Positions 1 through 64,000 of a stretch of 64,000 nucleotides of DNA are shown one piece after another. The position numbers were made by a program, and so were the translations under genes. The notes under the pieces were generated by a model. That model worked only from the letters and a program-made list of their open reading frames with translations, was not told where the DNA came from and searched no databases. Positions within the stretch are counted from its first letter, which is position 1. Every line of letters begins with the position of its first letter. This DNA comes from Mobula hypostoma (lineage: Eukaryota), in contig NC_086097.1 in NCBI RefSeq assembly GCF_963921235.1, positions 120,158,001 to 120,222,000 on the forward strand, written 5' to 3'.

Positions 1-520
1 TTAAACCAGGCCAATAAAAATGTCTAGAAAACTTGTTCATAGTTTTCTTTACACCTAAATGACCACCCAACCGAATAATATGAGCCATAGTTAAAAGCTC
101 ATTTCGATAAATTTTAGGAACTACTACCTGATGATTAACTTCCCATTTGTCACTAGCAGGAATTGTAGGTGATCTCCACTTTCTCATTAATACTCCCTTT
201 TCAAAATAATATCCTACTGGCACTTTTTCAGTTTCACTATCTGGAAGACCTTGTTCTTTTAATTTAACTATCTCAGGATCTCTACCCTGCTCTGCTATCA
301 TCTCCTTCTGAGATAAAGACAAATCCTCCTGGTCAGACTTACTACCAAAATCCTGATCAAATAATGTAGGTAAGAAAGTTTCTGATACATCCTCAAAATT
401 CGAACCTTGATTTCAACAATCACGGGTAACAACCTCATCCTGTACATCTGTCTTTTTAGCCAGGAATAATCTGTGTTAGAATCCCTCTATGGTTCCTCAA
501 AATTAGGATTTATTTTTAAA
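1..520 (-). mobile_element. Gmr1-like Ty3/Gypsy pol fragment: integrase N-terminal zinc-binding region, running off the window start
   Basis: Manual translation of 240->1 gives VPVGYYFEKGVLMRKWRSP...QVVVPKIYRNELLTMAHIIRLGGHLGVKKTMNKFSRHFYWPGL (GHLG..KT...FYWPG integrase motif). Continues the element at 1353-2760. Confidence 0.85.
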
Positions 521-524
521 TACT

Positions 525-1352
525 AGTGTGCATGCGTCGGTCGTGCATGCAGCCTGGTACAGCCGTCCCGATCTATTCTTTTACTTTCTTCTTCTTACTT
601 TTTAATTTACATTATTTTTGTATTTTTTTTTTCTCACGGTAACACTTCAAAGCTGCACCCTCTCTAACATGCTGGTAGAGAGAGTTTTATTTGGGTTTTC
701 TTTAGCGCTGGAAATGGTTACATCCCAACACGCGGGACAGAAGCAAGGTCGTATTGTGTATTTCACGGACCAGCAAATCCCGGCCGGCTTAGCTAACAGA
801 GTGGTGGACAACCCTACTGAAATCCAAAGGAAAACGCACAGAGGGGGATCACAAAGCCGAGGAAAGAGGACCGGATCGAGACAACAGAGACTTTTGGAGA
901 AGAGGAGTTCGGTGGGTAATATCGTTCCGGCTGACCAGAAGTGCACCAAGAGCAGTAAGCGTAAAGGAGTTTGGTGCTTACTGATCTGGTTAACAACGGA
1001 TGGTGCAATCTGGGGTATATTACAATCGAGGAACGTGTTTGCAGACTGGATATTGAACTTTTTACTGTTGGACTTTGGCTACATTCCACCGTGATACAAC
1101 ACTGGCGGCACGGGAGGTCGTTCCTGCCTGTGGCCATTGAACGTGCAGCTCCTCCCATGGAGGGTCAGACACCCTGAGCCAATAGACTGGTCCTGGACTT
1201 ATTTTCCATCTGGCATAGTTTGCATTTTGTTGTTTGATTGTTGGGGTTTTTTCGTATTGCTATATTTACGCTCTATTCTTGGTTGGTGCGGCTGTAACGA
1301 AACCAAATTTCCCTCTGGATTAATAAAGCATCTCTATCTATCTATCTATCTA
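525..1352 (+). mobile_element. Internally deleted non-autonomous Rex1/Babar-type LINE inserted into the Gypsy pol
   Basis: Endonuclease-like peptide VNNGWCNLGYITIEERVCRLDIELFTVGL (ORF 971) is joined to the LINE C-terminus HGRSFLPVAI. The 3' part matches the reverse complement of 11240-11390. Ends in AATAAA and a (TCTA)n tail. Confidence 0.75.
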
Positions 1353-2760
1353 ACTACACTCCAGGAAAAAACTTGTCCACCTGCTAAATCATTCCCTAAC
1401 AAAAGAGAAACATCATTCACAGGTAAACTGGATTGTAGTCCTACTTTAACCACCCCTGTAACTAATCCTGACCTTAAATTTACTCCATGTAAACGTACTG
1501 GCATAAGGGCACTCCCAACTCCTCTTATATAATTTACCTCACCAATGTCAGACTTATCACTAAACTTTAGCATACTGTCAAATATTAGTGGTTGAGAAGC
1601 TCCAGTATCTCTAAGCATTCTTATTGGTACTGAATTTGACCCTTCTTTCAAGGATACAAATGCTTCTGTTATAAAAGTCTCATATCCCTTCTTAACTTGT
1701 TCAGACTCTGACAGATCTTCATTAGTATTTTCTAAACCCTGTGAATTTACAGGTGTTTCAATATGCTTTACACAAGCATCTGGGGAGGGTCCTTTCTCTT
1801 TTTTTTTCCAATCAAAAGCAGTTAGCTACTGCATATCCAGGTTTCTTACAATAATTAAAAACAATACCAAAATGTCTTTCCTTCACATGTCTCCCTTCAT
1901 CCTTACTTTTCTCACTAACTTCAGGTTTAATATCTGGTTTACCTTGACTCTTTGTGCTATTTTTCCTTTTAAAAGTTCTACCTGGAGAAAATTTATTCTT
2001 TTGAATTAAAACATATTCATCAGCTAATTTAGCAGTCTCCTGCAATGTAGCAGTGTACCTTTCATTTAAGTATGTTCTCACTTCAACAGGAATGCTTCTT
2101 TTAAATTCCTCCAGTAAAATCAACTCTTTTAATTTATTATACTCCCCAATCACATTTTTAGAGGAAACCCATCTCTCAAAACACACAGATTTCTCATAGG
2201 CAAATTCTACATAAGTTTTTTCCACAGATTTCTTCAAATTTCTGAATCTTTCTCTATACACTTCCAGAACCAACTCATATGCCTTTATTATATGTTGTTT
2301 AACAATATCATAATCCAGTGCTTGCTCAGCATTTAAAGCTGTATAAACTTGTTGTGCCTTGCCCTTAATTACACTTTGTAACATCACTGGCCATTGCTCT
2401 TTCGGCCACCCTAAGCTCAGAGCAATAATTTTGAAATGCTGGAAATATTTGTCCACTTCAGCTTCATTAAATGGAGGAGCCAAAATAACCTCACGACTAG
2501 CAATAAACTGTTTCTTAGAACCAGAAGACTGATTTCCCATCCTTCATTTCTCCATCTCTAACTCAATTTTTCTCTGATTTTCAGCTTCTCTTTCTTTAAA
2601 TTCCCTTAATTTATTTGTCTCTCCTTCATCAAATTCCCTTTTCTTATTTGCCTCTCTTTCGGGCATTTCCGCTTTAAATTTTTCAAACATTATCTGTTCA
2701 AGATGTAACTGCATTTCCAGATTACTCATTGGAAACCTATCTAACATCTCATCATCAAAG
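1353..2760 (-). mobile_element. Gmr1-like Gypsy gag (SCAN-like capsid, zinc-knuckle remnant) and aspartic protease, frameshifted
   Basis: ORF 1812-2540 (PPFNEAEVDKYFQHF...WPKEQW...LKELILLEEF; FNYCKKPGYAVANC) and ORF 1346-1651 (LRDTGA protease motif, LLGNDL). Confidence 0.88.
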
Positions 2761-2929
2761 GATTCTGTGCAAAGGATTCACGATGCAGGAAATAAACAGC
2801 TTAAAACTGACCTTAATTTCTAGAGAACAATTGCTGCATGAACTGCCTGACTCTTTTGGCAAGAGTTATCTTTGATGCAGGTCGCTACTTCTTCAATGAA
2901 GACTCAATAAGGTCGATCGTTTATTATAC

Positions 2930-4060
2930 TGCCAAACATTCCCAACTGCCAAAAACAGTTCATTGTGGGTCACATGGGGCCCTCCACTCCCAGGTTACTT
3001 GTCTAGTCTATGCACATGACTGTGGCGATCTTCCCCCACATACACTAATTCCTGCAGTAATCTGATGGTGGAGTCTATGGTGCTCCATTTCACTGGTTCC
3101 AATAAGGGCAGCACCACTCCCTTTAAACTGGGAGTTGCTGCTTTAACTAAATACAGCACCATGGTCAAGGTTAACCTATGACCCTCTGACTGGTCACTGC
3201 CACTATCGTACCAAGTCCTCCTGGTGAAGGGTTTCTGACCCTTCCTCTACAGTTCTCCACTCCTGCCAGGGCTGAAAGCCCCACTCGAAGAGTGAGGGAT
3301 ACCTGTCCTTAAACAGTGGTATCACTCTGCCCCATAGTGATTCATCAGCCTCTCAGGGTATTGTTAATCATGTGGTGGGTCAACAGTCCCCCTCCAGGTT
3401 ATCCATCTGCCTCCTGGATAAACTTACAGACCACATCCCAGATCCTCAGCAACCACATGGGGAAAGGCTCCCCTGGCTTCAGCCTGTACCCGTCTCTGAA
3501 CTCCACCAATATCTTAGTGGAGAACTCCATGATAGTGGTTGTCTGGGTGTGGCCTATTATGCTATTCTTCCCAGGTCCTGCTCCCTCATGATGCTTCTCT
3601 CTCCCAACCTGTTGCTTTTCCTCACCCTGTTCCATGGAGGCTGGAGGGCCTATGGACCGGTGGCTCCCTTGTCTGGTCTGGGACTGCGTGACCACCAAGC
3701 TGGCCTGTACTGGAGCAGCTACATAGGGGAAGGGCGCTCACTTAGAGTGGGAGCTCCAAGGCTCTCCTAACCTCTTTTCCCCATCCTCACTGTCCCCTAC
3801 GCACATGTCGGGGTCACCTCCCTGCAACATCAGGGCTCGAACCTTAATGGGGTCCAGTTGTCATTTAGCCTTGCGAGCAGCCTGTAACTGCTATACCTTT
3901 ACTAGCTGACAGGCCATCTCCCTACTTTTATCCTCTAACTGTGTGTTGTGTGTTGCCTGAGTCTGTGCTGCCCCACATTGCTGGGCCTCCTCCGTGCTAG
4001 CACATCGCAGGGCTCTCTGCAGTGCAGCATGACCCCATAGTCTACCATTTCCACAGCACC
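2930..4060 (-). mobile_element. Degenerate ERV-L/Fv1-like (class III retroviral) gag fragment
   Basis: Collinear minus-strand peptides DPIKVRALMLQGGDP (3860-3810), YRLKPGEPFPMWLLRIWD (ORF 3399-3698), SLWGRV...RYPSL...WRTVEEG and LVKAATPSLKGVVLPLL resemble ERV-L gag motifs. Frameshifts and stops are present. Confidence 0.65.
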
Positions 4061-4257
4061 TTCATCTACCTGGTCCATGGCAACCCGAGAGGAAAAGAGA
4101 CAACATGGTTACCACACACTAGATTTGAACTCATGATGTCATCAGCTAAACAGAAGTGAGTGGAACGGGCTGCAATGCTCCTTACACGGGCTGGCCCCCA
4201 CCTTCCATGGGGAGATATGGAGTGGCTTTTTAAGAGAAGATAAGTCAAGACACTTAC

Positions 4258-4830
4258 AAACACAAGAAAGTCTTGAGAAGGTGGAAATCCAAAGCAGCAC
4301 ACACAGAATGCTTGAGGAACTCAGCAGGTCAGGCAATGTCTATGGAAAAGTATAAATAGTCAACATTTAGGGCCAAGATCCCTCTTCAGGACTGAGAAGG
4401 AAGGGGTAAGATGCCAGAATAAAAAAGTTGGGGGGCAGGGAAGGGGAAGAAGCTAGCTGGAAGGTGATAGGTGAAGCTAGGTGGGTGGGAAAGGTGAAGG
4501 GCTGGAGAAAAAAGCAGCTGATAGGAGAGGAGAGCGGACAATAGGAGGGGACCCAGGGGAAGTGATAAGCAGGTGAGAAGTGAAAAGTCAAGAGTGTAGA
4601 ATAGAGGAAGTGGGGAGGGGGTGGGAGGTTGTGATTTGTTGGTAGATTTGATCTCCTGAAGGAGAAATCGATATTCATGCTATCAGGTTGGAGTATGTGG
4701 TGTTGTTCCTCCACCCTGAGGGTGACCTCATTTTGGCACAAGAGGAGGCCATGGATTGACTCGTCTGAACAGGAATGGGAATCGAAATTAAAATGATTGG
4801 CCACTGGGAAATTCCGCTTGTTGTGGATGG
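4258..4830 (-). mobile_element. Penelope-like element 3' end (GIY-YIG C-terminus, pyrimidine-rich UTR, degenerate hammerhead)
   Basis: ORF 4367-4846: PVANHFN...HGLLLCQNEVTLRVEEQH...LQPDSMNIDFS. Same terminus as 18756-19900. Confidence 0.8.
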
Positions 4831-5531
4831 TGCGAAACTGCAACATTCCATCCCTTTGAAGAGGAGTGAATTCTCACCAGCTGCTAAGTGGAAGGACTCC
4901 TCATGAATTAACCCCTCAGAATCTGGCACTGGAAGGTTCCACAAAAATGTAACAGCTCTGGAAGCACTGTAGGATACAGAACCTGCTGAGGGTTAAATCT
5001 TAAAACTGTGGAATCACTGCAGCAAGTCAACAATTCCCATAATGGACACATACGATGTGAGCAATAAATTCAGCTTGTAATCATGATGGTTTCTTTGTGA
5101 TACCTTGCTATCAAAGTTCAGCAGCTCCTATTGAATAAGAATGAATGATTTCCTTTTCCATGTCTATCTTGTTAGAATCTTGCAATGCATATTCAAAGTG
5201 CATGGCACTTTGGACCAGTCTCATAGATGGGCAAGATACATAAAGGGATATTATGCAAATAAAAACATAGTCAAGCCAACACATGAAGCGGTATTAGAAC
5301 ATTATCAGCCTTAAATTCTTTCTCCACTCATAAACGTGCTGACAGAAACCACATAAAATGTGTATTTTTTACATTTGTATACTCATTAATTAAAAGAGGA
5401 CATGCATATAGATATAAGCTGTTTTGTAATCCACAGATCTATATCTATTCTACAGTTAGAATAGAGCAAGCAATGAACAATAACATACATTGAAAGACTG
5501 ATGTTTACATGAAAAAAGACCTTGGTTCATT

Positions 5532-5665
5532 AACACAAGAGATTCTGCAGATGCTGGAAATCCAGAGTAACAGACAGAAAACTCTGGAGAAAATTAGCAG
5601 GTTAAGTTGCACCTATGGGGAGGAACAAAGACTTGACGTTTTGGGCTGAGACCCTTCATCAGGAC
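5532..5665 (-). mobile_element. Short stand-alone Penelope-terminus retroposon carrying a hammerhead motif
   Basis: Minus strand reads GTC-CTGATGA-AGGGTCTCAGCCC-AAAACGTC. Flanked by a 9-bp direct repeat TGGTTCATT (5523-5531, 5666-5674). Confidence 0.8.
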
Positions 5666-6115
5666 TGGTTCATTCACATTGTTTCATAGGTTTCTTCAAC
5701 AGGAATAGATCCCACTGAGTATTCAACCGGATACCTAACATTGCTTCTCTGATGTAAGGTTCTAAAGAATGCTCATTGACCTGAAACACAGAAGTTTATT
5801 TCTTCCTCTTGATCCTACTTTGGAGCATTTTCTGTCTATCTTTCAAATTTCCACATTAACATTTACTCTATTGCCCTCACTGTCTGTGTGGACACAGCTA
5901 TGCAGCAAGCTAAATAATTTCTCAAAGCTCAGCTGAAATGGAAGCTTTTTTCAGGGTGTTTAATGAAATCTCTTCTTGTAAAGCTGTACAGAGTTAATCA
6001 AAATATGAATTAAATTCAATACAGAATCAATAATAAACTTGTGGCACAAATAAAATTAATCATAATGCTTTCTTTAAAATATGTCTACTAATATTACTAA
6101 AAACTTAACACTCAC

Positions 6116-6167
6116 CGATCTTGCTGTTTCAAGGGCAAATAAAGTCGATGGAGATCATCGTATGCTT
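6116..6167 (-). CDS. Candidate coding exon of an unidentified host gene, (E)AYDDLHRLYLPLKQQD(R)
   Basis: 52 nt, acceptor cttttactctaag, donor CG|gtgagt. Only one frame is open and it is phase-compatible with the exon at 6253-6329 across an 85-nt GT-AG intron. Confidence 0.45.
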
Positions 6168-6252
6168 CTTAGAGTAAAAGCTAACCCACACAGGAAATGA
6201 TATACAAAACGTTTACATATCAGAAATGATGCTCATGCAAAGTGAGCGGTAC

Positions 6253-6329
6253 CTTTAGAGACAGCCTGGCATCCATAGGAAGTCATACTCAGCAAACAGA
6301 ACAAAAGGTCAAGCATCACTTCACCAAGT
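6253..6329 (-). CDS. Candidate coding exon of an unidentified host gene, LGEVMLDLLFCLLSMTSYGCQAVSK
   Basis: 77 nt, strong acceptor ctattcttcttttgccatag, donor AAG|gtaccg. Phase 2 to phase 1; lies in non-repetitive sequence. Confidence 0.45.
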
Positions 6330-6529
6330 CTATGGCAAAAGAAGAATAGCCTCAGAGACTGGTCTTGAAAACGGTCTTACTACACTGTTTTTAACCATCC
6401 CACTTAGAAACTGTCGGCTTCAATAACATACTTGCTCGTGGTAATGGGTAATGAGCATCCCAGTGACATGGAACTTACATAGAATGACGATTGGGTGAGT
6501 TACGCCTTCTTTATCCGTCCTTCCACTTG

Positions 6530-7050
6530 CAATAAGCAAGGATGTAATGATGAGGCTTTATAAGGCATTGGTCAGATCATGCTTGGAGTATTATGAGTAG
6601 CCTCTTATATAAGAAAAGATGTGCTGGCACTAGAGGAGATTTCAATTCCCACTGCTGCCTGTAAGGAGATTGTACATTCTCCCTGAGACCACGAATGTTT
6701 CCACCAGGTACTCCGGTTTCCTTCCGCAGTCCAAAGACGTACTGCATGGTAGGGTAATTGGTCGTTGTAAATTGTCCTGTGATTAGACTAGGGTTAAAGT
6801 GGGGGTTACAAGGTGGTGAGGCTCAAAGGGGCAGAAGGGCCTGTTCTGCACTGTATCTCGATGAATAAATAAATATGAGGAGCGTCTAATGTTTCTGGTC
6901 CTGTACTCACGGGAGTTTTGGGGGAGGTGGATCTCCCTGAAATTTACTGAATATTGAAGAGCCCAGATAGAGTGCATGCGAAGATGATATTTATTATAGT
7001 AAAACAGAGATAAGGATGAATTTATTTAACCATGGGGTGCTGAATCTGTG
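6530..7050 (+). mobile_element. Decayed CR1 LINE 3' fragments split by a SINE
   Basis: SKDVMMRLYKALVR...LEY-like CR1 ORF2 C-terminal sequence at 6535-6630 resumes at about 6877. Confidence 0.6.
6641..6876 (+). mobile_element. V-SINE / HE1-like tRNA-derived SINE, 5'-truncated
   Basis: V-domain-like core CTCCGGTTTCCTTCCGCAGTCCAAAGACGT, CR1-like tail GGGCCTGTTCTGCACTGTATCTC and (TAAA)n end. Confidence 0.7.
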
Positions 7051-7624
7051 TGGGAATCTAACTGTGTAGGAACTCCGTGTAAACAGATAAAAACATTGGA
7101 GTCTGGACTAAAATTTTCAAATTCTGGAAAATCAATAAACAAGCCTTTTCCTTTCACCTTGACAATTGATAAACATTCTTACCAAAATGTTGTGGATGAA
7201 GTACAGAGGATTATTTTTCCCTTTACTTTACCATGGTGTTTTATCTTCTGCAGAACTAAGCATAAGACTATAAACCGTAAGAGCAGAATTAGGCTATTTG
7301 GTCCGTTGAGTCTGTCCCGTTATTCCACCTTGATTGATTTATTGTACCACTTGACCCAATTATCTTGCCTTTTCTTTGTTGTTTTTGACATCCTAACTAA
7401 TCAAGAATACCCAATGACTTGGCCTCCTCATCTGTCTGTTGCTATGCATTCCAATTGTGTTGAGGGAGGTTTGGTTAGCTCCAGGTAAAAGGTTTCAAGC
7501 AGTATTGTTCATCTATTTTTCACCATGCCCTATCCCACACTCATCCACCTTCCCCTTTACCTGGTTTCACCCTTCACTTGCAGCTTGTACACCTTTGTCC
7601 TTCCCCACAACCCCACACCCACTG

Positions 7625-8185
7625 TCAGAATTAGAATCAGATTTAATATCACTGGCATATGTCATGAAATTTGTTGTTTTGCAGTAGTGAATTACAATAC
7701 ATAATAATAAAACTATAAATTACAATAAGAAGTATATACAAAAAAAATTAAATATGTAGTGCAAAAAAGGGGGGAAAAGTACTGAGGAAGTCTTCATGGG
7801 TTCCTTGTCCATTCAGAAATCTCATAGCAGAGGGGAAGAAGCTGTTGCTGAAATGTTGAGTGGATGTCCTCAGGTTCCTGTACCTCCTCCTTCTTGCTAA
7901 CAATGAGAAGAGAGCATGTCCTGGGTGATCGGGGTCTTTTTTGAGGCATCACCTTTTGATGATGTTCTGGATGCTGGGGAGACTCGTGCCCACGATGGAA
8001 CTTGTTGAGTTTACAACTTTCTGCAGCTTTTTCCGATCCCATGCAGTGTACCCTCCATACCAGATGCTGATGCCACCAGTTAGAATACTATCCATAGTAC
8101 ATCTGTAAAATTTGTAAGTGTCTTTGGTGACATACTAATTCTCCTCAAAATCCTAATGAAATATAGCTGCTGTTATGCTTTCTTT
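7625..8185 (-). mobile_element. Rex1/Babar-type LINE 3' fragment
   Basis: Minus-strand C-terminal RFRNSFFP-like coding remnant and (CTGATT)n-type tail shared with 8190 and 38053. Confidence 0.7.
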
Positions 8186-9144
8186 GGAATTCAGAGTCAG
8201 AATCAAATTTAATATCACCGGTATATGTTGTGAAATTTATTGTCTTTGTGGCAGCACTACAATTAAATAAATGATAAATAAATACCAAGAAAAAAGCTGA
8301 ATTATGTTAAGTGAATATTTATGTCTATTAAATAGTTAAGATACAATAAGTAGTGCAAAGTAACAGAAAAAAGGTAGTGAGTTGTGTTTTGGGGTTCAAT
8401 GTCCATTTAGGAATCAGATGGCAGAGGGGAAGAAGCTGTTCCTGAATCGCCGCGTGTGTGCCTTTAGCTGCTGTACCTCCTTCCGGATGGTAAATGTGTG
8501 AAGAGGACATGTTCTAGGTGTAGGGGATCCTTAATGATAGACGCTGCCTTCTTAAGGCACTGCTCTTGGAAGATGTCTTGGATACTCTGGAGGCTTGCAT
8601 CAATTGTTGGACCCAGGATAGATTCTCAGAGATATTGACCTGCAGGAATTTGAAACTGCTCACCCTTTCCACTCCTGATTCTTCGACGAGGACTAGTGTG
8701 TTTTCCCTCGACTTCCCCAACCTGAAGTCCACCATCAATTCCTTGCTCTTACTGATGTTGAGTGCAATGTTGCTACTGCAACAACACTCAACCAGCCGAT
8801 CTGCCTTGCTCCTGTAGGCCTTCTTGTCACTGTCTGAAATTCTGCCAACAACAGCTACGCTGTCAGCAAATTTATAGATGGTGTTTGAGCTGTGCCTAGC
8901 CACATAATCGTGGGTGTAGAAAGAGTAGTGCTGTAGGCTAAGTGCGCATCCTTGAAGCATTGATAGGCAGCGAGGAGGAGAAGTTATTTCTGACCTGCAC
9001 AGCCTGTGGTATCCCGGTGAGGAAGTCAAGGATCCAGTTGCAGAGGGAGGTACAGAGGCCCAGATTTTGGAGCTTGTTGATTAGCACTGAGGGTTTGATG
9101 GTGTTGAACACTGAACTGTAGTGAATAAACAGCAGCTTGATCTA

Positions 9145-9652
9145 CAGTACTGGGCAAAAGCCTTCGGCACATATGCATAGCTAGGGTGCCTAAAACTTTT
9201 GCATAGTACTGTATGAATTTTATGTATTGCACTGTACTGTTGCTGCAAAAACTAAAACAAATTTCATGACATATGTCAGTAATGTTAAACCTGACTCTGA
9301 TACGGGTCTCTGTCGTGGACAAAGTGGGAAGGCGGCAGGCTGGGGAAGGGGGAAGGGGGAGGGGAGAGAGCGGGAAGCACCAGAGAGACATTCTGTAATT
9401 ATCAATAAACCAATTGCTTGGAATTAAATAACCTTACCCGATGTCTCAGGGTTGGGGGTGTCTGCACCCATGCCACCCTGCCCCGGGCACTCCTTCTCTG
9501 CCACCTGTCCCACACCTCTCCTGAGATGTTCCACCTTCACCATTCCCAGAATCCTTTGCTTCCACCAGATTTATAAACTCACTCTCTGTCCCACATTGAT
9601 AAATGGTACTGTGTAAAGGTCTTAGGCACTAATATATGTGCTTTTTTACAGA
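9145..9652. mobile_element. Tc1/mariner-like MITE with doubled TIR unit carrying a LINE tail
   Basis: TA|CAGTACTGGGCAAAAGCCTTCGGCAC...GTGCCTAAAACTTTTGCATAGTACTG palindrome (9145-9211) and a second TIR copy GTACTGTGTAAAGGTCTTAGGCAC at about 9606. Confidence 0.6.
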
Positions 9653-11134
9653 GGATTAGCCGTATTACTGTCATCCAGGTGATCCAAACCTGAATGGAGA
9701 GCCAGTGAGATTGCATCCACTGTGGACCTATTATGCAAATAGGCAAACTCCAGCGAGTCCAGGTCCTTGCTTAGGCAGGAGTTGATTCTGCTACGACCAA
9801 CCTCTCAAAGCACTTCATCACAGTAGATGTGAATGCCATTGGGTGATAGTTGAGTAGGTCACCCTGCTCTTCGTGTGCACTGGGATGATTGTTGTCCATT
9901 GGAAGCAGGTGCAAACCCCTGACTGCAGCAGTGAGAGACTGAAGGTGCCTTTATGCACTCCCGGTACACCATCAGGGCCTGACACCTTGTGATGGTTGAC
10001 CCTCTTCGAAGATATCCTGACGTCAGTCTCTGACACAGAGATCATAGGATCACCAGATGCTGAAGGGATTCGCATGATGAAGCTTTTTTTCTCTGTTTCA
10101 AAGCATGCACAATAGGCATTGAACTCATCTGGGAGTGAAGCACCACAGATATTCATGTTAATCTTTGCCTCGTAGCAAGTAATTGCTTGCAAACCCTGCC
10201 AGAACTAATGTGCATCAGATTCCACCTCCAACCTGAATCAGAATTGTTTTTTCTCACTTTTAAAATAATCTTCCATCAACCCCGTATAGTTCTGGATCAC
10301 TGGTCTTGAATGCCACAGACTTAACCCTCTGCAGACTACAAATCTGGTTCATCCATGGCTTTTGATTTGGGTATGTCTGATATATTCTCGAAGGCATGCA
10401 CTTGTCCACACAGGCTTTGATGAAGTCAGTGACAACCGTGACATACTCATTCAGGCTCGCAGATGAATCACTGAATGTTGTCCAGTCCACTGACTCAAAG
10501 CAGTCCTGTAAGCGCTCCTCTGCTTCCTTTGACCATACCTTCTTGGTCCTCACCACTGGCGTTCTTTAGTCTCTGTGAAATCACAGGGTGTAGGGGTAGA
10601 GCCAGATGATCAGACTTTCCAAAGTGTAGGTGTGGGTTGGCAAAGTAAACGTTCTCGATGGTGGTATACAAATGGTCAAGTGTGTTGGCTCCTCTGGTTC
10701 CACAGGTTCCATGTTGGTGATAGTTGTTCAGAGACTTCTTCAAGTTGGCCTGGTTGAAATCTCCTGGAATGATAGGGAAAGCATCAGGATGTGTGGTTTT
10801 ATGCCTGCTGATTATGCTGCTCAGCTCCTCCAGTGCCTGCCTGACGTTGGACTGAGGTGGAATGGACACCACCACCAGGATGATGGCAGATAAATGGGAT
10901 GATATTTGACCACCGGATTTTACAGGCTGAGTGAGTATAACTGCGACAGAACCACCACGTTTATGCACAACAATGAATTAGTCATAGAACATACTCCACT
11001 TCCTCCGACTTTAAAAGACTGAGCCGTCTTGTCTTGTGGAGAATGATGAAGCCGTTGGGCTGGAGCTCTGTGTTTTAAGATGTGGGTATGAGCCATTTTT
11101 CTGTAAATCAGAGTACACAGCAGACCCTATTGTC

Positions 11135-11925
11135 ATAGTCATAGTCATGGTCATAGTCATACTTTATTGGTCCTGGGGGAAATCGGTTTTCGTTACAGTT
11201 GCACCATAAATAATAAATAGTAATAAAACCATAAATAGTTAAATAGTAATATGTAAATTATGCCAGGAAATAAGTCCATGAGCAGCCTTTTGGCTCAGGG
11301 TGTCTGACCCTCCAAGAGATGAGTTGTAAGGTTTGATGGCCACAGGCAGGAATGACTTCCTATGACACTCTGTGCTGCATCTCGGTGGAATGAGTCTCTG
11401 GCTGAATGTACTCCTGTGCCCACCCAGTGCATTATGTAGTGATTGGGAAACATTGACCAAGATGGCATGCAACTTAGACAGCATCCTTTTTTCAGACACC
11501 ACCGTGAGAGAGTCCAGTTCCATCCTCACAACATCACTGGCCTTACGGATGAGTTTGTTGATTCTGTTGGTGTCTGCTACCGTCATCCTGCTGCCCCAGC
11601 ACACAACAGCAAACATGATAGCACTGGCCACCACAGACTCGTAGAACATCCTCAGCATCGTCCGGCAGATGTTAAAGGACCTCAGTCTCCTCAGGAAATA
11701 GAGACGGCTCTGACCCTTCTTGTAGACAGTCTCAGTGTTCTTTGACCAGTTGAATTTATTGTCAATTAGTATCCCCAGGTACTTGTAATCCTCCACCATG
11801 TCCACACTGACCTTTGGATGGAAACAGGGGTCACCGGTACCTTAGCTCTCCTCAGGTCTACCACCAGCTCCTTAGTCTTTTTCACATTAAGCTGCAGATA
11901 ATTCTGCTCACACCATGTGACAAAG
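11135..11925 (-). mobile_element. Younger Rex1/Babar LINE 3' end nested in the older Rex1 endonuclease region
   Basis: ORF 11239-11805 (YKYLG...SRLYFLRRLRSF...HRKSFLPVAIK), (ACTATG)n tail, and 5-bp duplication TTGTC at 11130-11134 and 11926-11930. Confidence 0.9.
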
Positions 11926-12309
11926 TTGTCCTTCTGCTAATGCAATCTTGCTCTGAGGTCTTGAATTTTATTTTTGAGAGACTGTACATTTCCCAGCATG
12001 ATGGTTGGGAATTGGGGGCGGGGGGTGGTGGGTGTCTAAGACCTTTGCACTTCCTTCAATCGTACCTGTAGACCATCACACCTATGCCACTTCCATTTTC
12101 TTAAAGGGGAATGACAACCACGACGTGAGTCTGCTATCCGGGGTCTGTCTGTTTTGAAGACCAATAGATTTTTTAAGCATCTTAACATGATGCTATTTAC
12201 CAAAGTACTCATGTTTGTGACTGTGGATTTCAGCTGCAGTAGTACTGAACGGGAATATTTACTGATTCTTATTGGAGCTGCACACATAGGGTCGCCACTT
12301 AATGGCTCC

Positions 12310-12432
12310 ATCTTGGCCTGAAACATCAACTGCTTATTCCCCTCCATAGATGTTGCCTGCCTGAACTGTTGAAGTCCTCTTGCATTTTGTGTGTGTTACT
12401 CTGGATTTCCAGCATCTGAAGAATATCTTGTA
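12310..12432 (+). mobile_element. Short Penelope-terminus unit with only the 3' half of the hammerhead
   Basis: TCTTGGCCTGAAACATCAACTG...GATTTCCAGCATCTG matches the family terminus. Confidence 0.65.
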
Positions 12433-12743
12433 TATATATATGTAATACGTTGTCTGAAAAGGGATTCAAACAGAATCACAGAAATAATATTACATTTACT
12501 ATGACGCTTGTTCATTCACCAGCATTTTTGTTGACAATATATGCACCTAGTCCTGTTAAAATTAGTTGTCATTTTCAGAAAGTCCTTTGTCTCTCAACCA
12601 TTCGCTACCCCCACAACAGCACAATAGGTCACTTATGCTCAGTACCTTGAAAGCAGGTGAATCATTTGAGTAAAACCACAGACCCCGGTGGGAGAATTAT
12701 TACTGCTGTAACTAGTGTAGTTTACCTGTCAGATGTGGCTGTC

Positions 12744-13246
12744 CACTCAGTGGCCACTTTATTAAGTACACCGGTACACCTGCTTATTAATGAAAATATC
12801 TCAACAAACATTCTGGTGGCAGGAACTCAATGCAGACATGGCCAAGAGGTTTGGTTGTTGCTCAGACCAAGCATTAGAATGGGGATAAAATGTGATCTAA
12901 GTGACTTCAACCAGGTAATAGTTATCGGTGCCAGACGGGGCAGTTTGCTGATCTCCTGGGATTTTCAGCACTGCAGTCTTTTGAGTCTATGGATAATGGT
13001 ACAAGAAGCAAAAATAAACATGCAGTGAACAGCAGATCTGTGGACAAAAATGCCTTGTTAATGAAAGAGGTCAGCAGAGCATGGCCAGATTGGTTCAAGC
13101 TGACAGGAAGGCGATAGTAACTCAAGTGACCACATTTTACAACAGTGGTGTGCAAAAGAGCAACTCTGAATGCACATTTCGAACCTTGAAGTGGATGAGC
13201 TACAGCAGCAGAAGACCTTGAACATGAACTTCGATACTATTGAGTG
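12744..13246 (+). mobile_element. Non-autonomous Tc1-like DNA transposon, internal deletion derivative
   Basis: TIR CACTCAGTGGCCACTTTATTAAGTAC and transposase N-terminal remnant MGIKCDLSDFNQVIVIGARRG. Confidence 0.8.
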
Positions 13247-13789
13247 TATATAGCACAGTATTTACTTCACATTTCCAGCATTAAGCACATCACAGCTGCA
13301 GTAATATATACCAGATAAAGCAAAACAAAACACCAGTTCAAAAATGTCCATTAAGATTCATCCCTTTCTAAATTCCTCTCTTTCTTCAGTCTTCAGTCTT
13401 TAAAGTCCATATCTGCTGAAGTGCATCTGCATTTCCTGAATTCATCCAGTTTATGAAATATTTATCACATTTAATTAGTTCAGTCTCTTGGCAGTCACAC
13501 ACTTGCTTTGTTTGTATTATTTATACTCGTTTTCTCTCATAAGCTCCCTGGTGAAATGTTTTAATTTCAATGACCATCTGTCTATATCTATATGCACTTT
13601 TTAAATTGGAACTGATTTACTTACAGGACACTTAGTAGTGAATGCTCCTTGACCTGGTTTAACCAGCAATGTATAAAGTATGAGCTGATTCATAACGAAT
13701 CAAATATGCTTCCAAGTCCAGTGCTGGATTGTTATATGAAATGGAGAGAATCTGTAGTGGTTCAGAAAACATGAAGACTCCTTTTAGAG

Positions 13790-14070
13790 CTACGTAGTGA
13801 TTAGTACAGTAGTGTAGCGGTTTGCACAATGCTTTACTGTACCAGTGACCTGGGTTCAATTCTCACCGCGGCCTGTGAGGAGTTTGTACGTTCTCGATCA
13901 CGTGGGTTTTCTCTGGGTGCTCCAGTTTCCTTCCACAGTCCAAAGACATACTGGTTGGTAAGTAAATTGTCTCGTGATTAGGCTAGGATTAAACTGGACT
14001 ATAGCTGGGTAGCACAGCTCGAAGGGCTGGAAGGGGCGTAATCCATGCTGTATCTCAATAAATAAATAGA
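13790..14070 (+). mobile_element. V-SINE / HE1-like tRNA-derived SINE
   Basis: A-box-like TAGTGTAGCGGT, B-box GGTTCAATTC, core GTGGGTTTTCTCTGGGTGCTCCAGTTTCCTTCCACAGTCCAAAGAC and (TAAA)n tail. Confidence 0.8.
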
Positions 14071-14400
14071 AATAATGTGTCCATTGATAAGAACAGACTG
14101 CACAAAATCATGAGAATATGAATTCATTAAAATGTGCAGATAGAAACTGTAAAGTTACTAGTAATTGAATATGCTCTTCTCGTTGCTGCCATCAAGGAGG
14201 AGGTACAGGAGACCGAAGACACACTCAATATTTTAGGAACAGGTTTTTCTCCTTCGCCATCAGATTTCTAAATGGATAATGAACCCATGTACACTACCTC
14301 AGTTTGCTCTCTTTTTTGCACGACCTTTTATACTATATACATAAGATATACTATATATCTTCTTATAATTTATAGTATATTTTATGTATTGCATTGTACT

Positions 14401-14941
14401 GTACCTAATAAAGTGGTCACTGAGAGCATATGCATGGTCTTCTGTTGCTGTAGCACATCCACTTCAAGGTTCGATGAGTTGTGTATTCAAAGATGCCCCT
14501 CTTCACGCCACAGTTGTAATGCATGATTATTTGGGTTACTGTCGCCTTCCTGCCTGCTTGAATCAGTCTGGCCATTCTCCTCTGATCTCTCTCATCAACA
14601 AAGCATTTTTGCCCACAGAACTGCCACTCATTGGATTTTGTTTTCTTTGTTTTTGTACCATTCTCTGTAAACTCTAGAGACCATTGTGCATGAAAATTCC
14701 AAGAGATCAGTCGTTTCTGAGCTACTTAAACCTGCATGTTTGGCACCAACGATCATTTCGCAGTCAAGGTCACTTAGATCACATTTCTTCCCCATTCTGA
14801 TGTTTGGTCTGAACAACAACTGAACCTTTTGACTACATCTGCATGCTTTTATGCATGAATTACAGCCACATGATCGACTGAATAAATACCTCGATTAATG
14901 AGCAGGTGTACAGATGTACCTATAAAAGTGGCGACTGAGTG
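14401..14941 (-). mobile_element. Non-autonomous Tc1-like transposon inserted in a Rex1 3' fragment (14174-14400, 14943-14970)
   Basis: ORF 14628-14819 MGKKCDLSDLDCEMIVGAKHAGLSSSETTDLLEFSCTMVSRVYREW (Tc1 HTH); TIR ...AAAGTGGCGACTGAGTG|TA. Confidence 0.85.
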
Positions 14942-17204
14942 TATGTCAGTGCTAATAAATCTGATTCTGAAAATAACAACTGTTGTAGATCTACACAAGA
15001 AAGTTTCCATTCTGTCAATAACCTATTGAATTGGAATAAATATCAATGTGTTCATCAATCCATCAATATAATTCAGAAACCTGTAGTGACATCTCCATAA
15101 AACCTACTTTTGTAGACAGGTGCAAGGTGGTGTTCAGAGCTCTACTATCCACAGTGGCCAATAAATTAATCCATGGAGACATTGGACATACATATTGGAA
15201 ACAGGCCCTTCAAATCAATTAATCCATGATAACCAAAAGGCCCGACCCAATCCTGTCTCATTTGACAACATTGGTTCCATAACCTTCCAAGCCTTTCCAA
15301 TTTGTATACCTGTCCAAATGTCTTTTAAAAGTTGTTATTGTGCCAGCTGCAACTGCTTCTTCTGCCAGCTCATTCCACATGAATATCACTATTTGGGTAA
15401 AATCATTTAAGGACACTAGCTTTCCAAAGTCTTAGTTTATAAATTTATTGACATACAAAAAACAGCTGGTCTAAAAACTCTTCTATGTGTACAAAGTATT
15501 TAAGAGTTCACTAGCTCTAGATGTATCTAGAGCGTTGGTCCACTGATCCAGAGTTAACTCTCATCAGAGAAGCTGAGGAACTCAAAGTCAAGTATTTTAG
15601 ATCAATCAGTATGCTGTTTCATCTTAACTGGTTGACTTAACATTTTAAAGAATGGGCATCTGCTGATCTCATCTGGTCTAGCCACTATCTGATTCCAGAA
15701 ATAATGTGATTAAGAAAAGATTAGCTTTATTGACCACATGTACATGTAAACATATAGTGAGATGCATTGTTGGTGTCAAATTAAATCAACAAGGATTGGA
15801 ATGTGACGCCATGCTTCCGAGGCCAACATAGTATTCGCGCAATACACTAACCCTGACTGTATGTCTTGTTACTCTGTGTTATGCCCAGAGAGCACTCGGT
15901 TCAGAGGGATAGTCAACAATGGTCCATTAATATTCCCTTTTGAAGTTTGTCCGCATCACATGAGCAATTTGATTAGAAAAACATGCACTTTAAAATTCCA
16001 CTTTACAGGCAGCTCTTGCCATTAGGCTCCTGTGTTTCATTATTTTAATCCACAGTGGCCTTTTCTCCTCAGCAGGAGGTAACTGGAGGAGATGGCATAA
16101 GGGAAATAATCAGGGAGACATTTCATTATCAGAGGGAGATTCTGGGTTGGAACCAATTAATAACAGTAACAATTTAGAGGTGATTTTGCCTAGAGGAAGA
16201 TCTTCAATTGGAGATATCCTGGCTGTCACACAACCTACCTAAAAACAATACTTCTAATATAACAACCACTTATTACACTACTGGTACAATCTCTCAATAT
16301 ATTTCTTCCCTTAGCGCATTCTGGGTCTGACATGGAGAAAAATAGTCCTTTAGAACATAGCAGCTGCAGTATGTGCAACAAAGTCTTCTTTTGCTGTTAA
16401 CAGGCAGCAAAGATTCATGTTATAATTCTTTTTTCTCCACTAATTCATTTACTTCTGGAATCTGTTTTCATGTTAAGATTTTTACATCATTAGATCTTTC
16501 TACTTCAAAGGAAAACAAAAGACCATAGGTTTCCTAGAGGGCTAAGGTAAATCATTAAACCCTATCCTCAGCATGAGGTTATGGTAACCGAGGAAACTGC
16601 TGTCTATCCTATATTGTGCTGAATGAGCTCATGGCATTTTCTGAGCCTTTTAATGTCCAGTGTGACGCTCTGCAAAGGAGTTCGCTGCTCTGTTAAGTTT
16701 TAGCTCATTTGTCGCCGTTAATTGCTAGGACCAATGCAGCCTCACTTTCAAAGACTCAGGTTCTCAGGACTATTTATTCTTATATACTGTATCTATTTTG
16801 TATTTGCACAGTGTTTTCTTTTACATATTGCTTGTTTGTCAGTCTTTGTATGTAGTTTTTCCGTGATCCTTTTGTATTTCTTCGATCTACTCTGAATGCC
16901 CTCAGCAAAATGATATATATTGACATATATGTACTTTGATAATAAATTTACTTTGAACATTGAAACTATGTTGAGTGTAGGTAAATTAGAGCATGTTTTT
17001 AGCTGGATCTGAGCAAGATTGTTTGATGTAAAGATTCTGAGCTCCATATTAAGCAAATGGAGCAAATTGGCTAAGCAATGTCCATTAGACACATGGCTGA
17101 TGGAACAGCAACATGCCTGTCCTGGATTGTATGAACCATGTTTACTTCCCATCAATGTGTGCAACATTGTTAAATGGCTGGATGCTTCAGGAAGGAGCCA
17201 ATGG

Positions 17205-17430
17205 TATAACACATACAAAATGCTGGAGAAACTCAGCAGATCAGACACCATCGATGGAGAGGAATAATCAGTCAATGTTCAGGGCTGTGACCCTTTATTA
17301 TGACTGGAAAAGAAGGGGAAAGAAACTAGAAAAAAAAGGTGAAGGAAAGGGAAGGAGTCTAGCTGGAATGTGACAAGTGAATCCAGGGGGAAGGTAGGTG
17401 GGTGGGGGATTGGAGAAGAAGTGAAAAGCT
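17205..17430 (-). mobile_element. Penelope-like 3' terminus with decayed hammerhead
   Basis: ACATACAAAATGCTGGAGAAACTCAGCAG terminus followed by a purine-rich UTR. Confidence 0.65.
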
Positions 17431-17433
17431 ATA

Positions 17434-17932
17434 TACTCAGTGACCACTCTGTTAGGTACACCTGTGCACCTGCTTGTTAATGTAAATATCTAATCAGTCA
17501 ATCAGGTGGCAGCAGCTCAGTGCATAAAAGCATGCAGACATGGTCAAGCGGTTCAGTTGTTGTTCAGACCAAACATCAAAATGGAGATCTCCGGGATTTT
17601 CACACACAACAGTCTAGAGATTTTAGAGAATGGTGAAAAACACACAAAAAAAATCCACTGAGCAGCAGTTCTGTGGGTGAAAGCACCTTATTAATAAGAT
17701 GTTTTATTAATACCTTAGAGGAGACAGCCAGACTGTTTTAAGCTGAAAAGAAGATGACAGTAACTCAAATAATCATGTGTTAAAACAGTGGCGTGCAGAA
17801 GTGCATCTCTAAAATACAACATGTTGAAAGTTAAAGTGGATGGGCTATAGAAGCAGAAATCCATGAACATACGATACATTCAGTCGCTACTTTATTTTTT
17901 ACAAGAGGTACCTAATAGAGTGGCCACTGAGT
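17434..17932 (+). mobile_element. Non-autonomous Tc1-like transposon
   Basis: Inverted ends ACTCAGTGACCACTCTGTTAGGTAC / GTACCTAATAGAGTGGCCACTGAGT; internal sequence matches 12744-13246. Confidence 0.85.
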
Positions 17933-18084
17933 TTGGATTACAGTATGTACAGGCTCTCACAATGTATCAAAATGAGGCAGCCACCTTTCCTCCAACTGAT
18001 TATTTAAATTGCTGATCTATAACTCTAGGAGGCTGGGAATTTTGCAACAAATGCCCCGCCTCCAGACACTAAAACCTTCACTCA

Positions 18085-18688
18085 TCTATGACACATTACC
18101 AGGACTATACATATGAATAGTCATGTGCTTCAACAGACTCGCAGCGGAGTGCTTCCTAACATGCTGCATCATTGCATGGTGCAGAAACTGCACTGTGGCA
18201 GACAGGAAGGCTCTCCAGTGGGTAGTCAGAACTGCCCAGCACTTCACTGACATCAACCTACTCACCATCAAGGACTTATATACAGAATGGTGCTGGCAAA
18301 AGGCCAGCCACGTCATGAAGGATCCCACTGACACTGTACGAGTGTTTGTCCTCGTACTTAGCGTCCACGCCCGGACCGTCAGACACAAAAACAGTTACTT
18401 TTCCCAAGCAGTCAACCTGATCAACACCTCTATCCACTAGCCCATCCCACCACACCCCTCCAGACACCGCTACATTATCATTTCCTATAGGAGTCACCTT
18501 CCTGTGCCTAGCGTCACTTGGACGTACAATCAACCTATGTATATAAGCTACCCTTATTTATTTAGATATTTATTGTGCCTTTTATCTTATTGTGTATTTT
18601 TGTGCTGCATTGGATCTGGAGTAACAATTATTTCACTCTCCCTTACACTTGTGCACTGGAAATGACATTAAGCAATTTTGAATCCTGA
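18085..18688 (+). mobile_element. Rex1/Babar-type LINE 3' fragment
   Basis: ORF 18123-18440 LTCCIIAWC...DRKALQWVVRTAQ...VRHKNSYFSQAV. Confidence 0.8.
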
Positions 18689-18755
18689 GGCCAGAAAAAT
18701 GTTGGGAAACTGTCCACCTGGCTGGTTGAATGCAATTCCAATAATTAATTGGGAG

Positions 18756-19900
18756 CAATTCGCACAACACGCTGAAGGAACTCAGCAGGTCAGGCAGCAT
18801 CCGTGGAAAGGATGAGTCAACGTTTCGGGCCGGAACCGTTCATCAGGACTGTAGGGGGAAGGGTCAGAGACCCTATAAAGGAGGTGGGGGGAGGGTGAGA
18901 AGGAGAAGGCTAGAAGGTTCCAGGTGAAAAACCAGTAAGGGGAAAGATAAAGGGGTGGGGGAGGGGAAGCAGGGAGGTGATAGGCAGGAAAGGTGAAGAA
19001 GGAATAGGGGAAAACACAATGGGTAGTAAAAGGAGGCGGAACCATGAGGGAGGTGATAGGCAGCTGGGGGAGGGGGCAGAGTGTGATAGGGATAGTGGGA
19101 GGGAGGGGAATGGAATTACCGGAAGTTGGAGTATTCAATGTTCATACCAAGGGGCTGGAGACTACCTAGACGGTATATGAGGTGTTGCTCCTCCAACCTG
19201 AGTTTAGCCTCATCATGGCAGTAGAGGAGGCCATGTATGGACATATCTGAATGGGAATGGGAAGCAAAGTTGAAGTGGGTGGCTACCGGGAGATCCTATC
19301 TGTTCTGACGGACGGAGCCGAGGTGCTCGACGAAGCAGTCCCCCAATCTGCGTCGGGTTTCAACGATGTAGAGGAGGCCGCACTGGGAGCACCGGATGCA
19401 ATAGATGACCCCAACAGACTCACGAGTGAAGTGTTGCCTCACCTGGAAGGACTGTTTGGGGCCCCGATTGGTGGCAAGAGAGGAGGTGTAGGGACATTTG
19501 TAGCTCTTACGTTTACAGGGATAAGTGCCAGGTGGGAGATCCGTGGTGAGGGACGTGTGGATCAGGAAGTCAAGGAGGGACCGATCCCTGTGGAAAGCGG
19601 AGAGGGGTGGAAAGGGAAAGATGTGCTTAGTGGTGGGGTCCTGTTGAAGGTGGCGGAAGTTGCGGAGGATAACGTACTGGATCCGGAGGCTGGTGAAGTG
19701 GTAGGTGAGGACAAGGGGAACTCTGTCCCTGTTGTGGTGGCGGGAGGATGGGGTGAGAGCCAAAGTGCAGAAAATGGAGGAGATGTGGGTGAGGGCATCA
19801 TTGATGACAGCAGAAGGGAAACCACAATCCTTAAAGAAAGAGGACATTTGAGATGTCCTGGAACAGGAAGCCTCATCCTGGGAGCAGATGCGGCGGGAAA
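18756..19900 (-). mobile_element. 5'-truncated Penelope-like element (GIY-YIG endonuclease) with 10-bp TSD
   Basis: ORF 19296-19940 RVPLVLTYH...GVIYCIRCSQCGLLYIVETRRRL..FVEH; TAATTGGGAG at 18746-18755 and 19901-19910. Confidence 0.92.
18815..18851 (-). ncRNA. Minimal type I hammerhead ribozyme (core intact, one helix II mismatch)
   Basis: Minus strand: CAGTC CTGATGA A CGG TTCCGG CCC GAAA C GTT GACT. AGTC/GACT helix I; GUU cleavage triplet. Confidence 0.7.
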
Positions 19901-21023
19901 TAATTGGGAGTGCATTCATCCTCAAAACAATTAGATGCATAAACCAATGTTTATTTTGACTATTATTTTTGCCACTCTGTCATACTTCGGGACACGATAG
20001 ATTTATCAAATCTTTATCTAAAGATGGCATGAATTATTATTAATTGATACTGGCATCCTTCATAATTAGCTTAGCTGTTAAAACACCTCTTGATATGGTT
20101 CTATTATACAGAGAATTAGAATAAATTTTTATTATAGTTTCAGAATTAATAACACAGAAGATGTGCTAAACTTGTATAAACTTTGGCTTTTTCACATATG
20201 GGGTTATTTCAACTCAGTCTGTAACTCAGATGCAGCAATAGAGCTTTTCATCTTGGCTTAAAGAGATAGAGAGGATGTAAGCCAATGTTTTAGCGTCAAT
20301 TCACATCCAGTAGCCCTGCAGAAAAGTGCAAATAAACACGGAAAATCAATTTGCCGTGCTTATCCTACCATCTGCCAACTTGCTATTATTTCCAAAATAA
20401 TCTGGTTATATTTCTTACATCTTAGTCTATATCTATGACCCTTTCTTAAGGCTTACTAAATAATCTGTGACAATCCACTTGGTTTGACCTTACTTATTTT
20501 TAAAAAATGTTTCTTACTACACATAATTTATTCCACACTGATATAAAGCCTAGTTCTTGAACATCCTGTTATGTTTCAAAGGAAGCAGAATTAAGTGAAT
20601 CAATAGGTTAAAGATTGAAACTAATGGATAAGATCAGAGAAGGCTGAGCCAGAGGACTAGACCCAGAATGGGTAGCTGTTTGCCAGACACACAGCAGTGA
20701 GTATGGTAGCAGATAGATTCAAAGTGACAGAAGGTTAAAAGTACCTCACAGGGACGAGTCTTGGGACTATTGCTGTTCACATATGACATTAATATATTTG
20801 GACATTGGAATCAAAATTTTTTTTCAAATTTGCAGATTGAAATGATAATCAATACTGAATAGGAAGGTAGCAAATAACAGCAGTACGTTTAATTGATAAA
20901 ATGTCTCCACTGATACTGATGACTTGCAGAATATTTCAAACTGCTCTGTTTTTTTATGTTTCCAGTACTTAAGTTTTCTATATAATCACCAGATTATATA
21001 CACCAGAGTCTGAGAGTCAGAGT

Positions 21024-22437
21024 CATAGAGAAGTACAACACAGAAGCAGGCCCTTCGGCCCATCTAAGCCATACCATAACTGTTTAGACTGGCTACTCTC
21101 AACAGCCTGCATCGGGACCATGGCCCTCTATACCCCTATATTCCATGTATCTATCCAAAATTCTCTGTAACATTCAAACGAGTTTGCATGCACCACTTGT
21201 GCTGGCAGTTCATTCCACACTCTCACGACCCTATGAGTGAAGAAGTTTCCCCTTTTGTTTGCCTTAAACTTCTCACCTTTCACACTTAAACCATGTTCTC
21301 TGGTTGTAGTCCTACCCAACCTCAGTGGAAAAAAGCCTGCTTGCATTTACTCTATCTATACCCTTCATAATTTTGTATATCTCTATCAAACCTCCTCTCA
21401 GTCTTCTACGTTCTAAGGAATACAGTCCTAATCCATTCAATCTTCCCTTATAATTCAGGATCTTCAGACCCAGCAACATCCTTGTAAATTTCCTCTGTAC
21501 TCATTCAATCTTGTTTACATCCTTTCTGTAGTTAGGTAACCAAAACTGCACAAAATACTTCAAATTAGGCCTCACCAACATCTTATACCAGTGATCTCCA
21601 ACCTCCGGGCCGTGGACCTATACATTGCAGCAAAGAATGCAGTGGTGCAGCAGTAGTCGGATTGTGGATTGCGTCGCCTCTGATCTGGGCCGACATTTAC
21701 ATGCTGGGCAGCACCTAATTAATTAGCTTGTTTACTTCAGCTTTTTTCTTAAAGATGTGCTGGGTGTGTTCCGACTACCGCTGCACCACTGCATTCTTCA
21801 CGGACAACTGTCTTATACAACTTCAGCAAAACATCCTATCTCCTGCACTCAATACATTGGTTTATGAAGGTCAATGTTTAAAAGCTTTCTTTATGATCCT
21901 ATCTACATGTGACACTACTTTCAATGAATTCTGGTACTGTATTCCCAGATTCCTTTGTTCTACCACACTCCTCCGTGCCATACTGTTTATGATGTAAGAC
22001 CTAACCTGGATGGTCCTGCTGATGTGCAAAACCTTACACTTGTCTTCATTAAATTCCATCTGTTATTTTCAGCCATTTTTTTCCCCAGCTGATGCAAATT
22101 TCTCTGCAAACCATGATAGCCTTCTTCACTGTCCACTACACCCCAATCTTGGTGTCATCCACAAATTGGCTGATCCAGTTAACCACATTATTATCCAGAT
22201 CATTTATATAGATGATAAACACTGATCCCCGCAGCACACCACAAGTCACAGGCCTCCAGTCAGAGAGGCAACCTTCTACAACCACTCTTTGACTTCTCCC
22301 CCAAAGCCAATGTCTAATCCAATTTACTACCTCATCCTGAAAGCCGAGCGACTGAACTTTCTTGATCAGCCTCCCATGTGGATCTTGTCAAATGCCTTAC
22401 TAAAGTCCATGTAGACAACATCCACTGCCTTGCCTTC
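21024..22437 (-). mobile_element. CR1 LINE 3' portion (RT C-terminus and UTR)
   Basis: ORFs 21871-22059 (MEFNEDKCKVLH) and 21128-21346 (NFFTHRVVRVWNELP); VDVVYMDFSKAFDK region near 22430-22385. Confidence 0.85.
21589..21810. mobile_element. hAT-type MITE (222 bp) with exact 8-bp TSD
   Basis: TCTTATAC at 21581-21588 and 21811-21818; CAG...CTG ends; subterminal inverted repeat at 21633-21661 / 21770-21798. Confidence 0.85.
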
Positions 22438-22444
22438 AAACATT

Positions 22445-25400
22445 TTAGAAAAGCCTACAGCACAATCCAGGCCTTTCAGCCCACAAAGCTGTCTGAACAT
22501 GGCCTTACCTGAGAAATTACCTAGGGTTACCCATAGCCCTCTAATTTTATGTGCTCCATATACCTGTCTAGGAGTCTCTTAAAAGACCCTATCATCTCTG
22601 CCTGCACCACTGTCACTGGCAGCACATTCCACGCACTCACCACTCTCTGCGTAAAAAACTTAACCCCAATATTTCCTCTGTACCTACTTCCAAGCACCTT
22701 AAAACTATGCCCTCTCGTGCTAGCCATTTCAGCCCTGGGAAAAAGCCTCTGATTATCCACATGATCAATGCATCTCATCATCTTGTACACATCTATCAGG
22801 TCACCTCTCATCCTCCGTCACTCCAAGGAGAAAAGGCCAAATTCACTCAATCTATTCTCATAAGGCATGCTTCCCAATCCAGGCAACATCCTTGTAAATC
22901 TCTTCTGCACCCTTTCTATGATTTCCACGTCATTCCTATAGTGAGGCAACCAGAACTGACCACAGTTCTCCAAGTGGAGCCTGACCAGGGTCCTATGTCG
23001 CTGCAACATTACCTCTCAGCTCCTTAACTCAATCCCATGATTGATGAAGGCCAATGTACCGTATGCTTTCTTAACCACAGAGTCAACCTGCGCAGCAGCT
23101 TTGAGTGTCCTATGGACTCGGACCCCAAGATCCCTCTGATCCTCCACACTGCCAAGAGTCTTACCATTAATACTATATTCTGCCATCATATAAGACCATA
23201 AGACCATAAGACAAAGGAGCAGAAGTCGGCCATTTGGCCCATCGAGTCTGCTCCGCCATTTTATCATGAGCTGATCCATTCTCCCATTTAGTCCCACTCC
23301 CCCGCGTTCGCACCATAACCTTTGATGCCCTGGCTACTCAGATACCTATCAATCTCTGCCTTAAATACACCCAATTACTTGGCGTCCACTGCTGCCCGTG
23401 GCAACAAATTCCATAGATTCACCACCCTCTGACTAAAAAAATTTCTTTGCATCTGTTCTGAATGGGCGCTCTTCAATCCTTAAGTCATGCCCTCTCGCAC
23501 TAGACTCCCCCATCATGGGAAACAACTTTACCATATCCACTCTGTCCATGCCTTTCAACATTTGAAATGTTTCTATGAGGTCCCCCCCATTCTTCTAAAC
23601 TCCAAGGAATACAGTCCAAGAGCGGTCAAACGTTCCTCATATGTTAACCCTCTCATTCCCGGAATCATTCTAGTGAATCTTCTCTGTACCCTCTCCAACG
23701 TCAGCACATCCTTTCTTAAATAAGGAGCCCAAAACTGCCCACAGTACTCCAAATGAGGTCTTAGCAGCGCCTTATAGATCCTCAACGTCACATCCCTGCT
23801 CCTGTACTATATTCCTCTAGAAATGAATGCCAACATTGCATTCGCCTTCTTCACTACCGACTCAACCTGGAGGTTAACCTTAAGAGTATCCTGTACGAGG
23901 ACTCCCAAGTCCCGTTGCATCTCAGAACTTTGAATTCTCTCCCCATTTAAATAATAGTCTGCCCGTTTATTTCTTCTGCCAAAGTGCATAACCATACACT
24001 TTACAACATTGTATTTCATTTGCCACTTCTTTGCCCATTCTTTCAATCTATCCAAGTCTCTCTGTAGACTCTTCGTTTCCTCAGCACTACCGGCCCCTCC
24101 ACCTATCTTCGTATTGTCAGCAAACTTAGCCACAAAGCCATCTATTCCATAATCCAAATCATTGATGTACAACGTAAAAATAAGTGGCTCCAACTCGGAT
24201 CCCTGTGGAACACCACTGGTAACCGCAGCCAACCAGAATAGGATCCCTTTATTCCCACTCCCTGTTTCCTGCCAATCAGTCAACACCCTATCCATGTATG
24301 TAACTTTCCTGTAATTCCATGGGCTCTTATCTTGTTAAGTAGCCTCATGTTTGGCACCTTGTCAAAGGCCTTCTGAAAATCCAAATATACAACATCCACT
24401 GTATCTCCCTTGTCTAGCCTACTTGCAATTTCCTCAAAAAATTGTCATAGGTTTGTCAGGCAGGATTTTCCTTTAAGGAAACCATGCTGATTTCTGCCTA
24501 TCTTGTCTTATGCCTCCAGGTACTCCATAACCTAATTTTTGACAATCAACTCCAACAACTTCCCAACCACCAATGTCAAGCTAAGAGGTCTTTAATTTCA
24601 TTTTTGCTTCCTTTCTCCCTTCTTAAATAGTGGAGTGACATTTGCAATTTTCCAGTCCTCCGGAACCATGCCAGAATTTACCGACTTTTGAAAGATCATA
24701 GCTAATGCCTCAGTAATCTCCACAGCTACTTCCTTCAGAACACGAAGGTGCATTCCATCTCGTCCAGGAGATTTATCTACCTCTAGACTATTCTACTTCC
24801 TGAGTACGTTCTCTGTCATAATTGTGACTGTGCACACTTCTCTTCCCTGCCACCTTTGAGTGTCCGGTATACTGCTGATGTCTTCCTCAGTGAAGACTGA
24901 TGCAAAATACTCATTCAGTTCCTCTGCCATCTCCTTATCTTCCATTACAATTTCTCCAGCATCATTTTCTATCGGTCCTATATCTACTCTCACCTGTCTT
25001 TTACTCTTTATATACTTGAAAAAGCTTTTAGTATCCTCTTTGATATTATTTGCTAGCTTCCTTTCATAGTTTCTCTTTTCCCTCTTAATGACCTTCTTAG
25101 TTTCCTTTTGTAAGCTTTTAAAAACTTCCCAATCCTCTGTCTTCCCACTACTTTTTGCCTTATTGTATGCCCTCCCTTTTTCTTTAACTTTGGCTTTGAC
25201 TTCTCTTGTCAGCCACGGTTGCATCCTTTTTCCATTCGAAAATTTCTTCTCTTTTGGAATATACCTGTCTTGCACCTTCCTCACTTATCACATAAACTCC
25301 AGCCACTGCTGCTCTGCCATCCTTCCAGCCGGTGTCCCTTTCCAGTCAACTTTGGCCAGTTCCTCTCTCATGCCACTACAATTTCCTTTACTCCACTGAA

Positions 25401-26790
25401 ATACCGACACATCAGATTTCGGTTTCTCTTTTTCAAATTTCACAGTGAACTCAATCATGTTATGATCACTGCCTCCTAAGGGTTCCTTCACCTCAATCTC
25501 TCTAATCACCTCCGGTTCATTACACAATACCCAATCCAGTACAGCCGATTCCCTAGTGGGCTCAACAACAAGCTGTTCTAAAAAGCCATCTCGCAGACAT
25601 TCTACAAATTCTCTCTCTTGAGATCCAGTGCCGACCTAATTTTTCCAATCTACTCGCATGTTAAAATCCCCCAAAATTATCATAACACTGCCCTTCTGAC
25701 AAGCCTTTTCTATTTCCTGTTGTAATTTGTAGTCCACATCACTGCAGCTGTTTGGAGGCCTGTATATAACTGCCATCAGGGTCCTTTTACCCCTGCGATT
25801 TCTTAGCTCAATCCATAAAGATTCTGCACCTTCTGATCCGATGTCATCTTTTTCTAATGATAGATATAATGATAGATAGATAGATAAATATAGTTCATAT
25901 TTGACCTACCAAAATGAACCACCTCAGACTTCTCTGGGTTGAACTCCATCTGCCATTTCTCAGACCAGTTTTGTATCCTATCAATGTCTCAATGTAACCT
26001 CTGACAGTCCTCCACACTATCCACAACACCTCCAACCTTTGTGTCATCAGCAAATTTACTAACCCATTCCTCCACTTCTTCATCCAGGTCATTTATAAAA
26101 ATCATGAAATGTAGGGATTCCAGAACAGATCCCTGAGGCACACCACTGGTGACCAACCTCCATGTAGAATATGACCCATCTACATCCTCTCTTTGCCTTC
26201 TTTGGGCAAGCCAGTTCTGGATCCACAAAGGAATTTCCCCTTGGATCCCATGGCCCCTTACTTTCTCAATAAGCCTTGCATGAGGTACCTTATCAAATGC
26301 CTTGCTGAAATCCATATACACTACATCTACTGCTCTACCTTCATTAATGTGTTTAGTCACATCCTCAAAAAATTCAATCAGGCTTGTAAGGCACAGCCTG
26401 CCTTTCCCAAAACCATGCTGACTATTCTTAATCATATTATGCCTCTCCAAATGTTCATAAATCCTGCCTCTCAGGATCTTCTCCATCAACTTGCTAACCA
26501 CTGAAGTAAGACTCACTGGTCTATAATCTCCTGGGCTATCTCTACACTTTTTCTTGAATAACAGAACAACATCCGCAACCCTCCAATCCTCCAGAACCTC
26601 TCCCATCCCTATTGATGAAGCAAAGATCATCGCCAGAGGTTCAACAATTTCCTACCTCGCCTCCCACAGTAGCCTGGGGTACATCCCGTCCGGTCCCGGT
26701 GACTTATCCAACTTGATGTTTTCCAAAATCTCCTGCACATCCTCTTTCTTAATATCTACATGCTCAAACTTTTCAGTCCGCTGTAAGTCA
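22445..26790 (-). mobile_element. CR1 LINE (host copy; segments 22445-23191 and 25895-26790)
   Basis: ORFs 25989-26630 (YRPVSLTS, DFSKAFD, GVPQGS, KFADD), 23016-23297, 22818-23009 and 22527-22811 are collinear once the nested copy is removed. Confidence 0.9.
23192..25894 (-). mobile_element. Nested 2.7-kb CR1 LINE (endonuclease end through RT and 3' UTR)
   Basis: ORFs 25288-25527 (PLGGSDHNMIEF), 24793-25284, 23807-24295 and 23573-23791; (TGGTCTTA)n tail; TCATAT duplicated at 23186-23191 and 25895-25900. Confidence 0.92.
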
Positions 26791-26794
26791 GTTT

Positions 26795-27320
26795 CCTGGT
26801 AATTTCCTCAAAAAACTGTATAAGATTGGTTAGACATGACCTACCAGACTTGAAGCCATGCTGACTATTCTTAATCATTCCATGTCTATCCAAATACTTA
26901 TATATCTGGTCCCTAAGGATAGCTTCCAACAATTTATGTTGGACTCAGTAGCCCATATTTTCCTGGTTTATGCTTAGAACCTTATTTAAACAACAGAAAA
27001 ACATTGGTTATCCCCCAAATCTCTGGTAAATCACCTATTGCTAAGAATAATTTAAGTATTTCTTCTAGGGCACCGACAAATTCTCCACTTGCCATCTGTA
27101 GAGAACACCTTGCCAGGGAACACCCTGGGAATTTGTCCTCCCTGATTTTCCTCAGAAGAGCAAACATCTCCTCCTATGTAACCTGTACAGTGTCCATGAA
27201 ATTAATGGCACTTTGCCTCATTTCTATAGACTCCGTATCCATCTCCCAAATAAACAGAGGTGTATATAATTCATTTAAGATTTCCCCCATTTGTTTTGGC
27301 TTCACACATGGATTACTATT
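26795..27320 (-). mobile_element. Old CR1 ORF2 fragment
   Basis: ORFs 27174-27383 (MGEILNE) and 26982-27167 (GDLPEIW..TNV.LLFK). Confidence 0.7.
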
Positions 27321-27574
27321 TCTGTGCAGAAATAGTATATTTAGGTAATGTGTTTTGGTTTGAAGGAATGAAAAGTCATGCATTAATTCAAAAATAAGAA
27401 CCTAATTGAGCAGTAGATCAATGGGGTTGAAAGTACAAACACACAGTTATCGAAAGCATCTAGAATGTTACCAAGGCCAACAAAAAGCAAATCATGTGTT
27501 GATTTCAAGAAAGATAGGATTTTAAGAAAAATATTTATGCCAGCCTGGAATTGAAATTATTTTGTTTATTTGGA

Positions 27575-27910
27575 TATACATCAGAGTAACAGGCCATTCT
27601 GGCCCAATGAGCCTGCAGCACCCAGATACACACAAATGACCAATTAACCCACTAACCCTCCCCATCCTGACGAAGGGTCTCAGCCATAGATGCTGCCTGA
27701 ACTGCTGAGGTCCTGCACCATTTTGTGTGTGTTACTGTTGATTTCCAGAATCTGCAAAATCTCTCGAATTTATAATCTACTAATGCCTAGATCTTTGGGA
27801 TGTCTGAGGAAAGCCAAATAGTTATAGCAAGAGTGTTTAAACCCCTTACAGACAGTGGTGGGAATTGAACCCAGGTTACCAGTACTGTAAACCATTATGC
27901 TATCCTTCAC
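27575..27910 (-). mobile_element. Decayed V-SINE interrupted by a plus-strand hammerhead unit (about 27662-27768)
   Basis: B-box complement GGAATTGAACCC at about 27862. The insert begins TCCTGACGAAGGGTCTCAGCC with the GAAA segment deleted. Confidence 0.6.
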
Positions 27911-28484
27911 ACTACCATTCAGTATAGTTCTTCTACCATTGTATGGAAAGAACAAAGGCACTGGAGGTGATTAAAAAATGTTTTGTGGAGGTGAAACCTA
28001 AATTGCCAGATTATACCTAGTAGTAAATAATGAAGAGTTTCGGTCTCCTTTCTGTGGATAACGAAAAACTGAGAGTAACACCTAACTGGAGGCAATGTGT
28101 GGAAGAAATGAAGCAGAAGATCATTGATTAAGGATCAACAGAATTTATTTGCTCAGTGAGTACATAAAATGTGGAACTTGCTCCATATGTAGTCTTTGAA
28201 GTGAAGAGTACCGACGTGTTAAAGGAAAAGCTAAATCAGCATATATGGGAAAGGGCAGTAGACAATTCTGATGGAACTAAATGACGGAGAGTGATGGGAG
28301 GAGGCTAGGGCAAGTCTAAATAGCAAACTGAAGCTACTGGTCTCAATAGTCCATTACTGTTTTACGCATGGCAAGGAATTCTCTGTAATAGTAAATGAAG
28401 GTGGTGCCATTCAATGTTGTTCACTTAAGAAAACTATAGATTTAAAAAATTGTTTTTAAATCAGAAAGTGAGTATTTTAACAAT

Positions 28485-28950
28485 ATGGAACATAGAACAT
28501 TACAGCACAGCACAGGCCCTTCAAGTTACCATATTATGTCGCCCTTTAAACTATTCTAAGGTCAATCAAACCCTTCCCTTCTACATAGATCTCCATCTTT
28601 CTATCATCTATGTATCTATCTAAAAGATTCTTAAATGCCCCTAATATACCTGTCTCTACCACCACTGGCAGGGTGCCCCACGCACCCGGCACTTTGTGTG
28701 TAAAAAACTTACCTGTGACATCCTCCCTATACTTTCCTCCAATCACCTTAAAATTAAGTTCCCTTTTATTAGCCCATTACTGCCCTGAGATTAAGTCTCT
28801 GGCTATCTACTGGATCTAAGCCTCTTAATATCTTGTACATATCTAACAAGTTACCTCTCATTGTCATTGACTGCAAAGAGAAAAGCCCTACTTGCTGAAT
28901 CTCGCTTCATCAGACATGCCCACTAGTCCAGATAGTGTCCTGGTAAATCT
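28485..28950 (-). mobile_element. CR1 LINE 3' end
   Basis: ORF 28546-28746 (GKFFTHKV.GAW.TLP) and (TGTTCTA)n tail. Confidence 0.8.
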
Positions 28951-28968
28951 AAGCCTATTTTAAAATTA

Positions 28969-29102
28969 AACACAGAGATTCTGCAGATGCTGGAAACCCA
29001 GAGCAATACTCACAGAGTGCTGCAGGAACTCAGCAGTTCAGGTAGCATCTACGGAGAGGAATAAACAGTAGACATTTCCGGCCCAGATCCTTTATCAGGA
29101 CT
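28969..29102 (-). mobile_element. Short stand-alone Penelope-terminus/hammerhead unit, decayed
   Basis: Minus strand AGTCCTGATAAAGGATCTGGGCCGGAAATGTCTACTG...GTTTCCAGCATCTGCAGAATCTC. Confidence 0.75.
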
Positions 29103-29689
29103 TATTTTTAAGGGATTTTTTAAAAAAGTATTGTGGTTCAATAGATAATTTGGAAGGTGCATTGTTATTTGTTCCATACCATTAACACAATCAAATTCAT
29201 TACCTTCTAATATACCAGATTTACTTTTAAACTAGTATCACAGATGAAATTACGCATTTTAATTAACAATTTTGCATAATAAATCCATGTAGAATTATAT
29301 GGAATTACTGCAAAGAAACAAGCAACAACTAATGTTCATGCTTCACAGAAATCTCTTTTCACTATATTTTCTATATTTTCTTCATTTATGCTTACTTACA
29401 TATCTTTCTTTTTCAACCCCCCGCCCCCACCCCCCACCATAGGTGTCTGGCTTCAATACTTGTGGAGCAATACAATTCATGCATTACCACATTCCACTGT
29501 CTTACTTTCTCAGAGGAAATACTTTTTCCTTGATTCCTTAATGGATTTTTTACTCCATACTTTTTGTTTTGGACTTCTACAAGTAGAATTATCTTTTCTA
29601 CATTCCTCGGTGTAAAACACCTCCATAATTTCTGAAAGCCTAGCATAGCAATTCGTGCCTCATTTTACAACACCAATGATCACCCATCA

Positions 29690-29965
29690 GGGTTTAATTC
29701 CCATTGCTGCCCTAAAGCAGTATGTACACTCCCCCAGAGTGTGCGTGAATTTTCTCTGGGTGCTCCGGTGTCCTCCCACATTCCAAAGTGTACAGGTAAG
29801 GTTAGTGAGTTGTGGGCATTATAGTTGGCATTGGAAGCGTGGCAACACTTGTGAGTTCCCCAAACACAAACATCACTGATTTGATTTGATGCAGAATGAT
29901 GCATTTCACTGAATGCTTTGATGTGCATGTGACTAATAAGGCTAATCTTTAAAATCTTTTTAAAA
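29690..29965 (+). mobile_element. V-SINE-like element with an alternative 3' tail
   Basis: Core CTGGGTGCTCCGGTGTCCTCCCACATTCCAAAG; its tail also occurs inverted at about 15715-15870. Confidence 0.65.
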
Positions 29966-31885
29966 ATCTGTCAGATTCCAAAGCGTTAATATTTAAAACT
30001 CTCCTAATATTTGTCCCTGTACAATTTTGTAATCATCCTAATACAGTTTTTTTTTCCCTTTTCCCGTGATAATGCTGGCTTAATAACTCATTCAAGAGAT
30101 GATATTTCAACAAATTCAACTTTTCTTTCATGCCATCCTGGACTCTGTGCTCAGGTCTCTTAAGAGTGGCTTAAACCTGTGATCACAGAGGGGAGAAACC
30201 GACAAAGCTGTTGCCAGAAAAGAAGTGGTTTAGGTTGACTCATGAATAATTTGGACTTCAAGGCCTTAGGCTAGTCCAGAGGCAGTAGGTACCTTGAAAT
30301 GATAAGCGACAAGTACTTGCTCACAAATAACAACCTGTAAAAGGTTTTCCAAGAATTATTGTATTGGACATCGATGAAAACATTGGCTGCTTTCATTATC
30401 TGTGACTACCACTGCTTCCCCTGCTGTGGCACATTTTGAGCCTTATAAAAGTATTGACAATCTTATGGTGAGTTGTTCAAATGCAGGATGGTCGTTAAAA
30501 ACAAAATAACCTACTTTGGATGCGGCATGCGTTTATCTTGATGGAAAATATCATTGCAACTGCTAATATGCCAAATTCAGGAAAACATAGATTCTGAAAT
30601 GATTAAAGGTAAAAAAAAACATATAAGTTGTAGACATGATCTTAGCAGGAATCCCTTGCTGCTTAGCTTTCTCAGATGCCCATGAAGAATTGTCAATCCC
30701 TTAGCTCTTATCTCAGGCTCAGTACACAGAATACTGGCTCAGGATAGATTCCACCTCCCCAGTGGATATAAATAGGTGCCAATGCCTATTTTTGTAGACA
30801 AAGAGAGACATTGTATTTCTATAATTCAGGTTGTCCTTTATTTGAGGCTTAACAACATCGAGGGAGAAAGCAAAACCGTATCATATCCCTTTGCTCAGTG
30901 GGACTTTAAGTTGCCCTGTCTCATCCCTACACAGTCCCTTTCTCCCTCTACCATCACACACACACACGACACTAAATGGGTATATTATGCGTGTTGAGAA
31001 TGAAGTACTTCAGGCAGCTGAGATCCTGGTGCTCTCATAACGAATACTAGCTACATGCAAAAGATTTTTTTTCTCTCTCCATGATTTCAGATTATGGATC
31101 TGTCTTTAACCTTTAACAGTGAGATTTCACCTTCAAAATACAGAGATTCATTGTCAAAGGTTGCTGGACCTCAAAGCTACTTTGAAGGAAATATAATTAA
31201 TTAACCAATTATGGATAAAATTTGAGATTGCATTTGAGCTATTAAATCTGCATTGCCTTCTTATGCTCTATTTGCAAAATCCTCTTTTGCAAGCTTGCAA
31301 AAGGCAATAATGGTGCTTCTTTGGTATATTTTGTAATAAGGCATGCTTAATTGGGTTCATTAAAGGCATTTAGAATTAATGCTCCATCTTGCTGTCTTTT
31401 CTTTGAAGCTTGTGGCAATCCTTCCAGAGGCTGTTTTCCTATCTTCCAAGCATAATATCTGAAAATGCATACAGTCAACTTCAAACCTGCAGGGCTCAAT
31501 ATTCACAACAGAGAATGAAAGAGCAAAGTAGCTAAGCCAAGAAATTACTTACGGCAATATCAACCAACAGAAGTTAATCACCTTGAACAGATCAATACCC
31601 CTTAGTTATTACAGTAGATAAAAAGCAGGTTCTACAAACATTTTTATTGATTAGTAGCTAAAATCACAATCATAATTAAGGCTCTCTCACTGCATTATTT
31701 ACTCAAGAACTCTCATGTCTAAAAGCACAGGCATCTTTCATAAACTTAAAATGAATCTTGAAAATTATGGTGAATAGATTGCAACATGCACTAGAGCTAT
31801 TATGGGAGGTACTGCAAAAAGCACAAGGTATCATTATATCCTTCAAGTTCTTCTCAAATATGGGTGTACGACACAATGATAACAC

Positions 31886-32020
31886 ATATTCAGTGGCCAC
31901 TTTATGAGGTACTTCCAATAAAGTGGCCGCTGCTGTAGCCCATCCACTTCAAGGTTCAACAAGTTGTGAATTCAGAGATGTTCTTCTGCACACCACTGTT
32001 GTAACATGTGATCATTAGAG
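31886..32020 (-). mobile_element. Terminal fragment of the Tc1-derived family
   Basis: TCAGTGGCCACTTTATGAGGTACTTCCAATAAAGTGGCC mini-palindrome followed by sequence matching 14445-14520. Confidence 0.7.
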
Positions 32021-32089
32021 CCATGTGCACAACGTTAGGAAGTTGTGGATCTTGGAATTGATCATCTCTTTCCCAGGACAATGGAACAG

Positions 32090-32400
32090 TCGAAAACTCA
32101 AGAAATACTGCAGTTGTTTGAAATCTGGAGTAACACACACTAAATGCTGGAGCAACTCAGCTGGTCTGGTGCCATCTATATCTATGGAGAGGAATAAACC
32201 GTTGACATTTTGGGCTGAGGCCTTTCATCAGGAGATATGAACAATCAACCTGCTGGAGGAACTCAACAGGTCAAGCAGCATTTGTGTGGGTAAAGTGCTG
32301 TCGATATTTCAAGTCAAGTACCTGCATCAGGACCTGCTGTGTTCCTCCAGCAGATTATTTACTGAGCCAGATATCAACATCTGCAGTCTCTTTGTTTCCA
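32090..32400 (-). mobile_element. Two adjacent short Penelope-terminus/hammerhead units; the second is partly palindromic
   Basis: Minus strand CCTGATGAAAGGCCTCAGCCCAAAATGTC (about 32232-32204) and GTCCTGATGCAGGTACTTGACTTGAAATATCGAC (about 32333-32300). Confidence 0.7.
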
Positions 32401-32771
32401 TCACTATAGGAGTTCCTTAGGACAGTGTAATGCACTCTGCAATCATCAGCTTCAGCTTCTTCACTGATCTTCCCTTGGTCCTCAGGCCAGAATGGCAGAT
32501 GATTACACAATGCTGAGTTCCATTCTTATTGAGGTGGTCAATGTCTATATACAGCAAGACCATTTAAACCCTGGGTTGACAGCACAGATGACATGAGTTG
32601 ATGTCATATTATATGATAGACATTAACCATTACCAGAATGAGTACTCAGTCAGTGAGACCTTTAGCATCAATTGATACCCACCATTAATACCCTGGTATA
32701 AATGGCCACCATTACCCAGAATAGTAAAATACAAGGTTCAAGATTGTTTATAGTCATTCTTCAGTATATGA

Positions 32772-33728
32772 GTGCTGATGACACCACTATTGTGGGCGTA
32801 TCAAAGGTGGTGATGAATCAGCATACAGGAGAGAGATTGAGGATCTGGCTGAGTGGTGTCATAATGACAACCTCTCACTCAATGTCAGCAAAACTGAGGA
32901 ACTGATTATAGACTTCAGGAGAGGGAAACCAGAGGTCCCTGAGCCTGTCCTCATCGGAGGATCAGAGGTGGAGAGAGCCAGCAGCTTGAAATTCCCGGGT
33001 GTCACTACCTTAGAGGATCTGCCCTGAACCCATCATATAAATGTAATTGCAAAGAAAGCACAATAGTGCCTCTACTTACTTAGAACACTACAAAGATTTG
33101 GCATGACATTAAAAACATTGACAAATTTCTATAGATGTGTGGTGGGAAGTGCATTGACTGGCTGCATTATGACCTGGTATGGAAACACCAATGACTCTGA
33201 AAGGCAAATCCTAGAAAAGGTAATGGGTTTGGCCCAGTACATCATGGACAGAGCCCTTCCAACCATTGAGCACATCTACATGAAAAACTGTCTTAGGAAA
33301 GTAGCATCTATTATCAAAGATGCTTACCACCCAGACCATGCACTTTTCTCACTGCTGCCATTAGGCAAGAGATACAAGAGCGGCAGGGCATGGACCATCA
33401 GGTTCAAGAACAGTAACTACTCCTCAATCATCACCCTCTTGAACAAAAGAGGATAATTACACTCATCTATTCAGATGTTCCCAGAACCAATGATCTCACT
33501 TTAAGGAGTCTTTATCTTGAAATTTCATTCTTTTGTTATTTATTGCTATTTATTTATAATTGCATTTCAACAGTTTATTGTCCTCTATGCTCTTGCTCTT
33601 TCATTGATCCTGTTTACAGCTACTATTCTAAGAATTGCTAGGTAAGCCTCTAGGAAAGGAATCACAGGATTGTATGTGATGACATGTATGTACCCTGATA
33701 ATAAATTTTACTTTGAACTTCGAACTTT
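32772..33728 (+). mobile_element. Rex1/Babar-type LINE 3' portion
   Basis: ADDTTIVG motif, ORF 33103-33456 (LTNFYRC...LFSLLPLGKRY) and (CTTTGAA)n-like tail. Confidence 0.85.
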
Positions 33729-34049
33729 TAAAAAATAATGAAATGATTGTTACTTGAGATCCGATGCTGCATTATAAAATCAGCTAAACATAAAGAACAT
33801 AATTTTAAAAACAAGAAAAATATGAATATAAATATAAATAAATCCCATAAAACACAATGTACAAGTAATTGTTAGAGTGATCACATATACATACATACGG
33901 TTGCTTATATATGTAGACTAATTGTATGTACAAAGCATGAAGAGACAGTGCATGTGGGGATAAACCAGCCACTTCAGTTTCGTGCTGCCATGAGTGACTC
34001 ACCTTCTAATTCCCAAAAGTTTTCCATTATCCATTGAATCCAAGTTTAT

Positions 34050-37025
34050 TTATTGACTTTATTTATTTCTTACATCCTTCACATACATGAGGAGTAAAAA
34101 TCTTTATGTTACGTCTCCGACTAAATATGCAATGCGCAATCCTAGTAATTTATATTAATTTATAATAAATAGAAAAGTCAATGTCACATAGAAATACACT
34201 CAAATCAGCGTGAGTTAATCAGTCTGATGGCTTGGTGGAAGAAGCTGTCCCGGAGACTGTTGGTCCTGGCTTTTATGCTGCGGTACCGATTCCCAAATGA
34301 TAGCAGCTGGAATAGATTGGGGTTGGGATGACTTGGGTCCCCAATGATCCTTCGGACCCTTTTCTCACACCTGTCTCTCTAAATGCCCTGAATAGCGGGA
34401 AGTTCACAACTACAGATGCACTGGGCTGTCAATAGACAATAGACAATAGGTGCAGGAGTAGGCCAGTCGGCACTTCGAGCCAGCACCGCCATTCACTGTG
34501 ATCATGGCTGATCATCCATAATCAGTATCCAGTTCCTGCTTTATCCCCATAACCTTTGATTCCGCTATCTTTAAGAGCTCGATCCATCTCTTTCTTGAAA
34601 GCATCCAGAGACTTGGCCTCCACAGCCTTCTGGGGCAGAGCATTCCATATATCCACCACTCTCAAGGTGAAAAAATTTTTCCTCCACTCCGTTCTAAATA
34701 GCCTACCCCTAATTCTTAAACTGTGGCCTCTGGTTCTGGACTCACCCATCAGCGGGAACATGCTTCCTGCCTGCAGCATGTCCAATCCCTTAATAATCTT
34801 ATATGTTTCAATAAGATCCCCTCTCAGCCTTCTAAATTCCAGAGTATACAAGCCCAGTCACTCCAATCTTTTGACATATGACAGTCCAGCCATCCCGGGA
34901 ATTAACCTTGTGAACCTACGCTGCACTCCCTCAATAGCAAGAATGTTCTTCCTCAAATTTGGAGACCAAAACTGTACACAATACTCCAGGTGTGGCCTCA
35001 CCAGGGCCCTGTACAGCTGCAGAAGGACGTCTTTGCTCTTATACTCAATTCCCCTTGTTATAAAGGCCAGCATGCCATTAGACTTTTTCACTGTCTGCTG
35101 TACTTGCATGCTTGCTTTCAGTGACTGATGTACAAGAACACCTAGTTCTCGTTGTGCTTCCCCTTTTCCTAACTTGACTCTCTTTAGATAATAATCTGCC
35201 TTCCCGTTCTTACCACCAAAGTGGATAACCTCACATTTATCCACATTAAACTGCATCTGCCATGCATCTGCCCACTCACCCAGCCTGTCCAAGTCACCCT
35301 GCATTCTCATAACATCCTCCTCACATTTCGCACTGCCTCCTAGCTTTGTGTCATCGGCAAATTTGCTAATGTTACTTTTAATTCCCTCACCTAAATCATT
35401 AATATATGTTGTAAACAGCTGCGGTCCCAGTACTGAACCCTGCAGTACCCCACTGGTCACCGCCTGCCATTCCGAAAGGGACCCGTTAATCGCTACTCTT
35501 TGTTTTCTGTCAGCCAGCCAATTTTCAATCCATGTCAGTACTCTGCCCCCAATACCATGTGCCATAATCTTGCCCACTAATCTCCTATGTGGGACTTTAT
35601 CAAAGGCTTTCTGAAAGTCCAGGTACACTACATCCACTGGCTGTCCCTTGTCCATTTTCATAGATACATTCTCAAAAAATTCCAGAAGATTAGTCAAGCA
35701 CGATTTCCCCTTCATAAATCCATGTTGATTCGGACCAATCCTGTTACTGCTATCCAGATGTGTTGTAATTTCATCTTTTATAATTGACTCCAGCATCTTT
35801 CCCACCACCGACGTCAGGCTAACTGGTCTATAATTCCCGGTTTTCTCTCTTCCTCCCTTCTTGAAGAGAGGGACAACATTAGTCACCCTCCAATCCACAG
35901 GAACTGGTCCTGAATCTATAGAACATTGGAAAATGATTACCAATGCGTCCACGATTTCTAAAGCCACCTCCTTAAGTACCCTGGGATGCAGACCATCAGG
36001 TCCCGGGGACTTATCAGCCTTCAGACCCAACAGTCTATCCAACACCATTTCCTGCCTAATATAAATTTCCTTCAATTCGTCCATTACCCTAGGTCCTTTG
36101 GCCACTACAATATGAGGGAGATTGTTTGTGTCTTCCCTAGTGAAGACATATCCAAGTACCTGCTCAACTCGTCTGCCATTTCCTTGTTCCCCATAATAAC
36201 TACACTCGCTTCTTTCTTCAAGGGCGCAATTTTGGTCTTAACTATTTTTTTTTCCTTTTCACATACCTAAAGAAGCTTTCACTATTCTCCTTTATATTCT
36301 TGGCTAGTTCACCTTCGTACCTCATTTTTTCTCCACGTATTGCCTTTTTAGTTACCTTCTGTTGCTCTTTAAGAGTTTCCCAATCCTCCGGCTTCCCACT
36401 CTTGTCCACATCACTCTCTGCAGAATCCTGTGATTAAGGGAGGTACAGTTCCCAAACCAGGCAGTGATGCAACCAGTCAGGATGCTCTCAATTGTGCCCT
36501 GTTGAAATTTCTTAGAATTTGGGGGCCCGTACCAAACTTCCTCAACCAACTGAGATGAAAAAGTTGCTGTTGTGCAGACCACATGAGGTCCTCAGTGATG
36601 TGGATGCTGAGGAACTCAAAGCTGTTTACCCTCTCAACCCCAAATCAACTGATGTCACTAGGGGTTAGCCTGTCTCCATTCCTCCAGGGATCCACAACCA
36701 GCTCCTTTGTTTTTGCAACATTAAGGGAGTGGTTGTTTTCTTAACACCACTATGGCAGACAGATGACTTCTTCCCTGTAGGCCGCCTCTTTATTATTTGA
36801 AATTAGGCCAATCAATGTAGTGTCGTCGGTAAATTAGTTAGCAGATTGGAGCTGCGGATGGTGACACAGTCATGGGTATACAGGGAGTAAAGGAGGGGAC
36901 TCAGTACACAGCCCTGAGTGGCTCCTGTGTTGAGAGTCAGAGGGGTGGAGATGAAGGAGCTCACTCTTTCCACCTGCCAGCAATCTGACATGAAGTCCAG
37001 GATCAAGCTGCACAAGGCAGGGTCA
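34050..37025 (-). mobile_element. Rex1/Babar-type LINE (segments 34050-34430 and 36403-37025) split by a CR1
   Basis: ORF 36812-37015 (LNTGATQGCVLSPLLYSLYTHDC) and IESILTGCITAWFGN. Host sequence rejoins across TGTC at 34427-34430 / 36403-36406. Confidence 0.85.
34431..36402 (-). mobile_element. Young 5'-truncated CR1 LINE with a 415-aa uninterrupted RT frame (34858-36105)
   Basis: KSPGPDG, NYRPVSLTS, DFQKAFD, QGSVLGP and KFADD motifs; (TATTGTC)n tail. Confidence 0.95.
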
Positions 37026-37084
37026 AAGCCTATTATTCATCAAAGGATGTGGTCAAATACTCATCAGCTGCCAATCTGGGGGGA

Positions 37085-38046
37085 GGGAAGCAGCACAGTG
37101 GAGAGGCGGGTGGAGCTGTCACCTCACAGTTCTAGTGATGCAGATTCAATTCTCATCTGCAGTGCTGGTTATATCAAAGTTCAAACTAAATTCATTATCC
37201 AAGTATGGTTGTGTCAACTGTATACTACCTTGAGATTCATATTCGTGCAGGCATTTAGTGGAAAATAAAGAAATACAGTAGAATTTATGAAAATCTACAC
37301 ATAACAAAGACCGACAAACAACCAATGTGCAAAATAAGATACTTTTTGAAAATAATACATTTTAAAAATAAATAAATGATACTGAGAATATAAATTGTAG
37401 AGTCCTTAAAAGTAAATTATAGGTTGTGGAGTTTGTCAGTGTCGAAATGACAGAAAATATCCACGCTGGTTCAGGAGCTTGTTGTTTGAAGGTAATAACT
37501 ATTCATGAACCTGGTGGTCTGGAACCTAAGGCTCCAGTACCTCTTTCCTGATGGTAGAAGTGAGAAGAGACCATGGCCTGGATAATGGGGGTTCTTGATG
37601 ATAGATGCTGCTTTCTTGTAGCTGTGCTCCTTGTAGATGTTGTAGATGTGCTCCCATGGTGGGGAGGGCTTTGCCTGTCATGAACTTGGCTGTATCCACC
37701 ACTTTTTGCAAACTTCTCCATTCCTGGGCATCGGTGCTTTCAACCCAGGTTGTGATGCAATCAGTCAGTATACTCTCCACTGTGCACCTACATAAGTTTG
37801 TCAAAGTTTTGGGTGATATCCCGACTCTAAGCAAACTTCAAAAGCAGTGAAGGCAATAGTGTGCCTTCTTTGTGATGTCAGTTACAAGGAGGTTACATGT
37901 TCTCCCTGTGACTTCCTTATGCTCTGGCTTCCCCCTACATCCTAAAGAAATGCAGTTTGGTAGATTAATTAGCTAATGTAAATTGTCCATGTGAGTAGGT
38001 GAGTGGTAAAATCTGAGAGGAGTTAAAGTGAAAGTGGAGAGAATAG
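37085..38046 (+). mobile_element. V-SINE split by a minus-strand Rex1 3' fragment (about 37175-37885)
   Basis: tRNA-like head at 37085-37170 (GATTCAATTC); core resumes at about 37888. Rex1 ORF 37526-37834 (LTNLCRCTVESILTDCITTW). Confidence 0.7.
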
Positions 38047-38090
38047 TTTGGGATCAGAATCAGGATCAGGTTTAATATCACCCGCAAATG

Positions 38091-38750
38091 CGAAAGGAGA
38101 AGATGGTGGTGCAACGCAGCACGCAGCGGCCACTCCAGTGGTGATGTCTGTTATTTGTTAAGTAGGGTCCCATGAACAATCCTGATTTGATGGAGACCGA
38201 TGTGAAAGCACAGAGGAACATCTGGGGAAACTTCTGAAATGCCTGCTTCGCTGCTGCTGCTACTGTGTGATCCAGAATCTCTGGAGGAGAAGGCCCCGAG
38301 TCCTCAGCTTTGCTTGTCGCTCGGCGGCCAGGGTGGGGTCAAAGCGCTCAGCAGAGGATGGTGCTCGGAGAGGCACCAAGTTTTCGTACGGACTCAGAGT
38401 CTGCTGCGGTCGGGTGCTTCCAATGGTGCTGCATCGGCAAGTTGGCGGCACTTGGAGGTTCATCGCAGGGAGAGTTCTTCCCTTCTGCTGCCTGCGTGAG
38501 ATGATGAGTCTATTGGGACTTTGAGACTTTTTTTTACCGTGCCCATGGTCTGCTCTTTATCAAATTACGGTATTGCTTTGCACTGTTGTAACTATATGTT
38601 ATAATTATGTAGATTTGTCAGTTTTAGTCTTGGTTTGTCCTGTGTTTTCTTGTGATATCAATCTGGAGGAACATTGTATCATTTTTTAATGCATGCATTT
38701 CTAAATGACAATAAACGAGGACTGAGTGTCCTCATAATCTAATCTAACCT
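38091..38750 (+). mobile_element. Non-coding non-autonomous retroposon (about 660 bp), copy 1
   Basis: Starts GGAGAAGATGG and ends AATAAA-GAGGAC TGAGT GTCCTC-(TAATC)n. AAATG duplicated at 38086-38090 / 38751-38755. Aligns with 54393-55026. Confidence 0.85.
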
Positions 38751-38879
38751 AAATGTCGTGAAATTTGTTAACTTTGCCGCAGCAGTACAATGAAATATAG
38801 AAAATTACAGTAGACACATACATCTATATAAAATAATTAAATTAAATAAGGAGTGCAAAAACAGAAAGTATAAAGAAGA

Positions 38880-39777
38880 ACAATGATGAGGTGGGGTACA
38901 GAGAACAAGTGGAGCAGCTGGTGGATTGGTGTCAGAGGAACAACCTAAGCCTGAATGTGGAGGTGACCAGGGAAATCACTGTGGACTTCAAGAAGGTGCA
39001 AACAAACCATTCCCTAACACTTTTGTGAAAACAGGACTGCTCTGTAGAGACAGTTAAGTGCACCAAATTCCTGGGTGTTCATATCATAGATGACTTCACC
39101 TGGTCTCTTAATATCACCTCGCTGAACAAGAAAGCACAGTAACACCTTCACTTCCTAAGAAGATTGAGACAAGCAAGGTTCACCACCTCCCATCTCAACT
39201 GCATTTTACAGAACACCATTGAGAGCATCCTGACAAGTTGCATCTCCATCTGGAATGGGAGTAGTTGAGCATCGGACCAGAGGACTGAGTAAACAGCTGA
39301 GAGGATCATAGTCGTCCCTACCATCCATTGGGGACATTTATCAGGAGCACTGCATACACAGGGCCTTTAGTATTATTAAGGATCGCAGCTATCCATCCAG
39401 CATCCTCTTTGACTTTCTACCATCAGGCAGGAGAACACGATGCATAAAAGCAAGAATGGTTAGAATGAGAAACAGTTTCTTCCCCCAGGCCATTAGGCTT
39501 CTGAACACCCGACCACATCATATTTGAAGTGTCACTGGTTAATCTGTTCTGTACCTTACAGTATTTAATATTAATGCCCTTTAGTTTTTTATTTATGTGT
39601 GATTCATCTGTAGATTTTATCCTTACCTTCATAAGTTATCGTGAGTTATGTCTGTTATGTATACTACTATGCTTTACACACTGCTCCAAAAACGTTGTCT
39701 CATTTCTATATACATAATATGGTTCTATACATTACATGTATATAGTTAAATAACAATAAACTTGACTTGACTTGACT
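38880..39777 (+). mobile_element. Rex1/Babar-type LINE 3' portion
   Basis: LVDWCQRNNLSLNV...TVDFKK and IESILTSCISIW translations; (CTTGA)n tail. Confidence 0.85.
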
Positions 39778-40705
39778 AGTGAGGTAGTGTTCATAGGTTC
39801 AATATCCATTCAGAAATTGGATGGAAGAGAGGAAGAAGCTGTTCTTGAATCACTGAGTATGTGCCTTCATGCTTCTGTACCTCCTTCCTGATGGTAACAC
39901 AAGGGGGGAAAAAAGCATCTCCTGGGTGATGGAAGCCCTAAATAATCGATGCTGCCTTTTTGAGGTACCCTTCTTTGAAGATCTCCTGCATTCTACAGAG
40001 GCTAGTATCCATGATGGAGCTAACTAATTTTACAAATTTCAGCAGCTTACTTTGATCCTGTTCAGTAGTCCACCTACACCAGATGTGGATGCAGCTATTC
40101 AGAATGTTCTCCATGATACATCTATAGAAATTTTTGAGTGTTTTTGGTGACATACCAAATTTCCTCAAACTCCCAATGAAATATACCTGCTGTTGACCGC
40201 TGCATCGATATTTTGGATTGATTTGTAATATATGATTAATCTAGGATCAACGTAAAAGGGCACCTGATAGTCAGCACATACTTGCTAAACTGTTTCCCTG
40301 CTATATTATGTGTCTGTGCATATTAGATGTGCTAAATGCTTTCCAGGACAAAATCATCTCAGGAGTATTTCAAAGTTCAAAATAAATTATATTATCACCA
40401 TATATAACCCTGAGATTCATTTTCTTGTGGGCATACTCATCAAATCTATAGAATAGTAACTATAACAGGATCAATGAAAGATCAACCAGAGTGCAGAAGA
40501 CAACGAACTGTGCTTGGACAAGATGGCGCCTGTGATCATCAGCGACTTTCTGTGGGCTACAGAAAAATGTTCCAAAATTCCTCTTAAGTATTCTTCTTCT
40601 GTATTTGAATAAATCTGTGGCTTCTTAGCTGTTTATGGCCTCGCAGCACCTTTGGAAAACATGGACAATGTTTTCAGAAAAATTGTAATCTGGCAGGCAA
40701 CTTAC

Positions 40706-40887
40706 TTTTTGTCATTCTCTGTCACTGATCCTATCATCAGACTTGGCTCAAAGTCCACTCCGTCAATCTTTCCAAGAGCATAATTTCCATGCTGCTGGTA
40801 AGGCAGGATTGGCTCATAGTGCTCCCGAAAACAGAGCAGAGAAGCAGACAAGCAAAGACAAGACAGCATTTTCTGAGTTGAAACACA
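40706..40887 (-). CDS. Candidate 182-nt coding exon of an unidentified host gene
   Basis: Acceptor agcttttcttcag, donor AA|gtaagt. Single open frame CVSTQKMLSCLCLSASLLCFREHYEPILPYQQHGNYALGKIDGVDFEPSLMIGSVTENDK with no repeat similarity seen. Confidence 0.4.
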
Positions 40888-40924
40888 CTGAAGAAAAGCT
40901 AACATGCAATATGAAAATGGGTAT

Positions 40925-41905
40925 AAAGGGGATAAAGGGGAAGCCTTTTAGGACCGAGATGAGGAAAAACTTCTTCACACAGAGAGTGGTGAATCTGTGG
41001 AATTCTCTGCCACAGGAAACAGTTGAGGCCAGTTCATTGGCTATATTTAAGAGGGAGTTAGATATGGCCCTTGTGGCTAAAGGGATCAGGGAGTATGGAG
41101 AGAAGGCAGGTACAGGGTTCTGTGTTGGATGATCAGCCATGATCGTACTGAATGGCGGTGCAGGCTTGAAGGGCCGAATGGCCTACTCCTGCACCTATTT
41201 TCTATGTTTCTATGTTTCTATGTTATCTACATATCTATAGAGGTGTACAAGATGATAAAAGGCATAGATTGAGTCGACAGCCAGAGACGTTTTCTCAGGG
41301 CAGAAATATCTAATACGGAATGCAGCATCATTTTAAGGTGCTGGGGGATATCAGAGTTAGGGTTTATGTTTACACAGTTAGTGGTGGATGTGTGGAACAC
41401 ACTTCAAGAGGTGATGATAGATGCAAATGCATTAGAGGTATTTAAGAAACTCTTAGATAGTCACATGGATGGTAGAAAAATGTAGGATTATGTAGGAGGG
41501 AATGGTTAGATTGATATTACATATAGGTACAAGGTTGGCACAGCATTATCGCCTGTGGCTTGCCATAGAGCATTAGGATTCTGGGTTTCTCAAGCATATA
41601 TTTTGACTAATTGTTTGAACTGTTAAGCCCAGGTGCTTTCAGTTTTATCTTGTCAAGTTAAATCCAGCACGTTTCCCAAATTCCATGTTTATCTAAAGGG
41701 GACTCTGGTGATGCTCTGGAGTATTTGTGGAGAATGATGTGCCTCGTGGTCATACTTCCGATGCCCTGTTGATATTCCTGTACCTAAGCTCTTGTTTCTG
41801 ACTCTTCATGTGGATTCTGCCATGCTCCCAGCCCTGCGAGAGTGCACCATCACAATCGTGGGCTGAATGGCCTGTACTGTGATGTAGTGTTCTATGTTCT
41901 ATGTT
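40925..41905 (+). mobile_element. Two CR1 3' ends (40925-41222 with (ATGTTTCT)n tail; 41230-41905, interrupted at about 41547-41850)
   Basis: FRTEMRKNFFTQRVVNLWNSLP and CR1 UTR GGGCCGAATGGCCTACTCC. Confidence 0.85.
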
Positions 41906-43621
41906 CACTTTACATAAACAAATTCAGCAATAGCAAACCAAAATCAGGAAGTACTAAAGCTGTGATTAGTAATCTGGATAGTGTATACATTTCTGTCTTC
42001 TGTTCAGAGTGAATGGTTCTGCTGACAAAAGCAAGCAGTCTGTCTATTTTGGCTACATCTTCTCTGTATTGTACATCAACCATGAGTGATCTCTATACAA
42101 CCACATCCAGATCCTATTCTTTCTCAGTTGTTTTCAATATCATTTCCTGGAAAGGATAAATATCTTCCTTTGCCAATACTATGTCTATTTGTCACATCAT
42201 ATTTTTCTTGCTCAAATGACATTGTGATTTATACTCAATAACCTTACTAACAATGCCCAGGGATTTAACTAAATAACTCACAAGGACAAAACATAACCCT
42301 GGTTTAGATCCAGATGGATAAACAAGAATGTGCTTATTTCATGAAGGTTATTTTAATAAAAAACTAATTTACTGATTTATCACTCATGCATTTATACTTA
42401 TATCCAATGACACATTTTATTCCTTGCCAATTTTTCCTAAGCAACGCACGCAGGATGTTATTTATGTAAAATATTATCCATTTACTCCTTTCAAATTTAC
42501 TCCTTCATTAAATTTGAAGTTTGCACTTAACGCTATCCTTTCATTTAGGCCACCTCAAAAAAGTTTTACAATGAGGTATTTTGTACTTAGCTCTATATTC
42601 AGCTTTGTTTCTCTAAGTAAATTGAGGGAGAAATAAAACAAGAACTTAATTTTTTCTCCTCAAAATGTTATTTTACAATAATACAAGGTGTAATTTTAAA
42701 TGTCTTCTCCATTACCTTCATTAGATGATCAAAGACATGTGTTCACATCTTCAATTCTCTATGTCAGGTAATAAGCAATTAGACTCAAACTGTAATAATG
42801 GTGACAGGAGCATAGGTGTGACAGAGAGCACTTGGTAAATGCACTCCTTATTCGTGTACATTTTCACACACACAAACATTGTCCTGTCATTCTGCTGAGT
42901 GTGCATCCTTCAATGCCTTCCCCCGGTATATTCTCATAATGTGTCCTAAAGGTTCCTTTCCTGCTATTTCTCGTGCAATATTCCATTTCTTTAGAAATGG
43001 GTATCTGTAAATTTTTTATGTTGTTTATGTAGATACTTCTGTTTATTTTGTAATATGATTGCAACTACATTGTGGGGTGCATCATTTTCTAATTCATGTG
43101 CAGACTTAAATTAACTTTGTGGGTAATTAATGATGGGATGTCCTGGTGCCTAATAAGTGGGGTGGTTTGCTCTGAGTAGCAGAGAGAGAGATCAAGCTGC
43201 AAGGGGTTCACACTGGACAAAGTATTGGGCTGTTACTGTGTTTTCTGGTAGATATCCTTTTGTAGATATTGGCAGTTTTCTTTTCACCAGTTTCACTGAT
43301 GTTTGCAAGTTTGATCTTTGACACACCTAATAAACATCCTTGCACTAAAGTGCTTTGCGACATCAGTCATTTTTTCCTTTGGACATAACCCACGTATCCA
43401 ACATCAGAATTTGATGTGGTCAACAATAGTTATAATTTATATTTATAAAGGACCAATAATAAAGGAAAACATCCTAAGATGCATGTCTTTCAGAAATAAA
43501 AATAAGAGTCTTGGCAGAGTAATCAAGACTTACACTATCTCAATTTGGTGAAGTTGAAAATCTATATACACCATACATTTTAAAGTAAAGTTCTGAAGTA
43601 TTCACTATTGGACTAAAATGA

Positions 43622-44180
43622 TGTAATGACCTGGGAAAGGTTTCCCTGCTAATGTAAAGTTTCTTCTGTAGCGCAGTGTTTGGGTTATGACTAGAGATAA
43701 CGGGGGCTTTGGAATGTGCACTGGCCAATGAGGGGAGATGTTTCCCTTTCTTGTGTGGCCAAGCAAAGGTTCTGGGGGCTTTTGTTCAGCAGAAGATGGA
43801 GGGAGAAGAATCCAGAATGGGGAAGTTGTGGTCTGAAAGATGGAGTGAACTTGGCATGGGGGCGGAAGTAGACGACTGGAGGGAAGATCGATGGAGAATG
43901 AACAAACAGGAAAGCCGTGAGCTCCAACATTGCACATTAGACTGTTTCATGAGAATGGGACCTTTTTCTTTTTTGTTTCTTTACTAACCCTATAGTCAAA
44001 TTAAGAATTATAAAGCTCAATCATTTAATTGCATATTTTGTACTGTTTGTTATTTCATTGTACTGATTTGTAACAGGGGAACACATCATGCATCATCCAC
44101 CCAACAAGATTATTCAAGTTTGGCTGGGCCAGAGGCTGCCTTCCCCTTGATTAAGCCACTAGCCACACCTGAGGGTTACA
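43622..44180 (+). repeat. 5' LTR (559 bp)
   Basis: TGTAAT...GTTACA; aligns with 49670-50207. Confidence 0.93.
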
Positions 44181-44184
44181 ATTG

Positions 44185-44203
44185 TGGGGGTATTGTTCGG
44201 GAT
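44185..44203 (+). promoter_or_regulatory. Degenerate tRNA-Pro primer-binding site
   Basis: TGGGGGTATTGTTCGGGAT versus canonical TGGGGGCTCGTCCGGGAT, immediately 3' of the LTR. Confidence 0.7.
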
Positions 44204-44279
44204 TGACTTCGTTGGATGCTGTGTGATTACCCTGCGCATTGAACCAGTGTGGTAGATATTCACACTCCAGATGAATCGT

Positions 44280-45300
44280 TAATTCGCCTGTCAAGTACTG
44301 TTAAAGTTGTGATTGTGGGCGGAGGTTTGATAAAATAGTGGGCACAGCTCTCGTTTTAATGCAGACCAGCGTTGACATAGCGGTTGCTGTGGGCAGAGAT
44401 TTCAAAGGCAGGGTTCTATCATTTCTGAGGAGTGAGGGAAAGGAGTGGTCAGATTTGGAATGTCTAATTCCCTGGTTCCGGTGGTTGGAAGAGGAAGTTG
44501 GTAGAAAAGATGTTGAAGCTGGAAATTGTCTTTTCCACTGATGAGTTTGATGTGGGTTTTTCCAGGAGCACTTGCCACACTATTTGGGTGACCAAGGACA
44601 CCCCATTTAGAGATGGAGTACCCATCCCCCATGAGAGAGTGAGAATTCTGAGATAGCATCCATCTTTACCTCTCTGGTGAATAAATGGAAAAATGCGCAA
44701 GTTCAAAGTCTCAATTATGGTAGGCTCTGCCTACTCTCTGGAATAACGACCATCCCTAAAGGGGAAGAGGTATATGAGACTTGAGTGGAGCAGGCCTCTC
44801 AGTTTTTAGATGAGTGGCAGAATTCTGATGACGTAAGGTGACAGAAATTGGTTGAGAGTTTGGGTGGGCGGGCTGCAGACATTATGAGAGCCATCAGGTT
44901 GTGGTATCCCCTAGCAACTATGAGCAATTACATACGAGCACTGGAAAATGCTTTTGGCGCGACAGGAAGCCCAATAGAGCTCACGGCAGGGTTTCAGAAC
45001 ATGTGTCAGGAGAAGGGGGAGAATCTTTCTGCTTACATTTTTCAGCTAGAGAGACAGCTAAGTTGCTAGAGGCACAGAGGGGTCATTCAGGCAAATGTGG
45101 TGGATCAGTTAAGAGTGGACCAGATAGCCAGGGCGCTCAGTCCCAGGATATGATTGCTTGGGGTCACCGACAGTCTTGTAAGACACATCCCCCCCTCACC
45201 TTTTGTTCAGCTGATCAGAGAGATACGGGAAGAGGAGAACGCGTCAGAGGCACGGGAGGGTTCAGTCAGCTGGGTCCAGTACTCGATAATGGTCTCCTGC
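44280..45300 (+). pseudogene. PNMA-family-like Gypsy gag, disrupted
   Basis: Y.RL..SG..T.PKGEE.YE...EQA...L.EW, then LVESLGGRAADI...YIRALENAFG...QEKGENLSAYIFQLE; several stops. Confidence 0.8.
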
Positions 45301-45383
45301 GGTGAAGTGACCACTGATAGCCTGCCCCGGGGAGCGGTAGAAGAGATTGTGGGTTCTCTGGTTCCAGTGGTTGGACGAGGAGG

Positions 45384-48300
45384 TTGATAGAGAAGATGTT
45401 GAAGCTGGAAATTGTCTGTTCCACTGATGAGTTTGATGTGGGTTCTTCCAGGAGCACTTGCCACACTATCTGGGTGACGAAGGACACCCCATTTAGAGAG
45501 AGGTCATGGAGACTGGCCCCTGCAGAGGTGGAAGATGATTGTCAGCATTTATGTAAGTTGAAGGAAGCTGGGATCATCATTGAGTCCCAAAGCCCCTATG
45601 CATCCCCAATAGTAGTGGCCCGGAAGAAGAACAGGAAGGTACGCATGTGTGTAGACTATAGTACTCTGAACAGGTGCACTGTGCTGACCAGTATACAGTC
45701 CCAAGCATCGAAGACATGCTGGCTTGTCTGAGTGGTGCGAAGTGGTTCAGTGTGCTAGACTTGAGGAGTAAATATTACCAGGTCCCCATGAATGAGACTG
45801 ACAAAGAGAAGACAGCATTTACTATATATGTCCCCTGGGATTCTTCCAGTTTGAAAGGATGCCCTAGGACATATCGGGAGGCCCTGCAAACTTCCAGCAG
45901 GTCATGGAGAAGACAGTGGGGGATATGAACTTGCTTGATGTATTGGTATATCTGGATGACCTCAAAGTATTTGGATCCACCTTGAAAGAACATGAAGAGA
46001 GGTTACTGAAGGAGCTGGGCTGCCTGAAAGCTGAAGGGTTAAAACTTTCCCTAGACAAGTGCCAGTTCTGCAAAACATCTGTTAGCTATGTTGGACACAT
46101 AGTCTCCGATGATGGAGTAACTGCAGATCCAGCTAAGACAGAGGCAGTGACCACTTAATCAAGACCCCAGATTGTGAGCACTATACGCTCGTTCCCCAGA
46201 TTCTATGGATACTATCGGAGGATCATGAAGGGCAATGCGAAAGTGAGACACCCGTTGAATCAGCTTCTTTGCGGTTACCCTCCCTTGGGGAAGAAAGGCA
46301 GGGGGGGAATTGTCAGGAGGGTGGAGTGTAACTTAGCCCATCGGAGCCCTTTGGACTGAGGTGAGCTGTATACTGTGAGGAGGCTTTTCAGTCGCTGAAG
46401 GACCTGCTGACCCAGGTGCCGGTGCTGGCTTTTGCGGATCCCCAATTGCCGTATGTACTGCACATGGATCCCAGCCGAGAGTGTTTAGGGGGAGTCACGT
46501 ATCAGAATCAAGGCAATGGCTTGAGATCCATTGCATTTGTCAGCCAGAGTCTGTCATCCTCGGAGAAAAGGTATTCACACACAAGTTGGAATTTCTGGCA
46601 TTGCAATGGGCAGTGGTGGATAAGCTGAGTGATTACCTCTGTGGGGCCAAGTTTGAGGTGAGGACTGACAACAACCTCTAACATGTATCTTGACCATGGT
46701 GAAACTGGATGCCACAGGGCATCGGTGGTTGGCAGTGTTGTCTGCCTATGATTTCAGCCTGAAGTACCGGCTGGGGAGCAGGAGCATTAATGCTGATGCT
46801 TTGTCCCGACGAGCGCATGAGGAACTGGTCAGGGACGAGGAGTGGGAGAGTGTACCTGCCCCGGGGGTGAAGGCCCTGTGTCAGTTTGCCATCACCATGA
46901 AGGCAGAGTGAAAGGAGGGGCAGGATTAAGCAGTGGATCAATTGGGGGCTTCTGATGACACCATTCCCCTAGTTTACTGTAACCCGACAGCACTGAAGAC
47001 AAATCAGCTGCCAGAATTGAGTTCTGGGGAAGTGGCAGCTGCTCAGCGAGATGATCCGGGCATTGGTACCATTTGATCAGCAGTCGAAAAGGGAGACATG
47101 GCTCAGGCAGAGAAGACGAAACATGCGGCGGAGCCTCCATTACTGAGAGAATGGGCTTGGTTGCAGTTGCAGAACCAGATCCTATACCAGGTCACGTCAC
47201 CTCCAGACCGACCTCAGTGTTGCCAGCTGGTTCTGCTGGAGAATTATCGGAGGACGGCGTTGAAGTCACTTCATGATGATTCTGGACATTTGGGGGTTGA
47301 GAAGACCTATGGATTGCTCAGAGATCAGTTTTACTGGCCCCGAATGAAATTGGAGGTCGAAGAATACTGCGAGTCATGCATTTGATGTGTATGCCGGAAG
47401 ACGCTGCCTGTGCAGGCAGCTCCCTTGTCCCACCTCAAAGGTTCAAAGGTACAATTTAATGTCAGAGAAATGTATACGATATACATACTGAAATGCTTAT
47501 TCTTTGTAACTATCCATGAAAACGGAGGAGTGCCCCAAAGAATGAACGACAGTCAATGTTAGAACTCCAAACTCTCTCCCAGCTCCCCCCTCCTGAGTGT
47601 AAGCGGCAGCGAGCAACAATCCCCCCTCCCCCTACTGGCAAAAAAAAGCATCGGCTCCCGTCACCGAGCACTCAAGCGTGAGCAAAGCAATAGCAAAGAC
47701 ACAGACTTGCAGTTACCCCAAACTTGCAGTCTCACCCCGTGTTCGACATACTGCAGGTTCTCTCTCTCCTTAATAAGGGAGAAAGAGGTGTCGCCATTTT
47801 CCCAGCGAATGGGGAGACATAACAAACAACTTGCTGGTTTACGATGTTAAAAGTCCGTTATGTTGCTTTTTTCGAGCTCTGTGCCTGAAGATCGCAAAGA
47901 TCCCGGGTCTCCAGGCACACAGCAGATATCTTGACTCCCCCGATGACACATGGGTTTCCTCTCGTGACACTGACCCTCAATCTGCCCATCTCCAGAGCAC
48001 CGAGCTCTTAGGCTTTTGAATTCAATCCAGACTCTTAGGCCGAGTCCTTGTTGTGCCGAACAACAGCCAGTTATGGAACCCTGAGAGCAGGTCCCATTCC
48101 CACAAAGAACCAAAGTGCGTGTGTAACTCCAGGTCAGTGTCTTCCAAAGAACCCTGAAAGGGAAAATAGAGATATTAAAGATTGAAATAGAGCTGTTTCC
48201 AAAGATGCAAGGAAAGGATTCGCCATTGGGAACCATTAACTCTCCTAAGCTCCGCCTTCAAAATAAAAAGAGTGCGGGGTCCCTGGACCTAGTGTGTATG

Positions 48301-49060
48301 GATTTCCTGTCAATAGAACCTGATGCCAGCAACATGGCAAATGTCTTAGTCATCTCAGACCACTACGCCAGATGTGCACAGGCTTTTCCTACCAAGAACC
48401 AGAGGGCGTCCACGGTGGCCAAAGGATTTTGGGAGAAGTATTTCATTTATTATGGGCTTTCCCAGGCAGGTACATAGTGATCAGGGACGGGATTTCGAGA
48501 GCAGACTCATCCATGAGTTACTGGGCATGCTTGGAGTTGAGAAGTCGAGGATCCCCAGACTGAGAGGTTCGATCGGACTTTGCTAGACATGCTCGGGATA
48601 TTGGAGATGAGCAAGAAGAGCAGGTGGAGTCAACAGAGTGGACACCTGGTCCACAATTACAACTGTACCCCAAATGAAGCTACCGGGTACTCGCCATGTT
48701 ATCTGATGTTTGGGCGCGAGGTGAGGATGCCCATTGACCTTTGTTTTGGGACTGATGATGGCGACTTACCACCGAAGACTTATCTGAAGTATATGTCTGA
48801 CATGAGAAGAGAGCTGAAAAGGGCTTATGAATTAGCTGGGGTCATGGCTGCCAAGCAGAATCAAGGGAATAAGAGGAGGTATGATCAAAACGTTAGGTTC
48901 TGTCAACTCCAGCCAGGAGACCAAGTCCTGAGAAACATAAGTTAGCTGACCGCTGGGCAGCTACGCCCTATGTGGTGGAGAGTCAGATGCCAAACCTACC
49001 AGTTTTCCGGGTGAAACCAGAGGATGGGAATGGGCCTGTCAAGATTCTCCATTGGAACCA
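45384..49060 (+). pseudogene. Gypsy pol remnant (RT, RNase H, integrase), frameshifted
   Basis: SPYASPIVV.RKK...RMCVDY; LDLR..YYQ; VYLDD; KLEFLAL.WAV; GHLGVEKT...FYWP; DLVCMDF; HSDQGRDFES; GYSP.YLMFGR. Confidence 0.92.
47436..48268 (-). mobile_element. Non-coding retroposon (about 830 bp) inserted in the Gypsy integrase
   Basis: Integrase APLSH|...|SAGSLDLVCMDF is split; the insert ends on the minus strand with ATTAAA..CCTTTGAACCTTTG, a LINE-type tail. Confidence 0.75.
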
Positions 49061-49655
49061 CCTGCTGCTCTGGGACAAGAGGTGCAGGTAGACCCAGAGC
49101 CCGACTTGGAGCCTACACCTAGTAAGAAGACTCTGTGGAAACACAGGGTGACTGCAGGGCCCACAGCAAGAGAGGTTAGGCTGGCACCCACCCCTGACAG
49201 GGATTACTGTTTTGCAGGATAAGGACCTGGATGTGGGGTAGATGCTGCCTTTTGCTAACTCCCCATTGATTGAGGAAGAGACTCCCAGCCCTTCTTCCGC
49301 TGAGTCAGGTGAAATTAGGTGGGCTATCTGTGGACAGCCTGGGTTGCAGTGGGACCCGGCAAGGAATGAAGCGGGGCTTGACCATGGGACAGAGTGGTCT
49401 GAGTTGCCGGTGGGCACAAGTAAGAGGCCAGGGGAGGCCTTGCCAGGTCGAGCAGAAGTATCCCCAGCAGTGTCGGATCCTGAAAAGTTAGATGAGGTGG
49501 AAACGGAGGTCTCGGAAAATTAAGAGACCACTGGATAGGCTGGCCCCTACCATTTTGGGGAGCTATGGCACTGCCTTTTACACCTGGGTTGGACTTGGTG
49601 TTTTGTAGGAAGGGTTGGCAAATTATCTCAAAATCACAAGGACATGACCATATTT

Positions 49656-49669
49656 GGTGGGGGGGAAAG
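49656..49669 (+). promoter_or_regulatory. Polypurine tract
   Basis: GGTGGGGGGGAAAG abutting the 3' LTR. Confidence 0.85.
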
Positions 49670-50207
49670 TGTAACTATCTGGGAAAGGTTTCCCTGGTCA
49701 TGTAAGGGTTTCTCTGTAATGCAGTGTTTGGGTTATAACGGGGGCTTTGGAATGTGTGCTGGCCATTGAGGGGGATGATTTTCTTTCTTGTGTGCCCGAG
49801 CAAAGGTTTTGTGGGCTTTTGTTCGGCGGAAGATTGAGAAAGAAGATTTTCAGAATGGGAAAGTCGTAGTCTGCTAGACGGAGTGGACTTGGAATGTGGT
49901 CGGGACTCGACGACCGGTGGGGGAACGAACAGACGGGAAAACCGTGAGTTCCAACATTGCACATGAGACTGTTTCATGAGAATGGGCACTTTTTCTTTTT
50001 TGTTTCTTTACTAACCCTATTGAAAAATTAACAATTATAAAGCTCAATCGTTTAATTGCATATTTGTATTGTTTGTTATTTCATGGACCTGATTTGTAAC
50101 AGGGGAACACATCACACAGCATCCACCCAAACAAGATTACTCAAGTTTGGCTGGGCCGGAAGCTGTCTTCATCCAGATTAAACCACGAGCCGAACCTGAG
50201 GGTTACA
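49670..50207 (+). repeat. 3' LTR (538 bp)
   Basis: TGTAAC...GTTACA; aligns with 43622-44180. Confidence 0.93.
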
Positions 50208-50569
50208 ATGTTAAAAGTTACATTGTTGTGTACATTAACAGGACCATATTGCTAAGGAAAACTAAAAAAATGACATATCTGTTTAGAAGCTGTTCTGGTA
50301 TTTATGTATGACCTTCAGCAGGTCAAATATCTAATTAAATGCATTGGAGATAAACACCTTCCTTAATTTCACATGTTTACTGTCTCCTGACAAACAAAAT
50401 GTTCTACTGCAAGGTTAATAGAACTATAGTAAATGCTCAAGCAATTTCACAACATCGTCTATTCTCTTCGAAGCATTTCTCTTAGATGTCATTGGGAAAT
50501 TCTCTTTTTCTCTTCTTTGATCTGACATGTGCTTTCTTAAACCTCTTGTCAAAATATGTTTATAAGATC

Positions 50570-53330
50570 ATAAGACATATGAGAAGAATTAGGCTACCTG
50601 ACCCATTGAGTTTTCTCTGCCATGCCATCATGGCTGATTTATTAACAATTTAATTTCTATTCCCCTGCTTCCTTCCTGTAACCTTTGATGCCCAGACTAA
50701 ATAAGAATCTATCAAACTCTGCTTTAAGTATACTCAATGACTTAGCCTCCACAGCAATCCGTGGCAATTAGCTCCACAGATTCACCACACTCCGGCTAAA
50801 GAAATTCCTCCTGATCTCTGCTGTAAATGAACATTCCTCTATTCTGAGGCTGTGCCCTCAGGTCCTAGACACACCCACTATAGAAAACATACTCACCACA
50901 TCCACTCTGTCTATGCCTTTCAGTATTCAATAGATTTCAACGAGATCCTCCTCATTCTTTTAAACTCCGGCAAGTACAGGCACAGAGCCGTCAAATGTTC
51001 CTCATACGTTAAACCTTTCATTCCCGGAATCATTCTCGTGAACTTCCTCTGAACCCTCTCCAATGTCAGCACAAAATTGCTCATGATATTTCAAGTTCAT
51101 TCTGACCAGGGTCTTATAAAGCCTTAGCATTATATCCTTGCCCTTATATTCTAGTCCTCTCAAAATGAATGCTAGCACTGCATATGCCTTCTTTAACACT
51201 GACTCAATCTGCAAGTAACATTTAAGGAATGCTCCATGAGGACTCCCAAGTCGCTTTGTACCTTGTATTTTTGAATTTTCTCCCCATTTAGAAAATAGTC
51301 TATGCCTTTATTCCTTCTATCATAGTGAATATCATACACTTCCCTACACTATATTCGATCTGCCATTTATTTGCCCAATCTCCCAAATCTGTCTGCATCC
51401 TTCTGCAGACTCCCTGCTTCCTCAAAACTACTTATATTTGTATTCTCTCAAACTAAGTCACAAAGCTATGAATTCCATCATCGGAATCATTGACATACCT
51501 TATAATGTGAAAAGAAGCAGTGTCAGTACCAAGCCTTGAAGAACACCACTTGTCACATCAGCCAACAGAAAAGGCCCCCTAATAGAACATAGAACATGGA
51601 ATAGTACAGCACAGTACAGGTCCTTCAGCCCACAATGTTATGCCGACCCTCAAACCCTGCCTCCCATATAAGTCCCAACTTAAATTCCTTCATATACCTG
51701 TCTAGTAGTCTCTTAAATTTCACTAGTGTATCTGCCTCCACCACTGACTGTGGCAGTCATACAACGCACCAACCACTCTCTGAGTAAAAAACCTTCCTCT
51801 AATGTCCCCCTTGAACTTCCCGCTCCTTACCTTAAAGCCATGTCCTCTTGTATTGAGCAGTGGTGCCCTGGGGAAGAGGCGCTGGCTATCCACTCTATCT
51901 ATTCCTCTTATTATCTTGTATGCCCTTATCATGTCTCCTCTCATCCTCCTTCTCTCCAAAGAGTAAAGCCCTAGCTTCCTTAATCTCTGATCATAATCCA
52001 TACTCTCTAAACCAGGCAGCATCCTGGTAAATCTCCTCTATACCCTTTCCAATGCTTCCACATCCTTCCTATAGTGAGGCGACCAGAACTGGACACAATA
52101 CTCCAAGAGTGGCCTAACCAGAGTTTTATAGAGCTGCATCATTACATCGTGACTCTTAAACTCTGCCCCTCGACTTATGAAAGCTAACACCCCATAAGCT
52201 TTCTTAACTACCCTATCCACCTGTGAAGCAACTTTCAGGGATCTGTGGACATGTACCCCCAGATCCCTCTGCTCCTCTACACTACCAAGTATCCTGCCAT
52301 TTACTTTGTACTCTGCCTTGGAGTTTGTCCTTCCAAAGTGTACCACCTCACACTTCTCTGGGTTGAACTCCATCTGCCACTTCTCAGCCCACTTTTGCAT
52401 CCTATCAATGTCTCTCTGCAATCTTTACACTATGTCTCTCTACACTATCCTCAACACCACCAATCTTCGTGTTTTCTGCAAACTTGCCAACCCACCCTTC
52501 TATCTGATTCTTTCACTACTGCCATTCAGCCAATATTCTATCCATGCTAGTATCTTTTCTCTAATACCAAGGACTTAGCTTGTTAAGCAGCCTCATGTGT
52601 GGCGCCGTGTCAAGGCCTTCTGAGAATCCTAGTAGACAATATCCACTGAATCTCTTTTGTTTCTCCTGCCTCTTATTGGCTCAAAGAATTCCATTAGATT
52701 TATGATGCAAGAAAACCATGCTGATTTTGGCCTATTTTATCATGCACCACTGAATAACCTGAAGCCTTATGCTTAAAACAGGACTCCAATATCTTCCCAA
52801 TCACTGAAGTCAAGCTAACTAGTCTATAATTTCCTTTTTGTGCCTCCCTCCCTTGAAAAGAGGAGAGGCATTTGCAATTTCCCAGTGTTCCTGAACTATT
52901 CCAGAATTTAGTAGTTCATGAATCAGAATGCTGGGGTATAGTCCATCTGTTCTAGGTGACTTATCTACTTTCAGAACTTTCAGCTTTCCAAGCACTTCCT
53001 CCTCAGTAATAGCGATTAGACTCACTTCTGTCCCTGAACACTCTCAAGTTACTGGCATACTGCTAGTGTCTTCCATAGTGAAGATTGACAATGAAATATG
53101 CTTATGTTTGTCCGCCATTTCTTTATTCCCCCATTAATATCTCACTACCATCATTTTCCGGCGGTCCAATATACACTCTCAACTCTCTTTTACTCTTTAT
53201 AGGTCTGAAATAATTTTTGGTATCCTCTGTGATATTATTGGCTAGCTTACCTTCATATTTCAACTTTTTTCTCCTTATGGCTATTTTAGTTGCCTTTTAT
53301 TGCCTTTTATTGGTTTTTAAAAACTTCCCA
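50570..53330 (-). mobile_element. Decayed CR1 LINE hosting a younger CR1 3' end (about 51581-52500)
   Basis: Host ORFs 51002-51214 and 52819-53025; nested ORFs 52038-52421 and 51723-52022 with a (TGTTCTA)n tail at about 51581. Confidence 0.88.
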
Positions 53331-53350
53331 AAAAAAAATATTTTTTTGCT

Positions 53351-54020
53351 AGCAACACACGCAAAATGCTGGAGGAACACAGCAGGCCAGGCAGCATCTA
53401 TGGGAAAAAAGTACAGTTGACCTTTGGCAGGACTGGAGAAAAAAGGCTGAGGAGTAGGTGTAAAAGGTGGGTGAGGGGAGAGAGCAACACAGGGTGATAG
53501 GTGAAACCTGAAGGGGGAGGGATGAAGTAAAGTGCTGGGAAGTTGATTGGTGAAAGAGATACAAGGTTGGAGAAATGGGGAGTCTGATAGAAGAGGACAG
53601 AAGGCCATGGAAGAAAGAAAAGGAGGGAGTGCACCAGAGGGAGGTGGTGAGTGGGCAAGAAGATAATGTGAGAGAGGGAAAGGGGGATGGGAAATAGAGA
53701 AGGAGAGGGAGGGGGGCATTCATGGAATTTTGAGAAATCAATGTTCATGTCATCATGTTGGTGGCTACCTAGTTGGAATATAAGGTGTTGTTCCTCCAAA
53801 CTAAGTGTGGAGGAGGCCATGGATAGACATATCAGAACAGCAATAGGAAGTGGAATTAAATTGGTGGCCACTGGGAGATCCTGCTTTTCCTTCTGACTTT
53901 TTCAGTAGGTTCTCAGCGAAGCAGTCTCCCAATCTACTTTGGGTCTCTCCAACATACAGGATGCCACACCGTCAGCACCAGATACAGTATATGACCCCAG
54001 CAGACTCACAAGTGAATATT
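53351..54020 (-). mobile_element. Penelope-like element 3' portion with the hammerhead core deleted
   Basis: LEEQHLIFQLGS.Q...MNIDFS in ORF 53398-53871; ESAGVIYCIWC..CGILYVGET near 54010-53945. Confidence 0.85.
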
Positions 54021-54104
54021 CTGGAAGGTTCCAGAAGACTGAAAAATTTACAAGTATCACTTGACTCTTCAGGAAGGGTGAGAGGCAGAAGAAAGGAAAC
54101 TCTA

Positions 54105-55775
54105 GGGCAGTTAGTCTGACCTCAGTGGTTGGGAAGACGTTGGGGTCGATTATTAAGGATGAGGTCTCAGGGTACTTGGAGGCACATGATAAAATAGGCT
54201 GTAGTCAGCATAGTTTCCTCAAGGCAAAATCTTCCCTGCCAAATCTGTTGGGATTCTTTGAAAAAGTAACAAGCAGAAGCAGCAAAGGAAAACCGGTTTC
54301 TGCAGTGTACATGGATTTTTAGAAGACCTTTGACAAGATGCCACACACAAGGCTGCTTAACAAGCTATGAGCTCATGGTATTACAGGAAAGACAAGGCGG
54401 GAGGAGAAGATGGCAGTGTGGCCTCTCCGGTGATGATATCTGTTATTTGTCAAGTAGGATACCGTGCACAATTCTGATTTGATGGAGGCAGACTTGAGAG
54501 CATCTGGTGAAGCTTCTGAAGCTGCCGCTGCTACTATAATCCGAAATCTCCGGAGGGGAAGGCCCCAAATCCTCCGCTTTGCCTGTTGCTTGGCGGCCGG
54601 GGTCAGAGCGCTTGGTAGAGATGGTTCTCAGTGCTTGGTGTCAGAGGCTTGAAGTTTTCGGACGGACTCAGAGTTGGACTGTGGTCGGGTGCTTCCAATA
54701 TGCTGCATCGGCAAGTTTGCAGCGCTGGAGGTTCATGGCAGGGAGAGTTTTTCTTTCTTCTACCATCTGCGTGAGATGATGGGCTATCGGCACTTTGAGA
54801 CTTTTTTTTACCGTGCCCATAGTCTGCTCTTATCAAATTATGGTATTGCTTTGCACTGTTGTAACTATATGTTATAATTATGTGGTTTTTGTCAATTTTA
54901 GTCTTGGTTTGTCTTGTGTTTCTGTGACATCATACTGGAGGAACATTGTATCATTTTTTAATGCATGCATTTCTAAATGACAATAAACAAGAACTGAGTG
55001 TCCTCATAATCTAAAAAATATATATATTCTAGCATGGATAAAGCAGTGTCTGACTGGCAGGAGGAAAGAGTGGGAATAAAGGGAACATTTTCTTTCTGGC
55101 TGCTGTTGACTGGTGGTGTTGCACAAGGATTTGTGTTGGGACTAATACATTTTACATTATATGTCAATGATTTGGATGATGCAATTGATGGCTTTGTTGC
55201 AAAGTTTCCAGACAATATGAAAATAGCGGGGGGGGGGGCAGATAGTGTTGAGGAAGTATAGTGGCTACAGAAGAACTGAGAGAGATTAGGAAAATGGGTA
55301 AAGAAATAGTAAATGATATACAGTGTTGGGAAGTGTATGGTCATGCACTTTGGCAGAAGAAATAAAAGGGTTGACTATTTTCTAAATAGAGGGAATGTAC
55401 AAAAACTGAGGTGCAAAAGAACTTGGGAGTCCTTGTGCAGGATTCCCTGAAGGTTAATTCATAGGTTGAGTCTCTGGTAATGAAGGCAGAAGCAATTTTA
55501 GCAATCAGTTCAAGAGGACTAGAATATAAAAGCAAAGATGTAATGTAGAAACTTTATAAAACACTGGTGAGGTCTCACTTGGAGTATTGTGAGCAGGTTT
55601 GGTATCTTAGAAAGGATGTGCTAAAACTGGAAAGGGTTCAAAGGAGGTTCATGAAAATGACTCCAGGTCTGAATGGCTTGTCCTATGATAAGTGATGCCT
55701 CTAGGCCTATATTCACTAGAATTCAGAAGATGGAGGGGTGACCTCATTGAAACGATCAAATGACGAAAGGCATTG
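54105..55775 (+). mobile_element. Decayed CR1 RT region interrupted by a retroposon
   Basis: ORFs 54125-54322 and 55034-55261 (GVAQG.VLG...NDLD..IDGFVAKF). Confidence 0.85.
54393..55026 (+). mobile_element. Non-coding non-autonomous retroposon, copy 2
   Basis: End-to-end similarity to 38091-38750 (GGAGAAGATGG ... CTGAGTGTCCTCATAATCT). Confidence 0.85.
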
Positions 55776-55799
55776 AACGAGAATGTCTTTAAAGAGAGT

Positions 55800-56585
55800 G
55801 AACTCTCACAAGACTGAAGGTCCTGATGGCGTACTGGTAAGCCTCTGAAAACCTGTGGCAACCAACTAGCAGGAGTATGCAGGCACATTTTCAACCACGC
55901 ACTGCTATGGGCGGAAGATCCCACTTGCTTCAAAAAGGCAACAATTATACCAGTACTAAGAAGAATAATGTGGACTGCCTTAATGACTATAGCCTGGTAG
56001 CACTCACAGTGATGAAATGCTTTGAGAGGTTGGTCATGACGAGACGGAACTCCTGCCTCAGCAAGGACCTGGACCCATTGCAATTTGCCAATTGCCACAA
56101 TAGGCCAATGGCAGATGCAATCTTAATGGCTCCCACGCAGCTTTAGACCACCTAGACAACACAAGCACCTACGTCAGGATGCTGTGCATCGACTATAGCA
56201 TTTAATACCATTATTCCCACAATCCTGATGAGAAGTTGCAGAACCTGGGCCTCTGTACCTCCCTCTGCAATTGGATCCGCAACTTCCTAAATGGAAGACC
56301 ACAATCTGTGTGAATTGATGATAACATATCCTCCTCGCTGACGATCAACACTGGCGCACCTCAGGGGCATGTGCTTAGCCCACTGCTCTACTCTATATAT
56401 ACCCATATCTGTGTGGCTAGGTATAGCTTAAATACCATCTATAAATTTGCTAATGATACAACCATTGTTGGTAGAATCTCAGGTGGTGGCAAGATGGCGT
56501 ACAGGAGTGAGATATGCCAACTAGTGGAGTGGTGCCATAGCAACAAACTGGCACTCAACATCAGTAAGATGACAGAGCTGATTAC
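55800..56585 (+). mobile_element. Rex1/Babar-type RT fragment
   Basis: [17 protein letters not shown]...LDPLQFA and LSPLLYSIYT...YKFANDTTIVG. Confidence 0.85.
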
Positions 56586-56619
56586 AGGAAAGATGTAAAT
56601 TACCAATTTATTAGATGCA

Positions 56620-57945
56620 GGAGTGGAACCCCTTGATTGGTGAAAGAAGTAAAGGGCTAGAGAAGGGGGAATCTGACAGGAGAGGACAGAGTTCCATGAA
56701 AGAAAGGGAAGGTGGAGGAGCACCACAGGGAGGTTATAGGCAGTAAAGAAATAAGGTGAGAAGGGGAAATGGGAATGGGGAATGGTGAAGATGAGGAGGG
56801 CAATTATAGGAAGTTTGAGAAATCAACATTCGTGCCATCAGGTTGGAGGCTACCCAGATGGAATACAAAGTGCAGCCCTCTTACCTTGAGAGTGGCTCTA
56901 TGGTGGCAGTTGAGGAGGCCGTGGACCGACATGTTGGAACGGTAATAAGAAAAAGAATTGAATTGGGTGACTACCGGGGGTCCCATTTTGTGTGGCAGAT
57001 GGAGCGAAGGCACTTGGCAGAAGGACTGACTGGAGCCCTGAATGATAGTGAGGGGAGAGGTGTAGGGGCAGGCGTGTCATTTGTTCTGCTTGCAAGGATA
57101 AGTACTGGGAGGGAGATCAGTGGAGAGGGACAAATGGACAAGCAAGTCACATAGGAAGCGATCCCTGCAGAAAGTAGAAAGTGGGGGGACGGGGGAGGGA
57201 AAGATGTGCTTGGTGATGGGATCCCATTGGAGATGGTGGTAATTATGGAAAATTATGTGCTGGATGCCCTGGTGGGGTGGCGGGTGGATGGATTGAGGGC
57301 AGACGTTCATGAAGTTGGAAAGTTAAGAGTGAGGGCAGTACTAATGGCAGAGTAAGGAAAACCCCTTTCCTTGAAGGAGGAGGATCTCTCATTAGTTCTG
57401 GAATGAAAGTCTCATCCCGAGAGCAGATACAATGGGGCCAAAGGAATTAAGGAAAGGAATGGCATTTTTACAAGCAACAGGGTGGGAAGATGTATTTTTC
57501 AGATGCTGAGGGAAGCAGTGAGTTGAGTAAATATACCAGTAGATAAACTCTCCAAAGATAGACACAGAGAGATCGAGAAAGGGATGGGAAATACCAGAAA
57601 TGGACCAGGTAAATTTGAGGGCAGGGTGGGAGTTGGAGGCAAGGTAAATGAAGTCAACAACCTCAGCATGGGTGCAGGAAGCAGCACCAATGCAGTCGTC
57701 AATGTAACATTTGAGTAATCAGGGGATGATACCAGTGTAGGCTTCGAACATAGACTGTTCCATGTAAACGTCAAAAAAGTAGGCATAGCTGGAACCCATG
57801 CAATTGCCCATGGCTACACCTTTTGTTTAAAGGAAGTGGGAGGAGCTAAAGAAGAAATTATTGAGAGTGAGGACCAGTTCTGCTAAACAGAGGAGAGTGG
57901 TGGTGGAGGAGAATTGGATGGGTCTGATGTCCAGAAAGAAGAGGT
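56620..57945 (-). mobile_element. Penelope-like element fragment (RT C-terminus through GIY-YIG)
   Basis: GVAMG (about 57820), YIDDCIGAAS (about 57706-57678), and ORFs 57077-57310 and 56804-57013 (LGSLQPDGTNVDFS). Confidence 0.85.
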
Positions 57946-58462
57946 TTCCTCTGAGGCTGGGTGGGACTACAACCAGAGATTAGGGGTCAAAGGTCAAAGA
58001 TGAGAAGTTTAAGCGGAACATAAGGGGTAACTAATTCACTTAGAGGATTTGTGAGAGTGTGGAACGAGCTGCCAGCACAAGTGGTGCATGCGAGCCTGAT
58101 TTCAACATTGAAACCTATAGAAAGGCCAAGATAGAGTGGATGTGAAGATGATGTTTCTAATAATTGAGGAATCTAGGACCAGAGGGCACAGCCTCAGAAT
58201 ACAAGGCTAGAGCTAAGGAGGAATTCCTTTAGTTAGGGGTGGTGAATCTTTTAGAATTCATTGCAACAGATGGCTGCAGAGCATGAGTCATTGGCTATAT
58301 TTAAGGTGGAGGGTGATTGATTCTTGGTAGACAAGGGTGTCAAAGGTTATGGGGCGAAGACAGGAGAATGGGGTTGATATGGATAATATATTAGCCATGA
58401 TCAAATAGTGGAGCAGACTTGATAGGCTGAATGGCCTAATTCTGATCCTTATGGTCTTATGT
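57945..58462 (+). mobile_element. CR1 3' fragments
   Basis: RVWNELPAQVV- and ESRTRGHSLRI-like remnants; CR1 UTR and (TGGTCTTA)-type tail. Confidence 0.75.
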
Positions 58463-58802
58463 TCTAAAACAAAATGTAATTTCTTCAAGAAAAAACATAC
58501 ATGTGAAGGTAATTGATTAAGTAATATTTAAATTACATTTATAAAATAAACCTATAGTTACATTAGTTATTGATGAAGATAAAAGGCAGAAGAAATTATG
58601 CAACAGAAACTAAGTATTGTGGTTACAAACTATTTAAGCATAATAGCAGTAATTCTGAAGTAGGCTGGAAAATAACTAATGTAAAGTGACTGTAGAACAG
58701 TTATCCTTACACTCATTCAATAAAAAATAATAATACTTATTACTAAGTGTTTTTTTGCGATTATCAGAGCCATAACTAAAAGCCAAGACAGATTCAGAAG
58801 TA

Positions 58803-59031
58803 ACACATGTCAAAGTTGCTGGTGAACGCAGCAGGCCAGGCAGCATCTCTAGGAAGAGGTACAGTCGACAATACGGGCCGTGACCCTTCTTTCAGTTAGT
58901 CCTGACGAAGGGTCTCGGCCCGAAACGTCGACTGTACCTCTTCCTAGAGATGCTGCCTGGCCTGCTGCATTCACCAGCAACTTTGATGTGTGTTGCTTGA
59001 ATTTCCAGCATCTGCAGAATTCCTCGTGTTT
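58803..59031 (+). mobile_element. Palindromic short Penelope-terminus retroposon with 15-bp TSD
   Basis: Inverted arms 58802-58889 / 58907-58994 (81 of 88 complementary); ACAGATTCAGAAGTA at 58788-58802 and 59032-59046. Confidence 0.9.
58898..58933 (+). ncRNA. Intact minimal type I hammerhead ribozyme
   Basis: AGTC | CTGACGA | A GGG TCTCGG CCC | GAAA | C GTC | GACT; predicted cleavage after C58929. Confidence 0.8.
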
Positions 59032-59046
59032 ACAGATTCAGAAGTA

Positions 59047-59142
59047 CTCATGAAGGGTCTCAGCCTGAAACGTCCACTGTTCATTCGTCTCCATAAAGCT
59101 GCATAACCTGCTGAGTTCTTCCAGCATCTTATGTGTGTTACA
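59047..59142 (+). mobile_element. Older short hammerhead unit at the same target site
   Basis: CTCATGAAGGGTCTCAGCCTGAAACGTCCACTG...; followed by ACAGATTCATAAG (59143-59155). Confidence 0.8.
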
Positions 59143-59739
59143 ACAGATTCATAAGGGGAAGATTCTGCCTGACACATCTCACCTGAGACATTGACAAACC
59201 AGACTGGATATGAAAAATCTTACCACAGAATGAGGCTAAATGGAAAAGGATATTGAATTGACTGTAACTCAGGGTATGATTACATCTTCTCCTTGAGGCC
59301 AGTGCAAGCTTGAATTCCAAAAGATTTCAGATAAATTTCTCAGGAAAGGCCATTCATCAAACTCAAAACTTTACAGCTCGAAGGAACACAGGGCTAGAAA
59401 ACAATGAATAATTATTTAAAAAGCTATACCAAATTGATTGGATAACTTTCCCGGTACTTGGTTTTGTGAGTACAATTTGATTCTCTAACACTGGCCACTG
59501 TTTTGGAAATGCCACTCTGATTGCATCTGGGTCTGATATGGAAGGATCACTGCACAAGATTGCTAAAAGTTGACATCTTCAAAAGGCAATACTTCAAAAA
59601 GACGGCATCCATCTTTAAGGACACCCATCACCCATAACCTGCCTTATTCTAATTACTACCTTCAGGGAGGAGACACAGGAACCTGAAGATCCACTCTCCA
59701 CTTTTTAGGAACAGCTTCTTCCCCTACAACACATTATAT

Positions 59740-60212
59740 TCCATCTGGGTAGCCTCCAATGGCATGGTTGGCAATTTCTCAAACTTTCGGTAATGCCTCG
59801 CCCCCGCCCTTCACCATTCCCCAAACCTTTTTTCCTCTCTCATCTTATCTCTTTGTCTGTGCATCACCTGCCTCTGGTGCTCCTTACCCTTCTTCTTTCT
59901 TCCATGGCCTTCAGTCCTCTCCTATTATATTCCCCGTTATCCAGCCCTGTATCCCTTTCACCTATCACTTCTCATCTCTTTACTTCACCACTCCTCCACT
60001 CCTGGATTCACCCTTCACCTTGTGCTTCTCGCTCCCCTCCCTGCACCTTTTAAATCTACTCCTTATCAATTTTTCTCCAGCCCTTCTAAACGGTTTTAAC
60101 CTGAAGCATCGACTGCACTCTTTTTCATCGGTACTGCCTGGCCTGCTGAGTTCCTCCAGCATTTTGCGTGTGTTGCTTGGACTTCCAGCATCTGCAGATT
60201 TTCTGTTGTTCA
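59740..60212 (+). mobile_element. Penelope-like 3' end with decayed hammerhead, preceded by a Rex1 fragment (about 59575-59730)
   Basis: FHLGSLQ remnant, pyrimidine-rich UTR and terminus ...TTCCAGCATCTGCAGATTTTC. Confidence 0.8.
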
Positions 60213-61787
60213 TACTACTGCTGGACTCTTCTTAGCAAACACAGTCGAGAGAGATTATTTTTCTGTCCCTCAGAACAATCTTAATTTTAATTATAAAAAT
60301 ATCTTTATCCTCTGTAACTTCATTTGTTTCCAACTTTATCATCCAGCTAGTAAAAAAGAAATGGTGCATTGCTGTATTGAGCCAGGGCGTGATTACTGGA
60401 CAATAGAAAAATTCTATTTAGTATTTAACCAAAGATGCCTTCCATTGCCATTGGTACTCTGAGAACTAAAATAACAAGGCACATCTTTAAACAAACTTGT
60501 CTTTATTAATGATAAATGACAAAACCAAATATGATTTTCTGAAAAAAAAGTAGTGTGATGTACAACAATTCCGCCAGTGGAGGCAATGTACTTGCAGTTG
60601 TTATCTTGCCAGGATCTACTTCATGCCTTCAGGAAAAAGATAACAAAATCACAAATATCATTTTTCACTCGCGTTGCTGTGCGTTAACCAGGTGAACTGG
60701 CTTAAAGATTGTTAACCTCAGGCTTGGCATGACATTTTACATGTCCTTGGCAACCTGTTGATTTCTTCTGCACCCCAGACAGGCCAAATGTTTGCAGTTA
60801 CATGAGCATCTATATTTGGCATCTATGACATGGTGTTTAATTAGACACCGGCATCACAGTCACAGATAGGCCTTTATTCCCCAAACACATAATTAACTAC
60901 TGCACTCTGCAAGCTACTTATCCAAAACAATAAACCCGTTATTCTTCCTTTTGGTCAATAATTATAAATACAACATCTATGTTGGTGGGGAAAAGTTATT
61001 TGCATAGGAAATATAAGTAGTAATTTTTTCTGTGTTAAGTATGATGTTCAAAAGCACGAGAGATTCTGCAGTCACTGGAAAGCCAGAGCAACACGAACAC
61101 ACACACAATGTTGGACAAACTATTTTATGTGATACTCTAGATTCCCAGTATTTTCACCATCTCTTGTATTTGTGATTTGTTGCTCCATGGTGAAATGTCT
61201 TTGAAATATAGTATGCCTACCCTGAGGAAGTTTAAATCTTCTCTTGACTTCCTCCTGTATTTTATATATGGCATTAAAATATGTTCTCCTGTAACTAATT
61301 CATCTATTGATTGGAACAGCTTTTATCTATGTATTTTATTCGGACTCCTCTATTAGACACAGCAACATTAACTTATATCTTTGCAGCTACTTAATATTTT
61401 ACAATGTTAAGAGTATTTTACAACATTTAACAGTAACAAACAACAGATTATGTAAGGACATATTTGGAGATTAGGCTAGGAAATACTTGGAAAAATGAAT
61501 AAATGTTGAAGATAGGAGCAAAAGTAGAAAATAATTTAAATAAAAAAGAGTGTGAGTCAGCTATACCCAGTTTGAGTTGGCTCCTCAGTTCTACAAAGTC
61601 TGGTTTATTAACCCTCTCAACCCCATTCTGCCTTCTCTCCATATCTTTTGACACACTTACTAATCAAGAACCTATCAATCTCCATTTTGTGTACACCCAA
61701 ATTCTTGGCCTCCACGGCTGCCTGTGGCAATAACTTCCATGGATTCACCGGCCTCCGGCTAAAGAAATTTCTCCTCATCTGTGTTCC

Positions 61788-61980
61788 TGTCATGGTAGTC
61801 ATGGCAGGACTGGACCTAGGTGCCAAGGAAGGGCAGACTCTGTCACAGAGAGCACCAGCAACAACTGAACCTATGTGCAGAGGCACTGAAGACTTCTATG
61901 TAGAGACGGAAAGAAGACGTTATATATGGGAACACCAACAGAGCATCAGTAGCGTGACCTAGCCCACAAGGCTAATTACA
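61788..61980. mobile_element. Putative short solo LTR (193 bp)
   Basis: TGT...ACA ends; GTTCC (61783-61787) / GTTCT (61981-61985) flanks; interrupts a CR1 UTR. Confidence 0.5.
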
Positions 61981-62254
61981 GTTCTAAGGGACATCTTTCT
62001 ATTCCAAGACTGTGCGCTCTGGCCTTAGACAGCCCCACTGTAGGAAACACCATCTCCACATCCATTCTATCTAGGCCTTCCGACATCCGAAAGGTTTCAA
62101 TAAGATTCCCCCATCATTCTTCTAAACCCCAGCAGGTGCAAGCCCAGAGCTTCTCATATGTCAACCCTTACATTCCTGGGATAATTTTTGTGAAACTTCT
62201 CTGGACCATCTCCAATGTCAGCACATAACTGCATACAATATTTATTAGTGCCTC

Positions 62255-63630
62255 ATTGTCCGGGTAATTATAGACTAGTGAGCCTTATGTCTGTGGTGGG
62301 AACACTGTTGGAAAAGATTCTTAGAGATAGGGTCTATGGGCATTTAGAGAATCGTGGTGTGGTCAGGGACAGTCAGGGTGGCTTTGTGAAGGGTAGATCG
62401 TGTCTAACAAGCCTGGTAGAGTTCTTTGAGGAGGTGACCAGGCATATAGATGAGGGTAGTGCAGTGGATGTGATCTATATGGATTTTAGTAAGACAAGGT
62501 TCCACGCTGTAGGCTTACTCAGAAAGTCAGAAAGCATGGGATCCAGGGAAGTTTGGCCAGGTGGATTCAGAATTAGCTTACCTGCAGAAAGCATAGGGTC
62601 ATGGTGGAGGGAGTACATTCGGATTGGAGGATTGTGACTAGTGGTGTGCCACAAGGATCAGTTCTGGGACCTCTACTTTTCGTGATTTTTATGAACGACC
62701 TGGATGTGGGGGTAGAAGGGTGGTTTGGCAAGTTTGCAGATGACGCAAAGGTTGGTGGTGTTGTAGATAGTGTAGAGGATTGTGGAAGTTTGCAGAGAGA
62801 AATTGATAGGATGCAGAAGTGGGCTGAAAAGTGGCAGATGGAGTTCAACCCAGAGAAGTGTGAGGTGGTACACTTTGGAAGGATAAACTCCAAGGCAGAG
62901 TACAAAGTAAATGGCAGGATACTTGGTAGTGTAGAGGAGCAGAGGGATCTGGGGATACATGTCCACAGATCCCTGAAAGTTGCCTCACAGGAGATAGGGT
63001 AGTTAAGAAAGCTTATGGGGTGTTAGCTTTCATAAATCGAGGGACAGAGTTTAAGAGTCACAAAGTAATAATGCAGCTCTATAAAACTCTGGTCAGGCCA
63101 CATTTGGAGTACTGTGTCCAGTTCTGGTCGCCTCACTATAGGAAGGATGTGGAAACATTGGAAAGGGTACAGAGGAGATTTACCAGGATGCTGCCTGGTT
63201 TAGAGAGTATGGATTATGATCAGAGATTAAGGGAGCTAGTGCTTTACTCTTTGGAGAGAAGGAGGATGAGAGGAGACATGATAGAGGTATACAAGATATT
63301 AAGAGGAATAGATAGAGTGGACAGCCAGCACCTCTTCCCCAGGGCACCACTGCTCAATACAAGAGGACATGGCTTTAAGGTAAGGAGCGGGAAGTTCAAG
63401 GGGAATATTAGAGGAAGGTTTTTTTTACTCGTAGAGTGGTTGGTGCGTGGAATGCACTGCCTGAGTCAGTGGTGGAGGCAGATATACTAGTGACATTTAA
63501 GAGACTACTAGACAGGTATATGAAGAAATTTAAGGTGGGGGGTTATATGGGAGGCAGGGTTAAGGGTCGTCAGAACATTGTGGGCCAAAAGGCCTGTACT
63601 GTGCTGTACTATTTTATGTTATATGTTCTA
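62255..63630 (+). mobile_element. CR1 LINE RT to 3' end
   Basis: ORFs 62215-62637, 62601-63002 (GVPQGSVLGP, KFADD) and 63020-63490. Confidence 0.92.
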
Positions 63631-64000
63631 TAAAGTGTAGTCTCATCAATGCCTCATAATGCCACAGTGTTACTCCCTTGCTTTTATGTTCTAATTCTCT
63701 CAAAATTAATGCTAACATTGTATTTACCATCCTTATCACTGACTCAAACAGCAAGTTACATTTATGGAATCCTGCATGAGGACTCTCAAGTCCCTTTGCA
63801 CCACTCCAGCTGAATTTTCTTCCCATTTAGAAAATGGTCAACCCTTTTATTCCTCTAGGAAAATGCATGACCAAACATTTCCCTGCACTGTATTCCATCA
63901 GCCACTCCTCTCTCCATTCTCCTCATCTGTCTAAGCCCTTCTGCAGACTCCTTGTTTCCTTAAAATTATCTTCCTCCTCCAAATTTATTTATATCATCCA

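Follow-up and report, generated by a model that had tools for sequence, protein, structure and literature searches.

Solo hammerhead termini of Penelope-like elements (PLEs) have already been reported in the thousands from vertebrates, and dispersed single minimal hammerheads have been put down to truncated PLEs (Cervera and de la Pena 2014, PMC4209133). A CX2-5CxxC linker between the reverse transcriptase (RT) and the endonuclease is used to recognize PLEs of the Neptune type (PMC8557442), and an optional tail that gives a PLE two classes of ends is described in PMC11167929 and PMC8557442. The element of Anolis has been studied in vitro, where synthesis is initiated internally at two adjacent sites, the 5' end of the RNA sets the length of the product, and hammerhead cleavage is dispensable (PMC11167929).

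The window, by which we mean the whole 64-kb stretch of Mobula hypostoma DNA analysed here, is densely occupied by a repeat which is the 3' pseudo-LTR (pLTR) end of an ordinary Neptune-type PLE, consisting of a minimal hammerhead plus an optional tail of about 35 nt. The family itself is ordinary, and its one unusual point is a fixed 5' start. A profile of the terminus, trained on six copies from the window, returned 16 termini scoring 17.9-128.9 bits and one further weak match of 10.1 bits, while the top score across the ten Markov-resampled windows that served as null was 5.7 bits. The 16 termini resolve into 14 insertions, including two head-to-head inverted pairs (58795/58898 and 32250/32330). 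The resulting density, about one per 4.6 kb, bears out the one copy per 5 kb estimated in a first-pass annotation of this DNA, and the 14 recurrent positions named there were all recovered among the matches. Nine of the 14 insertions are stubs and five run on into 3' UTR or coding sequence; the latter is absent from ten (the nine stubs plus the copy at 17205, which has UTR only), where at least seven such copies had been proposed. The insertions, together with a PLE body fragment that stands outside the count of 14, are as follows.

4259..4830, minus strand: long 5'-truncated Neptune-type PLE copy with the C-terminal end of the endonuclease (P0001 residues 387-446 by tblastn, E 1e-14), pyrimidine-rich 3' UTR and minimal hammerhead with one core change; long end with tail
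5532..5666, minus strand: 135-nt stub whose start, +1, is the first base of helix I; it has the long end and a target-site duplication of 9 bp, 5523/5666
12311..12431, plus strand: stub in which the hammerhead's first half is missing, starting at about +14, or near -4 if internally deleted; long end; duplication not found
17205..17460, minus strand: about 150 nt of 3' UTR, coding sequence absent, short end; two subfamily marks in common with most stubs
18752..19898, minus strand: longest copy, with thumb, Cys linker, GIY-YIG endonuclease, 3' UTR and short end; 257 codons with one internal stop, hammerhead core intact; bounded by a 13-bp duplication with one mismatch
27662..27771, plus strand: stub that begins near -4 and has lost 27 nt internally, across the core; it has the long end and interrupts another repeat, both halves of which match the copy at 6641-6873
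28968..29102, minus strand: 135-nt stub starting at +1; long end; weak duplication only, in AT-rich flanks
32095..32233, minus strand: stub with its start near +3 and the long end; the 32250 unit lies immediately upstream of it
32240..32394, no single strand: head-to-head inverted pair whose subfamily is more divergent; the minus arm starts at about +2 and has the short end, and the plus arm (32330-32394) has the tail region
53351..54026, minus strand: long 5'-truncated copy with endonuclease end, 3' UTR and a hammerhead missing 16 nt; short end
56634..57950, minus strand: PLE body fragment, RT to 3' UTR, without terminus
58803..59031, no single strand: head-to-head inverted pair with 15-bp duplication 58788/59032; plus arm starting at about -12 with intact core and long end, minus arm with short end; located within the upstream target sequence of the next stub
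59043..59142, plus strand: 100-nt stub that begins between +1 and +3 and has the short end; its duplication spans 13 bp, one of them mismatched
59725..60211, plus strand: long 5'-truncated copy with the final ORF codons, 3' UTR and a decayed hammerhead; long end; 74% to 53351-53791
61053..61121, minus strand: tail-only stub of about 50-70 nt; hammerhead absent

Outside the window, 195,296 (X1) and 153,222 (X5) public contigs could be aligned to the family, which makes it very abundant in related genomes; the depth of aligned contigs is not copy number, and we left it out of any long-to-short ratio. Metagenome scans gave no match with the terminus motif and, with the protein alignment, 235 pattern matches among which no relative was confirmed. 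A search of the window against Rfam had no match at the gathering threshold.

The identity of the parent is given by the long copies, in which the same terminus is joined to 3' UTR and GIY-YIG coding sequence. Copy 18752-19898 carries the RT thumb followed by a C-terminal GIY-YIG, the one-frame order that marks EN+ PLEs, with 77% identity to P0001 residues 193-449 and 73% identity to a Hypanus sabinus protein over 99% of the 200-aa query. Relatives of the Hypanus protein score both GIY-YIG and RVT_1 (in one of them, P0005, GIY-YIG is above and RVT_1 below the cut-off), and the window fragments on their own gave no Pfam family. The Cys-rich CX2-5CxxC linker is present in the relatives and the window copy retains two of its three cysteines; the clade name Neptune, which rests on this motif, is a putative assignment. 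The UTR of 17205 matches that of 4259, which reaches the end of the endonuclease. No full-length partial-tandem copy (pLTR-ORF-pLTR) lies within the 64-kb window.

The 3' ends fall into two classes, near +100 and +135 and about 35 nt apart, both found in long and in short copies. Nine of 15 aligned termini match 28-34 of the 35-36 tail columns, five stop near +100 and one stops earlier. An optional tail of 30-40 nt and inverted 5' copies, as expected of such PLEs, are both present, the latter in the pairs 58803-59031 and 32240-32394. Two duplications reported at first pass hold, the 9-bp one at 5523/5666 being read directly and the 15-bp one at 58788/59032 being exact, and an automatic search found none convincing for 12311, 17205, 4259, 53351, 60088, 61053, 32250 or 28968. 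The stubs are PLE-derived and carry the insertion marks of a PLE, namely duplications of 9-15 bp, two end classes and inverted pairs, in agreement with the link to Penelope drawn at first pass.

Core and helices together identify a minimal type I hammerhead in the pLTR. In the alignment 75% of helix cells are paired, against 14-40% when the helices are slid, and a strict descriptor has five matches in the window, 58898 and 18850 among them. Of the 15 aligned termini, two have an intact core (the long copy 18747, and 58898), five have a single core change, and eight have at least four changes or a deletion. Pairing and covariation in the window copies were not above shuffles (162 and 197 of 500), so selection on the fold was not detected in them. 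The very large ribozyme load suggested by the first reading is therefore overstated as a working load, and because most cores are dead there is no such load to explain.

What does call for explanation is the 5' start. In six of the 14 insertions the start falls at -4..+2 relative to the base that opens helix I; the other eight are scattered from +85 to -1047. The cluster, which occupies a 7-nt window, has P = 7 to 181 per 200,000 under four smooth nulls of our own choice, with offsets assigned by hand on n=14 insertions, of which 32095 and 32250 adjoin and may count as a single event. Homology over the 60 nt that precede +1 is seen in five of five long copies (scores 50-78, equalled by 0 of 500 shuffles), scores in all eight short or inverted copies tested are at background level (3-23, the 95th percentile of background being 29), and the start boundaries are not an alignment artefact. 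The smooth length distribution of random truncation, which had been named beforehand as the outcome that would tell against a short family, is not what we see, because the 5' ends of the stubs are not smooth. The precise common ends expected of a non-autonomous lineage are likewise present, in the form of the starts at -4..+2 and the two 3' end classes. A start at +1 is not a requirement, since other copies begin at -12 and at about -150, and starts at +1/+2 occur in two subfamilies, the 5530 type and the 32250 type. A common start of 4259 and 60088 at profile position 582-583 was rejected as a training artefact.

An initiator-like consensus is matched at +1, by eye, exactly in three of six copies and with one mismatch in the other three; we discounted this match as evidence, the motif being short and overlapping both helix I and the YAG that precedes it. 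A pyrimidine tract plus YAG lies just before helix I in six of six copies that have upstream sequence, and could be a splice acceptor. A splice joint at this YAG is absent among the 15 joints listed for the contig alignments, which have 1,875 others. In contigs of two organisms, the six positions of loose ends that are listed for each DNA run include +1 (801 and 749 contigs, rough figures from a count that was saturated). The consensus of these ends resembles the UTR of 17205 and 4259 with an agreement of just 0.39, compatible with long copies mixed with unrelated flanks, and the signal is confounded because the UTR of the reference copy departs from that of the main subfamily exactly there.

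The explanation that we favour, and hold at about an even chance, is that the stubs are by-products of the full Neptune-type PLE, produced by internal priming in the first pLTR and run-off at a fixed RNA 5' end. A nick in the target would prime the reverse transcriptase of the full element, synthesis would begin inside the first terminal repeat of the element's RNA, and copying would run off the RNA at a predicted fixed 5' end, where hammerhead helix I begins; the starts probably cluster because copying ran off this fixed start. We infer that the RNA of the family has a defined 5' end at +1, set either by transcription initiation or by processing, that long copies would arise by priming on, or a jump to, the downstream repeat, and that most stubs would be dead on arrival. 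Counting against run-off are the possible splice acceptor before helix I and the element of Drosophila virilis, whose transcription begins 46 nt ahead of a 75-nt intron (PMC2377424). This intron is described as terminating at helix I (PMC4209133), which places the start about 120 nt upstream and not at +1.

An abundant family with a sharp start would naturally record an RNA start or a stop in copying. In LTR retroelements, minus-strand strong-stop DNA is primed near the 5' end of the RNA, copied to that end and transferred to the 3' repeat. It is conceivable, though we think it improbable, that PLEs make a comparable product, nick-primed in the first pLTR of a monomeric RNA and copied to helix I, with a jump needed to obtain the ORF. 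The RT would then have to jump to the 3' pLTR before continuing into the ORF, and failed jumps would integrate as stubs of 100 or 135 nt. The analogy lies in the short fixed-length product, which would resemble the stubs; it differs in that the primer here would be nicked target DNA, neither a tRNA primer nor RNase H nor integrase being involved, and in that the strand transfer is hypothetical. If true, one step would account for the tail, for the way the pseudo-LTR is regenerated and for the abundance of solo hammerheads in animal genomes, and stubs may be the commonest PLE product in rays.

The run-off reading has to be weighed against a separate non-autonomous family, with one or a few master copies of 100-135 nt that have an internal promoter, are transcribed from +1 and are copied in trans by the Neptune protein, an alternative that we regard as serious but doubtful. 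A sharp 5' start and duplications of their own are what such elements would have, and three alignment columns set five of six stubs apart from most long copies, each being found in at most one long or inverted copy. Internal priming, as characterized in PMC11167929, would make any RNA with the motif a substrate, and in Adineta pLTR sequences are reported to be enough for mobilisation in trans (PMC3846280). However, a tree of the termini (13 rows x 135 columns, with little power) has none of its ten inner branches supported and no supported clade of stubs, and the identity among short copies (73.1%; long-long 72.1%) is only two points above that between long and short ones (71.1%). Two of the three marks recur in the UTR-bearing 17205 and the third in the 58898 arm, and the starts at +1/+2 belong to different subfamilies. 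Label clustering in the tree is borderline (three changes, with 42-46 of 500 shuffles as low); together with the three columns it leans towards subfamily structure. A SINE, one of the labels proposed for the stubs at first pass, carries A and B boxes in an RNA polymerase III head. Neither strand of any of the six stubs scanned has this pair, with one mismatch allowed to the consensus, which speaks against the label and against an internal promoter of this kind.

Unlikely too, in our estimate, is a hot spot of truncation that involves no transcription start, in which drop-off, trimming or splicing would act where the folded hammerhead meets the pyrimidine tract and the ends would be sealed by microhomology; this presupposes a tandem or read-through RNA as template. 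The boundary falls precisely on the 5' edge of helix I, microhomologies of 2-3 nt are found at 5530 and 59043, both inverted pairs are joined in or near the hammerhead, and the pyrimidine tract and YAG stand in every copy where they could be scored, at the place where the D. virilis intron is described as ending (PMC4209133). But a polymerase travelling 3' to 5' on the RNA reaches the 3' arm of helix I first, so that a stall caused by structure should fall near +36 rather than +1, and a spliced template should leave a common upstream first exon, whereas the flanks of the stubs, by eye, differ from each other and abut their duplications.

Far less probable is that the stubs are monomers of a non-LTR retrozyme, whose tandem units self-cleave and circularise before a PLE protein re-inserts them. 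PLE pLTR-related retrozyme families with dispersed monomers are described in vertebrates, one of them chondrichthyan (preprint 10.64898/2026.07.22.740005). In the window, however, none of seven Tandem Repeats Finder rows is a tandem unit of this repeat, and the adjacent copies 32095/32250 and 58898/59043 are of different subfamilies or nested at one target. None of the 14 copies starts at the cleavage site (+32), none is circularly permuted, and helix III is loopless, of the minimal and not the canonical type, so the retrozyme label given at first pass is not supported in this window; at 100-135 nt the stubs are also shorter than the 150-450 bp of known units (PMC7229834). That ordinary Penelope copies were simply 5'-truncated at random, with no special start, is hardly credible, since, even if most PLE insertions are reported as 5'-truncated with a single terminal repeat (preprint 10.64898/2026.07.22.740005; PMC4209133) and eight starts here are scattered, the six clustered ones reach P <= 181 per 200,000 at boundaries that no alignment artefact has produced.

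The fixed start bears on how PLEs regenerate the pseudo-LTR and the tail, a matter taken up in PMC2377424 and PMC11167929, and repeat libraries may mislabel such stubs as SINEs or retrozyme monomers. Among known systems, the Neptune PLEs described in PMC4209133 and PMC8557442 share with the window the order of RT thumb, Cys linker, C-terminal GIY-YIG and, downstream of these, the terminus, a minimal hammerhead of type I in which an additional base precedes helix II and helix III is palindromic and without a loop, and an optional tail of 30-40 nt, head-to-head inverted copies and mostly dispersed single motifs. Their 5' truncation is given as variable, and the parts of those two accounts drawn on here report no start peak at helix I and name no ray family. 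Poseidon of Anolis carolinensis (PAc; Frangieh et al. 2024, PMC11167929) is similar in that two internal start sites yield the tail, the hammerhead lies upstream, insertion occurs without need for cleavage and a shorter RNA 5' end gives a shorter product. It differs in belonging to the Poseidon clade and in that a multi-copy mRNA is assumed, fixed-length run-off insertions not being discussed in the sections used here; at the matching ATG, moreover, the window copies open no conserved long frame. Animal non-LTR retrozymes (PMC7229834; Li, Clavereau and Pollet 2026 preprint) are, as described there, likewise non-coding and PLE pLTR-related, with a type I hammerhead and dispersed monomers presumably moved by PLE proteins, but they form head-to-tail units of 150-450 bp with circular RNA and canonical hammerheads (Cervera and de la Pena 2020, PMC7229834), whereas the window copies are single, 100-135 nt long, of the minimal type and mostly decayed, and end at the tail sites of a PLE.

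A profile of the terminus, built from six copies in the window, detected 16 termini there at 17.9-128.9 bits, against a maximum of 5.7 bits in 10 resampled windows. All 14 positions listed in the first-pass annotation were recovered, and the termini resolve into 14 insertions, including two head-to-head pairs, at a density of about one per 4.6 kb. The two target-site duplications it had reported are also present, one of 9 bp visible in the sequence (5523/5666) and one of 15 bp that is exact (58788/59032). Imperfect 13-bp duplications, each with a single mismatch, border the stub at 59043 (an insertion with the terminus alone) and the long copy at 18752-19898 (terminus joined to 3' UTR and/or coding sequence), and a possible, weak 12-bp duplication (8 of 12 bases matching, by eye) flanks the 27662 stub. 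At 58788-59154 a younger inverted pair of Penelope-like elements (PLEs) lies exactly within the target sequence on the upstream side of an older stub. One 13-15 bp target is present here as three copies, and the site was possibly re-used by the PLE endonuclease. At 32095-32394 a stub abuts an inverted pair belonging to a more divergent subfamily.

On the ribozyme strand, the unit consists of the 5' arm of helix I, CTGATGA, one extra base and a short helix II, then GAAAC-GTC with a loopless helix III, the 3' arm of helix I and about 65 or about 100 further bases. Judged by this layout it is the minimal hammerhead type of PLE pseudo-LTRs, described in PMC4209133. In five copies longer sequence precedes it and it forms their 3' terminus; the longest has 257 codons, a 77% match to residues 193-449 of a protein from Hypanus sabinus. 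The relatives of this protein score GIY-YIG and, in one instance, RVT_1, and carry the Cys linker ascribed to Neptune and Nematis in PMC8557442. Of the nine protein matches, seven are from rays and two from sharks, the best being Hypanus and Mobula, which points to a ray as the likely host. PLE pieces make up about 8% of the window. A 1.3-kb PLE body at 56634-57950 (minus strand) runs from RT to UTR without a terminus and adjoins a different LINE fragment.

The very large ribozyme load anticipated in the first-pass annotation is a load of fossils, not of working ribozymes: all 11 core bases are kept in only 2 of 15 termini (one in a long copy), another 5 carry one core change, and helix pairing and covariation among copies were not above shuffles. 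Copies diverge from the majority sequence by 11-32%. For a single minimal hammerhead from Schistosoma, PMC4209133 records no cleavage in vitro.

Counting from the first base of helix I (+1), nine of 15 aligned termini reach about +135, five end near +100 and one divergent arm ends earlier. Both end classes are found among long and short copies, and the 58803 pair has one arm of each. Each of the window's two inverted pairs carries the short end on one arm and the tail on the other. The extra 3' stretch is the optional 30-40 nt PLE tail (PMC8557442); in the Anolis element such a tail results from reverse transcription that initiates at two neighbouring sites within the RNA (PMC11167929). The stubs thus bear the imprint of a PLE reverse transcriptase, whatever RNA was the source.

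The start offsets of the 14 insertions, called by hand relative to helix I, are 0, 0, +1, +1, +2, -4, -12, +14, +85, -150, -350, -440, -590 and -1047. Six of them fall within 7 nt; under length models of our own choice, two exponential and two log-normal, a cluster this tight would be expected somewhere at a rate of 7 to 181 per 200,000, for 14 events of which two neighbouring copies may be one. In all five long copies the 60 nt preceding +1 align with one another far better than shuffles do (0 of 500 as high); in 8 of 8 short or inverted copies tested, the tail-only stub being left out, the corresponding stretch scores at background. This comparison excludes an artefact of alignments fading in low-complexity UTR. 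The smooth length distribution that the first-pass annotation had set against its own proposal is therefore not seen.

We give about even chances to the stubs being run-off by-products of the autonomous element. The RNA of the family would begin at helix I, an end at +1 that we infer; priming in the first pseudo-LTR of such an RNA would give products of 100 or 135 nt whose ends are exactly those observed, and long copies would arise when priming falls on a downstream repeat or synthesis jumps to one. The proposed step resembles strong-stop synthesis. In the Anolis assay (PMC11167929) the PLE protein nicks AT-rich DNA, initiation is internal to the RNA and 3' of the hammerhead, a shortened RNA 5' end gives shorter products, and hammerhead cleavage is not required. 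Against an RNA end at +1, the D. virilis start lies ~120 nt upstream, before an intron ending at helix I (PMC2377424; PMC4209133), and in 6 of 6 copies the bases here can be taken for a splice acceptor too.

A non-autonomous lineage with master stubs is a possibility to which we give distinctly less credence. Three alignment columns speak for it, being common to 5 of 6 stubs but infrequent among long copies; two of them, however, also occur in copy 17205, which has a UTR 72% like the one in 4259, a copy reaching the endonuclease end. Moreover, the +1/+2 starts recur in the divergent 32250 subfamily, and a tree of 13 rows (58795 arm and tail-only stub left out) has no supported branch; the stub/long label changes three times on it, a number reached in 42-46 of 500 shuffles. 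Stubs share a mean identity of 73.1% with one another and long copies 72.1%, against 71.1% for stub-long pairs. Taken together, these sequence comparisons favour by-products of autonomous subfamilies.

Contigs of two public DNA sequencing runs, X1 and X5, from organisms A and B, were aligned to 58700-60300 at 80% likeness. The aligned contigs, 195,296 and 153,222, are not a copy number; the family is plainly very abundant. Among the six loose ends listed per run, 801 and 749 contigs have theirs before +1 (58898). Their consensus resembles the UTRs of 17205 and 4259 (24 and 23 of 30 letters, hand count), with an agreement of only 0.39 versus 0.61 where all contigs continue homologous. Very roughly, a quarter to half would be long copies and the remainder unrelated flanks, though divergence between subfamilies at this position and saturated counting confound the signal. 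The contigs do show that the stubs' subfamily includes many UTR-bearing copies. The 58803 and 59043 insertions are both entered by contigs of X5 and so appear common to A and B.

A hot spot of truncation or processing at helix I we hold to be rather unlikely. Retrozyme monomers are very improbable, as no tandem units of the family occur in the window and none of 14 copies begins at the cleavage site (+32). Six stubs scanned with the promoter box consensuses had no Pol III box pair, and the earlier labels of retrozyme and SINE-like both fail. Random truncation, which the start cluster contradicts, can practically be set aside.

Other elements were also found in the window:

1812-2543, minus strand: SCAN-domain open frame, 243 aa (E 1e-10)
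11239-11841, minus strand: frame with an ALKBH8_N match (E 1e-11), beside LINE-like sequence
23807, 25989 and 34858: RVT_1 frames

The SCAN frame is presumably the gag region of a Gypsy-type element, and the ALKBH8_N frame is probably the end of a retroelement rather than a host gene. Direct repeats of ~560 bp with 82% identity (43622-44182 and 49670-50209) surround 5.5 kb of higher-GC sequence in a structure like a decayed LTR element; five ORFs between them matched no Pfam family. Two LINE 3' ends in inverted orientation, paired over 925 bp (51582-52502 and 62713-63631; 92% identity), are much younger than the remaining LINE fragments.

A literature search, covering few subscription papers and PMC11167929 without its figure S2, turned up neither a start peak at helix I nor a strong-stop step described for PLEs. 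The repeat is real and mostly known; its fixed 5' start offers a modest, testable clue to the way PLE ends are copied. Dispersed single minimal hammerheads from truncated PLEs number thousands per genome in coelacanth and Xenopus (PMC4209133), and PLE-derived non-autonomous retrozymes with dispersed monomers, one chondrichthyan included, are described in preprint 10.64898/2026.07.22.740005.

Follow-up and report, generated by a model that had tools for sequence, protein, structure and literature searches.

The class of hammerhead ribozyme considered here has been in print since 2014, and minimal hammerheads in the pseudo-LTRs (pLTRs) of Penelope-like elements (PLEs) were reportedly also described by Lunse et al. 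in 2017. Minimal hammerheads (min-HHRs) in the pLTRs of metazoan PLEs were published in 2014 by Cervera and De la Pena, whose monomers were inactive and whose dimers cut weakly (PMC4209133), and a review covers them as well (PMC6765202). In the Poseidon element of Anolis carolinensis (PAc), the hammerhead is protein-assisted and cut only with the protein (Frangieh et al. 2024, PMC11167929). PAc hammerhead mutants left insertion in vitro unaffected, two internal start sites of the reverse transcriptase (RT) yield the tail, and both strands are extended (PMC11167929). For canonical EN+ PLEs, an inverted pLTR pair with a tail at one end has been described qualitatively (PMC3846280, PMC8557442). 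A preprint defines animal non-LTR retrozymes as tandemly repeated units of which two or more in a row contain a hammerhead; it also reports eight of nine Xenopus dimers without cutting and lists PLE-related hammerhead repeats for one chondrichthyan (bioRxiv 10.64898/2026.07.22.740005). A literature search by title and abstract found no paper dedicated to PLE hammerheads in cartilaginous fishes, with preprint supplements, Repbase and most subscription papers outside its scope.

We analyzed a hammerhead motif at positions 58898-58933 of the window, by which we mean the whole 64-kb stretch of DNA under study. The motif is very probably the pLTR min-HHR of a highly abundant Neptune-type PLE, left in a 229-bp head-to-head insertion where folding predictions show it closed off and where it is likely inert. 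The find extends the known PLE class of ribozymes by one host lineage. The points of specialist interest are a strict pairing of insertion ends and two lineage-level changes in or near the core. With its intact young elements, its strict rule of one tailed and one untailed end, and its natural core variants, the family is useful as a test bed, and the variants in particular allow one to ask whether a PLE hammerhead must cut at all.

The hammerhead motif and the insertion that carries it

The features of the motif and of its surroundings are as follows.

58898..58933, + strand: minimal type I hammerhead motif, identified by its sequence, a strict descriptor and 4,891 exact genomic copies
58898-58901 / 58930-58933, + strand: helix I, AGTC / GACT (sequence)
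58902-58908, + strand: hammerhead core CUGACGA (sequence)
58909, + strand: extra A between positions 9 and 10.1 (sequence)
58910, + strand: start of helix II (sequence)
58910/58921, + strand: G10.1-C11.1 pair, present in the window motif
58922-58925, + strand: GAAA (sequence)
58925-58928, + strand: palindrome ACGU (15.2-16.2), without a stable helix III (sequence)
58929, + strand: C17, with the predicted cut after 58929 (sequence)
58886..59031, + strand: forward arm, a 5'-truncated pLTR of the young C11.1 lineage that ends at the long (tailed) end
58798..58889, - strand: inverted arm, a second pLTR end, untailed
58788..58802, + strand: left copy of the target-site duplication, 15 bp, 100% identical to the right copy
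59032..59046, + strand: right copy of the target-site duplication, 15 bp
59043..59141, + strand: older pLTR copy from a different lineage, its hammerhead decayed at G5 and in helix I

An earlier note on this DNA had described an intact minimal hammerhead here, and on rereading the sequence we found all of the claimed parts: the core CUGANGA, the GAAA and the NUH triplet are present in type I order. Its description of helix II as GGG/CCC with a 6-nt loop held for the three G-C pairs and had to be revised for the loop, since a helix of four base pairs (three G-C and one U·G) closed by a CUCG tetraloop folds better. Folding also allows a fifth pair, U·G, in helix I. When the 36-mer is folded in isolation, the predicted minimum-energy structure pairs the core with the cleavage triplet, giving an inactive rod of unexceptional stability (z -0.96).

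A strict min-hammerhead descriptor found 58898-58933 as its sole match in the 64-kb window and gave no matches when the window was reversed or in any of 100 windows simulated by a Markov-1 model. Across the 3.48-Gb genome there are 4,891 exact copies of the 36-mer and none of its reversed control; on the strength of these controls, we rejected a chance motif. The Rfam check proposed by the earlier note was negative: no hammerhead family was matched in the window at E<=5, and the five weak matches were unrelated. The miss is likely a consequence of the missing helix III. A loose core pattern with 15 matches in the window, against 7.9 expected, was too permissive and was set aside.

The motif shares much with published PLE min-HHRs: type I topology, a full core, the extra nucleotide between 9 and 10.1, G10.1-C11.1 (in the window copy), a palindromic 15.2-16.2 without loop 3, a helix I of 4-5 bp, placement in both pLTRs, and copies that are mostly dispersed and single. 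Helix II has 4 bp here versus 7-8 bp in Schistosoma families (PMC4209133).

The motif sits within a 92-bp inverted repeat (58798-58889 / 58907-58998, 91% complementary), to which the earlier note makes no reference, and the insertion as a whole consists of 229 bp in which two pLTR ends stand head to head between perfect 15-bp direct repeats. The forward arm begins about 12 nt 5' of the motif, the inverted arm starts within the hammerhead core with GAAAC altered at three places, and the two join over a 4-nt overlap (58886-58889). The far end of the inverted arm shares about 5 nt with the target duplication. In folding calculations, helices I and II had a pair probability of 0.0 in RNA containing both arms and of 0.66-0.88 once the inverted arm was removed. 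The inverted arm is thus predicted to pair out the motif and fold it shut, and this copy is likely inert where it sits, with no self-cutting in place. A transcript starting inside the insertion could escape the inverted arm, so that the motif may fold.

There is no intact same-strand hammerhead partner near the motif; the only same-strand neighbor is the decayed older copy at 59043, which was rejected as a dimer partner on account of its changed G5 and helix I. While type I hammerheads of PLE pLTR origin are also found in animal non-LTR retrozymes, the window locus consists of two inverted arms and a single intact motif rather than a series of tandem units with complete hammerheads. The young pair was inserted at the 5' edge of the older pLTR copy (59043-59141). 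A 9-nt repeat at 59032-59040 and 59143-59151 resembles a target duplication of that older copy and, taken with the insertion of the young pair, makes it likely that the same site was hit twice.

The host family and its other copies in the window

Many among the first 30 of the 4,891 exact copies are continuous with upstream GIY-YIG coding sequence. A search with part of the RT turned up 35,330 candidates; scores were taken for 150 of them. Twelve regions were examined for long frames. Half of these regions (6/12) contain a 1,043-codon frame with RVT_1, GIY-YIG, DKG and YIDD; the RT and EN parts are separated by a CX4CxxC linker, located at residues 910-918 of the full-length protein. The full-length proteins matched RVT_1 (E 4e-5) and GIY-YIG (E 2e-4) slightly below the Pfam curated cut-offs, and GIY-YIG scored above its cut-off in one of five fragments. 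A CX2-5CxxC linker marks Neptune and Nematis elements (PMC8557442), and we classify the host family as a Neptune-type EN+ PLE on its protein sequence, with the clade set by this linker motif, in which the ORF differs from that of PAc. Copies that keep the 1,043-codon frame intact suggest that the family has been active recently or still is.

In five of the 12 regions, the motif region lies in both repeats, 3,507-3,515 nt apart, which supports the earlier note's description of a Penelope-derived repeat carrying a PLE-type minimal hammerhead; the remaining long-ORF regions, without the motif in both repeats, are 5'-truncated or partial. The upstream repeats span 213-856 nt and are near-identical to the downstream repeats, as in the variable-length partial tandems of the canonical EN+ PLE unit (PMC3846280, PMC8557442). 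As in PAc, the hammerhead lies near the junction of pLTR and ORF, although the likely start codon is about 140 nt past the cut site here and inside the motif in PAc.

The family is very large. Besides the 4,891 exact 36-mers, the genome holds 40,223 copies of a neighboring 31-mer and 90,841 matches to a loose 27-letter pattern, both with reversed controls of 0. In random genome stretches totaling 400 kb, the strict descriptor gave 6 matches and a profile search gave 96 pLTR fragments, which extrapolate from that sample to about 50,000 and about 800,000-830,000 genome-wide, respectively. The exact, loose and strict counts point to a larger copy number than the 4,000 of coelacanth and the 9,000 of Xenopus, which were obtained under different search rules (PMC4209133). 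Sequence variety is low here, unlike in published PLE min-HHRs.

Several other pieces of the family lie in the window.

18815..18851, - strand: second hammerhead motif, from a separate PLE lineage, G10.1 and C17 changed
19119..19916, - strand: broken PLE ORF that lacks its 5' portion and retains the 3' part with the zinc-finger linker and GIY-YIG region, by tblastn
53351-53435, - strand: hammerhead copy of the A6C lineage, with an ORF end at 53722-54016
56813-57955, - strand: broken PLE piece reaching from the RT into the endonuclease, with about 50% identity to the young protein
4258-4405, 5532-5666, 12311-12424, 17207-17305, 27665-27772, 28967-29102, 32122-32333 and 60075-60210: decayed pLTR copies of older lineages, none of which passes the strict descriptor

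Pfam reported no PLE domain in three broken window fragments and none for 19296-19979; the broken PLE pieces in the window were identified by tblastn with the intact protein. The earlier note had placed a second, near-intact hammerhead at 18815-18851 in the 3' end of a PLE. Its location was right, about 270 nt behind a PLE C-terminus with 75% tblastn identity to residues 770-1043 of the full-length protein, but the copy is less intact than described there. G10.1 is C, which breaks the closing pair of helix II, C17 is U, there are other differences too, and the strict descriptor is failed. Both of these changes are damaging, and an intact relative (genomic locus L047) keeps G10.1 as well as C17.

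The window probably contains fragments of other repeats. Broken frames at 1346-2543 (-) and 45321-48945 (+) resemble gag/protease and RT/integrase pieces of LTR retrotransposons, and many more at 23016-26651, 34522-36237, 51723-52424 and 62194-63490 resemble reverse transcriptases of CR1/L2-type LINEs.

Constraint and natural core variants

The earlier note had named a core no more conserved than its flanks as evidence against a self-cleaving family. Instead, the mean difference among five lineage consensuses was 8% in the motif against 18-41% in the flanks (upstream 41%, spacer 40%, tail 41%, and 48 nt downstream 18%), and 29 of 36 columns were invariant in the motif against 12 of 41 upstream. 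The numbers of copies behind the consensuses were 13, 13, 40, 40 and 2; one more group, with 3 copies, was dropped. From these sequences, we read the hammerhead motif as constrained across lineages, in a test that is biased towards agreement because a profile covering the motif gathered the copies and CpGs were restored by rule. Since the region 3' of the motif is also conserved (18%), the constraint may concern promoter function or RT binding of the pLTR. No two-sided compensatory changes were found in the helices among the five consensuses, which vary little, so the helices rest on conservation and not on covariation.

Positions G5, G8, G12, A13, A14, A15.1, U16.1 and C17 are identical in all five consensuses, as is the palindrome ACGU, and the changes fall at positions 6, 7, loop 2 and 11.1. 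A conserved core with variation at these sites is the pattern expected of a catalytic core.

Two of the variable sites define lineages. By hand count, A6C occurs in 11 among the first 100 of the 90,841 loose matches, and A6T or A6G in none. All 11 of these copies have their own common flanks, and several stand behind their own GIY-YIG ends (loci L193-L202). A6C is carried by all copies of this older PLE lineage, which makes up about one-tenth of loose matches, judging from the first 100. In another hammerhead, A6C lowered the rate in Mg2+ to about 4e-6 per minute, with Mn2+ cleavage spared (PMC7151607).

The second variant is U11.1. It was hand-counted in 68 among the first 100 of the 90,841 loose matches, against 10 with the opposite CpG decay, and in 56 of 94 young copies chosen without regard to the motif, against 3 with CA. 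CpG decay alone was therefore rejected as its origin (TG to CA ratios of 68:10 in the first 100 and 56:3 in the 94). U11.1 is also present in 21 of the 22 arms in long-ORF regions (L081-L092), and non-CpG divergence is 2.6% in the U11.1 group and 3.9% in the C11.1 group, to which the copy at 58898-58933 belongs. The change leaves a G·U or a shifted A-U closing pair in helix II (-2.5 and -2.2 versus -5.1 kcal/mol). The youngest lineage, with intact ORFs, has G10.1·U11.1 and a weakened helix II. A literature search on G10.1·U11.1 and G10.1-C11.1 found no rate for U11.1, and neither A6C nor U11.1 as a lineage-fixed variant was found in the part of PMC4209133 drawn on here.

Insertion ends and the role of cleavage

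In 189 young arms, the 3' ends have a bimodal distribution with about 35 nt between the two groups. All 37 inverted head-to-head pairs, the window locus included, combine one tailed (long) end with one untailed (short) end, and the tailed end shows no bias in side, being on the left in 19 and on the right in 18. Long ends account for 47% of arms, for which independence predicts that about half of the pairs would be mixed (binomial p ~6e-12). Most of the 37 pairs have a flanking duplication of 10-19 nt if one mismatch is tolerated. The adjacent inverted copy, the tail at one end and the short target duplication are those of the canonical EN+ PLE unit (PMC3846280, PMC8557442), from which the family differs in degree only: palindromic units of very small size occur often, and in the sample the rule of a tail at one end holds strictly. 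Two RT start regions, a tail of 30-40 nt, extension of both strands and a cut site without ends are all shared with PAc. In PAc, however, the strands were alike in their start sites in vitro, whereas here the two arms differ in 37 of 37 pairs.

With 37 pairs, short palindromes flanked by duplications are common enough to bring to mind a non-autonomous MITE-like or retrozyme-like hairpin that is amplified as a unit. We give this idea almost no credence and rejected it. The junctions vary between pairs, with 5' ends, taken from BLAST alignments, from +48 to about -3,100, which means that each pair arose separately; there is no tandem array at the window locus; and the arms of many copies run on into PLE coding sequence.

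The 5' ends were studied in 125 arms whose selection took no account of the motif. Of the arms at risk, 29 of 103 stop within a 12-nt stretch at the motif's 5' edge, a rate of 0.0235 per nt compared with 0.001-0.003 further upstream. Another 14 of 117 end within the motif body, over 14 nt. Only 3 of 124 end at most 2 nt from the cut site (0.0048 per nt), which is not enriched. As ends do not gather at the cut site, the templates would have carried an uncut or religated motif. The RNA likely starts just ahead of the motif, at an initiator-like sequence, and RT stalling or microhomology at the junctions could also contribute to the cluster.

These ends weigh on the proposal that the family is an efficient self-cleaving system, in which dimers cut at C17, or religated circles, are the obligatory template and dispersed copies cut host transcripts. 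Every core position is intact in the window motif, the motif is constrained across lineages and lies in both pLTRs, and a circle model has been proposed (PMC4209133); a religated circle would also leave copies with intact motifs. We nevertheless consider the proposal improbable. Besides the 3/124 ends at the cut site, it has to accommodate the amplification of the A6C lineage (11 among the first 100 of the 90,841 loose matches), whose core change left almost no Mg2+ cleavage in a different hammerhead (PMC7151607). The 125 arms, from loci of 1.3-10 kb, include only 2 same-strand neighbor pairs. The double hammerhead was predicted at -16.3 kcal/mol and is not the lowest-energy state, since a pair of misfolded monomers reaches -27.0 and an extended duplex -35.3 in the same nearest-neighbor model, which excludes tertiary energy.

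At the other extreme, the motif may have ceased to be a ribozyme in this genome and be kept as a structural or promoter element, for instance with its palindrome serving in RNA pairing, or as a site where protein binds at the RNA start. The amplified A6C lineage, the presence of U11.1 in 21 of 22 long-ORF-region arms and in the less diverged group, and the concentration of junctions and 5' ends in and just 5' of the motif are all in line with such a role. Yet eight positions are fixed in five consensuses with changes confined to 6, 7, loop 2 and 11.1, U11.1 retains a G·U or A-U closing pair, and the hammerhead of the anole PLE is able to cut in the presence of its own protein (PMC11167929). 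We therefore regard a purely structural motif as quite unlikely.

Between the efficient ribozyme and the structural element lies the reading that we favor, in which the hammerhead cuts slowly and the insertion step proceeds without it. The RT-GIY-YIG protein would nick the DNA on both strands, the nicks being staggered by about 12-15 nt, and reverse transcription would be primed at two sites about 35 nt apart, 3' of the hammerhead, one for each strand. Both cDNAs would copy back through the uncut hammerhead, often halting near its 5' edge, the likely RNA start, and would then be joined head to head, producing units like the 229-bp insertion. In intact elements, the hammerhead would cut slowly, depending on a dimer or on the protein, and would trim a minor share of transcripts; its cutting would be unnecessary for insertion. 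The pairing rule, the 5'-end cluster, and the A6C and U11.1 lineages hint that cutting is dispensable for insertion.

A stronger version, put forward tentatively as a possibility that we would not bet on, holds that cutting is dispensable for transposition altogether, given that the A6C lineage reached about 10,000 copies and that the intact lineage has a weakened helix II, and that every two-armed insertion is made by one asymmetric protein dimer, which primes the two nicked strands at different sites on the pLTR RNA while the palindromic hammerhead serves as a pairing or docking module. If this were true, the unsolved mechanism of PLE insertion would become directly testable in a vertebrate, given the hundreds of thousands of copies and the intact young elements.

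In one inverted pair, in locus L139 (at about 750), the junction of the arms falls precisely on the helix III palindrome, a possible source of microhomology.
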